DNA from: Bilabrum cf. latius
Lineage: Eukaryota
Assembly (NCBI GenBank): GCA_965178125.1
Contig: OZ237768.1
Location: 682,001 to 746,000 of the forward strand
Direction: 5' to 3'
DNA: 64,000 nt
The position numbers were made by a program, and so were the translations under genes. How positions within the stretch are numbered: the stretch's first letter is position 1; each line of letters opens with the position of its first letter. Below the pieces are notes generated by a model. It was not told the DNA's origin, ran no database searches, and saw only the letters and a program-made list of their open reading frames with translations. Of this stretch, positions 1 to 64,000 are shown one piece after another.

Positions 1-1449
1 GTCATCATCGCCCTCTCCATCCACGTACTAGACTTCGTCCTCGTCCTCCTCCAGCAATGAGGCAGCAATGGCCTGCTGCAGAGCTGCGATGGAACAATAG
101 GGAAGTTGGAAGTAGAGAGAAACAGGGTGGAAACGGGAACCGGCTAGACCTGGACGAGAGCCACAAAGCGGCCACCTACCCACCCACTGACCCTCCCTCG
201 AAGAGCAGAGCAGAGCAGAGCAGAGCAGGAAACCGTTCCAATTGCCACGCAAACAAGTCACTATACCAAGGCACGATAAAGACCAACTCGTCACGATCTA
301 CTCACCATCATCGTCGTACAGCATCTCTTCCGCGCCGTCCCCGCCGCCGTCATTCTCCGCCGACTCCCCACTCGCGCCCCGGTCCCCCCCCGCGTCACCA
401 GCAGCCCCCGGGGCCGGGGCAGCGGCAGGCGCAGAGGACCCCGGGGCAGAGCTGCCAGCGGGAGCCTAGGAAGACGAGGAAGAAGAAGCCGAGGAGGAGG
501 ACGGTCCGGAGGTGGAGGTGGACGCAGATGCCCCTGCCCCCGCTGCTGCACCCAGGCCTGTGGCCGCCGCCGCACGAGGGCCAGACGCAGCGCCCGCCCG
601 ACCGGCCCCGGCGCCCATGCCAGCTCCCGCCCCCGCCCCCGCTGCGCCGCCACCCATCATGCCAAGCACCGCGGGATTGATGCCCAGGCGAGCCAGCTGC
701 TCCATGCTCACACCGCCGGCGCCACCCATGCCCCCGCCAGCGCCGCCCATGAGCGCCGCCAGCCCGCCCATCCCACCCATGCCTCCCATCCCTGGCATGC
801 CCCGGGGGGCCGCCATGCCCTCGGGCATGCGGCCGTCCATGAGGCGCTGGAACTGGCGCGCGCTCTCGCGTTCCTGGTCCAGTCGCTCGGGAGTGGACGG
901 GCCCTGCAGCCAGAAATAGAACTGGCGGTCGCCTTGCGTGGTCTGCACGGTAAGCTCGCATACGCGAGCAGTCGGATCGGGGCAGCGGACGCGACGGAGC
1001 TTGCCGGCGCCCGGCAGGCACTCGAGGTCGATGTCCGGCCGGGACTGCCCTTTCGGCCGCCAGCGCACGCGCGGCGCACTTCCAGGGGACTCGAGAACGA
1101 TCTACAGCTCTCCTCGGGCTTTCTACGGGATTAGGCGCACCGCGCGTCGCCCTTCAGACATGGGGGCGCTTCGAAGCGAAACACGTCCGGCTTGCAGAAC
1201 TACGGCTGCGCCTCGCGACTGCGAATGGGTTCAACGAGCTTAGTATGGCAGAACAACATGATGCCAGGTTATATCAGGCTGATAATCGCTCGGACTATCG
1301 CTCGAATATCTGCGCTAGCACGGCCACGTCGCTCAAAGCTCGCAACCGAGCAAGCACACTCAATTCGAAAGTCCGTATAAACGCATCGCTATTCAACTCA
1401 CCCTTCCCCGCTCTTCCTATTGCGCCTACTGAAACAGATTTGTTGCCAT
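1..1449 (-). CDS. ADRM1: Proteasome ubiquitin receptor Rpn13/ADRM1-like (Pru domain, C-terminal UIM-like motif); 3' end runs off the window
   Basis: ATG at 1449. Predicted introns 1401-1219 and 305-84, both GTGAG...CGCAG. With TAG=Q the spliced product reads MATNLFQQAQQEERGRSRGAAVVLQAGRVSL...RLIPQKARGELQIV...RVRWRPK...ARVCEL...RQFYFWLQ, matching the Pru AGKM...KG...FFWMQ pattern, then DDDALQQAIAASLLE. Six in-frame TAGs. Confidence 0.75.
202..227 (+). repeat. (AGAGC)n microsatellite inside the predicted ADRM1 intron
   Basis: About five tandem AGAGC units seen directly. Confidence 0.8.
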
Positions 1450-1602
1450 CCTTGCAGTATTTCCAAACTATCCTTGTTGGGCGGGCGTTCCTGGTCGATC
1501 TCGCGATGTGGTATTTGATCGGTTTGTAGCGTAACAAAATCACCACACCCCCTCGGCGTGTCTGTAGCTATTTTCTCAGCCTTTTAGTCGTATTCCAGGC
1601 AG

Positions 1603-3006
1603 ATGAATAGAGCTAGACGTTCATTATCAGTGTTTGGAAGCAGGTGTCGCGATATTGCCTCGCAGGTTGAGGCTACCGTGCCGCTGCAAGCCATCGCGTA
1701 TGTGCCTTGCAGGCAGATATGCCAGTGCACACGAACACAGCGGTCAACCAGCGCAATGCATCCCAGCCGCGAAAGCAACATGTCACGGAAGTTGCATTCT
1801 TCCGTGCGGGCTCGTTAGGTAGGTTCGGGGGGACCAGGCAGTGGCGATGATGACGCCGGCAAGGCCCTGTTCGGCCCTGGAGCAGCTGGAGCCGGATCTG
1901 ATGGAATCTCAGACGCAGAATCGGATGATGAGCTAAAGATGTTGCAGGAAGAAGCCCGCTGGGCCCAAGAAAGGGAGCAGATGGCCTCTGGCACGGGGGA
2001 GTGGGCCGATTTGGCTGGTGCGGGGAGGCAAGGCCTGGACATCGGAGAAGGGGACGCGCAGGGGGAGTAGCAGGATGCCCACGGCTTTGCAAGTGGGGAC
2101 GATGAAAACGAGGAGGAGAAGGAAGAGAGGCGGCTGGAGGCGCAGGCCCGTCGCCCCGTGCCCCTCTCGGAGGAAGAGGCGGCCAGGCTGACCAAGGCGG
2201 AGCTCAAGCAGCTGCGGATGCAGGAGGCAGAGGCGGACAGGCACCGCAGGCCCGAGGACTTGGAGGCCGAGTTGAGGACTCTGCCCCAGCAGCAGGCCGC
2301 CACGTGGCACTCCCGCATGCAGTCCTTCGTGAGCGCCGTGTACGATGACCCTGACGCGCACAGGGAGGCTGAGGGGGGGCCCGGTTCTGGGAGCGGGGGG
2401 GGAGGAGGGGGGGGCCTGGAGGGAGACGCCGAGCTGCAGACCACGCCCAAGTATTCCGGTTTGGGCGCCCTCTCCATGAGCGATCCGATCCGGTTCGAGC
2501 GGCTGGCTCTGGCACAGAGGCTCATGGACCCGGACGATGGGGTCGCGCCGTACTGCGTGTTCTGCGTGCACGGGACCGATATGCTGCGGGCGGACAACAC
2601 GCGGCTGCTCTCTCAGTTCGTGGGCGGGGATGGAGCGTTGTTCCCTAGGAGGATGACGAACGTGTGCGCCAAGCACCAGCGCAAGCTAGCTAGGACCCTC
2701 AAGAAGTCGAGGTGGATGGGCCTGGTGCCTCTCAGGAGCAAGCTGCACCCGGCACTGCGGTCGGTGGGCATGGGCGAGGACGATTTCGGGAGGGGGGCGG
2801 CGGGTGTGGGTGATTTGCCGCCGGTTGGGGGGGCCTCTGCCGCCGTGGAGGACATGGGGCTAGGGGCGCAGGGGGGGGGCATGCCCGGGGGGGGGGGGGG
2901 CGGAGGGGCAGGGGGGGCCAGGGGCAGATCTGGACGCGGCGATGGCGGAGCTCTCGCTGGCGATCGGCGGGGAGGGGGGTGCGCCGGGGCGGGCTTGATC
3001 CTCTGA
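1603..3006 (+). CDS. MRPS18: Mitochondrial ribosomal protein bS18m with long N-terminal extension
   Basis: S18 motif NTRLLSQFVGGDGALFPRRMTNVCAKHQRKLARTLKKSRWMGLVP. The frame stays open from ATG 1603 (Arg/Ser-rich, presequence-like N-terminus) through TAGs at 1816 and 2068 to TGA 3004-3006. The poly-G run near 2887-2900 makes the C-terminal frame uncertain. Confidence 0.8.
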
Positions 3007-3052
3007 TCCGATCTGATCCGATCTGATCCGATCTGATCCGATCTGATCCGAT
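3002..3052 (+). repeat. (TCTGATCCGA)5 decamer tandem repeat starting at the MRPS18 stop codon
   Basis: Five perfect 10-bp units seen directly. Confidence 0.9.
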
Positions 3053-3329
3053 TCGAAGTTTGAAATTCGAATTTCGGAATCTGGTCTGTGCTGCGGCTCG
3101 GGGGTGGGCTGAGGGCGCATGGGGATTCATTCCTCGGTTGGAGTGTGGTGTATAGAGACAGTCGTCGCGTGTGACTGTGTCGACAGTATTGTACGTCACA
3201 CAAACGTACACCACCACACATCACACTGCCACCACTGGCTGGGGGACCTACCTGCCATGGATCCGGAATCAGTGTTGTCCCGGCCAGATCAATTGCTCCA
3301 CTGTGCTCCGAGTACATCACTAGGCTACG

Positions 3330-5855
3330 ATGCAGAGACTAAGCGTTATTCGATCTCGCTCTACTCGGCTCGTACAAAGCCTGAAGTCGCGCATCCGCGG
3401 CAGATTCCAGGCCGTACCACTCGCAGTGCCACGTCACGTGCACTGTTCTTGCACTCGCTTGTGTTCCGATGCTGCGAAACAATCTGCGCTTGGTATTGAG
3501 CTGGGTGGAAAGGCAGACGATATGCGACAGGCAGCAGCAGAGGCGCTTGCTCCGTTTCGCGACTCACCGCCGTCTGCGCTAGCGATCATGCTACCGCTAA
3601 CAGTTCGCACGCCCACTCCTGCCAGGCTTGCAACGAAGAGCGTCCTGTCATTCCCCGAGGCGACTGCTGCAATGGGCTCAATTCTCTCTGGACAGCCACA
3701 CCGAGCCGTGGAGCCGCTGGAGGGAGTTGTGCGAGCGCTTGACGCCGCCATCGGACCTTCCTCAGCGCCGGCGGTGGCCGCCAGGCAATTCCTGGCGACT
3801 GCTCAGTACCAGAGCAACAAATCAAAGGAAGGCGCTCGTACCCTCCGGGCGATCCTCGGCGGTTTGCTCGGCGAAGACCCCGACGACGGCTCACTGCTGC
3901 TCCCCGGCCTGGCAGCATCGGACCAGAGCTCAGCCAAGCGGCCCGCAGCACACCCCGAAGACATTTTCTCGGCGCTACAAGCGGCCACTGTGTACTCTCT
4001 CACGCACGACCAAGGGGACAGCGCCGCTGCGTGGGCAGACGAGCTGCTGATCGCCATCCACGCGTGGGCTCCAGGGGAGGACGACCAAGGGCCGGTGAGG
4101 TGGATGGACCCGGCCGAGAGCGCGGCACTGGCAGGCGTACCGGTCCCGGAAGTGAACCCGAACGCCGGACTCTCCACTGATGAGGTGCTTGCAGCGTGGC
4201 AAGTGCACGCCCACTGCCTTGCTCTGATGGCCCTGGGGCAGCGGATCGCAGAGGGCGTGCCTCTGCCGGGTGCAGCGCACGGTGCTGCACGGGGTGACTC
4301 GGGTCAGTCAGCTGTGGAGGTGGAGGTGGAGCTGGACGATCCCCGCGTGCACCACGCGAGGGGCAGCAGCGCCGTACTGACCCTGCAGGTGGCCGAGGTC
4401 AGGGAGGGGCTGCACAGGCACTCGCGCGCTGCGGGGGCGCTCCTGGACCTGGCTCTTTCCGAGGTGGCAGCTTCTTTGGAATCGAGAGGATCGAGCATAG
4501 AGGAGGTGTGGGGGGCGGCCGAGTCTGAGGAGGCACCAAGGGCAATTGCAGGAACTGAGAGCAAGGGGTTGCAACCGCCTCCTGCGCTGTCTAGCCTTGG
4601 CTTGCGCGCGTCGGCCTTAAGTTAGCTGAGCAGCTTCTGCCTTGGGGATCCGCGCGATAAGACAGGATCGAACGGCGACAGTGGGGGCTCCGAAGTCAGC
4701 GGCGATTTCGCTACTGCAAGACGGGCTGCAGCCGATGCTTAGATGCTGCGCGCGCAGAGCGTGCACGAGGAGATACTGCGCGTCGTTGGTATTGGAATGC
4801 TTGGTGAGGCTGCCGCCAGGAATCCTGGTCATCGCCTGGACACCGCACCCGACGGGACAGGGACCGACGTTGCCGGCGGTAAGACTCCTGCAGAGAACCC
4901 AAGCGGGTCTTTTAAGGCCGTGGACGCAGCCACGGTATGGACAAGCAGCGCACTTGCGTGCGTTGATGCCCATCTGCAGCCACCCCCGGCGTGGTTGAAT
5001 CAGGTTCACCAATCAAGCATGGAGTGCTTGGATCACGCAAGTGAAGCGTCAGGAGCGATTACAGAGGCCGGTGGGCTCCCGAGCCCTGCTGTATCCACGC
5101 ACTCTCCTATTCTTCGATTTTCAAGAGTAAGCTGCTCAGAATCCCGACAGAAGCCAGGTCATTAGACGCAGTTTTCGATTGAGCATGCGTTATCAAGTCA
5201 CGCAGCTCAGGTTGCATTGTTTTCGACTTGGAAATGTTTGCAAGGTTGTCTACTCAGCACCTTGGCAGATTTGAGCATCGCAAAGGAAAATGCAGTCAGT
5301 GCAGAAGGATACTACTTGTCTGCAGAGGATGCTTGGCAGGCTTGTGCCAATCTAAGAAGCTCATCCGGAATGATAGATACCGCAAAGTTCAAGGCAACTG
5401 TTAATTTAGATTTGCCTACTTCGAAGGCATGGAAGCATGCAACAGTACGGCGAGCTTAGATGCTCTCTATTTGGGAGAATCGGGAGTCCGACGCTTTGTA
5501 GTTATTTAGGCGATGCTTTGGAAATAGCCTAGGCGAAGCCCATTCAATGTTTGGACCTCGATTTGCAGACAAATCTCATCCTGGAACGAATGCTTTGAGC
5601 ATTGCGGAGCAGATTGGGAATAATAGCAAGTCGCCAATCGTAGGAGCAGTTCGTAAAGTTGGTGGGAGTACCGCAGACATCAAATCGTCGAAGATGTTTC
5701 TATCAAAGCTTGAATCATCATCTTCGTTGCTTCCTTCACTAGTTTCTCAGGGTGATGGCTGGGCTTTTGGAAACAATTGTACATTTGGGCTATTTCAGAG
5801 ATTCGGTCAGACATCTGATGTACTGATGACAGCGAGGATTCCTGCACGTGGGTAA
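3330..5855 (+). CDS. Hypothetical helical (TPR-like) protein, possibly mitochondrial, about 841 aa
   Basis: ORF-track pieces 3330-4625, 4743-5165, 5217-5459 and 5547-5855 share one frame and are separated only by five TAGs. Ends in TAA. Arg/Ser-rich N-terminus. The family assignment is weak. Confidence 0.6.
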
Positions 5856-5863
5856 AGGCTGAA

Positions 5864-8800
5864 TTAAAAAAGTTTACCTGTCAATGCAAGAACTAGGAAT
5901 AAACCTATCACTACGAAGTTGAGAGCTGGAACAGCAGGTCCAATAAAAGCTGTGTAACGTTGTAAAATTACATAGATCAAAAGACCCATCACCAGGAAAC
6001 CAACATGAGCCAAAGGAAACTCATTGCTTCCTAGTAATTCACGTTCCTTCTTTTTAATAGGGCTATCTATTGTAGACAAATACATCTTGTCTCTAGTGCG
6101 AATTCTCCGTCTAAGCATCATTGAAAGTCGAGGGTTGTCAGTTTGGAGCCTTCGCATTCGAGATATCTCCGATTTAGGCCACCTTTCAAGCTGCATCAAC
6201 TTGTGGCTTGCCGCTTCTACAATACTTTTCGACGATATCGCATCACCGAATTCGAGAAGAAGAGTGTGCGATCCACTAGAAACTTGTAGCTACTGCTCTA
6301 TTAGAGTCTTCAAATCAGTGACTTGATACTTGTCTGCAAGCATGTAGTCCTACATGCATTCTCTCTAACTGAAAACAAGACGAACTCCACTGTACATCGA
6401 AGCTACAACTCGAAAGAAAGAGGCTGCGTCGTCTGGAATGTCAATTTCAATCAACTCGCCTGGATGCAATGGATCATTATCGATCCGACTACCGTCAGCC
6501 GTTGAAAGCCGTAGCGACTTGCCATCATCATCTTTATCAAACTCGGCGAAAAGATGATTAAAGTATTCTGAGCATGACGATAGTACTGCTCTGTGGCATA
6601 GCACTTGTGCTGACCCTACGTTAAAGATAACGTCCGGACATCCAAAGCCAAGTGCACTGTCATTCAGCATTATACCAGGAGCAGAGGCAGCGCGCTTAAA
6701 GCATGAAATTAAAATTGATGAATCGGCTACTTCGAGTCTAGCATCGTTTCCTGTCTTATTTGCCCTCGCAGCAGCGATCATTGGGGCTTCTAGTGCTAGT
6801 GTGCACACTGCCGCCAGGTTCAATAATTCAAGTTCCCTAGCGAGCTCACGCAACTCAAACACAGTATCCGCATTAACTTCATTTCGACGTGAATCAGATC
6901 CTGGGCGAATCGATGCGGCTATCAGGGATGTGGAGAGCGTACCACAATACATGAATTCCAAACACATTGAAGCAACAACTGGACTGATGCCACGCCAGCG
7001 AAGAGTAGGCCTGGATATGTCAGACGAATCACTAAGCTGCACCAGAATGCGCTGCTGCAAAACCGATGACCGTACTGCCAGAATACCGACGTGGGCTCCA
7101 AATCTCACTCCTGCATCAGTTTCAATGACGCAGTTCGGGCGCACATTGACAGAGAAGTCCATATGCCACAATGGGGCCATTCGCAATGGTAGCCCAAATA
7201 GCCCTGAGGGTGAACTATGCTGCAAAAAATCAAGCCAGCCAGCGAACGGCTTCATGATGGGTGCACCTGGGCTTGTAATCGATGGGCGGTGCTATCCTGC
7301 GGGAGGGAGTAGGCGGGATTTATGGGCACCTTCCCGGCTGCCGGCTTGAACAACCACTGTGTGCCAGCCTCCACAGCATAGCGCCGTGGAGATGTGGCTG
7401 CAAGCTGCTGTTGCACCATCAACAGCACCCTAAAGGCCACGAGCGGTCTGACTGGAAAAGCCGGTCTCCGCTCCTTCTTGAATAGCTTTCGGATGAAGCT
7501 CTACTAGATGTGATTGTGGCTAGCGGCCTAGGGCGTTTCCGAGCACCACGGGCAGCGCGGAAGATAAGTCTTGCGAACTGTTGGTTCCGGCCGTCAGAGT
7601 GCCGAGGCGGCCCCTGCCTTCTTCGTCGCCATCGATTTCGTCATCATCATCGATGTCGCCGTCGTCGTCATTGTCGTCGTCTTCATCACCACCATGGATA
7701 CCTTCTTCAGAAGCGGCACCTGCTAGCTCTGCGCCATCTCCTGCTTCGGCTTCCGCGGTCCCATCCCCCCTGGTTGGATCCCTCCGGCCCAGGACGGCCC
7801 CCTGGTCGGTGCCGAACACGAAGACCTGGCCATCAGCCGTCAACACCGCGCTGTGCAGGGCACCTCCAGAGGCCTGCACAGCCACTAGGCCAGAGGGCTC
7901 TAGCATGCAGCTCGCAAACCCACCATCCTCGCCGTCGGCACCAGCCCCAGCTCGGGCGACTCCGTCCCCGTCCAGCCGTGGCCGCTGCCGCAGGGTAGCT
8001 CCAGCGAGCGATTGTACCAGCCGCGGCCGCAGCCACGGCTGCCGCAGTAAGCGAAGCCGGCGCGCTCGACCGGCACCGGCACCGCCCGCGCTAGCCTCAT
8101 CGTCCTCAGAATCTGAGTCGGGCTTGGAGCCAGCTCCAGCGCTACCGGTGGGATCATCGGCGTGGCTGGGGGGTACCTCACCGGGCCGGGCGTCAGACAG
8201 CCCGCTCGCTGCCTCCACCTCGGCTGCCCTGCGGGCCGCCACTCGCGCCGCTGCTCGCGACAAGTCTTCGTCCCCATGCCCCAGCATGGCACCGCCCCCG
8301 CCGCCCCACGTCCACAGACCGCCTCTGTCGTCGATGGCCAGACTGTGAGCCAGCCCGCAGGCACCGCGCACGAATCGCACGCGGACTCTGCTGCGGCCAC
8401 CTGCTGTCGATGCAGCTCCTGAGCCCGATGAACCAGGTCTTGTCCCGGACACGGCGCGATACGCCCGCACTCGCCGTGGCCTGTCGCTGTCAGCAGTGCC
8501 ACCAGTGCCCAGCTGCCCTGAGCCGCCCTTGCCCCAGGTCCACAGTCTGCCTGCTCTGTCCACGCACAGCGCGTGGCACTCACCGCAGGCGACGTGCCTC
8601 ACCAACGGCCTCCCCCCATAACCCTGACTCCCATCCCCCTCCCCACCCCCGTTGGGCTCCTCCTCCCCGCTGGCCCGCCCCAGCACCCACACCCTCGAAG
8701 GCAGCAGGCTCACCCGGGACAGCTGCGAGCCGCGCCCGCCCCCTGTGCGCACCACCGGTGGCGGCCCCCTGCCCAGCCTCCCGCTCGCCCTTTTCCCCCA

Positions 8801-11749
8801 AGAGAACACGCTGCCACCCTCGGTAAGCGCCAGACTGAACCCTCCCCCCGCCGCCACCATGGCAGGACCGCCCTCCCCCTTCGAGTACATCTCGCGCGTC
8901 CACACGAGAGAGGGCCCCCACTCGCTGCGGCCCTGCGGTCTACCCACGGCGGTGCCAGACCCGCACGCATAGATCCACCTCGTCTAGTCCTCGGAGCCCC
9001 CTTGCCTGCTACTCGACTCCACGCCGCCAGATGGCAGGTCCCCGCCGCTTCCCCCGTCCATTTCTTCATTAGCCCCGCCCTCCCCATCCCTGCTTGCCAG
9101 CTGCTTCTCCTTCTGACCCGGGTCAGGGCCCTTCACCAGAAACAGGGTGTGGCACCCGAGCACATCTGACCCACACGCTGCCATCTCCACCGCCCCCCGC
9201 CGCCCAAGGTCCTCCACGAGGGTTGGCCTCAGCCGCGTATCAGAGTCGCCCAGCCCCAGGGCACCGTCCGCCCCTGAGCCCCAGGTAAAAGCCATACCCT
9301 CCTCCGTCACGGCGGCACAGTGGTACCACGAGCAAGACACCTGGCGCACCCTCACGAGCCCCAGCTCCATCCCCAGCGGCAGCAGACAGGGCCAGGCCCG
9401 GTCCCGCCCATCCCCCAGCCCCAGCACCCCATGGTCACCCCTGCCCCACGCTATGGTGCGCGTGTGTGTGGGCAGCACGTCCCTCGGCAGGTGTCCCTCA
9501 TCCACGGGGGTCCAGGCCTTCACGGCGCGGGCTGCTCTCGCCTCTGCTAGCAGCTGCTGCTGCCCCTATCCCAGCCCATCAGCTCCAGCCCCCTGTTCCT
9601 TGGGCCCCTCTGTCCCCAGGGCACGCTGCGTTTCCGCCACTGGATCATGGGGCCAGCACCGAAACAGGGGCGCAATGCTTGGGGGCAGGCCCACCTTGCG
9701 CTCCTCGTGGCTTTCGGCGTTTGATGAGCTGCGGCTGGTCCCATCCTGGGTATCGCCTGCGGCCAGCCCCGACTGGGTCGCATGCAGCAGCAGCTCGCGC
9801 GCCACACACTACACCTACACTGAGGGTGCACCCGCGCCCACTAGCTCCATGCTGTCCGTGTCCGTGTCCTTGCCCTTGTCCTTGTCCTTGTCTCCCTTCG
9901 AGTCAGCTTCGTCACCAGGACCAGGTGCATGCGCACGCACGAAGAACCGCTGCCTAAGGGTGGCACGCACCATCGCCCACGGCTGCACCTGCTCATGGCT
10001 CAGGTCCTCCGGATGCTCCCCGTCCGCCTTGCTCTCCTCTTGACCCTCAGCCCCCGCCAAGGATTTGGGCCCTGCCCGCTGCCTCTCAACAGCCGCTGCA
10101 TCCTCCTGCCCCAGCACTGCGAACCAAAGCGGCGTGTCCGCAAGGACCTCGCTGCCCCACGCGCCCTCCCACACGCCCGCCCTGGCGCGCACGCACACAG
10201 GCTCCTCTGCACTTGACGATTCCCACGCCGCACGCGCCCGCGCGGTGGCACCTGCCCCGTGGCCCCGTGCCCTCACGGTGGCTTCGATCGGGAGGGGCCC
10301 CGCCCCGCACAGCACCGGGGAACAGACCCCTGGGACTGCAAGCAGCCGCTCGCACACTCGCTGCAGCACTGGCAGCACGCACCCTCGCTGGGCCATAGCA
10401 AGAATGACAGCTGCCGCGCGGGCAGATGCAGGCAGCACCCTCAGCCCGCCAGGTCCTGCCCCAGTCCCATCCCCAGCGCCACTCCTCGCCGAGCCCCCGC
10501 CCCTAAGCATTGGGTGCTCCCACGCGGGCTGCTCTCCACCCCTTGCCAGTCCTCTGTCGCTCTGCTCCAGCTCAGCAGCCAACCGACGCACCAGCAACCT
10601 GCTTCCCGGTGGAATCTCCACAGACCCTCCCTACTCCTGGCCCCCCTGTCCCTCTCCCTCTCCCGCTTGGGAAGCCTTGTGTCGCAGCTTATCACGCTCT
10701 GCCGTCTTCGACACATGCAGACGCTGCAGCACCCGCCGCCCGGAAACTGCCCACACGTCCCCACGGGCAACCATGCACGCATCAGCTGCAGCTGACCCGA
10801 GGCCTCGGTCTCCTGCCGCCCCCTTCTCACCCCACCCGGCTCCAATCACGCCGCAAGACTATTCCAACTCACGGCGGCCCACCTGCACAGAATCCCCTAC
10901 AGCTAGACCGGCAAGGCCTTGTCGTGCGTTCTCACTGCCCCCGCCGTCCACTGCATCCAAGGCAAGCGCACACTCGGCACCCACAAGCCCCTGGCCCCCC
11001 ACCCCCTTCTGGTCGCCGCCCAATGCGGCACCCGCTGCTGCAGCACCCCAAATCCCCTCCACCAGCGCTTTCTGCACGCCCGCTCTGCCCCTCGCGCCCG
11101 CGATGCTGGCCTCCAGAGCCCTGATACTCTCCCGGCTGGAGGCAAGGTCACGCTGGGCAGGCACGAGCGGCCCACCCGGCACCTCCTCCTCCTGCTCCTC
11201 CATGCCAGCCCCGCTGGATGGGGCATTTGGACGGGCAACACCGACTGTGCTGCCACCGTGGAGGATGGTAGCGAGAACGCGCTGTCTGGACGCGATTTCA
11301 AGCGCTGACCGCGGGCCTGGCGGGGGCAGGTACTCCGGCTCGAGATCGTAGTCAAGGCCGTCTGGGTCGTAGCCGTCCGGGTCGACAGACCCGTCCAGCG
11401 ACCCTTCAATTGACCCCTACCAGGAAAACGCCATGGCTGAGCCTGACTGAGCGGCCGATGCCATCTCCCGGCGGAGACGCTCCGTACCGTAATCTGGCGC
11501 TGCTGGTTTGGGCTTCTGGATGGTCTGGTCGTCCTCTTCGTCAGAAAACACCTCTGCGAATTCATCTTCATCCTGCTACCACTAGTTTCCAGCTTCACCA
11601 CTAGATATTGCAGTTTCTGCCTCGCTCATTCCGGCACCAGCTTCGTGCTCAGTGTCTGTTGTTGGAGCGGGCCCCTCATTCACCTGCCTTGCTCCATGGG
11701 CACTCTTCGCCTCAGCGAAATCAGTACTTGATGTACCACTAGCATTCAT
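5864..11749 (-). CDS. Large RCC1-repeat plus tandem BTB/POZ protein with C-terminal hydrophobic segments, about 1960 aa
   Basis: Nine ORF-track fragments share one frame and are joined by about 14 TAGs. RCC1 repeats (WGRGDHGVLGLG, VSCSWYHCAAVTEEGMAFTWGSG, VACGECHALCV). BTB motifs (FGAHVGILAVRS...LEFMYCG; DVIFNVGSAQVLCHRAVLSSCSEYF...LADKYQV). Ends TAA 5864-5866. Alternative start at 11806. Confidence 0.75.
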
Positions 11750-11910
11750 ATTAGATGCGAGGACTTGCACCAGGCACTATCGACCAATCTTTAAATGCGA
11801 ACGCATCAAGCAGGTTCTCGTGCGTTGCGTGGCGCCGCGCAATGCTCGAACGGAACCAATGGCAGTGCTCCGCGGGTGGATTTGATGGACCGTGCTCAAC
11901 GAGTTTCGGG

Positions 11911-14679
11911 ATGGCTTCTGTTTGCGTAGTTTAGCCTACGTCTGTGTCTGATATTCAACGTGCTTTGCGGATCGCGTGCTGCACAGGTACGAAGCTGCAC
12001 CTTGAGGGATCGCTGTCATTCGACGCCCACGTTCTTGGACGTAGTGACTTGAGTGACAGCTCGAAATATGTGATTTTGTCTGAAGCTGAGTATATCCAGA
12101 AGTATGATACAACAGCTGGCTGTTTGGGTGCCAATGGAGATGGACAGCTTGCAAGCATTTCCTTTGCTGGTAGTTCGAACGGGCGACACGCTGACGGCGC
12201 GGGCATCCACCACACGAACAGCGCCAGCAGCCGTAATGAATCAGCGCTTGTCGGTTCTGCAGATTCGCCTTGCCTCGTTCTCAGCATGGGTGGCATGGAC
12301 CGCGTCCTGGCCTTGGACACGGAGCGTAGACTGGTCAAGGTGCAGGCGGGCATCTCGCTCGAGGCGCTGAGGTCCTAGCTTTCTGCACATGGTTTATGTC
12401 TGCCAGCAATTGGTGTGACAGAGGGGTCTCATACGAGGGATGGTCTGCAGCTGTGGCAGGCGCTGGAGCGGGGCCACTGCGGTGTGGGGCCCCGGCAGCG
12501 GATGCTCGGGGGCAGGGTGCGGGAGGCGCAGATCGTCCGTGGGAATGGAGAAAGCGTCCTCGCTTCCAGTAAGCACTTGAGAGACGTGTTTCGAGCCAGT
12601 CTCGCGGGCAGCTGCGGGCCTCCTTTGGTGGTGCCAGCGGGGTACTTGCTCGAGTGCTCGCCCCAGTTCGCTCTGTGCCCCGTGGTGGGGCCATGTCCGC
12701 AGGAGACAGGCATCGGCCTCATACGCAGGGCCGCTGTAGAGTCTACCCAGCGTTCCACCTCAAGTAGGGATGGTTTCAATGTCCCCGAGCCCACTGCCCC
12801 GCTGCATCGTCAGGGCGGCATGCTTCAGGTGCTGTGGACCCCCGACTTGGTGGACGCAGCGGGCGAGGGCCGCACCTGGGCTCGTCTGCTGCTGGCCCGC
12901 ACCATCGGCGAGCTGGCAGGCTCACCTAAGACTGGACCAGCGGGGACTGAGTCGGCCTCTGTTGGTCCCTCCGGGTCCACCCGGAGGGGGGCTGGGGCGC
13001 TGCGGCCCCTGGGCCCGGGGAGCGTTGCAGCCAGCGAGGCCACGTCGCTGAGTCCAGGGACCGTGCGGACCTCCCCGGGGGGCAGATTTGTCGTGCCGCC
13101 GAGTCTGACAGGCAGAGCCAAGACACGGCCAGGGGCAGGAACAGGGACAGGGCAGGTCTCGAATGAACACGGGGGGGCGGCAAGCGATGGAGCATCGGAT
13201 GGCTCCGTGCCTGTCCGTGTCGCGCAGCAAGTCCCCGCGGGCAGTATTCCTGGCCAGGGACCGCTGCTAGAGGCGTGCTGCTGGGCCGCGCAAGATGCGG
13301 TGCATGCAGGTGTATCCGCTGCTTGCTGTGATGTGCCTGGCTGCGTGTCCAACGCGCACAGAGCAGCGGCCGGTCTTGCTCTCGTGCTGGGCGTCACTGA
13401 GGTTGTGCTGCTGCTCTACCTGCTGAGCAGCGCCGCAGGCTTTAGCTGGCTGGCTGGTCCTCTGGCGCAGCTGTGGGTGTGGCTGTCTCCTGTTGCGGCT
13501 GCAGAATCGGCGGGTAGGCGCGGGGTATGCAGCGCTTGGGGGCTGCCCCAGTGGTCGTCCTCCCAGGCCAGGGAACAACGGACCCGCGCCCGACTACTCG
13601 CGGCCCTGGCATCTCCTAGTCCCTAGCCAGACACCCCCAGCGCGGCCTCCTCCCTCCCCCCTGAGTGCTTCTAGACCGCTTCGCGGGCGCTGGGGCTGGA
13701 TCCATTGGCGATGCCAAGCCCCTCGCTTGCAGGCGGGGCCACTGGATGGCTGCTGGACGTTGGGAGGACTACGCACCTGGGCTGGGCGGTACCCCGTGCA
13801 GAAGCCGACCAGGCTCTGGAGGCGGTTCGGCGAGCCATGGCGCGTTGGGCGGCAGGCGGTGCCCTGTCTGGATCCAGCGCGCTGCCTGCCCCAGCGAGGA
13901 AGAGACAAGGCCGGTGGGGCGGGGTGTGGCCCGGGTCTGCAGGGTGGGCTGGCATCCAGAGGCAGGGGCAGAGGCAGGGGCAGGATTCTGGGGGCAGCAG
14001 CCACGACGGTGCTTCGGACGAGTTGGGCGGGGTGTCTCGTGGGAGCATCCCTGGTGCGTTCGGGCCCGGGGTAGCCATGCCCGCCCTGGGCGTCGATCTC
14101 GTGAAAGGGGACCACTGCTGGCTGTCTCCCGCGGCTGGGGCGGACTCCATGGTGCTGCGGCTGCGGTGGGTGCCGCTGCAGCCGTGGCTATTGGCCCTCC
14201 CCCTGGTGGGCGCCGTGCTTCGGGGGGCGTGCGCCAGGCATGCGTCTCTAGTGGCATCGCTCGGGGCCGCGCTGGTGAGCGACCAAGTGGCTGCCCGGCC
14301 TCTGGGCGCCGCTGCCCACCGGCTGATGGTCCCTCCGCTGCTGATGCGAAGACTCTTTCGCAGGTGGGCGGCTGTGTTGGACCTGCGAGATGACGAGTGC
14401 GACCCTCAGCACGCGCTCGTCAGCCGGGACTGGGACGGGTGGCTCGCTGCCTCGGAGGCGCCGGTTGCAACCGAGGACGGGGAGAGCTTGGGGATGGCAG
14501 GGGCGGCTGCCATTGGTGGCTTGCTGGAAAACTTGGGCGGCGGAGGCCCCGGGGTCCAGCAGGGTGAGGGGGGGGGCGGGCTTCCTAAGGCGGGGCCGAC
14601 TGCCAGCGGGGAGGACCACCAGGACTCCGGGCTCAGAGCACGACAAGTCACCCCTAGTGCGGGTAAGACAAGTGACTAA
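11911..14679 (+). CDS. FAD-binding oxidoreductase, divergent aldonolactone oxidase (GULO/ALO)-like
   Basis: MASVCVV[TAG]PTSVSDIQRALRIA...LSMGGMDRVLALDTERRLVKVQAGISLEALRS[TAG]LSAHGLCLP resembles the FAD_binding_4 N-terminus. C-terminal MRRLFRRWAAVLDLRDDECDPQHAL resembles the ALO tail. One frame, four TAGs, ends TAA. Confidence 0.65.
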
Positions 14680-14860
14680 TCGTTGATTGGATTGAGGCCT
14701 GATTGATACCCAGATGCTTGTGAATCCGCGCAGAATGATGGATTTTCTTGAAGTGCACGTTATGAAGATGAATGCAGGCACCGGGGGGCAAGTCTTTGAC
14801 GACGACCACGAATCCTGGGCTCGTTGGAGCCTTGTCTTTCAATCACCACCTCATTTTGGC

Positions 14861-17197
14861 ATGGACATTATCAAACGAAATTAGGCAGCTACCGCGGGGA
14901 GGAAAGGGTAGGCGTAGAACAGGGCGCCTGCGCCCATCCAGATCACAGCTGAGCAGCTGCTGCTCGAATCGCGATTAAGACAGAAAGAATTGCAGCCAGA
15001 ATCAAAGCCCCGGGTTATAATTAAAGATGCAGTCGAGTTAGCGGAGTACAGAACGAAGAAGAGAGCCGAATTCGAGCGCGGGCTAAGAGCCCAGATGTCG
15101 CGCAAGAAGATTTGGCTTGCCTATGCTAGATGGGAAGAGGAACAGAAAGACTTTGTACGGGCGAGGTCAGTTTTTGAACGAGCTTTGGATGTAGACTACC
15201 GGGAGACGCGAATGTGGACGGCGTACGCGGACATGGAAATCAGGGGGAAGTTTGTGAACCGAGCAAGGAACGTGTTGGACCGCGCCACAGCTTTGCTGCC
15301 CAGAGTTGACGCATTGTGGTACAAGTACGTGTTTTTGGAGGAAGCAGTAGGCAATTTTGAGAACTGCAGGGCGGTCTTTGAGCGCTGGATGCAGTGGGAA
15401 CCCGAGGAGAAGGCGTGGCTGTCGTTCGCGAACTTTGAGACCAGGCACGGCACAGCGGACCGCGCCAGGTCTGTCTACACCCGGTACGTTGCTTGTCATC
15501 CGTCCAGCGAATCGGTGCTCCGGTTTGCCAAGTGGGAGGAGCGGCAGGGGCAGGTGCCCCTCGCCCGGGCCGTGTTTGGGCGAGGGCTGGAAGACCTGGA
15601 GGAGCACGAGCTGGGTGCCGAGTTCTTTCTCGCATTTGCACGGCTTGAGGCGCGCGCTGGGGAGGTGGAGCGAGCGAGGGCCGTGTATCAGTTCGCCGAG
15701 GAGAGGCTTGCTGCTCTGGGGGCGGCAGGGGCTGCCCCCCTGCGCCGGGTGCAGCGGGAGCGGTCGCAGTTCGAGCGGCAGCAGGGTGATGCTGCGGGTG
15801 TGGAGGGCGCCGTGGTGAGCAAGCGGAGGCAGGAGTACGGCTCGATGGTGGGCAAGAACCCGCTGGACGTGGACGCGTGGATGGACTTGCTGCGGCTGGA
15901 GGAGGCGCACGGGGACGCGCAGTCGGTGCGGCGAACATACCTGCGGGCGGTCAAGCATGCCATGCCTCCCCGCAGGGAGAAGAGATTCTGGAGGAGATAC
16001 GTGTGGATCTGGCTGCGATGGGCGTCCTGGGAGGAAACAGACGAGAAGGGCGGGGGCAGGACTGCTGCTCGCAAGGTGCTGGGCTCTGCACTGCGCGCCA
16101 TCCCCCACTCTGTGTTCACCTTTGGCAAGCTGTGGAGGGCCGCGGCCATGCTGGAGGTCAGGGACAAGAAGTTAGAGGCCGCCCGACGGGTCTTTCAGAC
16201 GGCTCTTGGGAGGTGTCCCAAGGACAGCGTGTTCCGGGCAGCCATCGATCTCGAGTGGCAGCTGGGCGAGGTGGACCGCTGCAGGGCGCTGCACAGGGAC
16301 AGGCTGCTGTTTGCCCCTTTCGCATCGAGGGCCTGGCAGGAAGCGGCGGATCTGGAGGCCAAATGCGGGGAGGACGAGCGCGCGCGGGCGGTGCTGGAGC
16401 TGGCACTGGCCCAGCCCTCGCTAGACATGCCCGAGGCGGCCTGGCGGGCGGCCATCGACCTCGAGGTGCAGCTGGGTGAGCTGGGTAGGGCCAGGGCTCT
16501 CTACCGGAGGTTGCTGGACCGGTCAGCTCACGTCAAGGTGTGGCTAGCTGCCGCCCGCTTCGAGGCCAAAGTGGCGCAGCGGGCCTCGGATGCTCGCGCG
16601 GTGCTGCGGCGGGCGTACGACTTCTTCAAGGGGCAGGGGGAGCGGGGCCACGCGAGCAGGGCCGTGATTGCGGACCAGTGGGCCCGATTCGAGGCCGCGC
16701 AGGCCAGGCGCGCCGGCCTGGAGGACACACCCGCGCTGAGGGAGGCGCTGGCCAGGAGGCCTCAGGTGACCGTGCGCACGCGGGCCGTCCTCGGAGAGGA
16801 CGGGCTGCCCCGGGGAACAGAGGAGGTGCAGGAGTTCCACTTCGCCGACGATGTGCAGGCGGCGCCCGGGGCCCGATTGCTGGATAAGGCACGCGCGTGG
16901 AAAGCCAAGCTGGAGAAAGCCAAGCGCGCCAAGCTAGCAGCAGCGGGGGCGTCGGGCGAGGGCACAGCATCGCAGCCAGTTGCGGCACAGATTGCACAGG
17001 AGCAGGCTGTACCGCCGACTTCATCTTCATCATCGTCTTCTGCGGCATCTTCAGGCATGGCATCGGCGCAACCAGACGGTGCAGCGATGGAAGATGGCGA
17101 TGATGGGGACGACGAGCCGGCTGTAGGGAGCGAGTCGCAGAGACAGGAGCAGCCGCAGGTGGGAAGCAAGCGACCCAGGGGTGACACAGGGGATTGA
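14861..17197 (+). CDS. CRNKL1: Crooked neck-like pre-mRNA splicing factor (HAT repeats)
   Basis: Conserved NRAPAPIQITAEQLL, RARSVFERALDVDYR, LWYKYVFLEE and EKRFWRRYVWIW motifs. ATG 14861 needs TAGs at 14882, 14909 and 14915 to be read as sense. Ends TGA. Confidence 0.95.
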
Positions 17198-17340
17198 CGA
17201 TGGAAGCCTCGCCTTGGTCTAGCATACAAGTTGCTAGCGGGAAAGTCCAGCCGCTGTATATGACCAAGGTGATGCATACCCCTATACAATGTACCGTGCA
17301 CGGACGGCATCGTAAAGAGTCTAGGCCGTCAAAGCTGCGA

Positions 17341-18657
17341 TTACGTCATGCCACCCCCGTCCCGATCCGCACCATCCTCCATGCCTCCAAAGTCTCTGTA
17401 GAAATCCGACTTGTCCATGGCACGTCTAGCTTCGGATGGCTTCCACGCCGATGCCCCCGCCACCCCTCGGCCGGCAGAGCTGGACCCAGCCCCCGCCCCT
17501 CCTGCCGCCGCCCCATCTGCACGCTCACCCCCCACCGCTCCCGAGGACCCGGATTCCCTCGCATCTGAGGCATCGGTCGACCTACCCCCGCTGCCCCCTG
17601 CTCCCTCTACCATGTCCCCGTCCCTCACCGACCGCACGTCCCAGAACCGCAGCGAGTCATCCAGCGCGCAGGACCCCAGGAGCCCTCCGCACCTGCTCAG
17701 CCGCATGGCCTGCACGGGCTCGTCGCCATGCTCCCCCACCACCCGGACGATGCGGTGAGGCTGCACACCAACCAGCCGCACCAGTCCATCTTCGCCTCCA
17801 GAGAAGACCAGTCCCGAATCCGAGGGACCTGCCGGCGCCAGGCAGTCCACGCTGCCCTCGGGCCCCACCAGCCTGTCGTCCATGTCGCCGAATCGGCCCC
17901 AGGAGAAGATGTGCAGAGGCCCGTCCTGCGTGCCCACGACAACCTTGCTTCCTCCCTTGATGATGGCGCAGCTCAGCAGTGCACTCTCCTAGTTGTCGCT
18001 CTGGGCGAGGACCCGGCCTTTGCGCAGGTCGATGGCTGACACCGTCCCGTCCCCGCTGCACGACACCAAAGTGGCCTTGTCTTCCCTCAGAGCAAAGTCC
18101 ATAATAATATCGTCGTGAGGGGACCCATCCTTAAACCGAAACGCGGGCTTCTGGCTGCGGATGTCCCACACGACGATCTATCCCTCGTCGTCGCCCGTCG
18201 CTAGTACACGACTGCTGAACTGCAAAGCGCAATTCACCGGGTTCCCATCGTGTTCTGAGTCATCTGACCACACCTTCTTGCCATTCGCTGCGACAATTGA
18301 AACTGCTCCATCTGCTGTTGCGCACACTAGCGCTCCGCCGTCGCTGGTGAACCTCACCTTGCGGCAAGCTCGCTTGCTGACCCCAACGCTAGCCACTCGC
18401 CGGACGGCTGCATCTGTACCAGCACGATACTGGAACAAGTTGATATCACCACTTACTAACCCCGCGCATACCACGTCTTGAGAAGGATGGAAGTCAAGAT
18501 CAAACACGCTGCAAGGGAACTCTATGGCAGGCGGGGCGCCGGCGTCGTGCGCCTCCTTGCTTGCTTTTCCGGCATACCCACCCTTCCGTGCGGAGGGATC
18601 GGGCCGTTCCCACCCAGATGCTCCCGTTGAGGGCGCTGGGGCGGCCGACGAGCTCAT
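17341..18657 (-). CDS. WDR55: WD40 protein WDR55/JIP5-like
   Basis: FDLDFHPSQDVVCAGLVSG, LATGDDEG[TAG]IVVWDIR, SDN[TAG]ESALLS, VVGTQDG, FSWGRFGDMDDR. TAGs at 18178 and 17989. Ends TAA. Confidence 0.85.
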
Positions 18658-18764
18658 GCTACGGTGTGTTGCAGTTGGTCATCATGTCGGGGGAATGGCG
18701 GCGCTGATCACACCTGCCTACTAGTACTGCAACTGTGGGTTTGCTCGGCCCATTACGGCGCACC

Positions 18765-21184
18765 ATGTCGGAGTTTTCCAGTTCGGTCATGTTAGGCGAC
18801 CTAAATGACTTTATTAGCCCATCCTAGGCTTGCGTCAACCCCTTGTTTAGCGGTGATTCGAAGCAGGACACGGCAACAACAACGAGTGCTGGCGATGGCG
18901 GAACAGCCGCCATCAAACTTGAACTAGACATGTCTATGGATCCTGACTTTAAGCCTGATCTAATCAAAGGTGGAAGTACATCATCGCCTGGCGAATCGGT
19001 AGCATAGGTCTCGCTAAACGATTGCTTGGCGTGTTCAGGCTGCGTGACGTCCGCTGAGGCCGTCTTAGTGGAGCAACAGAGTACAACTCGACTGAGGTCA
19101 GACCTCAGCGAACTGGACGTGAGCATAACCCAACTAAAAAATATATGCGAACGATGCTACTGGGTGCCCACCTGCTGCCTCCACCATAACATGTACTTCC
19201 TTCGCAGCCGTCAACAGCGGTCATCGTGTCCATCAGTCCGGCAGTGGTTGCCTCGGTGCAAGTCGAACTTGGATTGAAGAGCTCGAACGATACGATATAG
19301 CTCATTGAACGAACCGCAAGCCAGCTCCGGCCGGGAGCAGTTGCAGTGCCCCTTGGTGCCCCGCTGGAGGTGGCGCGTGCCAACACCGCCGTGGAGATGG
19401 TGCACCGCATCGCAGCTCGGCGATCGACCGAGCTTGCTGGGCTCTATGCAGCGGCCGATAAGTCTGGTGACCCTCTCCCTGCCGCCCTTACCGCTCTGCG
19501 TGCTCCTGGTCTCGCCCCCCTTCGAGAGGCAGTGCTGGCGGTGCGCGGGACAGTTGTGGGAGGGAAAGGGAAAGGGACAGATGGCATGCCCGCTGGCCCC
19601 GCAGCCGGATCGTCACTCCCCTCGATCGCCCCTGGTCTAGCCCCATGGGAGGCCCCCACCCCCAGCGTGGCAGTCAGCGCCCTCGAGAGCAAGGAGGTGG
19701 ACCCCTCCTCGGGGACAGAGCTAGGGGCCGTGCGGGCCAGGGAGCGCGTTGGAACTGACATCGTGCCACCTTGCCTGCCTATGCTCGTCTCGGAATGCCC
19801 AGGGTGGGTCTGTTTTGCGGAGAAGAGCAGTCCCCAGTCTCTGCCATACCTGGCCCGCACCCGGTCTCCCCAGCAGGTGCTTGGGCTAGCTGTGCTCAGG
19901 GACGCAGCCCACCGTGGGCCCTCCAGCATCAGCGCCAGCTCTGCCAGCTCATCGAGTACCAGCTCATCGAATGCCAGCTCATCGAGTGCCGCACCATCCC
20001 GAGCGTTCTACCATGTATCGATCCAGCCGTGCTTTGACAAAAAGCTAGAGGCTGCAAGGCGGGATTTCGTTCATGCAGCCTCTGAACCAGCGGCCGGGAG
20101 TGGAGGGGAATATGTGGAAGGGGTTCCCGAGGTGGATTGCGTGCTTTCGGCTGCTGAGGTCTTGGAGCTGGCGCGGGAGGTGGGGGTGTTGCCGGCGAGT
20201 GGAGAGGTGGTACAGGCCCAGTCCAAGGCAACAGCCACAGAGACAGCAACAGCAGCTGTAGGGTCTGATAGCAGCGAATCGAAGTCAGACACCAGCCCAC
20301 TCGAGAGGTCAATGCCATCAAGGTCGTCAGGAGGCTCTGCCCTGCTTGAGGCAATGCGAGTCGGCTCTGATCCGGGCGTGACCTGCGGCTCTGCCTGGCA
20401 GCACGTCTCATCAGGGGCCTATGCCGAGCACGCCCTCAGGTTCGCTGCCCTCGCCCTCGCGGTGGGACTAGGTCTCAGCGGGCTAGAGGATGCGGCCATG
20501 CAGTTGGCGGGGCCCCTGTCCTGGCGGAAGGGCCGCAATGCCGACATGTGGGAGGCAGCGCTGGTGGTGCCGGGCAGTGCGCGCAAGCCAAAGGAAGAGG
20601 GCAGCAGTAGCGAGGGACTCGTGCTGAGGGCTGCCACTGCGTATGGATTCCGCAATATACAGGGCATCATCAGTCGTCTGAGGAAGCAGTCGAGGCAGAT
20701 GAAGAGAAAGGAGGGCAGCGGGCAGCCCCCGGCCGCTCCGGTGCTAGACCTGGTCGAAACTATGGCCTGTCCCAGCGGCTGTGCGAACGGAGGTGGGCAG
20801 CCCAAGCTGGTCCAGTCCTCAGAGGCGGTAAAATCAGGTGTGGTCTCCAAGGCGGAGGCACAGGCAGCGCGGGCTGAGGAGGTGCGGCAGGCGATGCGAT
20901 CGTGCTCGGGGTGCGGTGGTGAGGCGTGTTCGTGCGTCTCAGGTACGGCAGGGTAGGACAGGGGCAGCAAGCTGGCAGGGGGTAGGGCTGCAGGACGAGG
21001 TGGAGATGCCACGAGCAGTGCAGCGTCCTGCATGCGTGAGATGCAGCTGTCCCCCGCTGCCTGCGCCGTGCTCACAGCGGTCGGCTCTCTGCCCGGCGGG
21101 CTGGACGGCTCTCCACTGGGCACTCAATTTCACCGGGTGCCCCCCATGGTGAGCGAGGTGGCAGGTAGCGCTGTGAGGTGGTGA
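18765..21184 (+). CDS. NAR1: Cytosolic Fe-S assembly factor Nar1/NARFL (CIAO3), [FeFe]-hydrogenase-like
   Basis: DLNDFISPS[TAG]ACVNP, A[TAG][61 protein letters not shown]. Intron 19119-19207. Reading TAG 20954 as sense gives the family-typical C-terminus ...GTQFHRV...AVRW-TGA. Confidence 0.93.
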
Positions 21185-21367
21185 GCGAAGCGGCCGAGCA
21201 GAAAGCACTACCGTACTAGCATGCCAATTTGACGGGGTTTGCACAGGAACGTGCACCTTTGTTCGCCAAGCCGTGGTGTCGGGCAACATGCAAGTGAGCA
21301 TTGGCACAATTAGTCCCTCCGCCAATGCTGTCAATAACCTCCTCGAATATGTATCGCAAGCACCGTA

Positions 21368-22774
21368 TTAGGTCGGTTTCTTGCGCCTAGCCACTGCTGC
21401 CTCATCATCACTATCATCCTCCAAGCCACCCGGATCCACGGGAGCAGGTGCGGGCGCAGTCGCAGTGGCTTTGGGAGTGGCGGCACGTCTGGATGCCGCA
21501 CCTTCTTCATCATCATCGTCATCCTCCTCACTGTGGCCCCCACCAGACACAGCGCCACCCAGCAGACCCCCCGCGCCACCACTTGCACCAGCACTCGGTC
21601 CATCCGCACCGCTCCCCGTGCCCCCCAGCTCAGCCTCCAGGTCAACGCCCCCCGCACCATCTCCCGCTCCCCGTTCTCCCCCCCCGTCCTCGTCCTCAGG
21701 GAACACCCACGTGGTTCCCTCCGCCACCCGGTCGCTCCCCGGAAACTCGCCTCCTCCCAACACCCCCCCTCGGTCTGCACCCCCTGTGGGCTTGCCTCCC
21801 GCACCCGGGCCTGCCATCGCATGATCCGAGTGCCGGCCTACGACCGGAATGGACGGAACGAGGTCCCTCGCCAGCACGTCCTCCTTGGCCCCAGCCAGGA
21901 AGGCGTGGTCCAGCAGCTGCGTGGCCGTGGGGCGACGCTCCGGGTCCGCCTGCAGACAGGCCTGCACGAAGGACTTTAGGGCGCTGGAAGGCTCTTTGGA
22001 GTTTGGGGTCCGCTCGTACAGAGCAAATGTGGGAGGGGCCTCCTTGAGCGTTCTCCGGATGACCTCCATGGGTGCCATGCGCTGGTAGGGGGCCTAACCC
22101 TTGGCCAGCTCCATGGCAGTGATGCCGATGCTCCAGATGTCGGCCTTGGTGTTGTAGCCGCGCTCGTCCTGCCGCATCACTTCTGGCGCCATATTGGTCG
22201 GTGTTCCGATCATGGTGCCCCGCCGTCCCTCGTCGCGCTCGCCCACACCCATCAGTCCCGCCACCCCAAAATCAGCAAGCTTCACCTCTCCTTTACGGTT
22301 AAGCAATATATTGCCGGCTTTAATGTCTCTATGAATCATGCGATCGCGGTGGAGATACTGCAGCCCCTCAACGGATTGGCGCAAAATGGCAGCAATGCAG
22401 GGCTCGCTCAGGCCCTGCCCGTCCTGCAGCTCGCCTGTCCGCTGCAGCACTCGCAAAATATACTGGCATGACCCCAAATCCATCAAAGGCATAACCAGCC
22501 ACAAGTCTGACTTGTCAACAAATGTGCAGTACAAATTCAGTACGCTGGAGTGTCGGCAAGTGCGCATTGCTCGCACTTCCACATCCAGATCCTCCGGGTT
22601 CTGCAGCTTATCGAGTGCCATGATCTTTATCGCTACCTCCATCCCCAGAGGCAAGCATCTGGCCCTAAATACACTGGCAAACGCCCCCTTGCCAATCTGC
22701 TCCACTATTTTGTAGTCTGCAGGAGTTGTGGGCCAATCGCATTCGGCAGGAGCCGAGCTTGAAGCTCCCGCCAT
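21368..22774 (-). CDS. STE20-family Ser/Thr kinase (OSR1/SPAK/Fray-like)
   Basis: IGKGAFASV, HRDIKAGNILL, DFGV, GTPTNMAPEV, DIWSIGITAMELAKG[TAG]APY...LQADPERRPTATQLLDHAF. One TAG (22094-22096) lies inside the kinase domain. Ends TAA. Confidence 0.92.
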
Positions 22775-23076
22775 GCTCCAATCTAATCAGCAACAGGAGT
22801 ACGAAGTCCAACACAGTCGAGAAACTATTGCACCTAATACGATTCCTTTCTAGCTGGGAGGCACGACAGTTGCTTGGGATTGTAAACGAGCAGCTCATGT
22901 CCTGAATATACCAGAGCGTACTGAAACAGCGCGCTACTGGTTGTCGCCTGCGGTCTTTTGTCTGGTCTGGCTGGACCGGATAGCAGCAGAGCATTCAGAA
23001 CAGAGTGCCCAATTGCAGCGGTAATGTTTGACAGACAAATGACTCCTAGACAATTCATGGGATGCTCGTTTCAATA

Positions 23077-24570
23077 TCAGCTGAAGCTTTGGGACCTTCT
23101 GCGTTTCAAAGCTTCCGCAGCTGTGACGGGGCTGCCACTGGCTGCCAATACCGCTTCCCTGTGCCGCGGACTGACGACTAGCCCAGCGCAAGGGAGCACC
23201 CTTACAGGCTGACCATCTGCAGTACTTGCTCCACTGACCTCTAATTTCGTTTCCTTTCCACTGCTCCCATGGTCACCCTCAACCTCGCCCTTCGGCTTGC
23301 CGGCCCACTCGCAGGCGAAACTGGCTAGCCGTGCTGCTGCCAGCCCTGATTCTGCATCTGCATCTGCATCTGCATCCGCATCTGCATCCGCATCCGCATC
23401 CGCATCCGCATCTCTCATTGACCCTGTCCCTGCATCAACTCCCACTCCCGCCATAGATTCGTGTATCTTGACACCTTTCCGCCCGTTGCTTCGGGCCAGC
23501 CTGTGGATGCCCCCCGGCAGGTCCATGGCTTCCACCAGTCGCCGAGGCAGCGCATACACGGGGTCCACGGGATCGTGCCCCTCCCACCCCGCCTCATCCA
23601 AATAGCCTAGCATACTGAGGCCACAGCACCCAAAGAATGTGTGGTACACATCCGCCACGTCCCCCGGGTGGTCACTGATGCCCCCCAGCTTGGTCTCGTC
23701 GTGCGCCTGGCACCTGAGGATGAAGGCCACCAGGTCTGTTCCCTGAATCCAGTGCCTCCTCCCCAGCATGCACAGCGAGGACAAAACCCACCACGAATAG
23801 CACACATCCGCTTGCTTTTCCGGGCGACCATTCAAGCCCCCGCTGTCGCACTGCCGCTCGGCCAGCCACCAACCGAGCGAGTCTGCGTCAAGCTTGTGCA
23901 GCGCATCCCCGATTGCAAGAGCACCCACGCAGCAGAAGACTTGCCCTGCATGAGACTCACCTCCTGGCACTGCGCCGAACCCACCGTCAAAGTTCCTGCA
24001 CTTTGCTACAAAATCTGTGGCTGCCTCTACATCCACCGCTGAGCAGTCTCCTGACTGCGGCAACTTACCCAGCAGAGCGAGTATTTGCAACGCACAGTAA
24101 GAAAAACGCGTGTCTACCTCACCCCACTCATCCCCAACAAAACTGCCATCGGACTATTGCAGCTAACAAACCCAATCTGCCACTCTAGAAGCGTCAACAG
24201 ACTTGAGGTTGTCAGACAGGCAAAGGATTTGCAGCGCCGAAAGCGTGTACAAAAGGTGTGGGTCCTAGCCGATGTTACCACCAAACCCACCGCTCGTATG
24301 CTGGCATTTGAGCGCGAACTCAACTGCCCCTTTCTGATCTATCCACTCGGGGTGCCCGAGCAGGTGCGCGGTACTCATCGCCCAATACACACCGCTGACT
24401 TTCAAGTGCTCGATGGCAGCATACTCAAACGTATCCTGATTTTCATCTAATTGCTTCAAGAATTGCTGATGCAATCCACCAACAAACGGAACACCCGGCG
24501 GTGCGGCTGCCTCTGGATCCTCGCTCGAATGTGATAATGCCTCTGGGTGACCACTTGCAGCCTGTGCCAT
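23077..24570 (-). CDS. RABGGTB: Rab geranylgeranyltransferase beta subunit
   Basis: [18 protein letters not shown][TAG][11 protein letters not shown][TAG]LQ[TAG][45 protein letters not shown]. Ends TGA. Confidence 0.95.
23353..23410 (-). repeat. Coding hexamer repeat encoding (Asp-Ala)n in the RABGGTB C-terminal tail
   Basis: Tandem GCATCT/GCATCC units on the + strand. Confidence 0.85.
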
Positions 24571-24771
24571 TCTCAAACTTGCCAAACTGGGGCACTCTCG
24601 AATATTGTTTTTACAAGAAATGGACAATGTACTGTGACCGTGTTTCCTGCTGCTCAGGAAGTTCTAGGATAAGAATCCGTCGCATGATCATTTGTAAGGT
24701 GCTTTTGTGGCCAAAAAAAGCGGCGGGATCAGCTTTTCACAATCCGGCAGGAACCAAGAGCTACTGTTGCG

Positions 24772-26033
24772 ATGGCAGGTGTTTCAGGAGGATCCTACAA
24801 GCGTCGAGCTACCGTTATGGCGGCCCCTGTTAAGATTGAGGCTGGATGGAAGGCCCCCATTATCCCCAAGTCAGACGATGAGCGAAACGCGTGAGTCTTC
24901 AGGCAGCCACAGTTGCAGTTCATGTTTTGCATTTCGGCACTGCTATTCACAACTGCTTGTTTCGCGGATGATATGTGCATATTCAGCGAGGTCGTGATGA
25001 TTCTGCAGCTATCGCTGCCTTCTTGGGCTACAAGCCCCGTCCGTCCCTTGCTTGGATCCGAGTGTATACCAGCACCCGCCATAATTGGGTTTGGTCCTCT
25101 ACATCCACACGAATCGAATTTGTTTGGGGTGATTATGGCTCAGATTTCAGATCAGGTGACGCCTTCCGAGCATACAATACGAACGATTCACGTCGCAGGA
25201 TTGCCGAGGTTGCAAAGAGCTGCTTGCTATTCAAAGGCCTTGATGCGTCTTCATTAAGGACCGTAATTGATGCTATGGAGAAGAAAGAGTTCGCGGCGGG
25301 GGATAGAATCATCGAGCAAGGCGCAGTGGGCGACTACTTCTACATTGTGGTGGACGGCTCGGCCGAAATCGTTGTGGCTGGCAAAGGCAAGGTCATGGAT
25401 GCTGGCCCCGGGTCGAGTTTCGGGGAACTCGCTCTCATGTATGATGCCCCGCGCGCAGCAACTGTGCAGGCGACAGCCCCAGTGGTTGCTTGGGCCTTGG
25501 ACCGTATGACCTTCAAGAAGACGGTCATGGGCAGCGCCATGCTCCGGAGAAAGCGCCACGAGGATTTCCTCAAGAGCATAGAGATCCTGCAAGGCCTGGA
25601 CGAGTACCAGCGACTGACAGTGGCGGACGCGCTGCAGCCCCGCGATTTCGGCGAGGGCGAGGTGATCCTGCGAGAGGGCGACAAGGGGGACGACTTCTAC
25701 ATCGTGGAGGAGGGCGAGGTCAAGGTCACCAAGGAGGGGGTGGAGGGGGAGGTCAGCGAGCGACTGTCCACGGGGGCCTATTTCGGCGAGAGGGCGCTGC
25801 TGACCAACGACGCGAGGGCCGCCACGGTGACCTCGGTGACCCCGACCAGGTGCCAGGTGCTGGATCGCAGCACCTTCAAGCGGCTGCTGGGCCCACTCGA
25901 GGACATCATGAGGAGCCGCATGGAGACGTACGACAAGTTTAAGGGCATGGTGGCCGGCATCAAGCCCTCGGGTAAGAGCGACGAGATCGTCTACTCTGAC
26001 ACCGAGTCGGAGGGCGAGGGCGATGAGGAATGA
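24772..26033 (+). CDS. PRKAR: cAMP-dependent protein kinase regulatory subunit
   Basis: Exon 1 reads MAGVSGGSYKRRATV...PIIPKSDDERNA. Intron 24891-25198 (GTGAGT...CGCAG). Two cNMP-binding domains (SFGELALMYDAPRAATV; YFGERALLTNDARAATV). No internal TAG. Ends TGA. Confidence 0.93.
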
Positions 26034-26316
26034 ATGAACCGGGCTGTAGGCGACGCTTGCGTGGGCCCACGCGTTCGCACCTCGGGCACTGACGAGTTGT
26101 CGAGGTCTGTAGCCAGCGGTCAGAATTCATGCGTGCCATTGCATCGTGCAACTTGGTTTGCTGGACCATATTCAAGAGATTTCGATGATTTCGCGCACTG
26201 GTCAATGCCATTCGATTTCTACAACGCACAGAACCCCGCTCGATTGACAGCTTGAGCGGTGCCCCGATCCTCCTCATTGCACCCTCCTCATGCATCCCTC
26301 CCACTATCACTAGTTA

Positions 26317-27819
26317 TCACTGCGTGGACTTGACCATAGCCGCCTCTTCCTCGTCGTCGTCCTCCTCCTCCTCCTCCTGCTTGCTCGACGCCACCGCCGC
26401 CTGCAGCTCAACGCCCCCCGCTTTAGTTGAGGCAGCCGCCGCACCATCCGTTGCACCTGCCCTAGCTCCGTGCTGAGCGCAGATTGCGTCCAGCCGGTAC
26501 TGGGCCAGCGCCGCCACGGCCAGCAGCACGGCACATAGCATGAACACGGATTCCTGGGCCAGCGCGCGCACGTTGGACAGCACGAGCACGACCATCAGAT
26601 TGAGGCCCAGTCGACTGAGGTTGGCCACGGTGGAGCGCACTTCCTCGGGGACGTACTGGCTGCGAAGGGTGCCCTGCCCGGGGAAGTAGATTCCGCAGCA
26701 CACCTCGAAAGCGCTGAAAGCCACCAGCAGCATGGCTCGAGTGGGTAGCACGGCAGACATGGCCAGGGCACCACATGCTACTGCAAACGTCCACCTGAGC
26801 ATATCCTCCACACGCATAGAGCCGCTGAGCAGGCCGTAAAGCCGACTGCCGGCCATCACGCACACCATGAACCCAGCGAACACCACCCCGTGGGGGACAG
26901 CCTCGGGGTCCTGAGCCTGTGTCCCTCCTCCTGCCCTTGACTCTGCCCCTGCCAGGGCCTCTTGGTTGTTGAGGGCCTCTTGCGCAGCCTCCAGTGCTGG
27001 GGTCCACATGAACACGAAGAGGTACATGGCCGACTCGAAGCACGTCTGGGTCACGGCCAGCAGGGTCAGTCTCTCGCTTGAGGCCATCAGTGAAATGGCC
27101 TTGCTGAACGTCTGCAAGCCCATCCCGTCAGAACGCTGGTCGCCGTAGTTCTCCGGCCACCACATGAGCACCAGAGCGCCACCTGCTAGCAGAAGGGCGA
27201 GGGACGCGTCAAAGGGAGCCACAGGGCCGAACTCAGCCGCCAGCGGGGATGCGATGAGCCCAGCCAGGATAGCGACGATTCCAGAACCAAAGGTTTGCAG
27301 ACTGAATGTGCTGTTCATCCATTTCTCTGGGAAGGCGTGCCTCTGCGTGTGTTCCGACACCATCCACGCCTCGAATGCGCTCATCAGGATTGAGGTTGAA
27401 ATACCTCCCAAGATGCGACCAGCCAGCAGCCACCAAAAATTGTTGAAGTGCTTAGTGATGCAGCTGAAGCCGTACAACACGACAAAAATCAGGCAATTCG
27501 CGCGCCGACCGTAGCGATCGGCAAGTCCGCCAACAAACGTCCCGAAGACAGCAGAAGACCCGAAACCAGCAATGAAAAGAATCGCAATTGCCTGCATGTC
27601 AAACCCATAAGAATCATATAGTGCGTACACATACGGTCCTTGCATCCAGTCAGCCATGATCATGAGCATGTACACCAACAGGTAGCTGCGTTGAAAGGCC
27701 TTGAAATCGGCAGTGACCGTATTCGTTTCTGCTTGCTAGCTGTAGTACACCAATACACCGCAAAATGATGCCATGACCCCAAACCAAATTAGGTAAGGGG
27801 CAATCGACTGGGCGTCCAT
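26317..27819 (-). CDS. MFSD5: MFS molybdate-anion transporter (MFSD5/MOT2 family)
   Basis: FQRSYLLVYMLMIMADWMQGPYVYALY, LGGISTSILMSAFEAWMVSEH, FESAMYLFVFMWTPAL. ATG 27819 is reached through a TAG at 27736. Ends TGA. Confidence 0.9.
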
Positions 27820-28013
27820 GGTTACCTTTCTTTTCAGGGCAAGTATAGCACTTCGATTCATTTCGTTGCTTCCATCAGCGGCTTCACAACGCGGCTTCGT
27901 GAACGTTCTTCTACACAGATTAACACGCTACAATGCAACCAAGATCCACAACGAATGGCTAAATCTCATCCTTTTACATTAGTAGGACCTTTCGTTACCT
28001 AAAAGGAGGAATT

Positions 28014-28868
28014 ATGTCTAGTGTATTGGCCCAGGTTCCCCTTCGCGAGCTTCAGAAAGAGATCAAGCGCCGCCTGGAATGCATTCAGAAGCCTGAGCGT
28101 CGCCTTGTGCTCGTCGGTGAGTTGTCACCGTGCATTGAAGGTACCAACCGACTATGCCAGCTTAGCAAGAAATCATCTATTCTTGGTTCATTTCCATTTT
28201 TATTTTTTTGGCGTCATCCTCGGCTTGTAGGTCCCCCGGGCAGCGGCAAGGGCACCCAGTCCCCACGCATTGTTGATGAGTTCTGCGTCTGCCACCTAGC
28301 CACCGGCGACATTCTCCGTGCTGCCGTGTCTAAGGGTACACCTATGGGTAAGGCTGCCAAGTCTGCCATGGACTCTGGCAAGCTTGTCAGCGACGACATC
28401 GTGCTAGGTATCGTGGAGGAGAACCTCGACAGGGAAGACTGCCGGCGTGGCTTCGTTCTCGACGGCTTCCCGCGCACGGTCCCTCAGGCGCAGTCGCTTG
28501 ACAAGCTACTGTCAGCCCGCGGCAAGCAGATCGACGTGGTTGTGGAGATGAACGTGCCCGACGCCAAGCTTGAGGCTCGCATCACCGGTCGCCGAGTGCA
28601 CAAGGCCTCGGGCCGCTCGTACCACGTGTAGACCAACCCGCCCAAGGTGGAGGGCAAGGATGACATCACGGGGGACCCGCTCATCACCCGCAGCGACGAC
28701 ACACCCGAGAAGGCAAAGGTGCGCGTGGCGGCCTACCACGAGCAGACCGAGCCGGTGCTCGAGTACTACCGGCCCAGCGGCAAGGTGGCCACGGTCAACG
28801 CAGACCAGGGCATCGCGGAGGTCTGGAGCAGCCTGAGCAAGACCATCCAGGGCGCGGGCCGGCAGTGA
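28014..28868 (+). CDS. adk: Adenylate kinase (AK2-type, long LID)
   Basis: [14 protein letters not shown] across intron 28117-28230, [26 protein letters not shown][TAG][23 protein letters not shown]. The TAG at 28629 lies inside the LID domain. Ends TGA. Confidence 0.95.
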
Positions 28869-29018
28869 GTCGGTGTCTGAAGCGTGAGTCGCAGATGGTG
28901 CAAGACGTGCACAGTAATAGATTGCGCCAAAGTCGGGGCGGGCCTGCGCCCGCGCTCGGCACTGGCTCGGATGAAGGCTCGCAGTCACAACTCGTCCCAA
29001 TTCATCAATCTTTATGGT

Positions 29019-30394
29019 TCACTATCTACATCTATCGCGCGGCTGGCCTTCCCGCATCACCCATTTACCACCAATGCACTCGTCATGCGGGGCCTCGATG
29101 TTCAGGCAAGGGCTTGCTGCTCGCACCTGCTTGCTGGCCCTAGATCCATGCCCGTCCTCATGCCCAATCTAGTCGCCAGTCCCTGCGGCGGCCAATGCCC
29201 GCCCTATCCTGCCCAGTCGCCCAGACCCGACATTCCCTACCTCCGCCCTGCGCTCCCCAGCACGACCTGCTCCGCTGGCAAGCCTGCTAGACTCATCGCG
29301 GGCAGATTGGCACATCCCTTCTTCTCCTAGGTTTCTTGGTAATAATTGGTCCCGCTGACTCATGACTGCCCCTGCCCCTGCCCCTGTCCCTGCTCCTGCC
29401 CCTGCCCCTGCCCCTGCCCCTGCCCCTGCCCCTGCCCCTGCCCCTGCCCCTGCCCCTGCCTTGGCACCAGGCGGCACGCCCGACACTGGCCCCGATCGGC
29501 CCCCGTTCCCTCTCCCGGGGGCTAGCGACAGGGCACTGATCCGGCCCACGATCTCTGGTCTGGTTCGCTGCTCCTGCATGGCCCTATTTACGGCCCCACC
29601 CAGCACTGCCGCACTGGCCTGTGCCTCGGTCCCGCGTGGGCGTCGCCTGACGTGCACCTGCCCTGCCGGCATGGTACGAGCCGAGTGCCTGTTCGCCTTG
29701 TAGAGGGGGTCCCAGGGCGCCGGAGTTTCCCAACGCAGGGAAGTTGGGTTCCACCAAGCAACACTTTGCGACTTGGAACTTTGTCGCCCTTCCATTGGCT
29801 TCGAATCATGAGCTCGCGAGGCGGCTCCGGCGCTCTCACCCGTCCCATGGTTGCTCCTCGGCATGGTCCTAAGTGTGACAATGCTGACTCCCTGCAGTAG
29901 CGATAAGAAGTTGGTACAGACTAGTAGGAGAATCAGTCACTCCCACTCTGAGCTTGTCTTCACACGGGTCGGGAGGAGTTCAAGCTCACAATGATAATTG
30001 ACGCAGAGGCAAGGGCTATGCCTGCTGCACGCACCCTCCCAGAGGACTTTCCAAATATTGCATCGATTGATTGAGCTCTTCCTGTGGATCTCGAGTCTGC
30101 TCCGCCATACCTTTGAGCCCTCTACTTGAACTGACGTACCCGTGCAGCCATTGCGGTAGCATCATCTGCAAAACCTGCGGCATGCCCATATTTGCTGCCT
30201 GCAGTCCCCCCTGAACCATTGGAGCTTAATATGGTATCATATGCATCCTTGATTTCCGCAAACTTTTCTGCTGAATCTGGCGCATCGCACACGTCCGGGT
30301 GGTGCTTCTTAGCCAGTGCCAGAAATGCTTGCTTGACTTCCGATGCGCTAGCACTACGGCGGATACCGAGAGTTTTCCATGGACTAGAGCTCAT
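29019..30394 (-). CDS. DnaJ (J-domain) protein with a predicted transmembrane segment
   Basis: J-domain with HPD (KQAFLALAKKHHPDV...FAEIKDAYDTI). TAG at 30122. Predicted intron 29989-29892 (GTGAG...TGCAG) joins a hydrophobic segment (AAGIALASASIIIGVSIVTL) to the 29169-29864 ORF. Ends TAG-TGA. Confidence 0.7.
29367..29461 (-). repeat. (GCCCCT)n hexamer repeat encoding (Gly-Ala)n in the DnaJ gene
   Basis: About 15 tandem units, a few imperfect. Confidence 0.9.
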
Positions 30395-30587
30395 AATTAA
30401 CTCATATCAATTTGAAGATGCGTGCCAGTGGGCATGGAAACGCGACAAAGTGCTGATGGCTCCGGATTCCGGATTTGCTCGCCCAAGCTTTGGCAAAAAT
30501 TAAAATTAGTATTACTACTAGTAGCCAACACCCGACTTGAAAAATCTTGCCGCCAATAGCGACGTTAATCGTACATGTAAATTTGAC

Positions 30588-31592
30588 ATGGGCTAGGCAA
30601 GTTCATCAAAACGTGTAAAGAATCTGAAGAGATTAGCAACTACGCCCAGCGCTTCAGTAGCAGGATTCGTGAGACAATGGCCACTGCCTTACTTGGAAAA
30701 ACGGATAGCAAAGACGCGCGACTTACCCCCCAGGATTTCGGGGGTTGATGAAGATGACGAAATCCTCAGTACTTTTCGTGGAACTGGAGGAGAGGGCCGG
30801 AAGGCATCGGAGTGTCCGATTTGCTTCTAGGTTCGGCCCATTCGCTGCGCTGTGACATCATGCTGCTAGTCTGAGATATGCACTGAGTGTTTTCTCCAGG
30901 TAGTGGATCCCAGATCTCGAACGAACGCGTGAGCAGCTCGAATCGCCTGCACTCAGAACCTGGATAGCATCTCCGCAACAACATTCGAACCTAGCAGCAC
31001 CAATCGCAATTCGATTTTCCGCAGGTGTCCTTTTTGCACAAAGTCTGGAGTCATGGTTGCTCTTCATCCACCGTTATCAGATGCTGAGGCCGACGTAGCT
31101 ATCGCGTTCGACGCTGCTGTCACAGCGCGACGCCGGGGCGACTCCAGCAAGCCCTCTGCATCGCTTACAGCAGACTCAACGCTGGCTGACCTGGAGCGAG
31201 ATGGCGTCGTGGTGGCGACAGCAGACGACAGGCGTTTGGAAGAGGATCGTATTCGAGCCTCCCGCGACCAGTAGCGAGTGGATCGGGCTGACCGTGACCT
31301 GCAGGAGGCCATCGCGGCCTCCACCCGGGAGGCTGCGGCGGGTGAATCGGAAATACCCACAGCTGCAATGGGACGGTCCGATCCAGGGGCCGCCACAGGA
31401 GGGGCATCTACATCCGCACCGTCATCCGCATCAGCAGGGGAGGACGCGGATCTGCGGGAAGCAGTCGCCCAGTCGCTCAGGGATGACACTGCGCCAGGAG
31501 GACTCGGACGGGGCACCGAGGGAGGCTCTGATGGTGCGGAGGATGCCATGCTCCAGGCCGCGATTGAAGCATCCATGGCGAATCCATCATGA
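30588..31592 (+). CDS. Sip5/DA2(GW2)-like RING E3 ligase with N-myristoylation motif and three UIM-like motifs
   Basis: Only the C-terminal fragments appear in the ORF track. MG[TAG]ASS; ECPICF[TAG]VRPIRCAVTSCC[TAG]SEICTECFLQ...A|CPFC across intron 30929-31024. UIM-like DRDLQEAIAAS, DADLREAVAQS and DAMLQAAIEAS. Ends TGA. Confidence 0.8.
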
Positions 31593-31637
31593 CACTTACA
31601 GCGACGTGTTGCAAAAAGAGCTTACTATTAAAACATA

Positions 31638-34600
31638 TCAATACTCTACACTACTTTCTCGCATATCGCGCACACGAGACCGAGCCTGACGGCCACGGGC
31701 CATCGCCTGGATACGCACTGCCGCCCGCTCCTCGCCCCCATCGACACCCTCGCCCCCATCGCCACGCAGCCCGTCCCCGTGAGCACCGCGCATATCGCGC
31801 ACACGAGACCGAGCCTGACGGCCACGGGCCATCGCCTGGATACGCACTGCCGCCCGCTCCTCGCCCCCATCGACACCCTCGCCCCCATCGCCACGCAGCC
31901 CGTCCCCGTGAGCACCGCGCATATCGCGCACACGAGACCGAGCCTGACGGCCACGGGCCATCGCCTGGATACGCACTGCCGCCCGCTCCTCGCCCCCATC
32001 GACACCCTCGCCCCCATCGCCACGCAGCCCGTCCCCGTGAGCACCGCGCATATCGCGTACACGAGACCGAGCCTGACGGCCACGGGCCATCGCCTGGATG
32101 CGCACTGCCGCCCGCTCCTCGCCCCCATCGACACCCTCGCCCCCATCGCCACGCAGCCCGTCCCCGTGAGCACCGCGCATATCGCGCACACGAGACCGAG
32201 CCTGACGGCCACGGGCCATCGCCTGGATGCGCACTGCCGCCCGCTCCTCGCCCCCATCGACACCCTCGCCCCCATCGCCACGCAGCCCGTCCCCGTGAGC
32301 ACCGCGCATATCGCGCACACGAGACCGAGCCTGACGGCCACGGGCCATCGCCTGGATACGCACTGCCGCCCGCTCCTCGCCCCCATCGACACCCTCGCCC
32401 CCATCGCCACGCAGCCCGTCCCCGTGAGCACCGCGCATATCGCGTACACGAGACCGAGCCTGACGGCCACGGGCCATCGCCTGGATGCGCACTGCCGCCC
32501 GCTCCTCGCCCCCATCGACACCCTCGCCCCCATCGCCACGCAGCCCGTCCCCGTGAGCACCGCGCATATCGCGCACACGAGACCGAGCCTGACGGCCACG
32601 GGCCATCGCCTGGATACGCACTGCCGCCCGCTCCTCGCCCCCATCGACACCCTCGCCCCCATCGCCACGCAGCCCGTCCCCGTGAGCACCGCGCATATCG
32701 CGCACACGAGACCGAGCCTGACGGCCACGGGCCATCGCCTGGATACGCACTGCCGCCCGCTCCTCGCCCCCATCGACACCCTCGCCCCCATCGCCACGCA
32801 GCCCGTCCCCGTGAGCACCGCGCATATCGCGCACACGAGACCGAGCCTGACGGCCACGGGCCATCGCCTGGATACGCACTGCCGCCCGCTCCTCGCCCCC
32901 ATCGACACCCTCGCCCCCATCGCCACGCAGCCCGTCCCCGTGAGCACCGCGCATATCGCGCACACGAGACCGAGCCTGACGGCCACGGGCCATCGCCTGG
33001 ATGCGCACTGCCGCCCGCTCCTCGCCCCCATCGACACCCTCGCCCCCATCGCCACGCAGCCCGTCCCCGTGAGCACCGCGCATATCGCGCACACGAGACC
33101 GAGCCTGACGGCCACGGGCCATCGCCTGGATACGCACTGCCGCCCGCTCCTCGCCCCCATCGACACCCTCGCCCCCATCGCCACGCAGCCCGTCCCCGTG
33201 AGCACCGCGCATATCGAGCACACGAGACCGAGCCTGACGGCCACGGGCCATCGCCTGGATGCGCACTGCCGCCCGCTCCTCGCCCCCATCGACACCCTCG
33301 CCCCCATCGCCACGCAGCCCGTCCCCGTGAGCACCGCGCATATCGCGCACACGAGACCGAGCCTGACGGCCACGGGCCATCGCCTGGATACGCACTGCCG
33401 CCCGCTCCTCGCCCCCATCGACACCCTCGCCCCCATCGCCACGCAGCCCGTCCCCGTGAGCACCGCGCATATCGCGCACACGAGACCGAGCCTGACGGCC
33501 ACGGGCCATCGCCTGGATACGCACTGCCGCCCGCTCCTCGCCCCCATCGACACCCTCGCCCCCATCGACACGCAGCCCGTCCCCGTGAGCACCGCGCATA
33601 TCGCGCACACGAGACCGAGCCTGACGGCCACGGGCCATCGCCTGGATGCGCACTGCCGCCCGCTCCTCGCCCCCATCGACACCCTCGCCCCCATCGCCAC
33701 GCAGCCCGTCCCCGTGAGCACCGCGCATATCGCGCACACGAGACCGAGCCTGACGGCCACGGGCCATCGCCTGGATACGCACTGCCGCCCGCTCCTCGCC
33801 CCCATCGCCATCCGCACCAGCATCGCTAATAAATGTTTTGCCGTTGTTGATACCTTTGTTGGATACAGATTGCGGAGCTTCCATTGGATATGCCTTGTCC
33901 ATTGCCTTGCTGATTTCGGGCAGAGGCTATGCGCGGCTCGATTGACCCGAGTTGTTGCCTGGGCTCCAACCAGACTGCCGGCGGGCTTCGCGCGTTAGAT
34001 CTTGGGCTGGTGCTGTCGGTGCCATCATACTGGACTGACTGGCCTTAGATCGTTGGATGCTTCGAATTGCCTTGGAGACCTCTTTGCCGAGCGACTGAAG
34101 TCGAGACCGGGTGCTACTCCTCTCCTGCCAGGCCATGTCTAGCGCTGATTGCGTTGCGTCGCCCAGCCGCCGAATGGCCATTGTGCGGCTCTGTACCTCA
34201 AGTCGGACAGCAGCCTCGAGCCCCTTTACCCGCGCCCAGATCACGCGAGCATCACGCCGCCAGTTGGCCTCTGCGGCAGCCAGCAGACGCACCTCCAAGT
34301 CACCGCCAGGTCCAGCTGCACCCAGCACGCTCGACCGTAAAGCAGCCAACTGGCGGCGCACTGCATCCAGCCCCGCACCCCCTCCGTCGCTCACCCTCCG
34401 CGCCCTTACACCTGCCCCTCCAGCAGCATTGTTTGCCGCCAACTCCCCCTCTACCGCATCAAGCCGCCCATTGGTGCGAGACAGCAACTGTTTCAGCTGC
34501 TTGGCCATCTCCCTCGCCTTCTCGGCCTGCCTCTCCGCAGCCCCCCCTTCACTGATCTCCTCAAGCTGCGACTGCAGGGCCTGCACATCCTCCCGCCGTC

Positions 34601-36233
34601 TTCGCCTCTCGCGCTGCGCCAGAGACTCTGCCTGCCCCGCCCGTAGCAGCGCCTCCTCAGCCCGCGTCTCGCAGGCGTCCAGCATCTCGCGCAGCTCGGA
34701 CGTCTCCTGTTGCACCGTCTCTCGCAGCGCCTCAAACACGCCCCCGTCAATCCCAGGAGTCTGCGCCCCGCTTGGCCTGCCTCCCCGAAAGAAAGATCTC
34801 CTCCCCCCGCGAGACTTGCTGCTGGTGGACGCAGGCGTGTCTCCCCCGGCTCCCGCGCCTGCGTCCACTCGCAAACCACTGCCCCGCTCCCCTCCGTGCC
34901 CTCCCTCTCCCCTATCTGCCTCGCTGCCCCCCTCCTGCTAAAAGCTCACTCGGGATCTGCGCCCCCTCTGAGACCCTCGCGGTGGGGTGCGGGGGGGAGC
35001 CATGGAGTCCTCCTCTGTGTTGTCTGTGCCGGCCGATATGCCCCTGCCCTAGTACTGGTGTGACGAGGACGTATGCCCGCCAGCCAGCGCAGCCACCTTT
35101 TCGAGAGACAACAATCGCTCCCTAACCCGATGCAGCTCCTGCTCTGTCGCCCTCAACTGCTGCTGCACTCCGCTAGAGCTTTGCTCTCCGGCCCCCTTGC
35201 CCGCCGCATCCGCGCGCAACACAGCACGCTCCGCCTCCGCCCTAGCCTCAACTGCCTCCGCCCTTGCCTCCTAAGCCTGCAGCTCAGCTCTCCTGGCCAC
35301 TGCCAGACACGCCTTGTTCTCCTCCCGCAATGCTTGCGCCTCGGCCCCGCGGACGTCACTCTCCGCCTCGAGGGCACCCACGCGGCCCACCAAGTCGGCC
35401 ATAGCACTCGTCACGCTACGGGCGGCTTCAAATGCAGCTGCTGCCATCTCATTGGCCCGTCCAGCCGCTTCCTGCGCCGCCCTCCCCTCGGCACCCGCGG
35501 CCTGCACGCCCCCCGCCCAGCGACCCTCCGCGTCCCTCGCGGCCCCTACAGCGCGCTCGGCCGCAGCCAGCGCTGCTCCAGCCGCCTCTCGCGCGCGTCT
35601 GTCTACTGGATCTGGTGTCATCGATTTCGCAGGTGGATGGGCCTTCTGACGCTTATCCACCTGTTCGGCTGCAAGGGATGCCCGCTTCGCGGATCGCTCG
35701 GCTTGCAGTGAGAAGTGCTTTGCCTATGCCGCTGCATCAAGTGCTTCCCTAATGCCAGAAGAAAGTGTCTATCTAAACGAATGATGCTCCTACGTACCGC
35801 CGGCTAGTCTCGTGTCTGGCAGCGATGGGGGCTTCAGAGTGGCATCTCCAGCCCCAGGCTCCCCAATGGCACGCACCTGGGACGCCTACACGTGTGCAGC
35901 CTCAAGCCGGGCCAACAAGGACTCTGCTTTAGTAGTTGCATTTCTCAGTGCAAGCTGCACACGACCTGCTGGCTCTGCTGACATAGCAGGTTCATCGCTT
36001 GATTTCTATTCTGCTGCTCGCTGTCGCGCCTTTCCAGGAGTAGGTTCATCGTCATCCGACGCAAATGGGGGCTCCCGTGCGTAAAGTGGATCTTTTGAAC
36101 GAGTATGCCCACGGAAACGCCTTCGCCCCGCCCCGCGGGGGTAGTCCAACACAGCATGTGGTTTCGGCAGCTCATGTTCTTGCTCCCACCCCGAGACTAA
36201 CTAATGGATTCTGTACGCCTCATTTGCAGCCAT
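31638..36233 (-). CDS. Large coiled-coil protein with 18 C-terminal IQ calmodulin-binding repeats, about 1530 aa
   Basis: ORFs 35271-35660, 33927-34874 and 31638-33902 share a frame that is open from ATG 36233 except for about 10 TAGs. The repeat unit contains AAVRIQAMARGRQAR (IQxxxRGxxxR). Ends TGA. The start is uncertain. Confidence 0.75.
31660..33808 (-). repeat. Tandem array of about 18 near-identical 120-bp units (40 aa, one IQ motif each)
   Basis: Exact 120-bp periodicity. I could see only four variable positions across the units. Confidence 0.97.
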
Positions 36234-39200
36234 CGCACAACTTTTGGTGATGACTCGAAACTGATGTGTTTGGTCTCAGCAGTAAAACTACACGTGATGG
36301 CCTTCTTCCGCTTAGATTCGATCCGTTGGGTGGCCGTTGAGACTCCGAGTCCGAGTCTCTTGCCTTGTTGTGGTCAAGTTGTGGTCGGCGCCGCGCCCAG
36401 GCAGCGGCGACGGGACCGATTTAAGTGCACGCAACTATTTCGGGGCTTTGGCCAAATCTGGAACCGCCCATTATCTTGGGTAATTTTGGTACAACGTGAT
36501 AATTAGTCCTATTAAATGATTTAATATGATAGTATCGTGTGATATTGGCTGTGGAAAATCCTGTTAGACATCGTGATGCGCACCAGTGATACCATGAAGG
36601 GTCAGTACTCCCTGTTGCTTGGGTGCGGCTACAAACATACACAAAGAGGGTTTTTGATCAAAACGCCTAGAATCGCACCCAAATCCAAGTAGCCATCGAC
36701 TGTGATATTATCTGGAAAACGTTTTTGGTTAGCGTCGTGCCAGGCCTTGCCAAAGGCAATATCGCACTGCCCTGTCCGGGACATTCATCCCCTGATTACA
36801 GGGCTCATAGGAGTTACTGCGCAAAATTGAGCCCGCAAATGTGTATTTGGATTTCATTTACATCCATTGTACCGGTATGCGTTAAATTGATCTCGTGCCG
36901 AACCGCCGGAACCGCACCGGGTCCGCGAAGTGGAATGCCTGGCGCGGCTGGGCTTCGTTCGAGCCGAACCAAAACGCCCCCTTCGAGCGCATGTCAGCCC
37001 GTAGAACCCCGTGACGGCTGAAGACGAAACCTCGAGACTACCCTCCCGGACCGCGTTGTCGCCGTTGCTATCTGCAATCCCTGCTCCTGTGCCTCGGCTG
37101 CGTCCTGCGCTTCCTGGTCCCCCAGCTCGTCTTCCTGTTCCTTCAGGTCGTCTTCGCCATCGCTGCCGTAGCGTTCAACCCCTTTCTTGTGCATGCCTGA
37201 CCGCAACCGTTTGCGTTTACTCCCTGCCGTGATGCTCAAGACCGCGCTTGGCTCGCCTGCTCCTCCCCCCCGCCCAGCGCTGCTTCTTTAATGTCTGCAG
37301 CCCGCCCTTTGCCCCCGCTTTTGGTCTTGCTCTTGCTCACGCCCTTCCACCCCCATGCCTTCTTGTCAGCGACGACAAATAGAAACGGCTCCAGGGACAG
37401 CTCCATCCAGCGTTCTCTACGACAGCCTCCAGCAAGTCTGCTCCAGCCAAACCGGAACAACCGCGAGGCCAGGTCCAGGATCTGATGCTCTCCCGCTTCT
37501 CTCTGTACTCGATAAGCAAAAAAGCGTCTCGGGCAGCATTCTTAGGCTCTGGCACCCCACTAGCGAACCGTCTCTCTCGGTTGGCCAGGATCCACAGCAC
37601 TGCATGCCAACGCTGCACCAACGACCCCACCGAGCAGGGCCGCGCAACCCTGGATCGAGCGACCTTCGCCGCTGGTTGGGCGAGGCTCTCCGCCAGAAAG
37701 TGAGCATACCGTTGCCATTGCTCGGCGCAGACGCTGGGCCGCCGGTCGCCTCACCTCGCATTCTGCCTCGCCACGGGCGCAGCACGAGCACCTCAGGTCG
37801 CCCTGGATCCCCTGCCACCCGGCCCGGTGGTCCAGGTCCCGGAGCCGACCGCGCGGTGCCACAGCTCAACAGCTGCTTTCTAGTTCTCACTGCATCATTT
37901 AGATGCCTCATACTTTCCTTGGATGTTTCGCATAGCTGCAGAACGAGCGATGAAGTAGCCACGGTCGCACATGCAGAGGCTGCCGCAGATATGCCACCAA
38001 GCTATAGATGAACTCCTGCAAGCGCCAATGCCACATTTTTAGGTGTCCAGCTAGTGATACAGACTTACAGGACACGAAGGTATGCAGAGGTAGGCCTCTT
38101 GCCGCGCACGTCCGCCAGTGCAGCGGCCGCCAGAGACAATGCGCATGCGTATGCGACTGCGCATCGGGCCTCCTCAAGGTAATTTTGCTGCTGCTAGACA
38201 ATTGCCTCCTCCTTCAGCTTATACTAGCGTTGCTACGTCCGTGAATCCAGTTTTAGAGGCTGACCGTCCAAACCTAAGGACCTGTCCGGTTGGCCTACTC
38301 GATCTCTTGCCTTGATCGAGGTGGATTACGTCTGCGAAACTCATTGGAACAGAGCCGTAGCACGTAATCTACAAATAATTTAAAGATAGCGCCATCAACG
38401 TCGCCAAATATGCATATTTATCGATCATATCAACCAAAATCTGTAAAGCGCACCACCATCTTTGAAGCCCATTTGCAAAAATACGCCATCTTGAATTTCG
38501 CTCAAAATCTATCAAACGGAAGAAAACCGTACAATATTGCAGTACACGGACGGAGAAAGTGTGCAATTGGATCGTGGGCACGCCAAGACCCCATGAGGAG
38601 ACCCTCATTCGGCTGCTACAATCAGCACAGCGCCCATATACACTCAAGGAAGACAAAAATTGCGCGAAACGCTGTATATTCCGATTCAATTCATGCAATT
38701 CTACGCAAAACATAGAGAAAACAATGCAAAAGCTGCCCAGGTACTGATTTCGGCTCTGCCAGAAAGCTCGCTCGGGAGTGCTACACGTACCACCCGATGC
38801 ACCATCCATTTTTCAAGATCCGACATAAATAACCCCAAAATATGATATAATGTACAACTCTGTCTGACATAAAAATGGCGGTTTTTGAGATATTGCCTAA
38901 ATCTCGAGAAAATCGCGATTGAGTGCCAGGCGAGCAGCGCCTCACCTTGTCGGACGGGCCAGTAGAGCTACTTGCCGGATCCATGACCTCGGATCCAGCG
39001 GACCAATCGAATTCAATAATCAATTCAATGGTATTGGCATACTCTCGAAAGAATGCATTCAGTGGGAGCCGAGAAAAGTGGCTGTAAAAAATCCGGAACC
39101 CTCTCCCGTCGCCGCTGCCTGGGCGCGGCGCCGACCATTGGTTCATTGCATGTGCTTTCGCCGTCTTGTTCGCTCGCAGAGGCGCGCCCAGTTTAAATTG

Positions 39201-39515
39201 CGTTACCCCAGAGCATCGATGGGCTGGATCTGTTCGCCGCAAGAAATATGCGGAAGATCTACGTGATCGCAGGTGGTTCTCCAACGCGGCAGCGGCCATC
39301 TCGAAGAGGCAGCGGGTCCGAATCGCCGCAGCAGCAGCACATTTGTGCGGTATATTGGTGTTTCACCACACATGGGCTGCTTTGTTTTGTGATACACCTA
39401 AGCCATCTTGTTGCGCTTGTCGCGACACGTTCTTCGTGCCTAATAATGCGGGAGGGCGCACCTGGCCTAGCAGTACGGCTTGTGGAGCATACCACACGGG
39501 CAGTATATGTCGAAA

Positions 39516-41609
39516 TCAGCTCTTAACCGCCGCCTGTCTCTCCCGTAGTCGTTGCCCCGCTCCCTCCCCCCCTGAGTCGCCAGCACGGCGCCTTCCATGC
39601 TCCCTGCCCTCGTCCCCGTCCCCGTCACGCTCGGACTCGGCCCCCACCCCACCAGTGGCACCGTTAGTGATGCAACTGCTAGCATGGCCACCGGCATCAT
39701 GGTGATCTTGCTGTTGGGGACGCACAGCCGCCGATCCCCGTTCCTTCTCTCCTGCGTCCTCCCCCTCCTGCCCCTCTGCCCGCCCAACCTTCCACCGGTC
39801 CAGACTCAGTTCCCCCAGCCAGTCGAACCAAGACCCCGCCACCAGGATCCACACTAGCCCGATCACCGTCACTGCAAGCACCACTGCGGCATACCCGTCC
39901 TGCCTCTCCACGCACTCCCCGCCCGCCTGCACGCACCTGCGACGGTCCACTGCAGTCGCGCAGGACAGCTCGTGCCCGCTCTGCCCCACCACAGGGTCTC
40001 CACCCCCCGTGCCTCCCTGGACCCGCAGACAGGGGTGTTCCTCCAGTCGGTCCATGCCCTGGAGGGCCAGGGGGAGTGGCCACATGACTCCCAGGTTGGT
40101 GACGGTGTTGAGCATGGTCATGTACGTCCCGCCCACTGCCTCGTCTGCCACGGTCGAGTAGAAGGCCATCTGACTCACGAACATGAGGTACATGACCAGC
40201 CGCCAGCCCACCAGCAGCACCACCAGCGCCACCCACCACCACCAAGGAGCCGCGGCGGCAGGACCCTCAGCCGGGTCATGCTCGGCGCCAATGCCCTCCC
40301 CCGGCCCCCAGAGCCAAGTGGCCAGCTGTCCCCCGTGCAGAAGGTGCACCAGCACCACCAGGGCCACGTTGAGCACCAGCCGCGTCTGATAGCACGTCTT
40401 CCACACGCTAATGCCCGCCGTCCCCGCCACGACTCCCGACATGATCATGGTCCACGCGATGTCCACGGGGGCCAGCAGCGAGTTCATGCGCACCACCCAC
40501 CCCTCCGACACCCCTTTGCTCAGCAGCTCCAGGTCAGTGCCACCGTCGCCGCTGAACGCAACCCGCCCCGTGATCAGCAGCAGCCCCAGTACCTGCACGG
40601 TGGGCAGCCGCAGCATCCTTAGCATGGATGCATAGGCCCCAGACATGGCCGCCCAGGCACTCACCTGCACGCGCCCGTCCTCCCGCACCATGCCCGCCTC
40701 CCGGAGCGCCTCGTTGGCCTGTTCCTCTGTTTCTGCCCCGCATCCAAGCGCCATGGCCGCCAGAAACACGGTGGGTGTGGGTGCCTCTGGCTGCATCCAG
40801 CCCACGAGAGGTGTCACTGCCAGGAAGAGGATACCCACGCCCAGCAGGAACTGGCCCGTTGACACGATGGCGCCAGCCCCGGGAACGCCCTCCGGCCGCA
40901 GAGATGTCTCGGGAAACCACTGGGCGCACGTGGTTGGGTCCGTGACAGCGAGCAGCAGGGTCTGCGTGAGGATGACGCCGATGGTCTGGCCCACCACGTT
41001 GCAAGAGGCTGCCAGGCTGCGGGTGGCGGGGGACAGCAGCGTCAGTGCCCAGCCGTCTACGGCAATATCCTGAGTGGCAGCAAGCAGGTAGAGCACAAAG
41101 AACACGCCTGTCAACCAGGGCACGTTGATGCCTTCGGTGTCGGTCCCAAGCTGCGCGTCGATCCCCAGCCCTGCGTACAACATGACCACTCCTGTCAGCA
41201 TCTGGGCGGGCAAAATCCAAGATTTCCGCCGGCCCATACTTTTAATCCAAATAGCATCCACGACTGGTGCCCATAGAATCTTGATCGAGTAAGGCCATGA
41301 CGCGAGGCTGAATGTGCCCTTGGCGCCGAACCCCAAACCTTCTCTTTGCAATAGAATTGGAATGGCAGATGCTAGCCCCATGGGAAGACCTTGCATCACG
41401 TAAAGCAATAATAAAATAAAAAGCTTGAAGCCATCGTTGTACATTTGATTCCACGTTGGCGAGCTATGGGAGGTGGCCTTATCATTTTGCTCATGGCCAC
41501 GTGTCGATTCGGCTTCCCCGCGCCCCTCCGTGCGAGACCTCGACATAGAATCAGACTGCTTCCTACGTCGTAGCGACTGCTCAGGCAGCGAATCCGACCT
41601 TGTCTGCAT
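39516..41609 (-). CDS. SLC33A1: Acetyl-CoA transporter AT-1 (SLC33A1/AmpG-like MFS)
   Basis: LLLYVMQGLPMGLA, WPYSIKILWAPVVDA, GRRKSWILPAQ, AATQDIAVDGWALTLL, GGTYMTMLNTVTNLG. Uninterrupted ORF ending TGA. Start is 41609 or the next Met. Confidence 0.93.
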   Translation of the reverse strand: MQTRSDSLPEQSLRRRKQSDSMSRSRTEGRGEAESTRGHEQNDKATSHSSPTWNQMYNDGFKLFILLLLYVMQGLPMGLASAIPILLQREGLGFGAKGTFSLASWPYSIKILWAPVVDAIWIKSMGRRKSWILPAQMLTGVVMLYAGLGIDAQLGTDTEGINVPWLTGVFFVLYLLAATQDIAVDGWALTLLSPATRSLAASCNVVGQTIGVILTQTLLLAVTDPTTCAQWFPETSLRPEGVPGAGAIVSTGQFLLGVGILFLAVTPLVGWMQPEAPTPTVFLAAMALGCGAETEEQANEALREAGMVREDGRVQVSAWAAMSGAYASMLRMLRLPTVQVLGLLLITGRVAFSGDGGTDLELLSKGVSEGWVVRMNSLLAPVDIAWTMIMSGVVAGTAGISVWKTCYQTRLVLNVALVVLVHLLHGGQLATWLWGPGEGIGAEHDPAEGPAAAAPWWWWVALVVLLVGWRLVMYLMFVSQMAFYSTVADEAVGGTYMTMLNTVTNLGVMWPLPLALQGMDRLEEHPCLRVQGGTGGGDPVVGQSGHELSCATAVDRRRCVQAGGECVERQDGYAAVVLAVTVIGLVWILVAGSWFDWLGELSLDRWKVGRAEGQEGEDAGEKERGSAAVRPQQQDHHDAGGHASSCITNGATGGVGAESERDGDGDEGREHGRRRAGDSGGEGAGQRLRERQAAVKS

Positions 41610-42616
41610 CGAGAGACACGAGCAGCGTCTGTAGAGAGACTTCAGCAGCTCGCCAGGACACTCAATCTGCACTTAGATGCCGTATCTCACCACAGAAGGC
41701 ATTCAATTCAACTCTGATTTCCGGTTCGAGACCGAACACTCCGATAGACTAGTCTGCGAGCGAACGAACGAAGCTTGAATGTCCACCGCAGTGGAGAGAG
41801 TCGTGGGCATCCTTTCGACTTCCGGTTTTTCGTCGTTCTGACCACCGCCGCGTGGCACCGCGGATGGAGAGATGAGGTGGATTCAATGGCGATTCGCTTC
41901 TGCAGACTTGCTTAGGAATGATTCCGCTGGTAACCTCAACACGGTGGGATGCGCGGGCATGCAATGGAAGTCAGCTGCTGACGTGGCTTTCCCAACTTGG
42001 AGGAGACTGGCTCAGTTCGAAGCGATGGTACGACGCGAGCTAGTTAAGCGGAGTTCGTACTGCTGTATGCATGTATCGGTTGTCTAATTGCCATGCGATG
42101 AATTTCTGCCTCTTGGGGCCAGGTCTGTAAGGTGCACGGCACTGGGTTCGCAGCAGCAGCCGGTCTCTACCAGCCAGAAGATAGAAGTAGTCGCCCGGAC
42201 AGAGAAGGCCATGCCATCCGTAGGGTCCATGCTCACCACTTCAAGCGATCTACCAGCACTTCTGTACAATAGTGATGCCAGAGCAAGCTGACCATGCCGG
42301 CCGCGGTTGGCGGTTCGGTGGCACCGTCAGTCAGATGCACAGACTTGAACAAGCTCACAAATAGAAGTCAATGCCCTCAATGTGATGATTTTGCCCGTTG
42401 GTGAGGCCATCCTAACGCTCTACAAATACCTGCAGTCGCCGAAGTCTGCATTTCTCACCCCATCCCACTCTAGCACGGCCACGTGATCGTCGCCTGTCCT
42501 AGCTGCAACCTGCATGTATCCTAAGCCGCAAGTGTCGCACCATGGACGCTGAACCCGAGTTTAGTAAATGTAGTCCACCCACAGTCTGATACTTGCTCGT
42601 CTAGGGAATACAATGT

Positions 42617-43026
42617 TTACTTCTTGCCCTTGCCTTTTCCTGCTGCTTTCTTGCCCTTCTTTGCCTCCTTGGGGTCTACGCCAGCCGCTTTCAACGCGGC
42701 TTTTCTGGCAATCTTCTCTTGCAACGCCTTCGCATCCCTGCAAGCAATAGATCTAGGACAAGAAAGACCGGCAACACGATGCATCAGTGAATCAAAACGC
42801 TGTAGCCATGCCTTGGCAATTCCAGCTCACGCCTCTTTTTTGGCCAGGCCACCTCCTGTGGACTTTACTTTCGTATGCTTGGCTGCGCGCTTCTGTGCGC
42901 GCGCTCGATCAGTTTCACCTGCAAAAAGGGAGAATGCCAAAACTATAGACAAACCAGCATCAAAGAGCGTACTAAACAGCAAGTAGCATCCTAGCATAGA
43001 ATCTCACGCTAGTTTCCTCTCGACAT
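42617..43026 (-). CDS. SERF: Small EDRK-rich factor (SERF/4F5 family)
   Basis: Not recovered by the ORF track. Three exons, with introns 43007-42919 and 42830-42738 (GTGAG...TGCAG). Product: MSRGN[TAG]RETDRARAQKRAAKHTKVKSTGGGLAKKEADAKALQEKIARKAALK...KGKGKK-TAA. Matches the SERF MxRGNQR...DA..(M/L)xEK pattern. Confidence 0.88.
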
Positions 43027-43637
43027 GGCTGTAACCAAGTGCGGGCTGTCCTTAAGGCCTGCTGAGTGTGTCGCCTCGTGGCAGAGCGCCAGCAGCGTCG
43101 AGCCGTTCAACAAGTTGCGACCAACTGCGACCTTCTCTCGCACTGCCAAGTCTAGGCCCACAAGGCCGCAGACGGCTGTAGGCACTCTCTTTTTGAAGTC
43201 ATCGCGACTTTGTAAGGTAATTGTACCATATATTCGGTGAGGACTCCCATGATCTGTCACAAAGCATCCCATTGAGTGCTCGCCTGTCACGAACGATAAC
43301 TCTCCAAAACGCTTCATTTTGATGTTCTTGCTGCCAGGCGTGTAGATCTTCATCTATAACAAATACTTTGGTTCTTTCAATTAAGTCTTTTCGTGTTGGA
43401 TGGCTGCACTTTGGCAGATTTTCCTCGCAATTGCCGGCCGTACCGCGTCTCAACATAGAAACGTTCGCCGTGCGTTGTCGCCGTAATCGGTTGACCATAA
43501 TTCGTATGACTCTCGAATTTGATTTTTCGTTTGACCGCCCACAGATTGGACTGGTGCTGTAGGATTAAAAGGCAAGTATTGGGAGCCTAAGTGCATTCCG
43601 CTAATCTGCCGATCGCTGGCAGAGGCAGGGGTGCGTC

Positions 43638-46600
43638 ATGGAATCCAAGAGCGCCCCAGCTCCTCCTAAACCATAGAGGCCTAAACGTGGCTCTATCTTA
43701 AAAGGAGGGAAGCAGAGGGGAAGTCGTAGATCGGTCTCAGATCAGGTTCACGGCACACCATCTGCTGGCCTAACTCACACGGAACTCTCTGGCGGTGGAC
43801 CGACACTTCCTTCCCTTCCTCAGTCTAGAATGACTGCAGACATCACTAAGCCTCGTCGGGCATCTAGACGTCGCTCTGGAAGCGTCAGTAGAGGCAACCA
43901 AGACGGTGAACCGGAGCGAGCCGGTGCCACTCTGCCGAGTACGAGTCAGGCCGCATCGCAGCGTGGCCTGACGAGAAAGGATGCCGTAAATGCTTTCTTA
44001 CATCCTGTAGGTGCCACGAGCAGCGGGGGGATGGGCGGGCGGCGGTCCTCGGCCCCGTCGATGGGAAGACCGAGCAAGGGAACCGGTGTGATGAGTGCGC
44101 TCGGCAAGACTCCCATGTTTGCCTCGGACGGTATCGAGGAGGATGACACCACGGAGATGGATGAGGAGGAGAAGAAACTGTTCGATAGGGCCAAGGCGTG
44201 GCGCCGCAGAAGGCGATCAGATGCGGATGCCATTGAGCTGTCCCGCGCGCTGAGTCGGCACGGCTTGTTCTCCCAGGTGGGCGCTCCCAACCTCGAGGCG
44301 CTCACCAGCAGGGAAGAGGAGGGTCATGGGGGTGCCATTGACGGGGGGGTGCATGGCAGGGAGCCCAGCAGCCCCTCCCGCAGCATGACCGACGACTTGG
44401 TTGCCTCCGTGCCGTCGAGCAGTACTGCGGCGGGCTCGGTGCAGGCCCCCCAGGGGGTCAGTCCCGTGAAAGGGGGGGCTTTGGCGCAGTGGAGTCGCCG
44501 AGCCCTGGGTGTATCAGGCGGCAACAAGGCCTCATTGATGCAGCAGAGCCACGAGTTGCTAGAGGGAGAAGAGGGCGACATCAAGGGGGCTGCTGGCAAG
44601 GGGGTCAAGTCGCCGCCACCGCCCCCACCAGGCAGACGAGCCAGAAAGCGCCGAGCCTCCGCTGGTTCCGTGGATGTCAGTAGCATGGGAATTACAGGAA
44701 ACAAGAAAGGGGGCATCAGTGGGGACGGATTCGGGGGCAGCAGGTCCCGTCGCCCCACTCTGCAGAGAGACAACTTGCAGGCGCTGGGTGCCTCGCTGGT
44801 CACGCTCAGGAGGAGGGCCAAGCGGATGCGCAGGGGCAGCAAGAGGAGGAGGAGAAGCAGCATCGCTGGCGGGAGGCGCAAGCACCCCCGCATCGCGGAC
44901 ATCGTGCTACAGGCCTGGGAGGCAAACAAAGTGGCATTCACAACGGCGGCCATCTGCTGCCCGTGCTACATGTGCACCAACCCGCCCATCCGAGTGTGCA
45001 TTAGGTCCATCATCGGGTCCCTGCCGTACATCATCTTCAACATCCTCATGGTGGTGTGGGTGCTGGTGGCTGGCGACCTGCTTGCCGCCTTCTTGCCAAA
45101 GAGCTGGGACCCCTATTTCGAGGCGGTGTTTGCGGTGGCTTTCTTGGCCTTCTTGGTGGACATCGTGCTGGCCTCTTCGCTCGATCGGAAAGTGGTGTAT
45201 GGGTTCTTCTGGTGGCTGGACGTGCTGGCCATGCTGTCGCTCATCTTCGAGCTGCCCACAGCCTCAAGGTGGATCTTCGGGGCTGACCTGTCGGCCATCG
45301 AGGGGCAAGACGCTTCTGTGGGGGCGTTCACCCAGGGGCTGAGGGGGGCCACCAGGGTAGGGCGGTTCGTGCGCATTTTCAGGCTATTCAAGCTGAGCAG
45401 GAAGGTGCAAAAACCGGACTGGATGCGAAAAATGGTGGGGGTGGACGACAGCGACGAGGAGGAGAGCGACTTCAGCGACAGCGACGAGTACTCGGACGAG
45501 GAGGAGGGCAGGTCCGAGGAGGAGATAGAGACAGTGGCCACCCTGGGGGAGCTGGCGACGGATGGGGAGGGGCTGAGGCTGAACCGGTTGCCCACTGGCG
45601 GCAGCGGCGAGGAGCATAAGGCGGGTGTGACGCGAGAGAACGTAAGCCGCCCTGTTGCTGTCACCCCTTTCTCGGGGCAGGGCAAGGGTATCTCGGGCGA
45701 GGTGTCGTCCGAGCTGCTGCCGGCAGCAGTGCAGAGGCAGGACAGCGGTTCTAATGATCCGCCTGCACTGTTCGCGCGGCAGGGTTCCAAGCGAGGGAAG
45801 GGCAAGAAGAGGCGGGGGGAGGACAAGTCTACCGAGCGAACCCGGCTGCTGGGCCCCCGCTCGGGGGACATCATGCTGCTGGACCCAGGGGACGGGCTGG
45901 GGTCGTTCGACCTGCTGGGGGCGGCGCTGTTGCCGACCACCTCGTCTCGCAGGAACATGCAGGGCAAGGTCAGGCGGGGCCGCAGCAGGCGGGACAAGCC
46001 CTCCGCAGTGGCCCCTTTCAGCGAGGGGGGAGACATGCAGGCCGGCTCGCTCAAGCAGGCCCTGGCCCAGCCCAGCGGAGAGACGGATCTCGCCGCGCTG
46101 GACGACCTCTCGGACCTCCGAGATCTGGACCAGCTGCTGCACGTGGTCAAGACCGGGTCGCCCTAGGTCCCCGACAGGGAGCTGGGGCTGGCGGCTGGCT
46201 CCAGCGCGGACGCAGCGAATGCTCGTGGGAGGGCTACCGACAAGTATGGCACTGAAGCAGAGAGCCAAGCCGGCGTGGGTGACCCCGGGAAAGTAGTGGT
46301 CATTGCAGACACACACGAGTCCGGAGGTGCTGGCCCGCAGCAGCAGAAGCAGCAGGAGTAGTAGTAGGATCCAGTGACAGACGCATCCAGTGCGCCGCTC
46401 GCCTCCCTGGCATCCGGCACGCCTCCTCGCCGGGTGCGGCCCGTGGTGAGGGCCGTGTCTGTCCAGTCGAGCAGTGCTTCAGAGTCCTCTGGGGGCACTG
46501 GTCGGTCATCCGCAGCGAGCAGTGCGGGCGGAGCAGATGCCGAGGGGAAGGTGGCAGCCGCTGATGAATGTGAGGATGATGGACAAGATGCACCGGCGGC

Positions 46601-48713
46601 TGGCAGTCGCCCCCAGCGCCGCATGAGTCACTTGAGGGTACAGACCCAGCCGCCTAGCGACCCCAAGTCCCAGGTGGACAGCCGTGCCTCCGAGGGCATG
46701 GAGATGGACCGGCCGAAGGGACTGACAACTGCGCAGCACGCTTGGGAGCACAGCGCGGGCAGGATCGTCACCCCGATGTTCTCCGAGCGGGCTGAGTCGG
46801 GGGGCTAGATCGCCCTCCAGACCCCGCAGGCCAACGCTATCCCCGAGGTGGTGGAGGAGAGGGACAGCGAGTCACCGCAGGCCAGGACCCCATTCGCGGG
46901 TGCCGGGCCCTCCGAGGCAGAAGGCAACCGCCGGTGGAGCGTCACCTCGCAGGAAGCCGACGCGATCGCCAGGCGGGCAGTGGCGCAGCTGCATGGGTCC
47001 GATGCTGATGCGCTGCCGGATGGGCCCAGCAACAAGGCCGCATTTGCCGGTGGGGGTGGGGGCGGCAAGCGCGTGTTCCGGAAGAGCTTCCGCACGCGCG
47101 TGCGAGACAAGGTGCGAGCAGTGGGCCAGCAGCGCATGGACGGGGAAGATGAGAAGGGCAAGGGGTCGCCGCGGAAGAAGGCCGCAGGTGCGAGGCTGCT
47201 CCGGGCGGACGACTCGGGCGACGAGGACAACAGCATGTCGCAGGGCAAGTCGGCCGTGGGCAGGCGCATCTCTGATCTGATTCGCCTCAAGGTGATGGTG
47301 GGCGTGATGGTGATTTTAGTGGTGGTCGGACTGCTCAACGTGCAGGAACCTTCCCTCGAAAGGCAGCGCGTGCTCGAGTCGCTCTGTGCCGCCCGCGGGG
47401 CAGTGGGCAGCGAGCAGGACGCTCTGCTGGTGGAGGAAGCCGCGGCCCGGTTCATGACAGCCGGCGAGCAAGAGATCCAAGACCGCGAGTTCGTCCCGCT
47501 CGACGTGGAGCAGGCGGCGGCAACTGCAGCCGCAGCGTCCTCGTCCACCTGCGGGCAGTCGTGCGCAGATGCAGTGGGCACAGCAGTGGCCGGGCTGGTC
47601 CGCAGCAACTCGACTGCCGTGGCGGGCGCGCTGCTGGCCAGCACCGGGTTGAGCGCAAGGACCGTGGGAGGCACTGGAGAGGCCGCCACACCCACGAGCC
47701 TGCCCGCAGACGCGCTGTCCCCGCTCAGCATGGGCTACCTGGTGCAGCTGCAGATGGTGCTGCTGGCGCACCCCGAGATCGTGGCTCTGCGGGTGGACGA
47801 GAGCACTGTGCTGCAGAGGAACGGCAGGAGGTCCGAGCTGCGGGACACCGAGATCGTGGAGGTGTACGCAGATGCGACCACTCCGGCGGTGGACCCGGCG
47901 GTTAGCTCCGCTTGGCTGCGGCAGTATCAGCAGAGCGGCGGGTCTGTCCCGTCCTGGGGGGTGGGGCCCTCGCTGGCACTGGCCAGGCGCATCTCCGCGT
48001 GGGCCGAGTTCGACGATTCGAGGCGGGTGCGCACTGCGAGCATCTGGCAGTTCGTGCAGACGAACGCCATCATCCTGCTGCTGGCCGTGCAGGCCGCCCT
48101 GCTGACGAGGGACGTGCACCGGCTGCTGGTGCGGCCCATCGAGAGGCTGGCGGAGCACCTTCGGCCGGTGCTGTCGGACGCCATCCGGTTCTTGAGCGAG
48201 GACGGGAACCGCTGGAACGTGGAGATCGGCAAGCAGGACGGGGAGGAGCTGAGCACCAAGCTGATGCTAGCTGCCATCGAGAGCCTGAGGGCGCAGATGA
48301 AGGACGACGCCAAGAAGAGGTTCGACAGGAAGTCTCTGTTCCACGGGCTGAGGAGGCAGTCGGCCAAGGTGGGCGGCATGAAGACCATGTTCGAGGGTCT
48401 GCACCGCGCCTCGGTGGCCTCTGCCACGACCATGAGCAAGGCTTCGAGGAACAAAGGGCTCACCAGCACCAACAGCAAGGCGGATAGCGAGGCCATGGCG
48501 GCTGGGGGGATCTAGAGTCCCTCCGGGAAGTCCATGCGCCGCACCCGCAGCGGGAAGTCCGTCAAGCGCGTGCGGTCAGGCAAGCCAGGCTCCAGGCGGA
48601 AGTCGCAGCAGGAGGGCTCTCCCAATGCTGCCGGCAGCCCGAGCAAGGGTGCTTCGCGCCCGCCCAGGCACGAGAGGACCACAACTGATACATCTACAGT
48701 GGATGGGACCTAA
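43638..48713 (+). CDS. Voltage-sensor/ion-channel-like membrane protein resembling the membrane domain of protozoan channel-adenylyl cyclases, no recognisable catalytic domain, about 1690 aa
   Basis: One frame with seven TAGs, ending TAA 48711-48713. S1-S3-like helices with FFWWLDVLAMLSLI, S4-like RGATRVGRFVRIFRLFKL, then SAVGRRISDLIRLKVMVGVMVIL and FDDSRR...LLTRDVHRLLVRPIERL. Confidence 0.7.
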
Positions 48714-48888
48714 TTGGACCATCAATAGAATGCGTTTCCTGTCGATTAGGGTGTAGCAGTTCCGGTTATTTGGTGGACTTTGCTTGCGGCTGGCTTTTCT
48801 CAACCACACTCCGACCATCCAATAGATACCGGCACAGCTTGTATAACTACATGTCGTGAAATACGTATTGCTGATACTCTGTTGCAAA

Positions 48889-49917
48889 ATGCAGCACCAT
48901 TACGCGAGTACTCATTCTGAAGACTCCGATGATGCTGCATCCGCTGACGTGGTCTCGAGGTGCGATCAATTTGCAGTCGAAGCTCCACAGTGGAAGAGAG
49001 CTTGCAACGCTATTGCTGCTGGTTCACTAGCAGGTGCGATCGCTGATGTAATAACTCACCCGTTCGACACCTTGCGGTGCCGAGCGATGTGCGCAGAGCT
49101 TGATTCATCTACCGCGATTGGAAGAGGGGCATAGAATCGCAGCATGTGCGCCGGGGTCTATCGCGGTTTTTCTGTCGTAGCATCAACAACCTTGTTTTCG
49201 CACGGCCTTTACTTTGGAACGTACCAGTCCTTGAAGCGAGAAGGGGTGCCCATCTCCATGGCCGGCTTGCTAGCAAACACGGCGGGACAGATAGTCTGGA
49301 CTCCTCTGGAAGTTGTCAAGCAGCGAGTAATGATGGCTGGTATCACTGGGCCGGTGTGGGAATCTCGTCCATTGGCGGTGGTAGGGCACATCTTGCGCAC
49401 GGAAGGGGTCGGTGGGCTGTACCGCGGCTTCGTGCCTGGAGCCATTTGCTGGGGAGTGATGGCATGCACGATGTTCCCAGTATTTGAGGCCATCAGACCA
49501 CGGATTCTGCTTGGATTGAGCCCCACTGCCAGTGGAGAGCAGGCCCCGGATAGGCATGTCCCGCTGGGACTACGATTCTGCGCCGATGCGTCAGCTGGCA
49601 TGATTGCTGGGACGGTCGGTGCCGCAGCGAGTGCTCCGCTGGACATGCTACGTACGCGAATGCAGGCGCTGCGAGCGGTGAGACCAGCCAGAGGGGGGGT
49701 ACGCGGTATATCCGGTATGTCAGGTAGGCTGCAGCGATCACTGGCGAGCATGTCACGGCTCATGGACTCAAGGCTGTGGTCGGTGTTATGGCATGGGACC
49801 TACAGGCGGGTGGCGTGGTGCGCTCCCAGCTGCGCCATATCGCTCGGCACATTTGAAACGATTCACCACCTGCTCAACCAGGCTGGCAGAGTGCATCCCT
49901 GGCATTCATTCCGGTAA
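48889..49917 (+). CDS. Mitochondrial carrier (SLC25 family)
   Basis: Three Px[DE]xx[KR]xR signatures (PFDTLRCR, PLEVVKQR, PLDMLRTR). The first repeat joins the rest only through TAG 49132. Ends TAA. Confidence 0.9.
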
Positions 49918-50532
49918 TTCAGAATCGGTTGCGAGCCGATGTGATTGAATAGCTGCACAGAGCATGCAGGTCCATCCGTAAATAACGTAGTATCTTGCGC
50001 ACGGATGGAGTCTGAACAGTGTGCAGGAAAGACTGTGTTTCTGCAACGAACTCCGAAGAACGTTCAATATAAAAGTGGCGTGCACATCAACGATAAATGC
50101 AGACGCTTCAAATTGTAGCCGCACATTCAGGCCTCAGTCTCGGGAGCAATGACGACTGTTGAATGCAACAATTGCGGAGTATTCATGCATAATAGATAGT
50201 ATATACCACTAGGTGTGAAGGTACCCCAAGTGCAGCCCACGTGAGAAAACTTGAGAGAACAGCACACGCTGTAAATGACGGTCGGGTTTCGGGTGCCTTA
50301 CACGCTCGACGCCCAACATTATATTCAACTAGCAGCAAGATCACAATGGTGTCATAATGGATGTAGCTGAACGCTCGTATGGGCCCTGATGCTTGCACTT
50401 ACCGCGTCACCTTCAACTCTCGCCTACCTCTCGGTTTGCAGTTTCAGACTTGCTGCCCCACGATGGGTATCTGGGAGATTTTTTGTCTCCACGAATTCAT
50501 ATCATATTATCTGTGCACACGTATGCGACAAA

Positions 50533-52709
50533 TCATTTTGACACCCGCTGTGCAATGGCCCTGAGATCGACCTTCCGACCTGCATCCCTCGCTGCCCTGA
50601 GTTCGTCCGCCGATGGAAACGGGTCCTCACCCGTCTCTGTGCGACGACGAATGAGCTCGGACGCCGCTGCTGCATTTGGATCATCTTGCAGCGTTGCTAC
50701 CGCGATCACCTTACCATCCAGCACGTAGAAGGCGGAGAGCTTGGCGTCCTTGCCTTGGGAGACGTCGCCGACCACGATTTGCTCGTCCCACTTGCGGGCG
50801 TGCCCGGCGTACCTCACATTCTTCCCGAGCTGCCCGGTCCAGAAGAATGGGACCTTGTCGTAAACGGCAGGCTTGCCTGCCATGGCTTGCCCCGCCACCC
50901 TCCCCTGGTCGAGAGCCACGTCCCAGTGCTCGATGCGAAGGTGCGAGTGGGTTTCGTCTCCCTCCAGGGCGTGGGCGTATGGGAAGCGAGCCAGGTCCCC
51001 CGCCACGTACAGTCCCTCCGTCGCCTTCAGGGAGCCGTCCACCTTGACTCCTCCGCCCTCCTCCCTGCTGCCCAGCTGCACCCCGGCCTTGGAGCACGCC
51101 TCGTTATCCAAGTAGGGCGCCACGGGGACGATGCCAGCGCCAACCAGCACCAGATCTGCTTCTATCACGGTCTCATCGTCCCCCACCTTGACCCCCTTGA
51201 CCTTCTCACCTGCCTCGTCCTTCACGAAACCCTTGAGCATGCCCCTCGACTTGCCCAGCACGAATCGCACCCCATGTGCCTCGTGGAGCAGACGCAGGCA
51301 GGACCCGATGTCGGAGCCGAGCACCCGCTGGAAGGCCTCGTCAGACATATCGCACACGGTGATGCTGCCCACGCGCCGCTGCTCGGATCCCACTGGCTCC
51401 CCCAGCCCGTAGCTCTTGGCGATGTAGGCAGCCGACTCCATGCCTATGAACGAGGCACCGATCACGGCGACGCGGGCCGGCTTGCCCGCCTTGGCCGCGG
51501 CCTCGATGGCCTGGTCCACGGCCTGTGCATCGGCGGGCGTCCTCAGGGTGAAGACTCCCTCCAGCTCGCTCTCCTTGCCCAGCAGGCGCATGGCGGGGCC
51601 CGAGGTGGCGCACAGGGCCTTGTCGTACGACAGCGAGGACCCGTCCTTGGTCTGGATCTTGCGGGCCGTGGGGTCCACTGCCACCACCTCCCCAGCTGCT
51701 CCGCTCCTGAGAGAGACCCCCAGGCGCTTGTAGAAGGACGCCGGCCTGAGCCCCAGCCCCGAGTAGGCGTCCTCGATGGTCTCTGCCTCCTTGCCCTCCC
51801 CGCGGGCAGAGGCCATGTTCTTGCTGAGTGCCGTGCGGTCGATGAACGGTACCACCCCACTCCCGTCCGGCCCCCACGGATCCTCCCCCAGGTCGTCCTT
51901 GGTCAGCACAGTGATCTGGCCCTTGAACCCAGACTGGCGCAGGGACTCCACCGCGGTGGAGCCGGCGGTACCTCCGCCCATGATCACGAAGTGGCGGTCA
52001 TCGGCCGCACTGGGGGCATCCATGGAGGGCTCCCTGTACCGTGCCTCTCCCACCGCCTCGTCTGCCACCAGGTGCACGAAGATGCCCCCCTCCCTCTCCG
52101 TGGCCTCCACGGGCACAAGACAGTCCAGGCCCGGCCCGTCCTCGATGTCTCCGGTACGGACGTCAAAGGCAGCCCCATGAAACGGGCAAACCAGACGATT
52201 TCCACTTAGAACAGCATTCGTGAGTGGTAGCTTGTAGTGTGAGCAAGCGTTCGGCACGGCGTGCAATGATCCATCAGCCAGCCTCGCGAGTAGGATAGAA
52301 GTGGCCTTCTCGCCCTCCTTTGCGGCTGATACCTCAACTGCCTTCGTCTATCCAACCAGAAGCGACGATGAGTCGCACACGCGGTGCGCTGTGGCCTGCG
52401 GGCATACAGTTAAAGCACCTGTTCAGAGCAATACGTGTCTTTTGTTCATCGGATCCACCAAACACTCGCCCCTGATTGCAGCTTGACGCGTTTCGAGATG
52501 CCAATAATCACGAAGTTTGACAAATGGGCAAGGATTCATGTAAACATTGTCACGTAGTCCATCTAGGTGCGATTTGGGCTGCGTGGCGGAAGCGTCACGC
52601 GCCTCTTCTGCGGCGTTCTACACGTAGACTACTCAGACTACGATCTCACACCAACTCGTTTGGATCCAGCTGAAAGGTCCACTTTAGGCGCTCCCGCAAT
52701 TGCAGCCAT
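50533..52709 (-). CDS. Rieske 2Fe-2S plus FAD-dependent oxidoreductase (AIFM3/AIF-like)
   Basis: Rieske CSHY...CPFHGAAF, GGGTAG, VIGASFIGME, YVAGDLARFP, RIEHWDVA, VPFFWTGQ. N-terminal LLVG[TAG]TKAVEV. The first exon 52709-52650 and intron 52649-52396 are predicted and less certain. Ends TGA. Confidence 0.85.
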
Positions 52710-52925
52710 GACGAACTATTTTACTTCTGACAATGGGAAGAAGTGTTCGGCGTGACGTGGCGCCAGTTCTCATTTGAGGCTCCGAGTCCCACCGTGGTGA
52801 CCGCAAGACAGTTTTAGTTTCGGCATGTGTGTGAGTTTTGACGAGTGTGTAGTGCTTTCTGCGCGTGTATTTGTATGGATTATCAATACATATATCATTT
52901 CCATGGTGCAGAATGAAGTCCAGCA

Positions 52926-55034
52926 TCAACCGTCCACCCAAATTGCTCCTGCGCTGGCATCTACTGGCGATTCTGGCCTAGGGCGTTGGCTGCCACGCGG
53001 GTGCACTTTCGCGCTTTTCGCACGTGCATCTACGGGGATTCCCAATCGAGCGTCCACCACCCCCCTCCAGTCCTGCAATTCTTGCCCTGCAGCCCCAGCC
53101 AACTGTGATGGTGGTGATGCTGCAGTGGCGGCTGACCGAGACTGCGATGCATCACCCCCGTCCTACTTCCGAGAGGCACTTCCCGGTGCCCCAGAGCGGT
53201 AGTGGTTCCGTGTTAGCTCACGTACCACCCCCACAGCTCCCGGTGCCCCAGCACCCACCATCAGCCGCCGCACCTCTCTTGACCCCCCTCCCCCTGTCTG
53301 TCCCTTGCCAAGCGCCTCCAGCACAGCCCGCACCCCCACCTCACCGCGGAGCGTAATCCGTCCTGCTGTGCCCGCAGAGCCCCGCACCGCCCCAGCAGGC
53401 CCAGCCCCGAGAGCATCGGCCCAGCAGCCCAGGGACCACTCCCGCGCGATGTGCTCGCCTCCCCCCTCCGCACCTATGTGCGCCCCGTCCGACCCCAGCC
53501 CATCTGCATGCCCCGCGACGGCCTCATAGTCACCCTCTGCCCCCAGCAGGCTCTCCATGGCCATCTGCACGCCTGCCAGCGCGTCCCCCCACAGATCTTC
53601 GTAGTGGTGCAGGTGCGCCCGAACTCGCAGCAACTGCCCAGCCTGTCTTGCCAGCGCCCCCAAACAAGGACCCATCCCGGCGTTGTTCCACAGAGCCACC
53701 GTCGATGGGCCCCCACTAGCCCCTGGCACAGAGCACAGCGCAGTCTTGACGGCCTTGCCCCCGCTGCAGTACCACGGCATGCGCACGTGGCCGGCCGCGC
53801 GCCAGTCCTGCACGCATCTTTGCAGATCCCCAGAGGATACGCTGAACGATGGCACGGGTACGGACCGCCGTGACCTGCTGCCAGCAGCCAGCCCCCGGCC
53901 TCCCGCCGCTGCCGCTGCCTCTGGCGCGCTCCTGGCCAGCAGGGCGAGGGCGAGGGTCCCACGGGCTCGGGGGTCCGTCTCAATCCCGTGCTGGGAGGGG
54001 TGCGCCGCCGCCCGCAACATCTCAGCGGCCGCACGAGGCATCGACCTGTCCCTGACCCGGGGCCGGGCGCCGGCCCCGGCCCCGGCCCCGGCCCCAGCTG
54101 CCTACACCTACTTGCCCCGCTGCCCGACGTCCCCCACGAACGGACTGACCGAGCAGGACGCGAAGGGGAGAGAGGGTAGTGGGACCAGGTTGGTCGGTAA
54201 CTCGCCCAGGTCCAGGTGCAGGGGGCCTCCAAACCGTGAGCCAGCCGCGATGTCCACCAGGGCCTGGGCTGCCACCCGGTTGGCGGTCTCGAAGGCAGTC
54301 AGAGCTTTTGACTTGCCGGCAGGGCGGGGCTCCTCCGCTGCAGAGAGGTCCGTGCCGCCCGCAATCGTGTTCATGGCAGCATTTGTGAACGGAATCACGA
54401 GTGACGCGTGCTGCTGCAGCTGCTCCAAGGCCAGCACGGCATTGTATGGGGCGGTGACCACATCGCTGTCATGTGCGCAGCTCGCCCGACTCGGTGGAGC
54501 AAAACTGTCCGGGGCTACAACAGCAGCTATCCTGTCTATATCGGAAAATGCGTCGGCGCACTGCGCCAGCAAGCGAGTTCCCAGTCCAGAACCAGTCCCG
54601 CCGCTCAGCGAATGCAAGAAAAGCAGGTTGCCCGGACTGTCACACGACTCCAGGGATCGCCTGACTTGGCCTTCTAAACTTGAGCCATGAACAGACCAGT
54701 GCTCGAAGTGGCCATGAGCCCAGTTGTTCCCGGATCCGGGCGAGTCCTTAACCAAAGAGCAATGCTAAAACAAAGGAGCGTGCTTGCCTTTCAAAAGTTG
54801 GGCAAGCACTCCTTCCTCCATGTCTACCAAAACAGCCCTTGCGCGTAAGTGCCGGAGAGATAGTCCGCCTGCATTTGTATCAGGTGCGTGCGACTCGATC
54901 TCGAAGAAGGGAGAGAGGTGCTACAAGCTTGCTGATGTTGCGGCGCTTCGCTCAGCCAAGAGCTCGTTCCAAAACTGCCAGCCAATTTGATTGCCGCACT
55001 GCCCTACCTGCACGACAACTGTTTCTCTAGGCAT
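52926..55034 (-). CDS. TUBE1: Epsilon-tubulin, divergent, with long C-terminal extension
   Basis: [34 protein letters not shown] (epsilon-type), [41 protein letters not shown]. Five in-frame TAGs (54921, 54765, 54108, 54102, 53163). Ends TGA. Confidence 0.82.
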
Positions 55035-55350
55035 TACATCAATATTCCGTTAACAGCGCTGACATGGTTTTGACCCGCACGTAGCTGCTAACGAATGATG
55101 ATGCCGGCCCGGCGAGACTGTGCAGAAGTAGGTTCCGCCGCGGCTGTGTGTTGGCGTGAACACGTGGGAAACTGGCGGGCAGCAGTAAAGGTAACTGCAG
55201 GGCATTTTGGAGCAATACTTGCGACACGTGGGCGTTGCACCGGTGGGTTCTGCCTTCGGACGGTGCGAACTGCTCCAAATTCCCGAGTCCGTCCACAAAG
55301 GCTGTAAGCCTTCCCGCTGCACAACGCAGACCCACAGCCCCTTCAGCCCC

Positions 55351-58056
55351 TCAGCCGCACCCGGAACATAGGCCTGGCACGCACCCGGCGCAAGTCAGCG
55401 GGTGCAGCCCGCTGGCCTTCGCCACGGCCACTCCGATGGCTGTGGTGCCCTCTCCCAGCACAAACCCGGTTGCAACCAGCAGGCCCTGGATGCCCTCCAG
55501 CCCGCCGGTCGGGCTGTGTCCTGCAGACTCAGGACAGCCACAGGGGGCAGCACAAGGGGCCAGCCATCCCCTCCTCCACGCCTCCATGGCCAGTGCGCCC
55601 AGCACGCGCGGCAGCACAAACGAGGGCGATATGTACATGCCCACGGCCACTGCCATGAGGGACGGACGCACAGACACCAGCCACAGGGGACATCGGCACC
55701 GTCCAGGGGCACCCAACGAGCTAGTCGCGCCTGCTGCTCCTCCCAGCTCCACCTCGGCCGGCATCAGGGGGCTGGAGGCATCCTCGGCTGTGCCTCGCCT
55801 GCCTCGCCTACCTCGCCCCTCCACACCAGCAGCTGCTAGGCCATGTGCCCCTGACTCCTCCCCCGAGTCATCCAATTCGTCTCCTGGGGTCACCTGCGCC
55901 CTATGCTCAGCACTTGCCCTGCCAATCCCGCTGTCGCCCGAATCAGCAGCCTCGGTGTCGCATGCCAGCATCTGCACGAGCGCGATCACCATGGACAGCC
56001 CAGCGCCGATGCCCGCAAACAGAGGCGCATTGGCGGGCAGCGGCTCTCCTCCTGCCAGTCGAGCCATGTCCAACCACACCTAGGCAGTTGGGACCTGCAG
56101 GGTGGGGCCCCCCAGCGTATAGGCCGCCGTAAACAGCTGGTAAGCCCCCACAGTGGCGACGACTCCCACTAGAGAGCCCACTAGCTGGGCCCACAGCTGG
56201 GAAATGGGGAATGCGCCCAGCAGGTAGCCTGTCTTGAGGTCCTGCATGAGGTCCCCGGCCTGCTGTGCGCCTGCCTCGGCCACAGCCCCCGCCAGCAGAT
56301 TGGACACGATCCGGCCCGGGGCCATGCACGCGAATGCAGCCTGCGCGATCTTACCCACCCCCGAGACCGGGTTGAGGTCAGTTTCTCCCAGGGCTCGCAC
56401 TGCGATGACTGCCACCACGACGCACAGCAGCAGGGCCACAAGCGGCTCCCAGACAGGCACCTTGAAGACGAGAGGGACCACCAGGGCGCACAGGGCAGAG
56501 GACAGGAGCAGCCCAGGGACCCACAGGCACATGGGGATGTCGCCTCGAGATGATGATGACGTGCTGCCCAGCGTGCCACCCGCTGCGCTGGCAGTTTCTT
56601 GTTTGGCCCTGCAGCACACTATGCCATACCGCAGCACGGTGCTTCCCAGCGTCACCACGCTCTCGCCCAGCATAATGCCCAGAGAAACCCACACCACCCA
56701 TCCCTTGGCCCCATCCGTCCAGCTTGATACAGGTCCCGGCGCCCACCCCATCCGCATGGCCAATGGAGCCAGGATGCCCCATGCTAGGAGGGCGCCCACA
56801 CCCATGCTGAGGGCAGGCCGCAGACCCATTATCATGCCCTGCCCCACGTAGGAGAGCGAAGGGGACACGTACCAGCCCAGCTGAGTGGCCTAAAGCGGAG
56901 CCCCCAGCCAGTGCAGCACGGGCATTGCCCCTGCCACTGGGACAAGTGCGCCCAGCACAGTCACCCCGGACGCAGCGGCGCAGGCCTTGCACATGGGGCC
57001 CAGTGGGGGAACTGCTGATTCGCCTGATTCGCGAGAGTGCGAGCCCTGCGGATCTTGCCGAGGGCCTGCATCTATCTCCATCTGGGCCTGATGATGGGGG
57101 TCATTGGGTGCTCTAGCAGCAGCAATAGTCTTTCCCGGGGCTGCTGCAGGAAGCACGTGCGCATCCGGTGCACCGGAGGGCCGAGCGTCCGCTCCCGAGT
57201 CCGGTATGGCAGGAACTAGGCAGGAATGCGTCCCCTCCGCCCGTGCTAGTGCCCCTGTCTCCCCGTGTAGTGCCCCGATTACAACAGCCGTGGCTGTGCC
57301 GGACGGAAATTTCAGTTTCTGCACCTCAATGGCATCCCTGCGAAGAGGGACTGCCAAGAATACCCCAAAGAAGGCCAGGGCAGCGCACCATCCAAGCTGC
57401 TGGGCCCATGATAGAGTCACGCCCTCCTCCGATGAACTATCCTATTCATAATGCACATGCGCGGCCATTGCCACAGTCGCATTCAATCGGCCTGGCCCAT
57501 CCACGGCACAAGTTGACTGCAATGCTACTACCCCCGCACGAGTGTCTTCAATTTCTAGTTCATTGTGCCCCAGCAGAGTCAGAGCTGGAATAATCCCTAC
57601 AAACCCTCCGGCAAGCGGCATTGTGCCGGCTGCGACCGCAGTTGTTTGCAGGGCAACGTTCTCCAAAGGCGTGAACCCACTCGCCCAAGACATAGCAGCG
57701 ACGCAGCAACACTTTGCAAACACGCTCTACTTTGGTGATTTCGCGTGGGGCCTTGATTTGTCTCTTGAGCTCGCCAATAACGACGAGTCCTCTTCATCGA
57801 CCTACTACTCTGTTTTATTACTTTCTGGTCGTGCCGAAATGGTGTGTGACTCGTTTGAACTTGGAGAGACTTTGCAAATTGCATCAACAGAACGAAGCAC
57901 TCCGAAACCGAGAACAGCTGCTTGAACAGAGGCCATGGTGATCCAACCAGTCTGCAGCCCAAAATACATGTTGCTACAACACAAAATTACCCCAATTATC
58001 GATCCAACAAATAATGCCCGACATGATGCCTGTGGTTCGCTATCTGCAGACATCAT
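55351..58056 (-). CDS. OPT-family (YSL-like) oligopeptide/metal-chelate transporter
   Basis: SNMYFGLQTGWITM, FTPLENVALQT, LKFPSGTATA, SPSLSYVGQGMIMG, GETDLNPVSGVGK, AGDLMQDLKTG, VPTA[TAG]VWLDMARL. Five ORF fragments share one frame and are joined by six TAGs. Ends TGA. Confidence 0.92.
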
Positions 58057-58205
58057 GCTGCACAGTAAAACTGGAAAATCGTTGCTCTTGGCAGGCTCCG
58101 AGTTCGTTCTCTCTCTCGCAGAAAATTGAATGTGCTCCACATTCTAAACATCCAAACACACAGCTTGGTTCGCAACATTTGCTTACCTGATGCAACGATA
58201 AAGTG

Positions 58206-59414
58206 ATGAGTATTCACGGATAGGTCGTCGTTGGACCCCCGGGGTCGGGCAAGACAACGCACTGTAGAGCAATGAAATCCATCTTGGCTGCTTTCGGACG
58301 AAGGCCAATTCTTGTCAATCTTGACCCTGCAAACGATGCTAGCATCCGAGCTCACGTAGTGGCAAGTGCGACGTAGGGGGGTGATTATCCTGCATCAGAG
58401 TCAGACAAGCAGCTGTTTGATATCGACGTGCGGGAACTCGTTGCATTGGAGGATGTAATGGAGGCAACAGGGCTTGGGCCGAATGGGGGCCTTGTTTATT
58501 GTCTCGATCTAGTGCTCAAAAACGTTGGGTGGCTATCTAAGCAGCTTGCGGCTGCCATCGAAGACCGAGAAACAGAGCTGGGTGAGCTGCAGCCTTACCT
58601 GGTGTTTGATTGCCCGGGGCAGGTTGAGGTGTACACGCACGGGACTCAGATTAAGAATGTATTAGATCATTTGCAGCGAGAGAGTGATCTGCGCCTGTGT
58701 GGCGTGCACTTGGTGGATGCGTCGCATTGCTCTGATGCCTCCAAATTCCTGTCTTGCACCATGCTGTCGCTGAGCGCCATGACGCGCATGGAGATGCCAT
58801 GGGTGAACGTCCTCTCCAAAATCGACACATTTTCGGCGTTTGGAGCGCCCCCGCTGGGCCTGGACGCGTACACAGATGGCTTAGACCTTGAGAGCGTGCT
58901 GGACTCGGCCGCTGGCCCAGGGATAGGCGGTGCGCCGGGACTTTCTCTTGCTGGTGATGGCGGTGACGGTGACGATGATCGTGATGGTGCAGACAAAGTG
59001 CAGTGTGGCGAAGCAGGTAGCTTGATCTCCCACGATGCGCCGGCTGATGGTGGTTCTAGCTCTACAGGCGAAGCGCCCCCGGCACACTCAGGAACCAGTG
59101 GTGCTAGCTCTCCAGTAGCGCCACGCAGCCGGGCCTTCTTCAAGCGATGGCGCAGCCTGCACAGGGCCATGGTAGGCGTCATGGACAGTTATTCATTGGT
59201 AGGCTTCCTGCCCAGCACGGTCAAGGATGCCAGAGCCACCACCCGGCTGCTGCGGCGGTGCGACAAAGCCACCGGGTATGCCTTCGGAGCGCTGCACGCC
59301 ACCACCGAGGCATCCGTGGCGGGCATGATCGACCGTGCTGACGTTGACAGCGACACTACTGCAAGAAGAGAGGCCGAGGAGGCCGCCATGGAGGCTCTCC
59401 TTGGTGTCATGTGA
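58206..59414 (+). CDS. GPN2: GPN-loop GTPase 2
   Basis: MSIHG[TAG][53 protein letters not shown]. The P-loop connects to the rest only if the TAGs at 58221 and 58374 are sense. Ends TGA. Confidence 0.95.
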
Positions 59415-59613
59415 CCCTTGGCCTCGATCGAATCCGGCTGAGTTGTTGCGTAGGTCTAGAACAGTCTCTACGACTCGGAGTCTGCCCCGGAACCAATCCA
59501 TCCGTGGGCGATTGCATATCCAATTCAAATGGCCATGATTCGAATAATTGCACTGCAATGGTGAACTTATATTTCCTGGCCTTATTAGTTTGTGCTCCCG
59601 GATCGAAAATATC

Positions 59614-62052
59614 ATGATTGCAGCTGCAGTCGTGAGTGAGAGCGGAAATATCCTCGGAGCATCCGAGCTGCAACTGAAACCGCACGCCCTCGCGTCGGTT
59701 CGCAGTACTAACCCTTGGTGGGGGCATGGAGTCAAGTTTGCGTGCGCAATGCTTAAGTTTAGCGGTGATCTGTCGCGACAACTCTCCTCGGGTACTCACG
59801 ATGAGCAACAAGCCGGCAGCAAGCCGTTGTGTCGCAAGGCAAGAGCAGGCATTGAGTTCGACTCGTCTGCTTCAGCCATAGCTGAGGCTGTCACACTAAT
59901 ACATGATAGTACTGGTAGTGCTGTCGACGGAATCCATGAGGTCTTTGTGTGCACATTCGCGTGGCATCGAGATGATCCAGAACTTGCGTGTTGGGTGCAC
60001 GGTGCAGCTGAGGCCCTGTGCCGAGCCTTGTGCACTCTACTGCAGAGGAAGGTGCCTATCAACGATATTGTGGCAGTAATTGCATCGTCTGCCTCCAATG
60101 CAGAGGCTAGGGCGGCAAACGATGCCGGTTCGTACACTGCTCCAAAAACTGGCGGTCCAAAGGAAGATACTGCCAGTGTGCTGCAGAATCAAGCCATCGG
60201 AGTATGGTTGACGCAGGTTGTTGGTTGCAGCATGGTCACTCCTTCTCGGATTCGCGTCATCCGCACGTGCCGCGATCGCCACGGCAAGCCCATGCCAGTC
60301 AATGGTAGGGCAGGCCTTCCTCCTCGATCCCCCTTGCACGCGGGCGCCGCTGGCACCATGCCGAAGGGGACCTTGCTCGCTGCATCACAGACGAGGAAAC
60401 GGAGTCAGGTGTATCGGCAGCTAGTGCAGGGCGCAGGCTGGGCCATAGACGCCGCCTCTCCAGGTGATGCTCCACCGAGTGAGGCCTCCTTGTGGGTGCG
60501 GCGACTGGTGGAGGAGCTGCCTCCTGTGGCAGTGCCTGCCACCAGCAGGCAGGGAGGCGGGCATGATAGGGCGGGTCACCATCAGAGTAAGGTCTTTCTG
60601 CTTGAGTAGACTCCGAGAGGTGCATCTCCTGCTGGTGCACGCCACGGACGAAGGAAGCCGCAAGTTTCGACACATGCAGTTCTGCATGCCGCCCAAAGGC
60701 AAGGCACAGGCCTGCACCCTGTCGTGGCCGGCTGGATGTTCCCATTTGTGCAGTAGCAGTACGTCCTCTGCATGCCATCGGGAGAAAAGCCTGCATCTGC
60801 TGGATTAAGGGCTGGATCGGTCCTCGTCGGGATTCGGCTGCTTGCAGACGGCACCGACATGGACCCGAAAGGCAGGAGGGCTTGCCTGCTGGCGGCCGTG
60901 GTACTGCAGGCAGGCCCACCAAGGGTCCAAGCAGGCACGTCTTTCACTGGTGCTGAACCTCTTGTGTCCTCAACCAATCATCGAGCGATGCCAGTAGGGT
61001 ACCTGGGAGTTTCCCAGTGCGAGGTGACTGTGCGGGTGTCTGGTACTCGGCGCGAGTCAGTCCGAGGAGCCAGCGCCAGTACCAGCTGGCAGTGGGGAGA
61101 TCCCACTTCATTCCAGCTGCCTTTTGGCCCTGAGACTGGCAGTGACAGCAAGACAGGCAGTGGCCGGGCAACCGGGCTGAAGGCAGAGAGGAGTCGACAG
61201 CGGGCGTGGGTGTCGGCTGTTGGGCGCCTAGTAGCCGCAGTAGGCTCACAGGATCCAGTGCTGAGCATGCACGATAAGATCGTGGCTGCGTTGGGCAGGC
61301 CACTGCTGGTTACTGCACAGTCCGCACTAGCCATCGCTCGAGCAGCGGGGGACAGAGATTCCCCCGGGCTAGCCCAGTCGGCTGGTGGACGAGATTCGGA
61401 TGCACCATCCGCGGCATCGACGGGCCAATTGCCACGATCAGCTGCAACCGCAGGCACCCCGATCCGCAAGATGCCCCGGGTGTCCCCGTTGCAGAGACGG
61501 ATCAAAGGGGCAAATAGAGATGGCAGGTCGAGCACCGGAGGTGCCCCCGGCACTGACGAGAGAAGCCTGACTGAAGGGGGCTCCCGCATGTCGCATGGCA
61601 GCCAGCTAGACCACAGTTTTGTGGAGAGTGCAGTCGCAGCGATCGCCGAGCCCAGGGGGGATGTGTCCACTCCAGGCGTGGATTCTGCCCGCAAGGGTTC
61701 CTCACCGTCCGGACTGGTCCTCGCCGGGCTGGACAGCGCCCGCATGGACATGTCACTACTGGCTTCAGGGAGGCAGGGGGGGGGGCACGCAAGTGGGGCT
61801 GGTAACGAGGAGGAGGGGTCTACTGTGGAGGCGACCAGTGGCAGTGGCCCTGTGCAAGGCAGGGCTCTGGAAGATGAATTCGAGGCTGTTGCTGACAGTG
61901 CTGGGACACTTCCTGCAGCGGCAACCGGCAGTGCCACAGGGCCGCCATTGCCCGCAAATGAGGGCCCTAGACGGCCCCACAGAGGGGGGCGAAGGTACAG
62001 AGCAGTAAGGGGGGCTTGCACTGCCAGAGGAGGCGATCCAGTCTAGGGCTGA
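59614..62052 (+). CDS. Hypothetical protein, about 810 aa
   Basis: ORFs 59548-60609 and 60772-62046 share one frame and are joined by TAGs. Ends TAG-GGC-TGA. No family recognised. Confidence 0.55.
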
Positions 62053-62117
62053 GAGCAGCCGAACACGGTTGTCGCGAAAACACGATCATTTCCGGTATTT
62101 CATGAACAAAACTCAAC

Positions 62118-62843
62118 TCAACTTATGCCGTACTTTCCACCGAGGTCCTCTTTCGTCGCATCTGTACATTTCTTGGAGCCGAGGACCTCATACACTGCTC
62201 CTCTCACAGGTCCGCGCTTGAGCTTCGTGTCAGTCCCGTAAATGCCAATGTACTGCACGTGGCAGCTCTCATCCTCCCCAAACGCTTTCCTAAAAAACAG
62301 CGTTAGATGGTACACGCTGTGGAATTTGCCAGGGCGGGTACTGTACCGCATGTCGCCCTTGCAGTCCTTAGCTAGGTCCAGGTCCTAATCTGCTTTGATG
62401 TCTTCAGCCAGCCCGAAATCCATGTCCTCCCTATTCACGAATACCCCGAGGTCACTTGGATGATTCTCACTGTCTGGTCCCCCGATGCTGATCGCATGAA
62501 TTCTCACAGCAGTACGAAACGGTATGTGCACGATCATTTCTGGATCACAGTCGTCGCTTTCAAGCACAGGTTCTGGGTTCATTCGCATGTCATACGGTTT
62601 AAACGGTGCCTTCGGGTCGCTGCCTGCTGCCTCATTCATACATCGAACATTATCAAGGTCAATGCTAGAGAGCAGAGATGAGTACGATGTGTCTGCGGTC
62701 TCCATTTCATCTTCTTCGCTTGAGCCCACTTCATCTGCTCGCCTCGGGGCGCCCCGAAGCCCGGTTCGCATGGTAAACCCCAACAATGTGCTACCACCTG
62801 GTCTCGAACCACCACCACTACTGTCTCCTCCGGCGGATGCCAT
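62118..62843 (-). CDS. PITHD1: PITH domain protein (PITHD1-like)
   Basis: SLLSSIDLDNVRCMNE, LESDDCDPEMIVHIPF, VFVNREDMDF, AD[TAG]DLDL...YSTRPGKFHSVYHLTLFF, YIGIYG, VYE. Ends TGA. Confidence 0.88.
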
Positions 62844-62969
62844 GTTGCAGTCAAGACCGCCTGATGTGGCCACACTGCAACTGTTCGTGTTGGCAGCGGA
62901 ACTGGAACCGGAGCCGTGCGCGGCGCCAGTCTCGCCCCACCGACTGCTTTCCTAGCAGTGCCAGGATTC

Positions 62970-64000
62970 ATGTAGTCCCACTTTGCTCTCGTATCTTTAT
63001 AGCTTGCATTTTCATTGGCCGATACTTTGCCGTGAGGCCTATCATGCCCTTTTTCCGGTCTGACTCGATCGTTTTCTTGGTTATTTGCTTGTGTATCGTC
63101 GTTTGCCCCTGGGTTTGTTTGTTTTTGCAGTGATTCCATACCATTTCCGACCAAAGAATAGAACTATGATTCTTGGTTTGATGAGCAAACGAGCCAAGCT
63201 GACGCCGACTTGAAGCAGATGGCGTACAATTCCCGCTTTCCGGGATCTGCCTATGACCTGGTGCCGGCTGCTTCGAACGTCATAACTCAAGCACACATCA
63301 GTGTGTTTGACCGGAGAGTATATATCGGACCAAGCGCAAACGACCACACTTCGAGATGCGACTAGCCTGCGAAGAATTGGTTCAGTTCACAAAACGTCCT
63401 GGCTAGCACTGGGAGTAGCGTAGAATCCGTAGTGTTATGGGGGGCAGGTCCGCGGCTGGGTCTTGATGCTCGGACGCAATGGGGTTGGGTCATGCGAGGC
63501 CCGGGAGGCAATGCATCGGTCGTGCAGCTGATCGCGGACCTGCATGAAAACCAGCCTGGCGTGCAGGTCCTGCTGGGCTACGTGGTGAGCTGGGCCCACT
63601 GTCCGCTCGTATCTTCCCAACCGCCTTTCGATGGCATGGCTTCATCGCTTTATCGTGCTCTTACCCCTTATCGACCGCAGCCCTGGGACAATGCCACGTT
63701 CGGCACGCAGACGCCGGCAACGCCAGATGAAGGTAGGACCAGCAGTAGCAAGGGGCTGGCAGCCTCTCTGTGCGGGGCCCTGCTTGACCTATTGGCCGAG
63801 TGGGGGGCGGATGGGGTGTATGGCCTGGGCGTGGGGACCTTCGACTCGTCCTGCCGAGAGCGGAACGAGACGTTGTCCGGTATTCGTATCGGAGTGGACG
63901 CTTACGTGCTGCAAGGCGATGCACCCATGCAGGTGGACGGAGAGGGCTTGGCCCCTCTCTCGTATCAGTCCACATCTGCACTAGCCTGGGTAGACGGGGA
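62970..64000 (+). CDS. Putative secreted protein, 5' part only (runs off the window)
   Basis: M[TAG]SHFALVSL[TAG]LAFSLA is signal-peptide-like. Predicted introns 63032-63130 and 63585-63680 (GTGAG...GCAG) keep one frame open to the window end. No family recognised. Confidence 0.5.

Follow-up and report, generated by a model that had tools for sequence, protein, structure and literature searches.

Does UAG specify an amino acid in the organism that carries this locus and, if so, which one? The stretch of DNA analyzed here, 64 kb in full (the window), has a GC content of 61%, and its source contig extends over at least 212 kb. An earlier note had read UAG as a sense codon for Gln, with UAA and UGA kept as stops. 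This reading held up: in-frame TAGs are retained in spliced mRNA contigs, Gln is the best residue both in alignment columns and in summed Pfam scores, and TAA occurs only at gene ends. In the nuclear code, UAG probably serves as a regular Gln codon while UAA and UGA stay terminators, which is the arrangement of NCBI table 15. The evidence base is this one 64-kb window plus one 4.3-kb contig of a relative (L001).

In-frame TAGs in genes, domains and transcripts

We used 25 gene models in which TAG was read as sense and frames were ended by TAA or TGA only. Counted from the first ATG, the 16,473 codons of these models include 488 CAG, 115 CAA and 80 TAG, the last being an upper bound since the first ATG may fall in a 5′ UTR and 18 of the 80 are in the first tenth of the models; UAG thus makes up ~12% of Gln codons in the window. 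At least one TAG follows the first ATG in 22 of the 25 models, and an AIF-like gene, with a TAG within its Rieske domain and 5′ of the first ATG, is the 23rd TAG-bearing model. These figures are close to the "about 90 TAGs in about 25 of 27 genes" given previously. No in-frame TAA or TGA was found inside any of the 25 models, as had been claimed. In the 23 models whose ends were checked, 16 terminate at TGA and 7 at TAA (the earlier note had 17 and 8 of 25); frames end in TAA or TGA by construction, with TAG read through, so the finding of only these two ends is partly circular. When TAA and TGA were the only stops, the longest frames grew from 829 amino acids to 2138, 1702 and 1545. However, reading TGA as sense lengthens frames too, so frame length alone is no proof, and homology decides.

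Pfam matches were obtained for 20 of the 25 models; within the best-stretch envelopes of 12 families there are 20 TAG, 0 TAA and 0 TGA codons. Across these TAGs, profiles were covered nearly end to end in single frames, and thus no TAA or TGA interrupts the domains: Prenyltrans was matched at 6-303 of 304 across three TAGs, WDR55 at 1-295 of 296 across two, and Pkinase (1-263 of 263), ADK (1-149 of 151) and PITH (5-171 of 176) across one each. The Prenyltrans match (1.5e-91) is to the beta subunit of Rab geranylgeranyltransferase (RABGGTB; 23077..24573, minus strand), which has three TAGs, ends with TGA and has at least 120 homologues. The WDR55 gene (17341..18678, minus; 9.6e-88) has two TAGs and ends with TAA. 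The PITH-domain gene (62118..62996, minus) carries a TAG at 62385-62387 inside the domain, where Gln scores best by 2.2 bits.

Other genes carry TAGs as well. The RCC1-repeat and BTB gene (5864..11749, minus; Pfam RCC1, WD40_RLD and BTB) has 15 from the first ATG and ends with TAA; a gene in which nearly identical IQ-motif repeats form a long array (31638..36275, minus; Pfam IQ) has 10 in its N-terminal half; and the 1702-amino-acid frame (43605..48713, plus), which has no Pfam match, has seven and ends with TAA. An OPT oligopeptide transporter (55351..58056, minus; OPT, 4.3e-91) has six, a divergent tubulin (52926..55034, minus; Pfam Tubulin and PDB matches) has five, two of them in the GTPase domain, and an Rpn13/ADRM1-like gene that runs off the edge of the window (1..1230, minus; Rpn13_ADRM1_Pru) also has five, two of them in the Pru domain. 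Three TAGs lie near the N terminus of the Crooked-neck/CRNKL1 splicing factor (14696..17197, plus; Pfam HAT), which ends with TGA. Two are found in an MFS_5 transporter (26317..27978, minus; 7.3e-102), which ends with TGA TAA, and two in the GPN2 GTPase (58206..59414, plus; ATP_bind_1), which ends with TGA. A TAG was also present at each of the two domain sites named by the earlier note, the adenylate kinase LID (28629..28631, plus) and a STE20-like protein kinase domain (22094..22096, minus). An acetyl-CoA transporter (39516..41672, minus), matched at 2-546 of 546 by Acatn, is free of TAG and provides a control that normal frames exist.

Four sequencing runs, which come from three studies, have contigs that contain the stretch with identical letters. 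In three of these runs (X5, X6 and X7), contigs lack four GT..AG introns (19119-19207, 24891-25198, 28116-28229 and, on the minus strand, 29891-29988) and are therefore mRNA derived. The first of these precedes the second exon of NAR1 (19208..21184, plus; Fe-hydrogenase-like, Fe_hyd_lg_C), whose TAGs at 19298 and 20954 are unchanged in spliced X5 and X6 contigs. The second lies in the cAMP-kinase regulatory subunit (PKA-R; 24748..26033, plus; cNMP_binding), which has no TAG and whose joint was seen in all three of X5, X6 and X7. The third lies in adenylate kinase (27963..28868, plus; ADK and ADK_lid), its joint being seen in X6 and X7. The listed X5, X6 and X7 records span 13 TAGs in seven genes and are letter-for-letter equal to the DNA; splicing is seen in two of the records that carry TAGs. 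The records include X5 record 3 across the CRNKL1 TAGs, X5 record 5 across the kinase TAG (0 differences), X6 record 9 across both WDR55 TAGs and the spliced X6 record 14 across the LID TAG (0 differences). No deviating letters were found in the matched contigs over 14600-31000. This identity between spliced mRNA contigs and DNA excludes editing, splicing-out and base-call error at the 13 TAGs.

Identity of the amino acid

Gln is most likely the amino acid specified by UAG, as judged from alignments. Among 12 TAG columns, the 5 with at least 50% occupancy gave summed log2-odds of +5.56 bits for Gln, −2.91 for His, −7.7 for Asn, −11.6 for Lys, −13.9 for Ser, −14.3 for Leu, −16.2 for Tyr and −17.0 for Glu. 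The share of Gln averaged ~0.36 at these columns, vs 0.29-0.49 at the query's own CAG/CAA columns. We also summed Pfam scores over six families and 11 sites, substituting 10 of the 20 residues in turn for TAG. Gln again came first (707.0 bits), followed by Lys (703.2), His (701.9), Glu (701.7), Tyr (700.8), Ser (699.1), Arg and Ala (both 697.3), Leu (693.6) and Trp (687.6). Individually, Gln ranked first in three of the six families; Tyr was favored for WDR55 and ADK_lid, and Glu or Lys marginally for BTB. At the LID site, a variable column, the ADK_lid bits were 63.7 for Tyr, 62.4 for Lys, 62.3 for Glu and 61.9 for Gln. Residues neighboring TAG include 26 Gln against 17 expected, a weak signal that resembles those of Tyr, His and Asn.

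Single sites were read from columns of RABGGTB and GPN2, with 120 homologues each among the matches listed. The most informative is the GPN2 TAG just before the P-loop (58221..58223, plus), where the 120 have Gln 117 times, His once and a gap twice. In the RABGGTB motif WVC#LQ#SDG (# denotes TAG), the second TAG (24154..24156, minus) falls on Gln in 80 of 120, with Arg in 20, Asn in 7, Leu and Lys in 6 each and Asp in 1; here the relative P0001, 98% identical in conserved columns, has Gln and L001 has CAA. The first TAG of this motif (24163..24165, minus) speaks against Gln: the column is variable (Ser 55, Gly 40, Ala 13 and Lys 5 of 120, with no Gln), P0001 has Ser and L001 has TCT. A third, in GGNIG#DPHLLY (24265..24267, minus), is partly against Gln, which is second best (His 113, Gln 5, Asn 1 and gap 1 of 120; CAT in L001). 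At the OPT transporter TAG in GAPL#ATQLGW (56890..56892, minus), a third window TAG seen in a close relative, the P0244 fragment (89% identical) has Gln and P0327 (71%) has Ala. In the DNA sequence at 46359..46367 (plus), TAG TAG TAG follows CAG CAG CAG AAG CAG CAG GAG, which circumstantially fits a poly-Gln tract.

L001 is a syntenic metagenome contig of 51% GC that is 77 to 83% identical to the window and has the same gene neighborhood (MFS_5, PKA-R and RABGGTB). Its six aligned in-frame TAGs correspond to CAA, CAA, CAG, GCA, GCA and TCA in the window; the CAG counterpart is in the PKA-R gene, and one L001 TAG stands at a column with Gln in 117 of 119 homologues. At the 13 TAG positions aligned between relatives, the counterpart is Gln at only six, which counts against Gln; it is Ser at four, Ala at two and His at one. 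Among 80 metagenome RABGGTB loci, only that of L001 has several in-frame TAGs.

Alternative readings

It is unlikely that UAG has a dual use, as Gln inside genes and, depending on context, as a stop at the ends of some. Condylostoma and, with respect to UAA, Blastocrithidia are described as having context-dependent codes of this kind, and frames ended by definition at TAA or TGA would have run past a genuine TAG stop; one model has a TAG two codons ahead of its TGA (62044). In principle, the two uses might be told apart by context, since T occupies +4 after the real stops of 13 of 23 genes and after only 10 of 80 in-frame TAGs, the latter in line with the 13.8% for all codons. However, conserved domain sequence continues past internal TAGs in at least 12 families, TAGs are not clustered near 3′ ends (16 of 80 are in the last three tenths of the models), and the MFS_5 and PKA-R orthologues of the window and L001 finish at matching C termini, both with TGA. 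Nor does a residue other than Gln, such as His, Lys, Ser, Tyr, Glu or Leu, have more than a slight chance of being correct. The His and Ser/Gly columns of RABGGTB, the two Tyr-favoring Pfam families and the four Ser positions in relatives would suit such a residue, but TAG occupies, in the window or in L001, three columns where Gln is strongly conserved (117/118, 117/119 and 80/120), and the alternatives fall below Gln by 8.5 (His), 17 (Lys), 19 (Ser), 20 (Leu), 22 (Tyr) and 23 (Glu) bits in log-odds and by 3.8 to 13.4 bits in summed Pfam scores. Ser in relatives would, moreover, be expected if TAG is Gln, since TAG and TCG differ by one base.

The UAR code, in which both UAA and UAG are Gln, has been reported from many ciliates, hexamitins, some ulvophytes and Amoeboaphelidium protococcarum, and we regard it as extremely improbable that it operates here, with UGA the sole stop and TAA merely rare in a GC-rich genome. 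Of the three stop triplets, TAA is indeed the least frequent in the window (248, vs 460 TAG and 770 TGA), and for six of the seven terminal TAAs the next in-frame TGA comes 4 to 143 codons on, often soon enough that short extensions are possible gene by gene. Yet all seven TAA codons are frame ends and none lies inside the 25 models, where an arithmetic estimate predicts ~19 if TAA were Gln at the CAA:CAG ratio of 115:488, and reading TAA as sense makes the long frames no longer. The confinement of TAA to gene ends argues that the code is not UAR=Gln. We give practically no credence to the idea that the TAGs go untranslated as sequencing or assembly errors, edited sites, introns or pseudogenes, for which no supporting observation was found. 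The letters agree in all four runs and three studies, spliced transcripts included; only four introns were seen; TAG alone occurs in frame, never TAA or TGA, even though TGA is the most numerous triplet of the three; and in the relative these genes carry TAGs at different positions.

Placement and known UAG-only codes

The earlier note had judged the organism to be neither a ciliate nor a fornicate, which is plausible. The GC content, the predominance of TGA among stops and the length of the source contig favor this view; phyllopharyngean ciliates have gene-sized chromosomes and differ in this respect. The view is also favored by one gene tree, that of RABGGTB, in which the window clade groups with stramenopiles and one rhizarian, away from fungi, although no alveolate or metamonad is labelled there.

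The published cases go beyond those in the earlier note, whose list of UAG-only codes lacked Protocruzia tuzeti (Gln), Scotinosphaera (Ser) and the rhizarian exLh (Leu) (PMC11687900). Iotanema spirale, an anaerobic fornicate metamonad, has the same three assignments as the window, UAG=Gln with UAA and UGA as stops; UAG is ~8% of its Gln codons vs ~12% here, and the route proposed for it is a single-base change of tRNA-Gln from CUG to CUA (PMC5304391). Its nearest sampled relative lacks in-frame UAG in that account, whereas here at least two organisms, 77 to 83% identical, share the trait, and the window organism sits with stramenopiles and a rhizarian in a tree with no labelled metamonad. Phyllopharyngean ciliates and P. 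tuzeti likewise read UAG as Gln and keep UAA as a stop, a change that arose repeatedly and recently; however, these ciliates have 27.4 to 53.6% GC and use mostly UAA stops and UGA least (PMC11687900), vs 61% GC and TGA at 16 of 23 ends here. In exLh and Scotinosphaera, both nonciliates, UAG alone was reassigned (PMC5304391, PMC11687900), and exLh belongs to the supergroup that the RABGGTB tree suggests for the window organism, but their residues differ, Leu and Ser lying 20 and 19 bits below Gln in the columns and 13.4 and 7.9 bits below in Pfam scores. A. protococcarum, from algal cultures, is another nonciliate, nonalgal protist with stop-to-Gln reassignment, but both TAG and TAA are said to be Gln (PMC6299283, PMC5304391), whereas only UAG is in the window, and its genome has 40.5% GC (PMC10608142, Table 1), vs 61%. 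The tree sets the window clade apart from fungi in this comparison too, and no Amoeboaphelidium protein was among the 120 listed NCBI matches of the RABGGTB or GPN2 search.

UAG would be decoded by a tRNA-Gln(CUA), one base from the CUG of the tRNA that reads CAG, and recognition of UAG by eRF1 would be lost or weakened; TAG and CAG could then interchange as synonymous C/T changes. A tRNA search of the 64-kb window returned no credible tRNA. Literature searches, which cannot prove absence, returned no earlier report of UAG=Gln in this lineage, in agreement with the suggestion of a possibly unreported origin. Since at least one metagenome relative shares the UAG trait, it is a trait of a clade. 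UAG-only reassignment is a rare kind of genetic-code change, reported for few other lineages; the code type itself is already known, and the lineage that uses UAG as Gln here appears to be new.

In-frame TAG codons in conserved genes and their transcripts

The window has a GC content of 61% and carries tightly packed eukaryotic genes. Read with the standard stops, its longest frame is 829 amino acids (aa), and with TAG as sense, the longest frames reach 2138, 1702, 1545, and 1184 aa. Frame length alone is not evidence of an altered code, because treating TGA as sense also lengthens frames in GC-rich DNA; homology was therefore used as the basis. Pfam named 20 of the 25 gene models (frames read with TAG as sense and with TAA and TGA as stops). 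The products named are mitoribosomal S18, an RCC1-BTB protein, CRNKL1, WDR55, NAR1, a STE20-like kinase, Rab geranylgeranyltransferase beta (RABGGTB), a protein kinase A (PKA) regulatory subunit, an MFS_5 transporter, adenylate kinase (ADK), an IQ-repeat protein, an acetyl-CoA transporter, a mitochondrial carrier, an AIF-like Rieske oxidoreductase, a divergent tubulin, an OPT transporter, the GTPase GPN2, a PITH protein, an Rpn13-like protein, a FAD-binding oxidase, and a DnaJ protein. Pfam matches crossed TAGs at near-full profile coverage (Prenyltrans, positions 6 to 303 of 304; Pkinase, 1 to 263 of 263; WDR55, 1 to 295 of 296; ADK, 1 to 149 of 151). Best-stretch envelopes held 20 TAGs across 12 families, and no TAA or TGA was found in the envelopes of the same 12 families, which are single-frame, full-length profile matches. 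Counted from the first ATG, the 25 models comprise 16,473 codons, including 80 TAG, 488 CAG, and 115 CAA codons; the figure of 80 should be taken as a maximum, because a first ATG may fall within a 5' untranslated region and TAGs are disproportionately frequent in the first tenth of the models. These counts confirm the claim of the earlier note that TAG runs in frame through conserved genes, and the two codons it had singled out, at 28629 (adenylate kinase LID) and 22094 (kinase domain), were both verified in the sequence.

The C-terminal half of the IQ-repeat gene (31638-34000, minus strand) is a long array of near-identical units of 49 residues that all contain an IQ calmodulin-binding motif (GGEERAAVRIQAMARGRQARSRVRDMRGAHGDGLRGDGGEGVD). 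About 20 copies are present in the translation, with few differences among them, and the repeats contain no TAG.

Seven public sequencing runs contained 50% or more of the words sampled from a test stretch of 8 kb, and four of them were compared with the window over 14600-31000. Contigs from three runs of two further studies (X5, X6, and X7) omit four short GT..AG introns and so derive from spliced mRNA; these runs were assigned to RNA from their intron-skipping contigs, no matching run being recorded as RNA. No letter differed over 14600-31000 in any of the four runs, as read from assembled contigs, which rare variants would escape. Among the records listed, 13 TAGs in seven genes (those for CRNKL1, WDR55, NAR1, the kinase, RABGGTB, MFS_5, and ADK) were covered with no differences, and two of the TAG-bearing records were themselves spliced. 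At the level of assembled contigs, the spliced records and the 13 unchanged TAGs rule out base-call error, RNA editing, and splicing out of the TAGs, which the earlier note had raised as ways in which the codons might be explained away.

The RNA-type runs carry two other organism labels and come from studies different from those of the DNA-type runs, and they show no difference from the window over 14600-31000. The organism may be co-resident with other cultured organisms or may have been deposited under more than one name. X5 and X7 each include one contig, of much greater depth (133 to 139), that matches up to 16280-16294 with a one-base insertion and then continues into unrelated sequence; these contigs probably represent a different abundant transcript with a short common stretch. 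The DnaJ-domain frame (29960-30406, minus strand) enters an intron at 29891-29988 that is removed in the RNA contigs, so the gene goes on in a further downstream exon (29470-29890) and the present model is incomplete.

Meaning of UAG and termination at UAA and UGA

Translation passes through UAG in most genes, with Gln as the best-fitting residue. Among 120 homologues, the column of the GPN2 TAG located before the P-loop holds Q in 117 and H in 1, with 2 gaps. The three RABGGTB columns (120 homologues) differ from one another: the first is Q 80 and R 20; the second is H 113 and Q 5; and the third is S 55, G 40, and A 13, with no Q. One OPT column shows no dominant residue (Y 19, A 16, H 15, and Q 14 among 150 representatives), and the remaining OPT TAG columns lie within inserts. 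Of 12 TAG columns, 7 with less than 50% occupancy were dropped and 5 were scored, giving summed log2-odds of +5.56 for Q, -2.91 for H, -7.7 for N, -11.6 for K, -13.9 for S, -14.3 for L, -16.2 for Y, and -17.0 for E. The share of Q among homologues was ~0.36 at these five columns, compared with 0.29 to 0.49 at the columns of the organism's own CAG and CAA codons. For 11 sites in six further genes, TAG was read as each of 10 of the 20 residues, and the summed Pfam scores were 707.0 bits for Q, 703.2 for K, 701.9 for H, 701.7 for E, 700.8 for Y, 699.1 for S, 697.3 for both R and A, 693.6 for L, and 687.6 for W; the columns scored are mostly variable and the margins small. By family, Q scored highest for Tubulin, PITH, and Rpn13, and it came second in WDR55, third in BTB, and fourth in ADK_lid. 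Overall, UAG aligned with Gln better than with any other residue, with disagreement at single sites. At 46338-46367, the codons CAG CAG CAG AAG CAG CAG GAG are followed by three TAGs in succession. Composition of the residues neighboring TAG gave a signal too weak to name an amino acid, and beta-tubulin PDB structures were too distant to inform the tubulin TAG columns.

The RABGGTB TAG at 24265-24267 (minus strand) lies where 113 of 120 homologues have His and where a metagenomic relative, L001, has CAT. Under the Gln reading, Gln would have replaced His at this well-conserved position, and the change could have taken two steps, from CAT or CAC to CAG and from CAG to TAG.

Twenty-three gene ends were checked, of which 16 are TGA and 7 are TAA. 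All seven TAA codons stand at frame ends, and for six of them the next in-frame TGA lies 4 to 143 codons further on. The suggestion of the earlier note that UAA and UGA end genes and never occur in frame thus holds throughout this window. T follows the stop codon in 13 of the 23 genes, including 6 of the 7 that end in TAA, although it accounts for just 19% of the bases in the window; after internal TAGs, T occurs in 10 of 80 cases, much as after codons in general. The T may be a termination context signal, and this contrast in the +4 base between stops and internal TAGs does not show that TAG ever terminates.

Judged from these alignments and codon counts, UAG most probably encodes Gln, with UAA and UGA as stops (NCBI table 15). 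The Gln reading put forward in the earlier note is supported by the alignment log-odds, by the summed Pfam scores, and by TAGs of relatives at Q columns. That UAG specifies another amino acid takes up a small remainder of the probability: His and Ser dominate single RABGGTB columns, and K comes nearest to Q in the Pfam sums, but the log-odds of every other residue listed are negative. Leu, as in the rhizarian exLh, scores -14.3 bits against +5.6 for Q (Pfam, 693.6 against 707.0), and Ser, as in Scotinosphaera, scores -13.9 bits against the same value (Pfam, 699.1 against 707.0); both were rejected. A similarly small share goes to the code in which UAA is read as Gln together with UAG (UAR=Gln; NCBI table 6). 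This code predicts in-frame TAA at Gln positions, and from the CAA:CAG ratio ~19 internal TAA codons would be expected if TAA were Gln, whereas none was found in the 16,473 codons of the 25 models. Since TAA is terminal only, the code of the window is distinct from the UAR=Gln code. It is improbable, although somewhat less so, that UAG has an additional role as terminator in a context-dependent code of the Condylostoma or Blastocrithidia type. One model does have a TAG two codons ahead of its TGA, in a set of frames that read through TAG by construction.

Relatives with in-frame TAG and placement of the organism

Protein collections yielded six fragments from close relatives (P0001, P0121, P0122, P0244, P0247, and P0327) that had been cut at standard-code stop sites. 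In four of them (P0001, P0121, P0244, and P0247), the truncation is visible as a beginning or end beside a TAG position. Residues opposite window TAGs in overlapping fragments are Q, S, and Q, and in the 71% form, A. A query with the 1961-aa RCC1-BTB protein, which has 15 TAGs, aimed at further short fragments of relatives, gave three matches of no use for this comparison. Scanning metagenome contigs with the RABGGTB alignment gave 80 loci, among which L001 alone had more than one in-frame TAG per match. L001 is a contig of 4267 bp with 51% GC in which the MFS_5, PKA regulatory subunit, and RABGGTB genes are adjacent, as they are in the window, with identities of 77 to 83%; gene order is thus conserved across the clade. 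The three neighboring genes are common to L001 1-4267 and window 23077-27978 despite a 10-point difference in GC content. Six in-frame TAGs of L001 itself can be aligned, opposite window codons CAA, CAA, CAG, GCA, GCA, and TCA, and one of them falls where 117 of 119 homologues have Q. The four alignable TAGs of the window face TCC, CAT, TCT, and CAA in L001. Altogether, the 13 cross-species TAG pairs comprise 6 Gln, 4 Ser, 2 Ala, and 1 His; among 36 ordinary Gln codons of the window, by comparison, 21 face Gln in L001. Because Ser is one base change from TAG, some excess of Ser would be expected even under TAG=Gln. The trait extends across a clade whose divergent members number at least two and probably four, namely, the window organism, a form 98% identical to it in conserved columns, a ~70% form, and the 51%-GC metagenome relative.

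A RABGGTB tree (IQ-TREE, LG+C20, SH-aLRT), whose labeled rows include no alveolate or metamonad, united the window, P0001, and L001 at 100 and placed them as sister (90) to two further sequences. The whole group fell within a clade (95) holding seven ochrophyte stramenopiles and Chlorarachnion, separate from fungi, an animal, plants, and others; the nearest labeled neighbor was a EukProt entry. GPN2 (58206-59414), which has a long acidic and Gly-rich insert in this clade, has diverged far more than RABGGTB in these organisms. With P0121 and P0122, it forms a clade alone on a branch of 1.62 changes per column under LG+C20, and it is thus uninformative for placement. A GPN2 FastTree joined this clade to fungi with a support of 61, an affinity that, given the length of the branch, is most plausibly attributed to long-branch noise. 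Named sequences nearest to the OPT transporter come variously from fungi, Amoebozoa, a green alga, and a rhizarian. The RABGGTB tree makes an aphelid origin unlikely, as does the GC content of ~40% given for Amoeboaphelidium genomes in PMC10608142 (Table 1), against 61% here.

Known UAG reassignments and significance

The code itself is already known. According to PMC11687900 and PMC5304391, UAG is read as Gln, with UAA and UGA as stops, in Iotanema spirale, in Protocruzia tuzeti, and in two lineages of phyllopharyngeans; as the only reassigned stop, it encodes Leu in exLh, a rhizarian, and in some ciliates, and Ser in Scotinosphaera. PMC11687900 names about seven lineages in which UAG and UAA part ways, and it gives phyllopharyngean ciliates a GC content of 27 to 54% with UGA as the least-used stop; here, in contrast, TGA is the commonest stop and GC content is 61%. 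By analogy with other stop-to-Gln lineages, as treated in PMC5304391, a tRNA-Gln(CUA) would have arisen from tRNA-Gln(CUG) by one anticodon change, and eRF1, whose gene lies outside the window, would no longer compete at UAG.

The sole tRNA called by ARAGORN in the window is a tRNA-Ser(GCU) at 56980-57070 (plus strand), on the opposite strand within the OPT coding region. It is probably a false call, since Rfam gave no match there at the gathering threshold or at an E value of 1 or less.

No nuclear UAG reassignment in a stramenopile or in a GC-rich non-ciliate protist was found in the literature searched. We tentatively propose, at slightly less than even likelihood, that the window represents an origin of UAG-only reassignment to Gln that is independent and has not previously been reported, in a non-ciliate on the stramenopile/rhizarian side, clade-wide and in a GC-rich genome. 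If the origin is independent, simple codon loss under AT pressure cannot explain the change, because the genome is GC rich and the rarest stop triplet is UAA rather than UAG.

Nuclear code changes are rare, and a split between UAG and UAA is rarer still. Standard-code gene callers cut proteins of this lineage at each TAG, so its annotation and phylogenomics will be wrong until the code is set. The system offers a compact, intron-poor genome, public RNA data in three studies, and trait-sharing relatives at graded distances, and its GC-rich setting is relevant to the debate between codon-capture and ambiguous-intermediate models. Were this a further origin outside ciliates and metamonads, it would provide a natural test of how UAG can be lost from eRF1 recognition with UAA kept.

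Follow-up and report, generated by a model that had tools for sequence, protein, structure and literature searches.

An in-frame TAG in a SERF-like gene and a probable UAG-glutamine nuclear code in a likely bicosoecid relative

The window, a 64,000-nucleotide stretch of DNA (G000:C34:682001-746000), belongs to a 48.6-Mb assembly of 111 contigs with a GC content of about 60%. Its minus strand carries a small SERF-like gene of three exons, and the window also holds long frames with in-frame TAG codons (Table 1). The first-pass annotation, made from the letters alone, had drawn this gene with two introns, a TAG at the glutamine of the SERF motif and a TAA at its end. Reading of the sequence recovered both codons in the one gene, and both introns were skipped at their exact positions, as joints of 93 and 89 bases, in contigs of X5 and X6, which come from two studies. 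No such joint was present in X1, where the SERF stretch lies unspliced in one piece. X1 may be the source of this DNA. From the skipped introns we infer that X5 and X6 are RNA; no run is recorded as such. X8 contributed a small share and gave almost no cover. A spliced X5 contig extends 68 bases past the joint, to about 43071. Within the initial 330 bases of the spliced sequence there are two ATGs, whose products under the standard code would have 5 and 14 residues. The same annotation had allowed that different splicing might remove the TAG. From the ATG of exon 1 to its TAG we found neither a GT nor a GC donor, so alternative splicing cannot take the TAG out. The SERF gene and its plus-strand neighbour stand head to head, with starts within about 120 bases of each other (window 43071-43236); a GT-AG intron of 308 nt lies in the 5' part of this neighbour.

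Table 1. Positions in the window of the SERF-like gene and of frames carrying in-frame TAG codons
Feature	Position	Strand	Remarks
SERF-like exon 1, coding part (codons 1-6 and one base)	43008..43026	-	ATG at 43026
Codon 6, TAG in frame, at the Gln position of the N-terminal SERF motif	43009..43011	-	Unchanged in spliced X5 and X6 contigs
SERF-like intron 1, 89 nt, GT-AG	42919..43007	-	Skipped in X5 and X6 contigs
SERF-like exon 2	42831..42918	-	Pfam SERF-like_N match, positions 8-33
SERF-like intron 2, 93 nt, GT-AG	42738..42830	-	Skipped in X5 and X6 contigs
SERF-like exon 3, coding part: Lys/Ala/Gly-rich tail, TAA stop at 42619-42617	42617..42737	-	
SERF-like 3' untranslated part, from the same spliced contigs, continuing beyond 42000	42000..42616	-	
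Divergent neighbour, 1702 codons, 7 TAG, TAA end	43605..48713	+	All 7 TAG unchanged in spliced X5/X6 contigs
RCC1/BTB frame, 17 TAG in 2138 codons from stop to stop, TAA end	5864..12280	-	
HAT-repeat (CRNKL1-like) frame, 3 TAG, TGA end	14696..17197	+	
Rieske/pyridine-nucleotide oxidoreductase frame, 1 TAG, TGA end	50533..52422	-	
Tubulin-family frame, 5 TAG (2 inside the Pfam match), TGA end	52926..55049	-	
OPT transporter frame, 7 TAG, TGA end	55351..58182	-	

The product of the SERF-like gene would have 75 residues, among them 19 Lys and 6 Arg, and thus be of a size with yeast SERF (68 residues) and human SERF1a (62 residues). Like these small basic proteins, it begins with the motif M-x-R-G-N-Q-R; five of its six fixed residues have plain codons, and Gln6 has TAG, in contrast to yeast and human SERF. 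The match to the 4F5 family profile that the first-pass annotation had called for was obtained in part. Exon 2 alone aligned in register with Pfam SERF-like_N (PF04419) over positions 8-33 of 38, at 16 bits (E 0.023) and so below the cut-off of 22.3. Since the first full codon of exon 2 encodes product residue 8, the TAG falls at profile position 6, where yeast SERF and human SERF1a have Gln (10.1101/2024.06.12.598678; PMC11364024). The C-terminal half of the product is the Lys/Ala/Gly-rich tail and has no Pfam match. Searches with exon 2 alone found no homologue in the PDB (0 matches at E 10) or among the 50% representatives (0), and an Atlas search with the same exon gave no usable match. 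Membership in the SERF family is therefore suggested by motif, register and size, the HMM score being that of exon 2.

TAG behaves as a sense codon across the contig. In 264 kb of C34, frames of at least 1000 codons number 3 under the standard code, 23 when TAG is read and 3 when TAA is read. Among 37 long C34 frames (at least 300 codons), picked by codon score with TAG read through, 31 contained TAG, and the counts were 191 TAG, 323 CAA and 1269 CAG. The share of TAG among Gln codons drops with rising GC3 (rho -0.74, n 46). The single TAG of the oxidoreductase frame (52350) lies inside its Rieske match and is unchanged in a spliced X6 contig. Two further observations concern the window itself. 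A long tandem array (31568-34000) in the minus-strand frame 31638-36275 consists of repeated IQ-like units, in which CAG was used for all 17 motif glutamines counted. Within the minus-strand OPT transporter frame, ARAGORN placed a tRNA-Ser(GCT) on the plus strand (56980-57070), probably a false call.

The dynein heavy chains provide the larger sample. Nineteen loci form single frames of 3710-6333 codons with 436 TAG in 96,729 codons, and every one of these frames (n=19) holds at least 4 TAG. Inside 28 dynein AAA_6 matches, all 20 stops are TAG, with 0 TAA and 0 TGA, so the presence of all three stops in frame, a feature of Condylostoma and Blastocrithidia, was not found within these matches. 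In-frame TAG codons also occur in eRF1 and GluRS, and in PRP8 (4 TAG in 2791 codons), which is a poor test of the code. The claim that UAG stands for Gln while UAA stops translation, made by the first-pass annotation for the SERF gene, extends to the genome; it is carried by the dynein data, as the single SERF site could not have done.

To assign a residue to UAG we compared TAG sites with conserved alignment columns, masking TAG as X in all comparisons. Against a mixed dynein reference (80 metagenome loci, 15 of 120 proteins and 18 paralogues), TAG stood at Gln columns in 9/9 cases at 90% conservation, 9/11 at 80% and 12/16 at 70%; the corresponding values for CAG were 71/77, 88/103 and 112/145. 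TAG and CAR did not differ in their occupancy of Gln columns (Fisher p 1.0, 0.65 and 0.75 at 90, 80 and 70%). Averaged over 213 TAG sites, the column profile correlated with those of CAA and CAG at r 0.96 and with those of Glu codons at 0.80. When the genome's own dynein paralogues served as reference, TAG corresponded to Gln in 12 of 12 cases. Against the 120 dynein-2 homologues alone, in 90% columns, the rates were only 13/23 for TAG, 93/190 for CAG and 21/33 for CAA, because most queries belong to other dynein subfamilies. The TAG site sets of these comparisons overlap, and the comparisons are not independent of one another.

The ends of the genes were examined in the same material. Of the 19 dynein frames, 14 extend to the conserved C-terminal motif, 11 of them ending in TGA and 3 in TAA; among the others, one ends in TGA elsewhere and four run past the fetched DNA. 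The eRF1 gene ends in TAA, with 0 of 111 homologues extending beyond this point in the alignment, and PRP8 ends in TGA. In the 37 long C34 frames we counted 27 TGA and 10 TAA ends. No gene ending in TAG was found among the dyneins, eRF1, PRP8, SERF and these 37 frames. UGA is a stop too, and a commoner one than UAA.

A candidate decoder is present. We found one copy of a tRNA with anticodon CUA (G000:C23:907607-907679; L011:1488-1562, minus strand), the one tRNA among 5 matches of a pattern search whose counts are a floor. At 69.8 bits it has the top nuclear score among 48 Rfam matches (63 scored of 780 candidates). No UUA tRNA occurs among the nuclear tRNAs called, a set that intron-bearing or atypical genes would escape; the sole pattern match was a mitochondrial tRNA-Lys. 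An arm-by-arm comparison over 22 rows (one per isotype and acceptor stem; Phe and Cys were not parsed) gave a divided picture. The D stem is that of tRNA-Gln(UUG) at 8/8 positions, the T loop at 7/7 (as also for Ser), and the discriminator G73 is shared too. The acceptor stem instead matches tRNA-Tyr(GUA) at 12/14 bases and 6/7 pairs (next best 6/14), as does the anticodon stem at 8/10 (next best 6). With tRNA-Gln(CUG), the expected parent, the agreement is 6/14 in the acceptor stem and 6/10 in the anticodon stem. A long variable arm is lacking. Identity elements for Gln in bacteria include G73, G2-C71, G10, U35 and A37, the eukaryotic Gln row of the same source being empty, and eukaryotic Tyr elements are A73, C1-G72, G34 and U35 (PMC9976931). 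The CUA tRNA has all five Gln elements, by rules borrowed from bacteria; it keeps the C1-G72 pair of Tyr and lacks A73 and G34. From these elements, mixed between Gln and Tyr, and from the codon data, we infer that the CUA tRNA is charged with Gln.

Several other explanations of the TAG codons were weighed. Under a standard code the SERF TAG would have to be a sequencing error or the lesion of a pseudogene, which is scarcely conceivable. The sub-threshold score of exon 2 would suit such a gene, but X1, X5 and X6 all carry this TAG, with no other letter listed at codon 6 in their contigs, and in-frame TAG is found in eRF1, PRP8, GluRS and 19 of 19 dyneins as well. A PF04419 profile search of the genome, moreover, gave one weak match elsewhere (E 6), the SERF-like gene itself being missed because of its introns. 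An error or lesion was refuted by the spliced contigs, the uniform TAG of the AAA_6 stops and the dynein TAG codons. A standard code in which RNA editing (U-to-C or A-to-I) removes the stops is highly improbable. TAG was unchanged at 9 of 9 sites in three genes in spliced contigs, which argues against editing at the consensus level; only assembled contigs were compared at these sites, which hide minority variants and to that extent favour the editing model. Editing would also have to act at hundreds of sites, and there is a CUA tRNA dedicated to this codon. The run contigs showed no strain differences at TAG sites. It is, finally, unlikely that UAG is mostly Gln and yet terminates some genes, as in Condylostoma or Blastocrithidia. 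Such dual use would accord with the absence of TAG from the last 20 codons of the 37 C34 frames (0/740, where about 3.4 would be expected at 191 per 41,937, in frames defined with TAG read through), given that depletion near gene ends marks dual-use codons (PMC11687900). Genes ending in TAG would, however, produce an excess of TAG before the next TAA or TGA, and only 2 of the 1110 codons in the last 30 positions of these frames are TAG. Two complete dyneins carry TAG at 16 and 20 codons before their ends, and the complete dyneins (14 of 14), eRF1, PRP8 and SERF all stop at TGA or TAA.

The remaining alternative is that UAG is ambiguous or specifies another residue: Leu, Glu or Tyr, the last through the Tyr-like acceptor stem. 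We consider it very unlikely. The acceptor stem with its C1-G72 pair speaks for it, as do single TAG sites: one of the two in eRF1 lies at a Leu column (110/111 homologues), the other being at a Gln column (109/111); one dynein TAG lies at a Tyr column (68/92); and one GluRS TAG lies at Trp or Tyr in 5 alignments. Against it, the TAG profile correlates negatively with those of Tyr codons (-0.40, -0.43), Leu codons (-0.33 to -0.38) and Trp, and TAG is not significantly enriched in aromatic columns (1/16 TAG vs 1/162 CAR, Fisher p 0.17). The CUA tRNA, moreover, has G73 in place of A73 and is without a long variable arm.

The comparisons of contigs, columns and frames show UAG unedited in the spliced transcripts and placed at Gln columns, with genes ending in UGA or UAA. 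The nuclear code is thus very probably one in which UAG serves as a third Gln codon and UAA and UGA are stops, and under which the SERF-like gene is ordinary. In the mechanism we propose, the CUA tRNA would most probably be charged with Gln and read UAG but not UAA. Its origin is a more tentative matter. Derivation from tRNA-Tyr, or a mosaic origin, is a possibility we hold somewhat below even; likeness by chance or descent from an older tRNA-Gln is also possible. On the Tyr route, a G34C change would have created an amber suppressor, which would then have gained Gln identity through A73G, U2-A71 to G2-C71, and a Gln-type D arm. If this were true, UAG would have meant Tyr, or had a mixed meaning, before it came to mean Gln. 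There is a laboratory parallel in the E. coli tyrosine amber suppressors of the 1970s literature, which insert Gln after acceptor-stem or discriminator mutations. These share with the CUA tRNA the anticodon, a Tyr-like acceptor stem and a G discriminator; they are bacterial laboratory mutants, whereas the gene here is a natural eukaryotic one whose D stem and T loop are those of tRNA-Gln(UUG). The joint proposition, that this is the first non-standard nuclear code in stramenopiles and that its decoder came from, or recombined with, tRNA-Tyr and not in one step from tRNA-Gln(CUG), remains doubtful.

The eRF1 gene (contig C35) has four exons and encodes 438 residues, with two in-frame TAG codons. 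Relative to 111 homologues, and in human numbering (yeast +3), the changes A27T, G29A, N30D, I35V, S60V, L69Q (if TAG is Gln), E107Q and K130H occur in 0/111; L126M occurs in 15/111 and N129S in 10/111. GTS is intact. Residues unique at conserved positions number 8 of 90 in the N domain and 3 of 133 in the M and C domains. I35V or changes at L126 may be linked to ciliate eRF1s; for I35V the link was not confirmed, as this change had no mention in the literature searched. Published work offers several points of contact: L69A raises readthrough, of UAG particularly (PMC5304391); positions 55, 125 and 129 matter for third-position G (PMC3632111); and yeast N126S was enriched in an amber-suppression screen (PMC12440015). 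Near the GTS loop, TASNIKS, YxCxxxF and position 69, the N-domain changes are likely to make a third-position G harder to recognize while sparing UAA and UGA. The GlnRS (C33; L216:1012-3267) has Phe-Gly in its anticodon-binding region where human, 5bnz and 5zdk have Lys-Arg. We take the Arg of this pair to contact G36, and plants presumably have Gly at the same position, so the GlnRS change may be a precondition of the code and not an adaptation to it.

The lineage was approached through dynein-2, whose best named match is that of Cafeteria roenbergensis at 39% identity. The eRF1 and NAD5 matches included no usable named close relative, and cluster look-ups returned neither taxon names for 9 homologues nor an exact record for 2 proteins of the window. 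In FastTree analyses dynein-2 grouped with the Cafeteria clade at a support of 99, whether or not the long branch P0008 was included; with more ciliate-type rows, which it did not join, the support was 98. A quick IQ-TREE placed it, on a very long branch, on the Cafeteria side of a branch with support 97. On the evidence of this one gene, the organism probably stands near Bicosoecida within the stramenopiles, related to but distinct from Cafeteria, and the code change would have arisen independently in this bicosoecid-like lineage. The Cafeteria clade itself appears to use the standard code, as 3947 aligned codons of L066, a metagenome locus of this clade, contain no in-frame stop; C. roenbergensis/burkhardae thus share the side of the tree and differ in code, being only 39% identical in dynein-2. 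The mitochondrial genome (C111) has 38,401 bases, 24% GC, TGA in frame, a tRNA-Trp(UCA) among 10 tRNAs called, and all long genes on one strand. This corresponds to code 4, which the bicosoecid Cafileria marina also uses (PMC6723347) and which is not exclusive to bicosoecids. Environmental NAD5 sequences are 100, 89 and 77% identical to the NAD5 of C111, indicating that related species exist. A metagenome scan revealed no close relative among the matches listed, the best segments being 30-63% identical (at least 80 loci).

Some observations concern other organisms. The organism's 18S is represented by an array copy of 1700 nt on C12. A second 18S lies on a 17.9-kb contig (G000:C95:6099-7900; L002) and matches the C12 copy at 1411 of 1811 columns; we take it to be dinoflagellate-like, and it probably derives from a co-cultured organism or contamination. 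Two metagenome dynein-2 fragments from other organisms (L085:99-1757 and L126:1-1485), 80% identical to each other, group with ciliate-type sequences of the UAR=Gln kind. In both, TAA and TAG line up with Gln columns and TGA with invariant Arg ones; 4 of 5 TGA in each fall where 119-120 of 120 homologues have Arg. The pattern suggests a nuclear code in which all three stops are read and UGA is Arg. The dynein loci L079 and L132, again from other organisms, have TAG in frame 5 and 4 times and lack TAA in their aligned parts; these may be further UAG-only codes, though the sites are too few for a decision.

UAA and UAG are nearly always reassigned together, the nuclear exceptions being a rhizarian, a fornicate, a green alga and some ciliates (PMC11687900). 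According to the same source, UAG-only changes give Leu in the rhizarian, Gln in Iotanema, Ser in Scotinosphaera and Leu in three ciliate MAGs, and the ciliates Protocruzia tuzeti, Hartmannula and Trochilia read UAG as Gln. The fornicate Iotanema spirale shows the same split between UAG and UAA and likewise an altered eRF1 N domain (PMC5304391). It belongs to another supergroup and is known from a transcriptome, its tRNA-Gln(CUA) was predicted in that 2017 paper, which had no means to look for it, and its eRF1 has T32G, whereas here GTS is intact and G29, N30, I35, S60, L69 and K130 differ instead (PMC5304391). Hartmannula sinica, Trochilia petrani and Protocruzia tuzeti likewise use table 15, with UAA and UGA as stops, and the first two show no sign of dual use (PMC11687900). 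Recoded phyllopharyngeans have UAA at 86.9-98.3% of gene ends and no suppressor tRNA was detected in H. sinica or T. petrani (PMC11687900), whereas in the present genome, with its GC content of about 60%, UGA is the commoner stop (27/37) and a CUA tRNA is present. We found no report of a cognate tRNA for Iotanema, Hartmannula or Trochilia in the literature searched. Table 6, with UAR as Gln (ciliates, ulvophytes, hexamitids, oxymonads and Amoeboaphelidium; PMC11687900), shares the meaning of UAG; in contrast to it, UAA is unread here, with no TAA in the 28 AAA_6 matches and no gain in long frames.

In the literature searched, mostly non-subscription and without supplements, there was no report of a non-standard nuclear code in a stramenopile or bicosoecid, and term searches of PMC11412368 and PMC11008856 brought up no statement of stramenopile nuclear recoding. 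The present code is apparently an independent new case of a known rare code (NCBI table 15 type) and the first in stramenopiles. The contiguous assembly makes tRNA, eRF1 and GlnRS all readable for a UAG-only code. Its eRF1 is a natural set of substitutions bearing on how a release factor can lose UAG and still recognize UAA and UGA, and these substitutions also bear on amber suppression in eukaryotic cells. For the lineage itself, standard-code gene calling will fragment most genes, as TAG is present in 31 of the 37 long frames.
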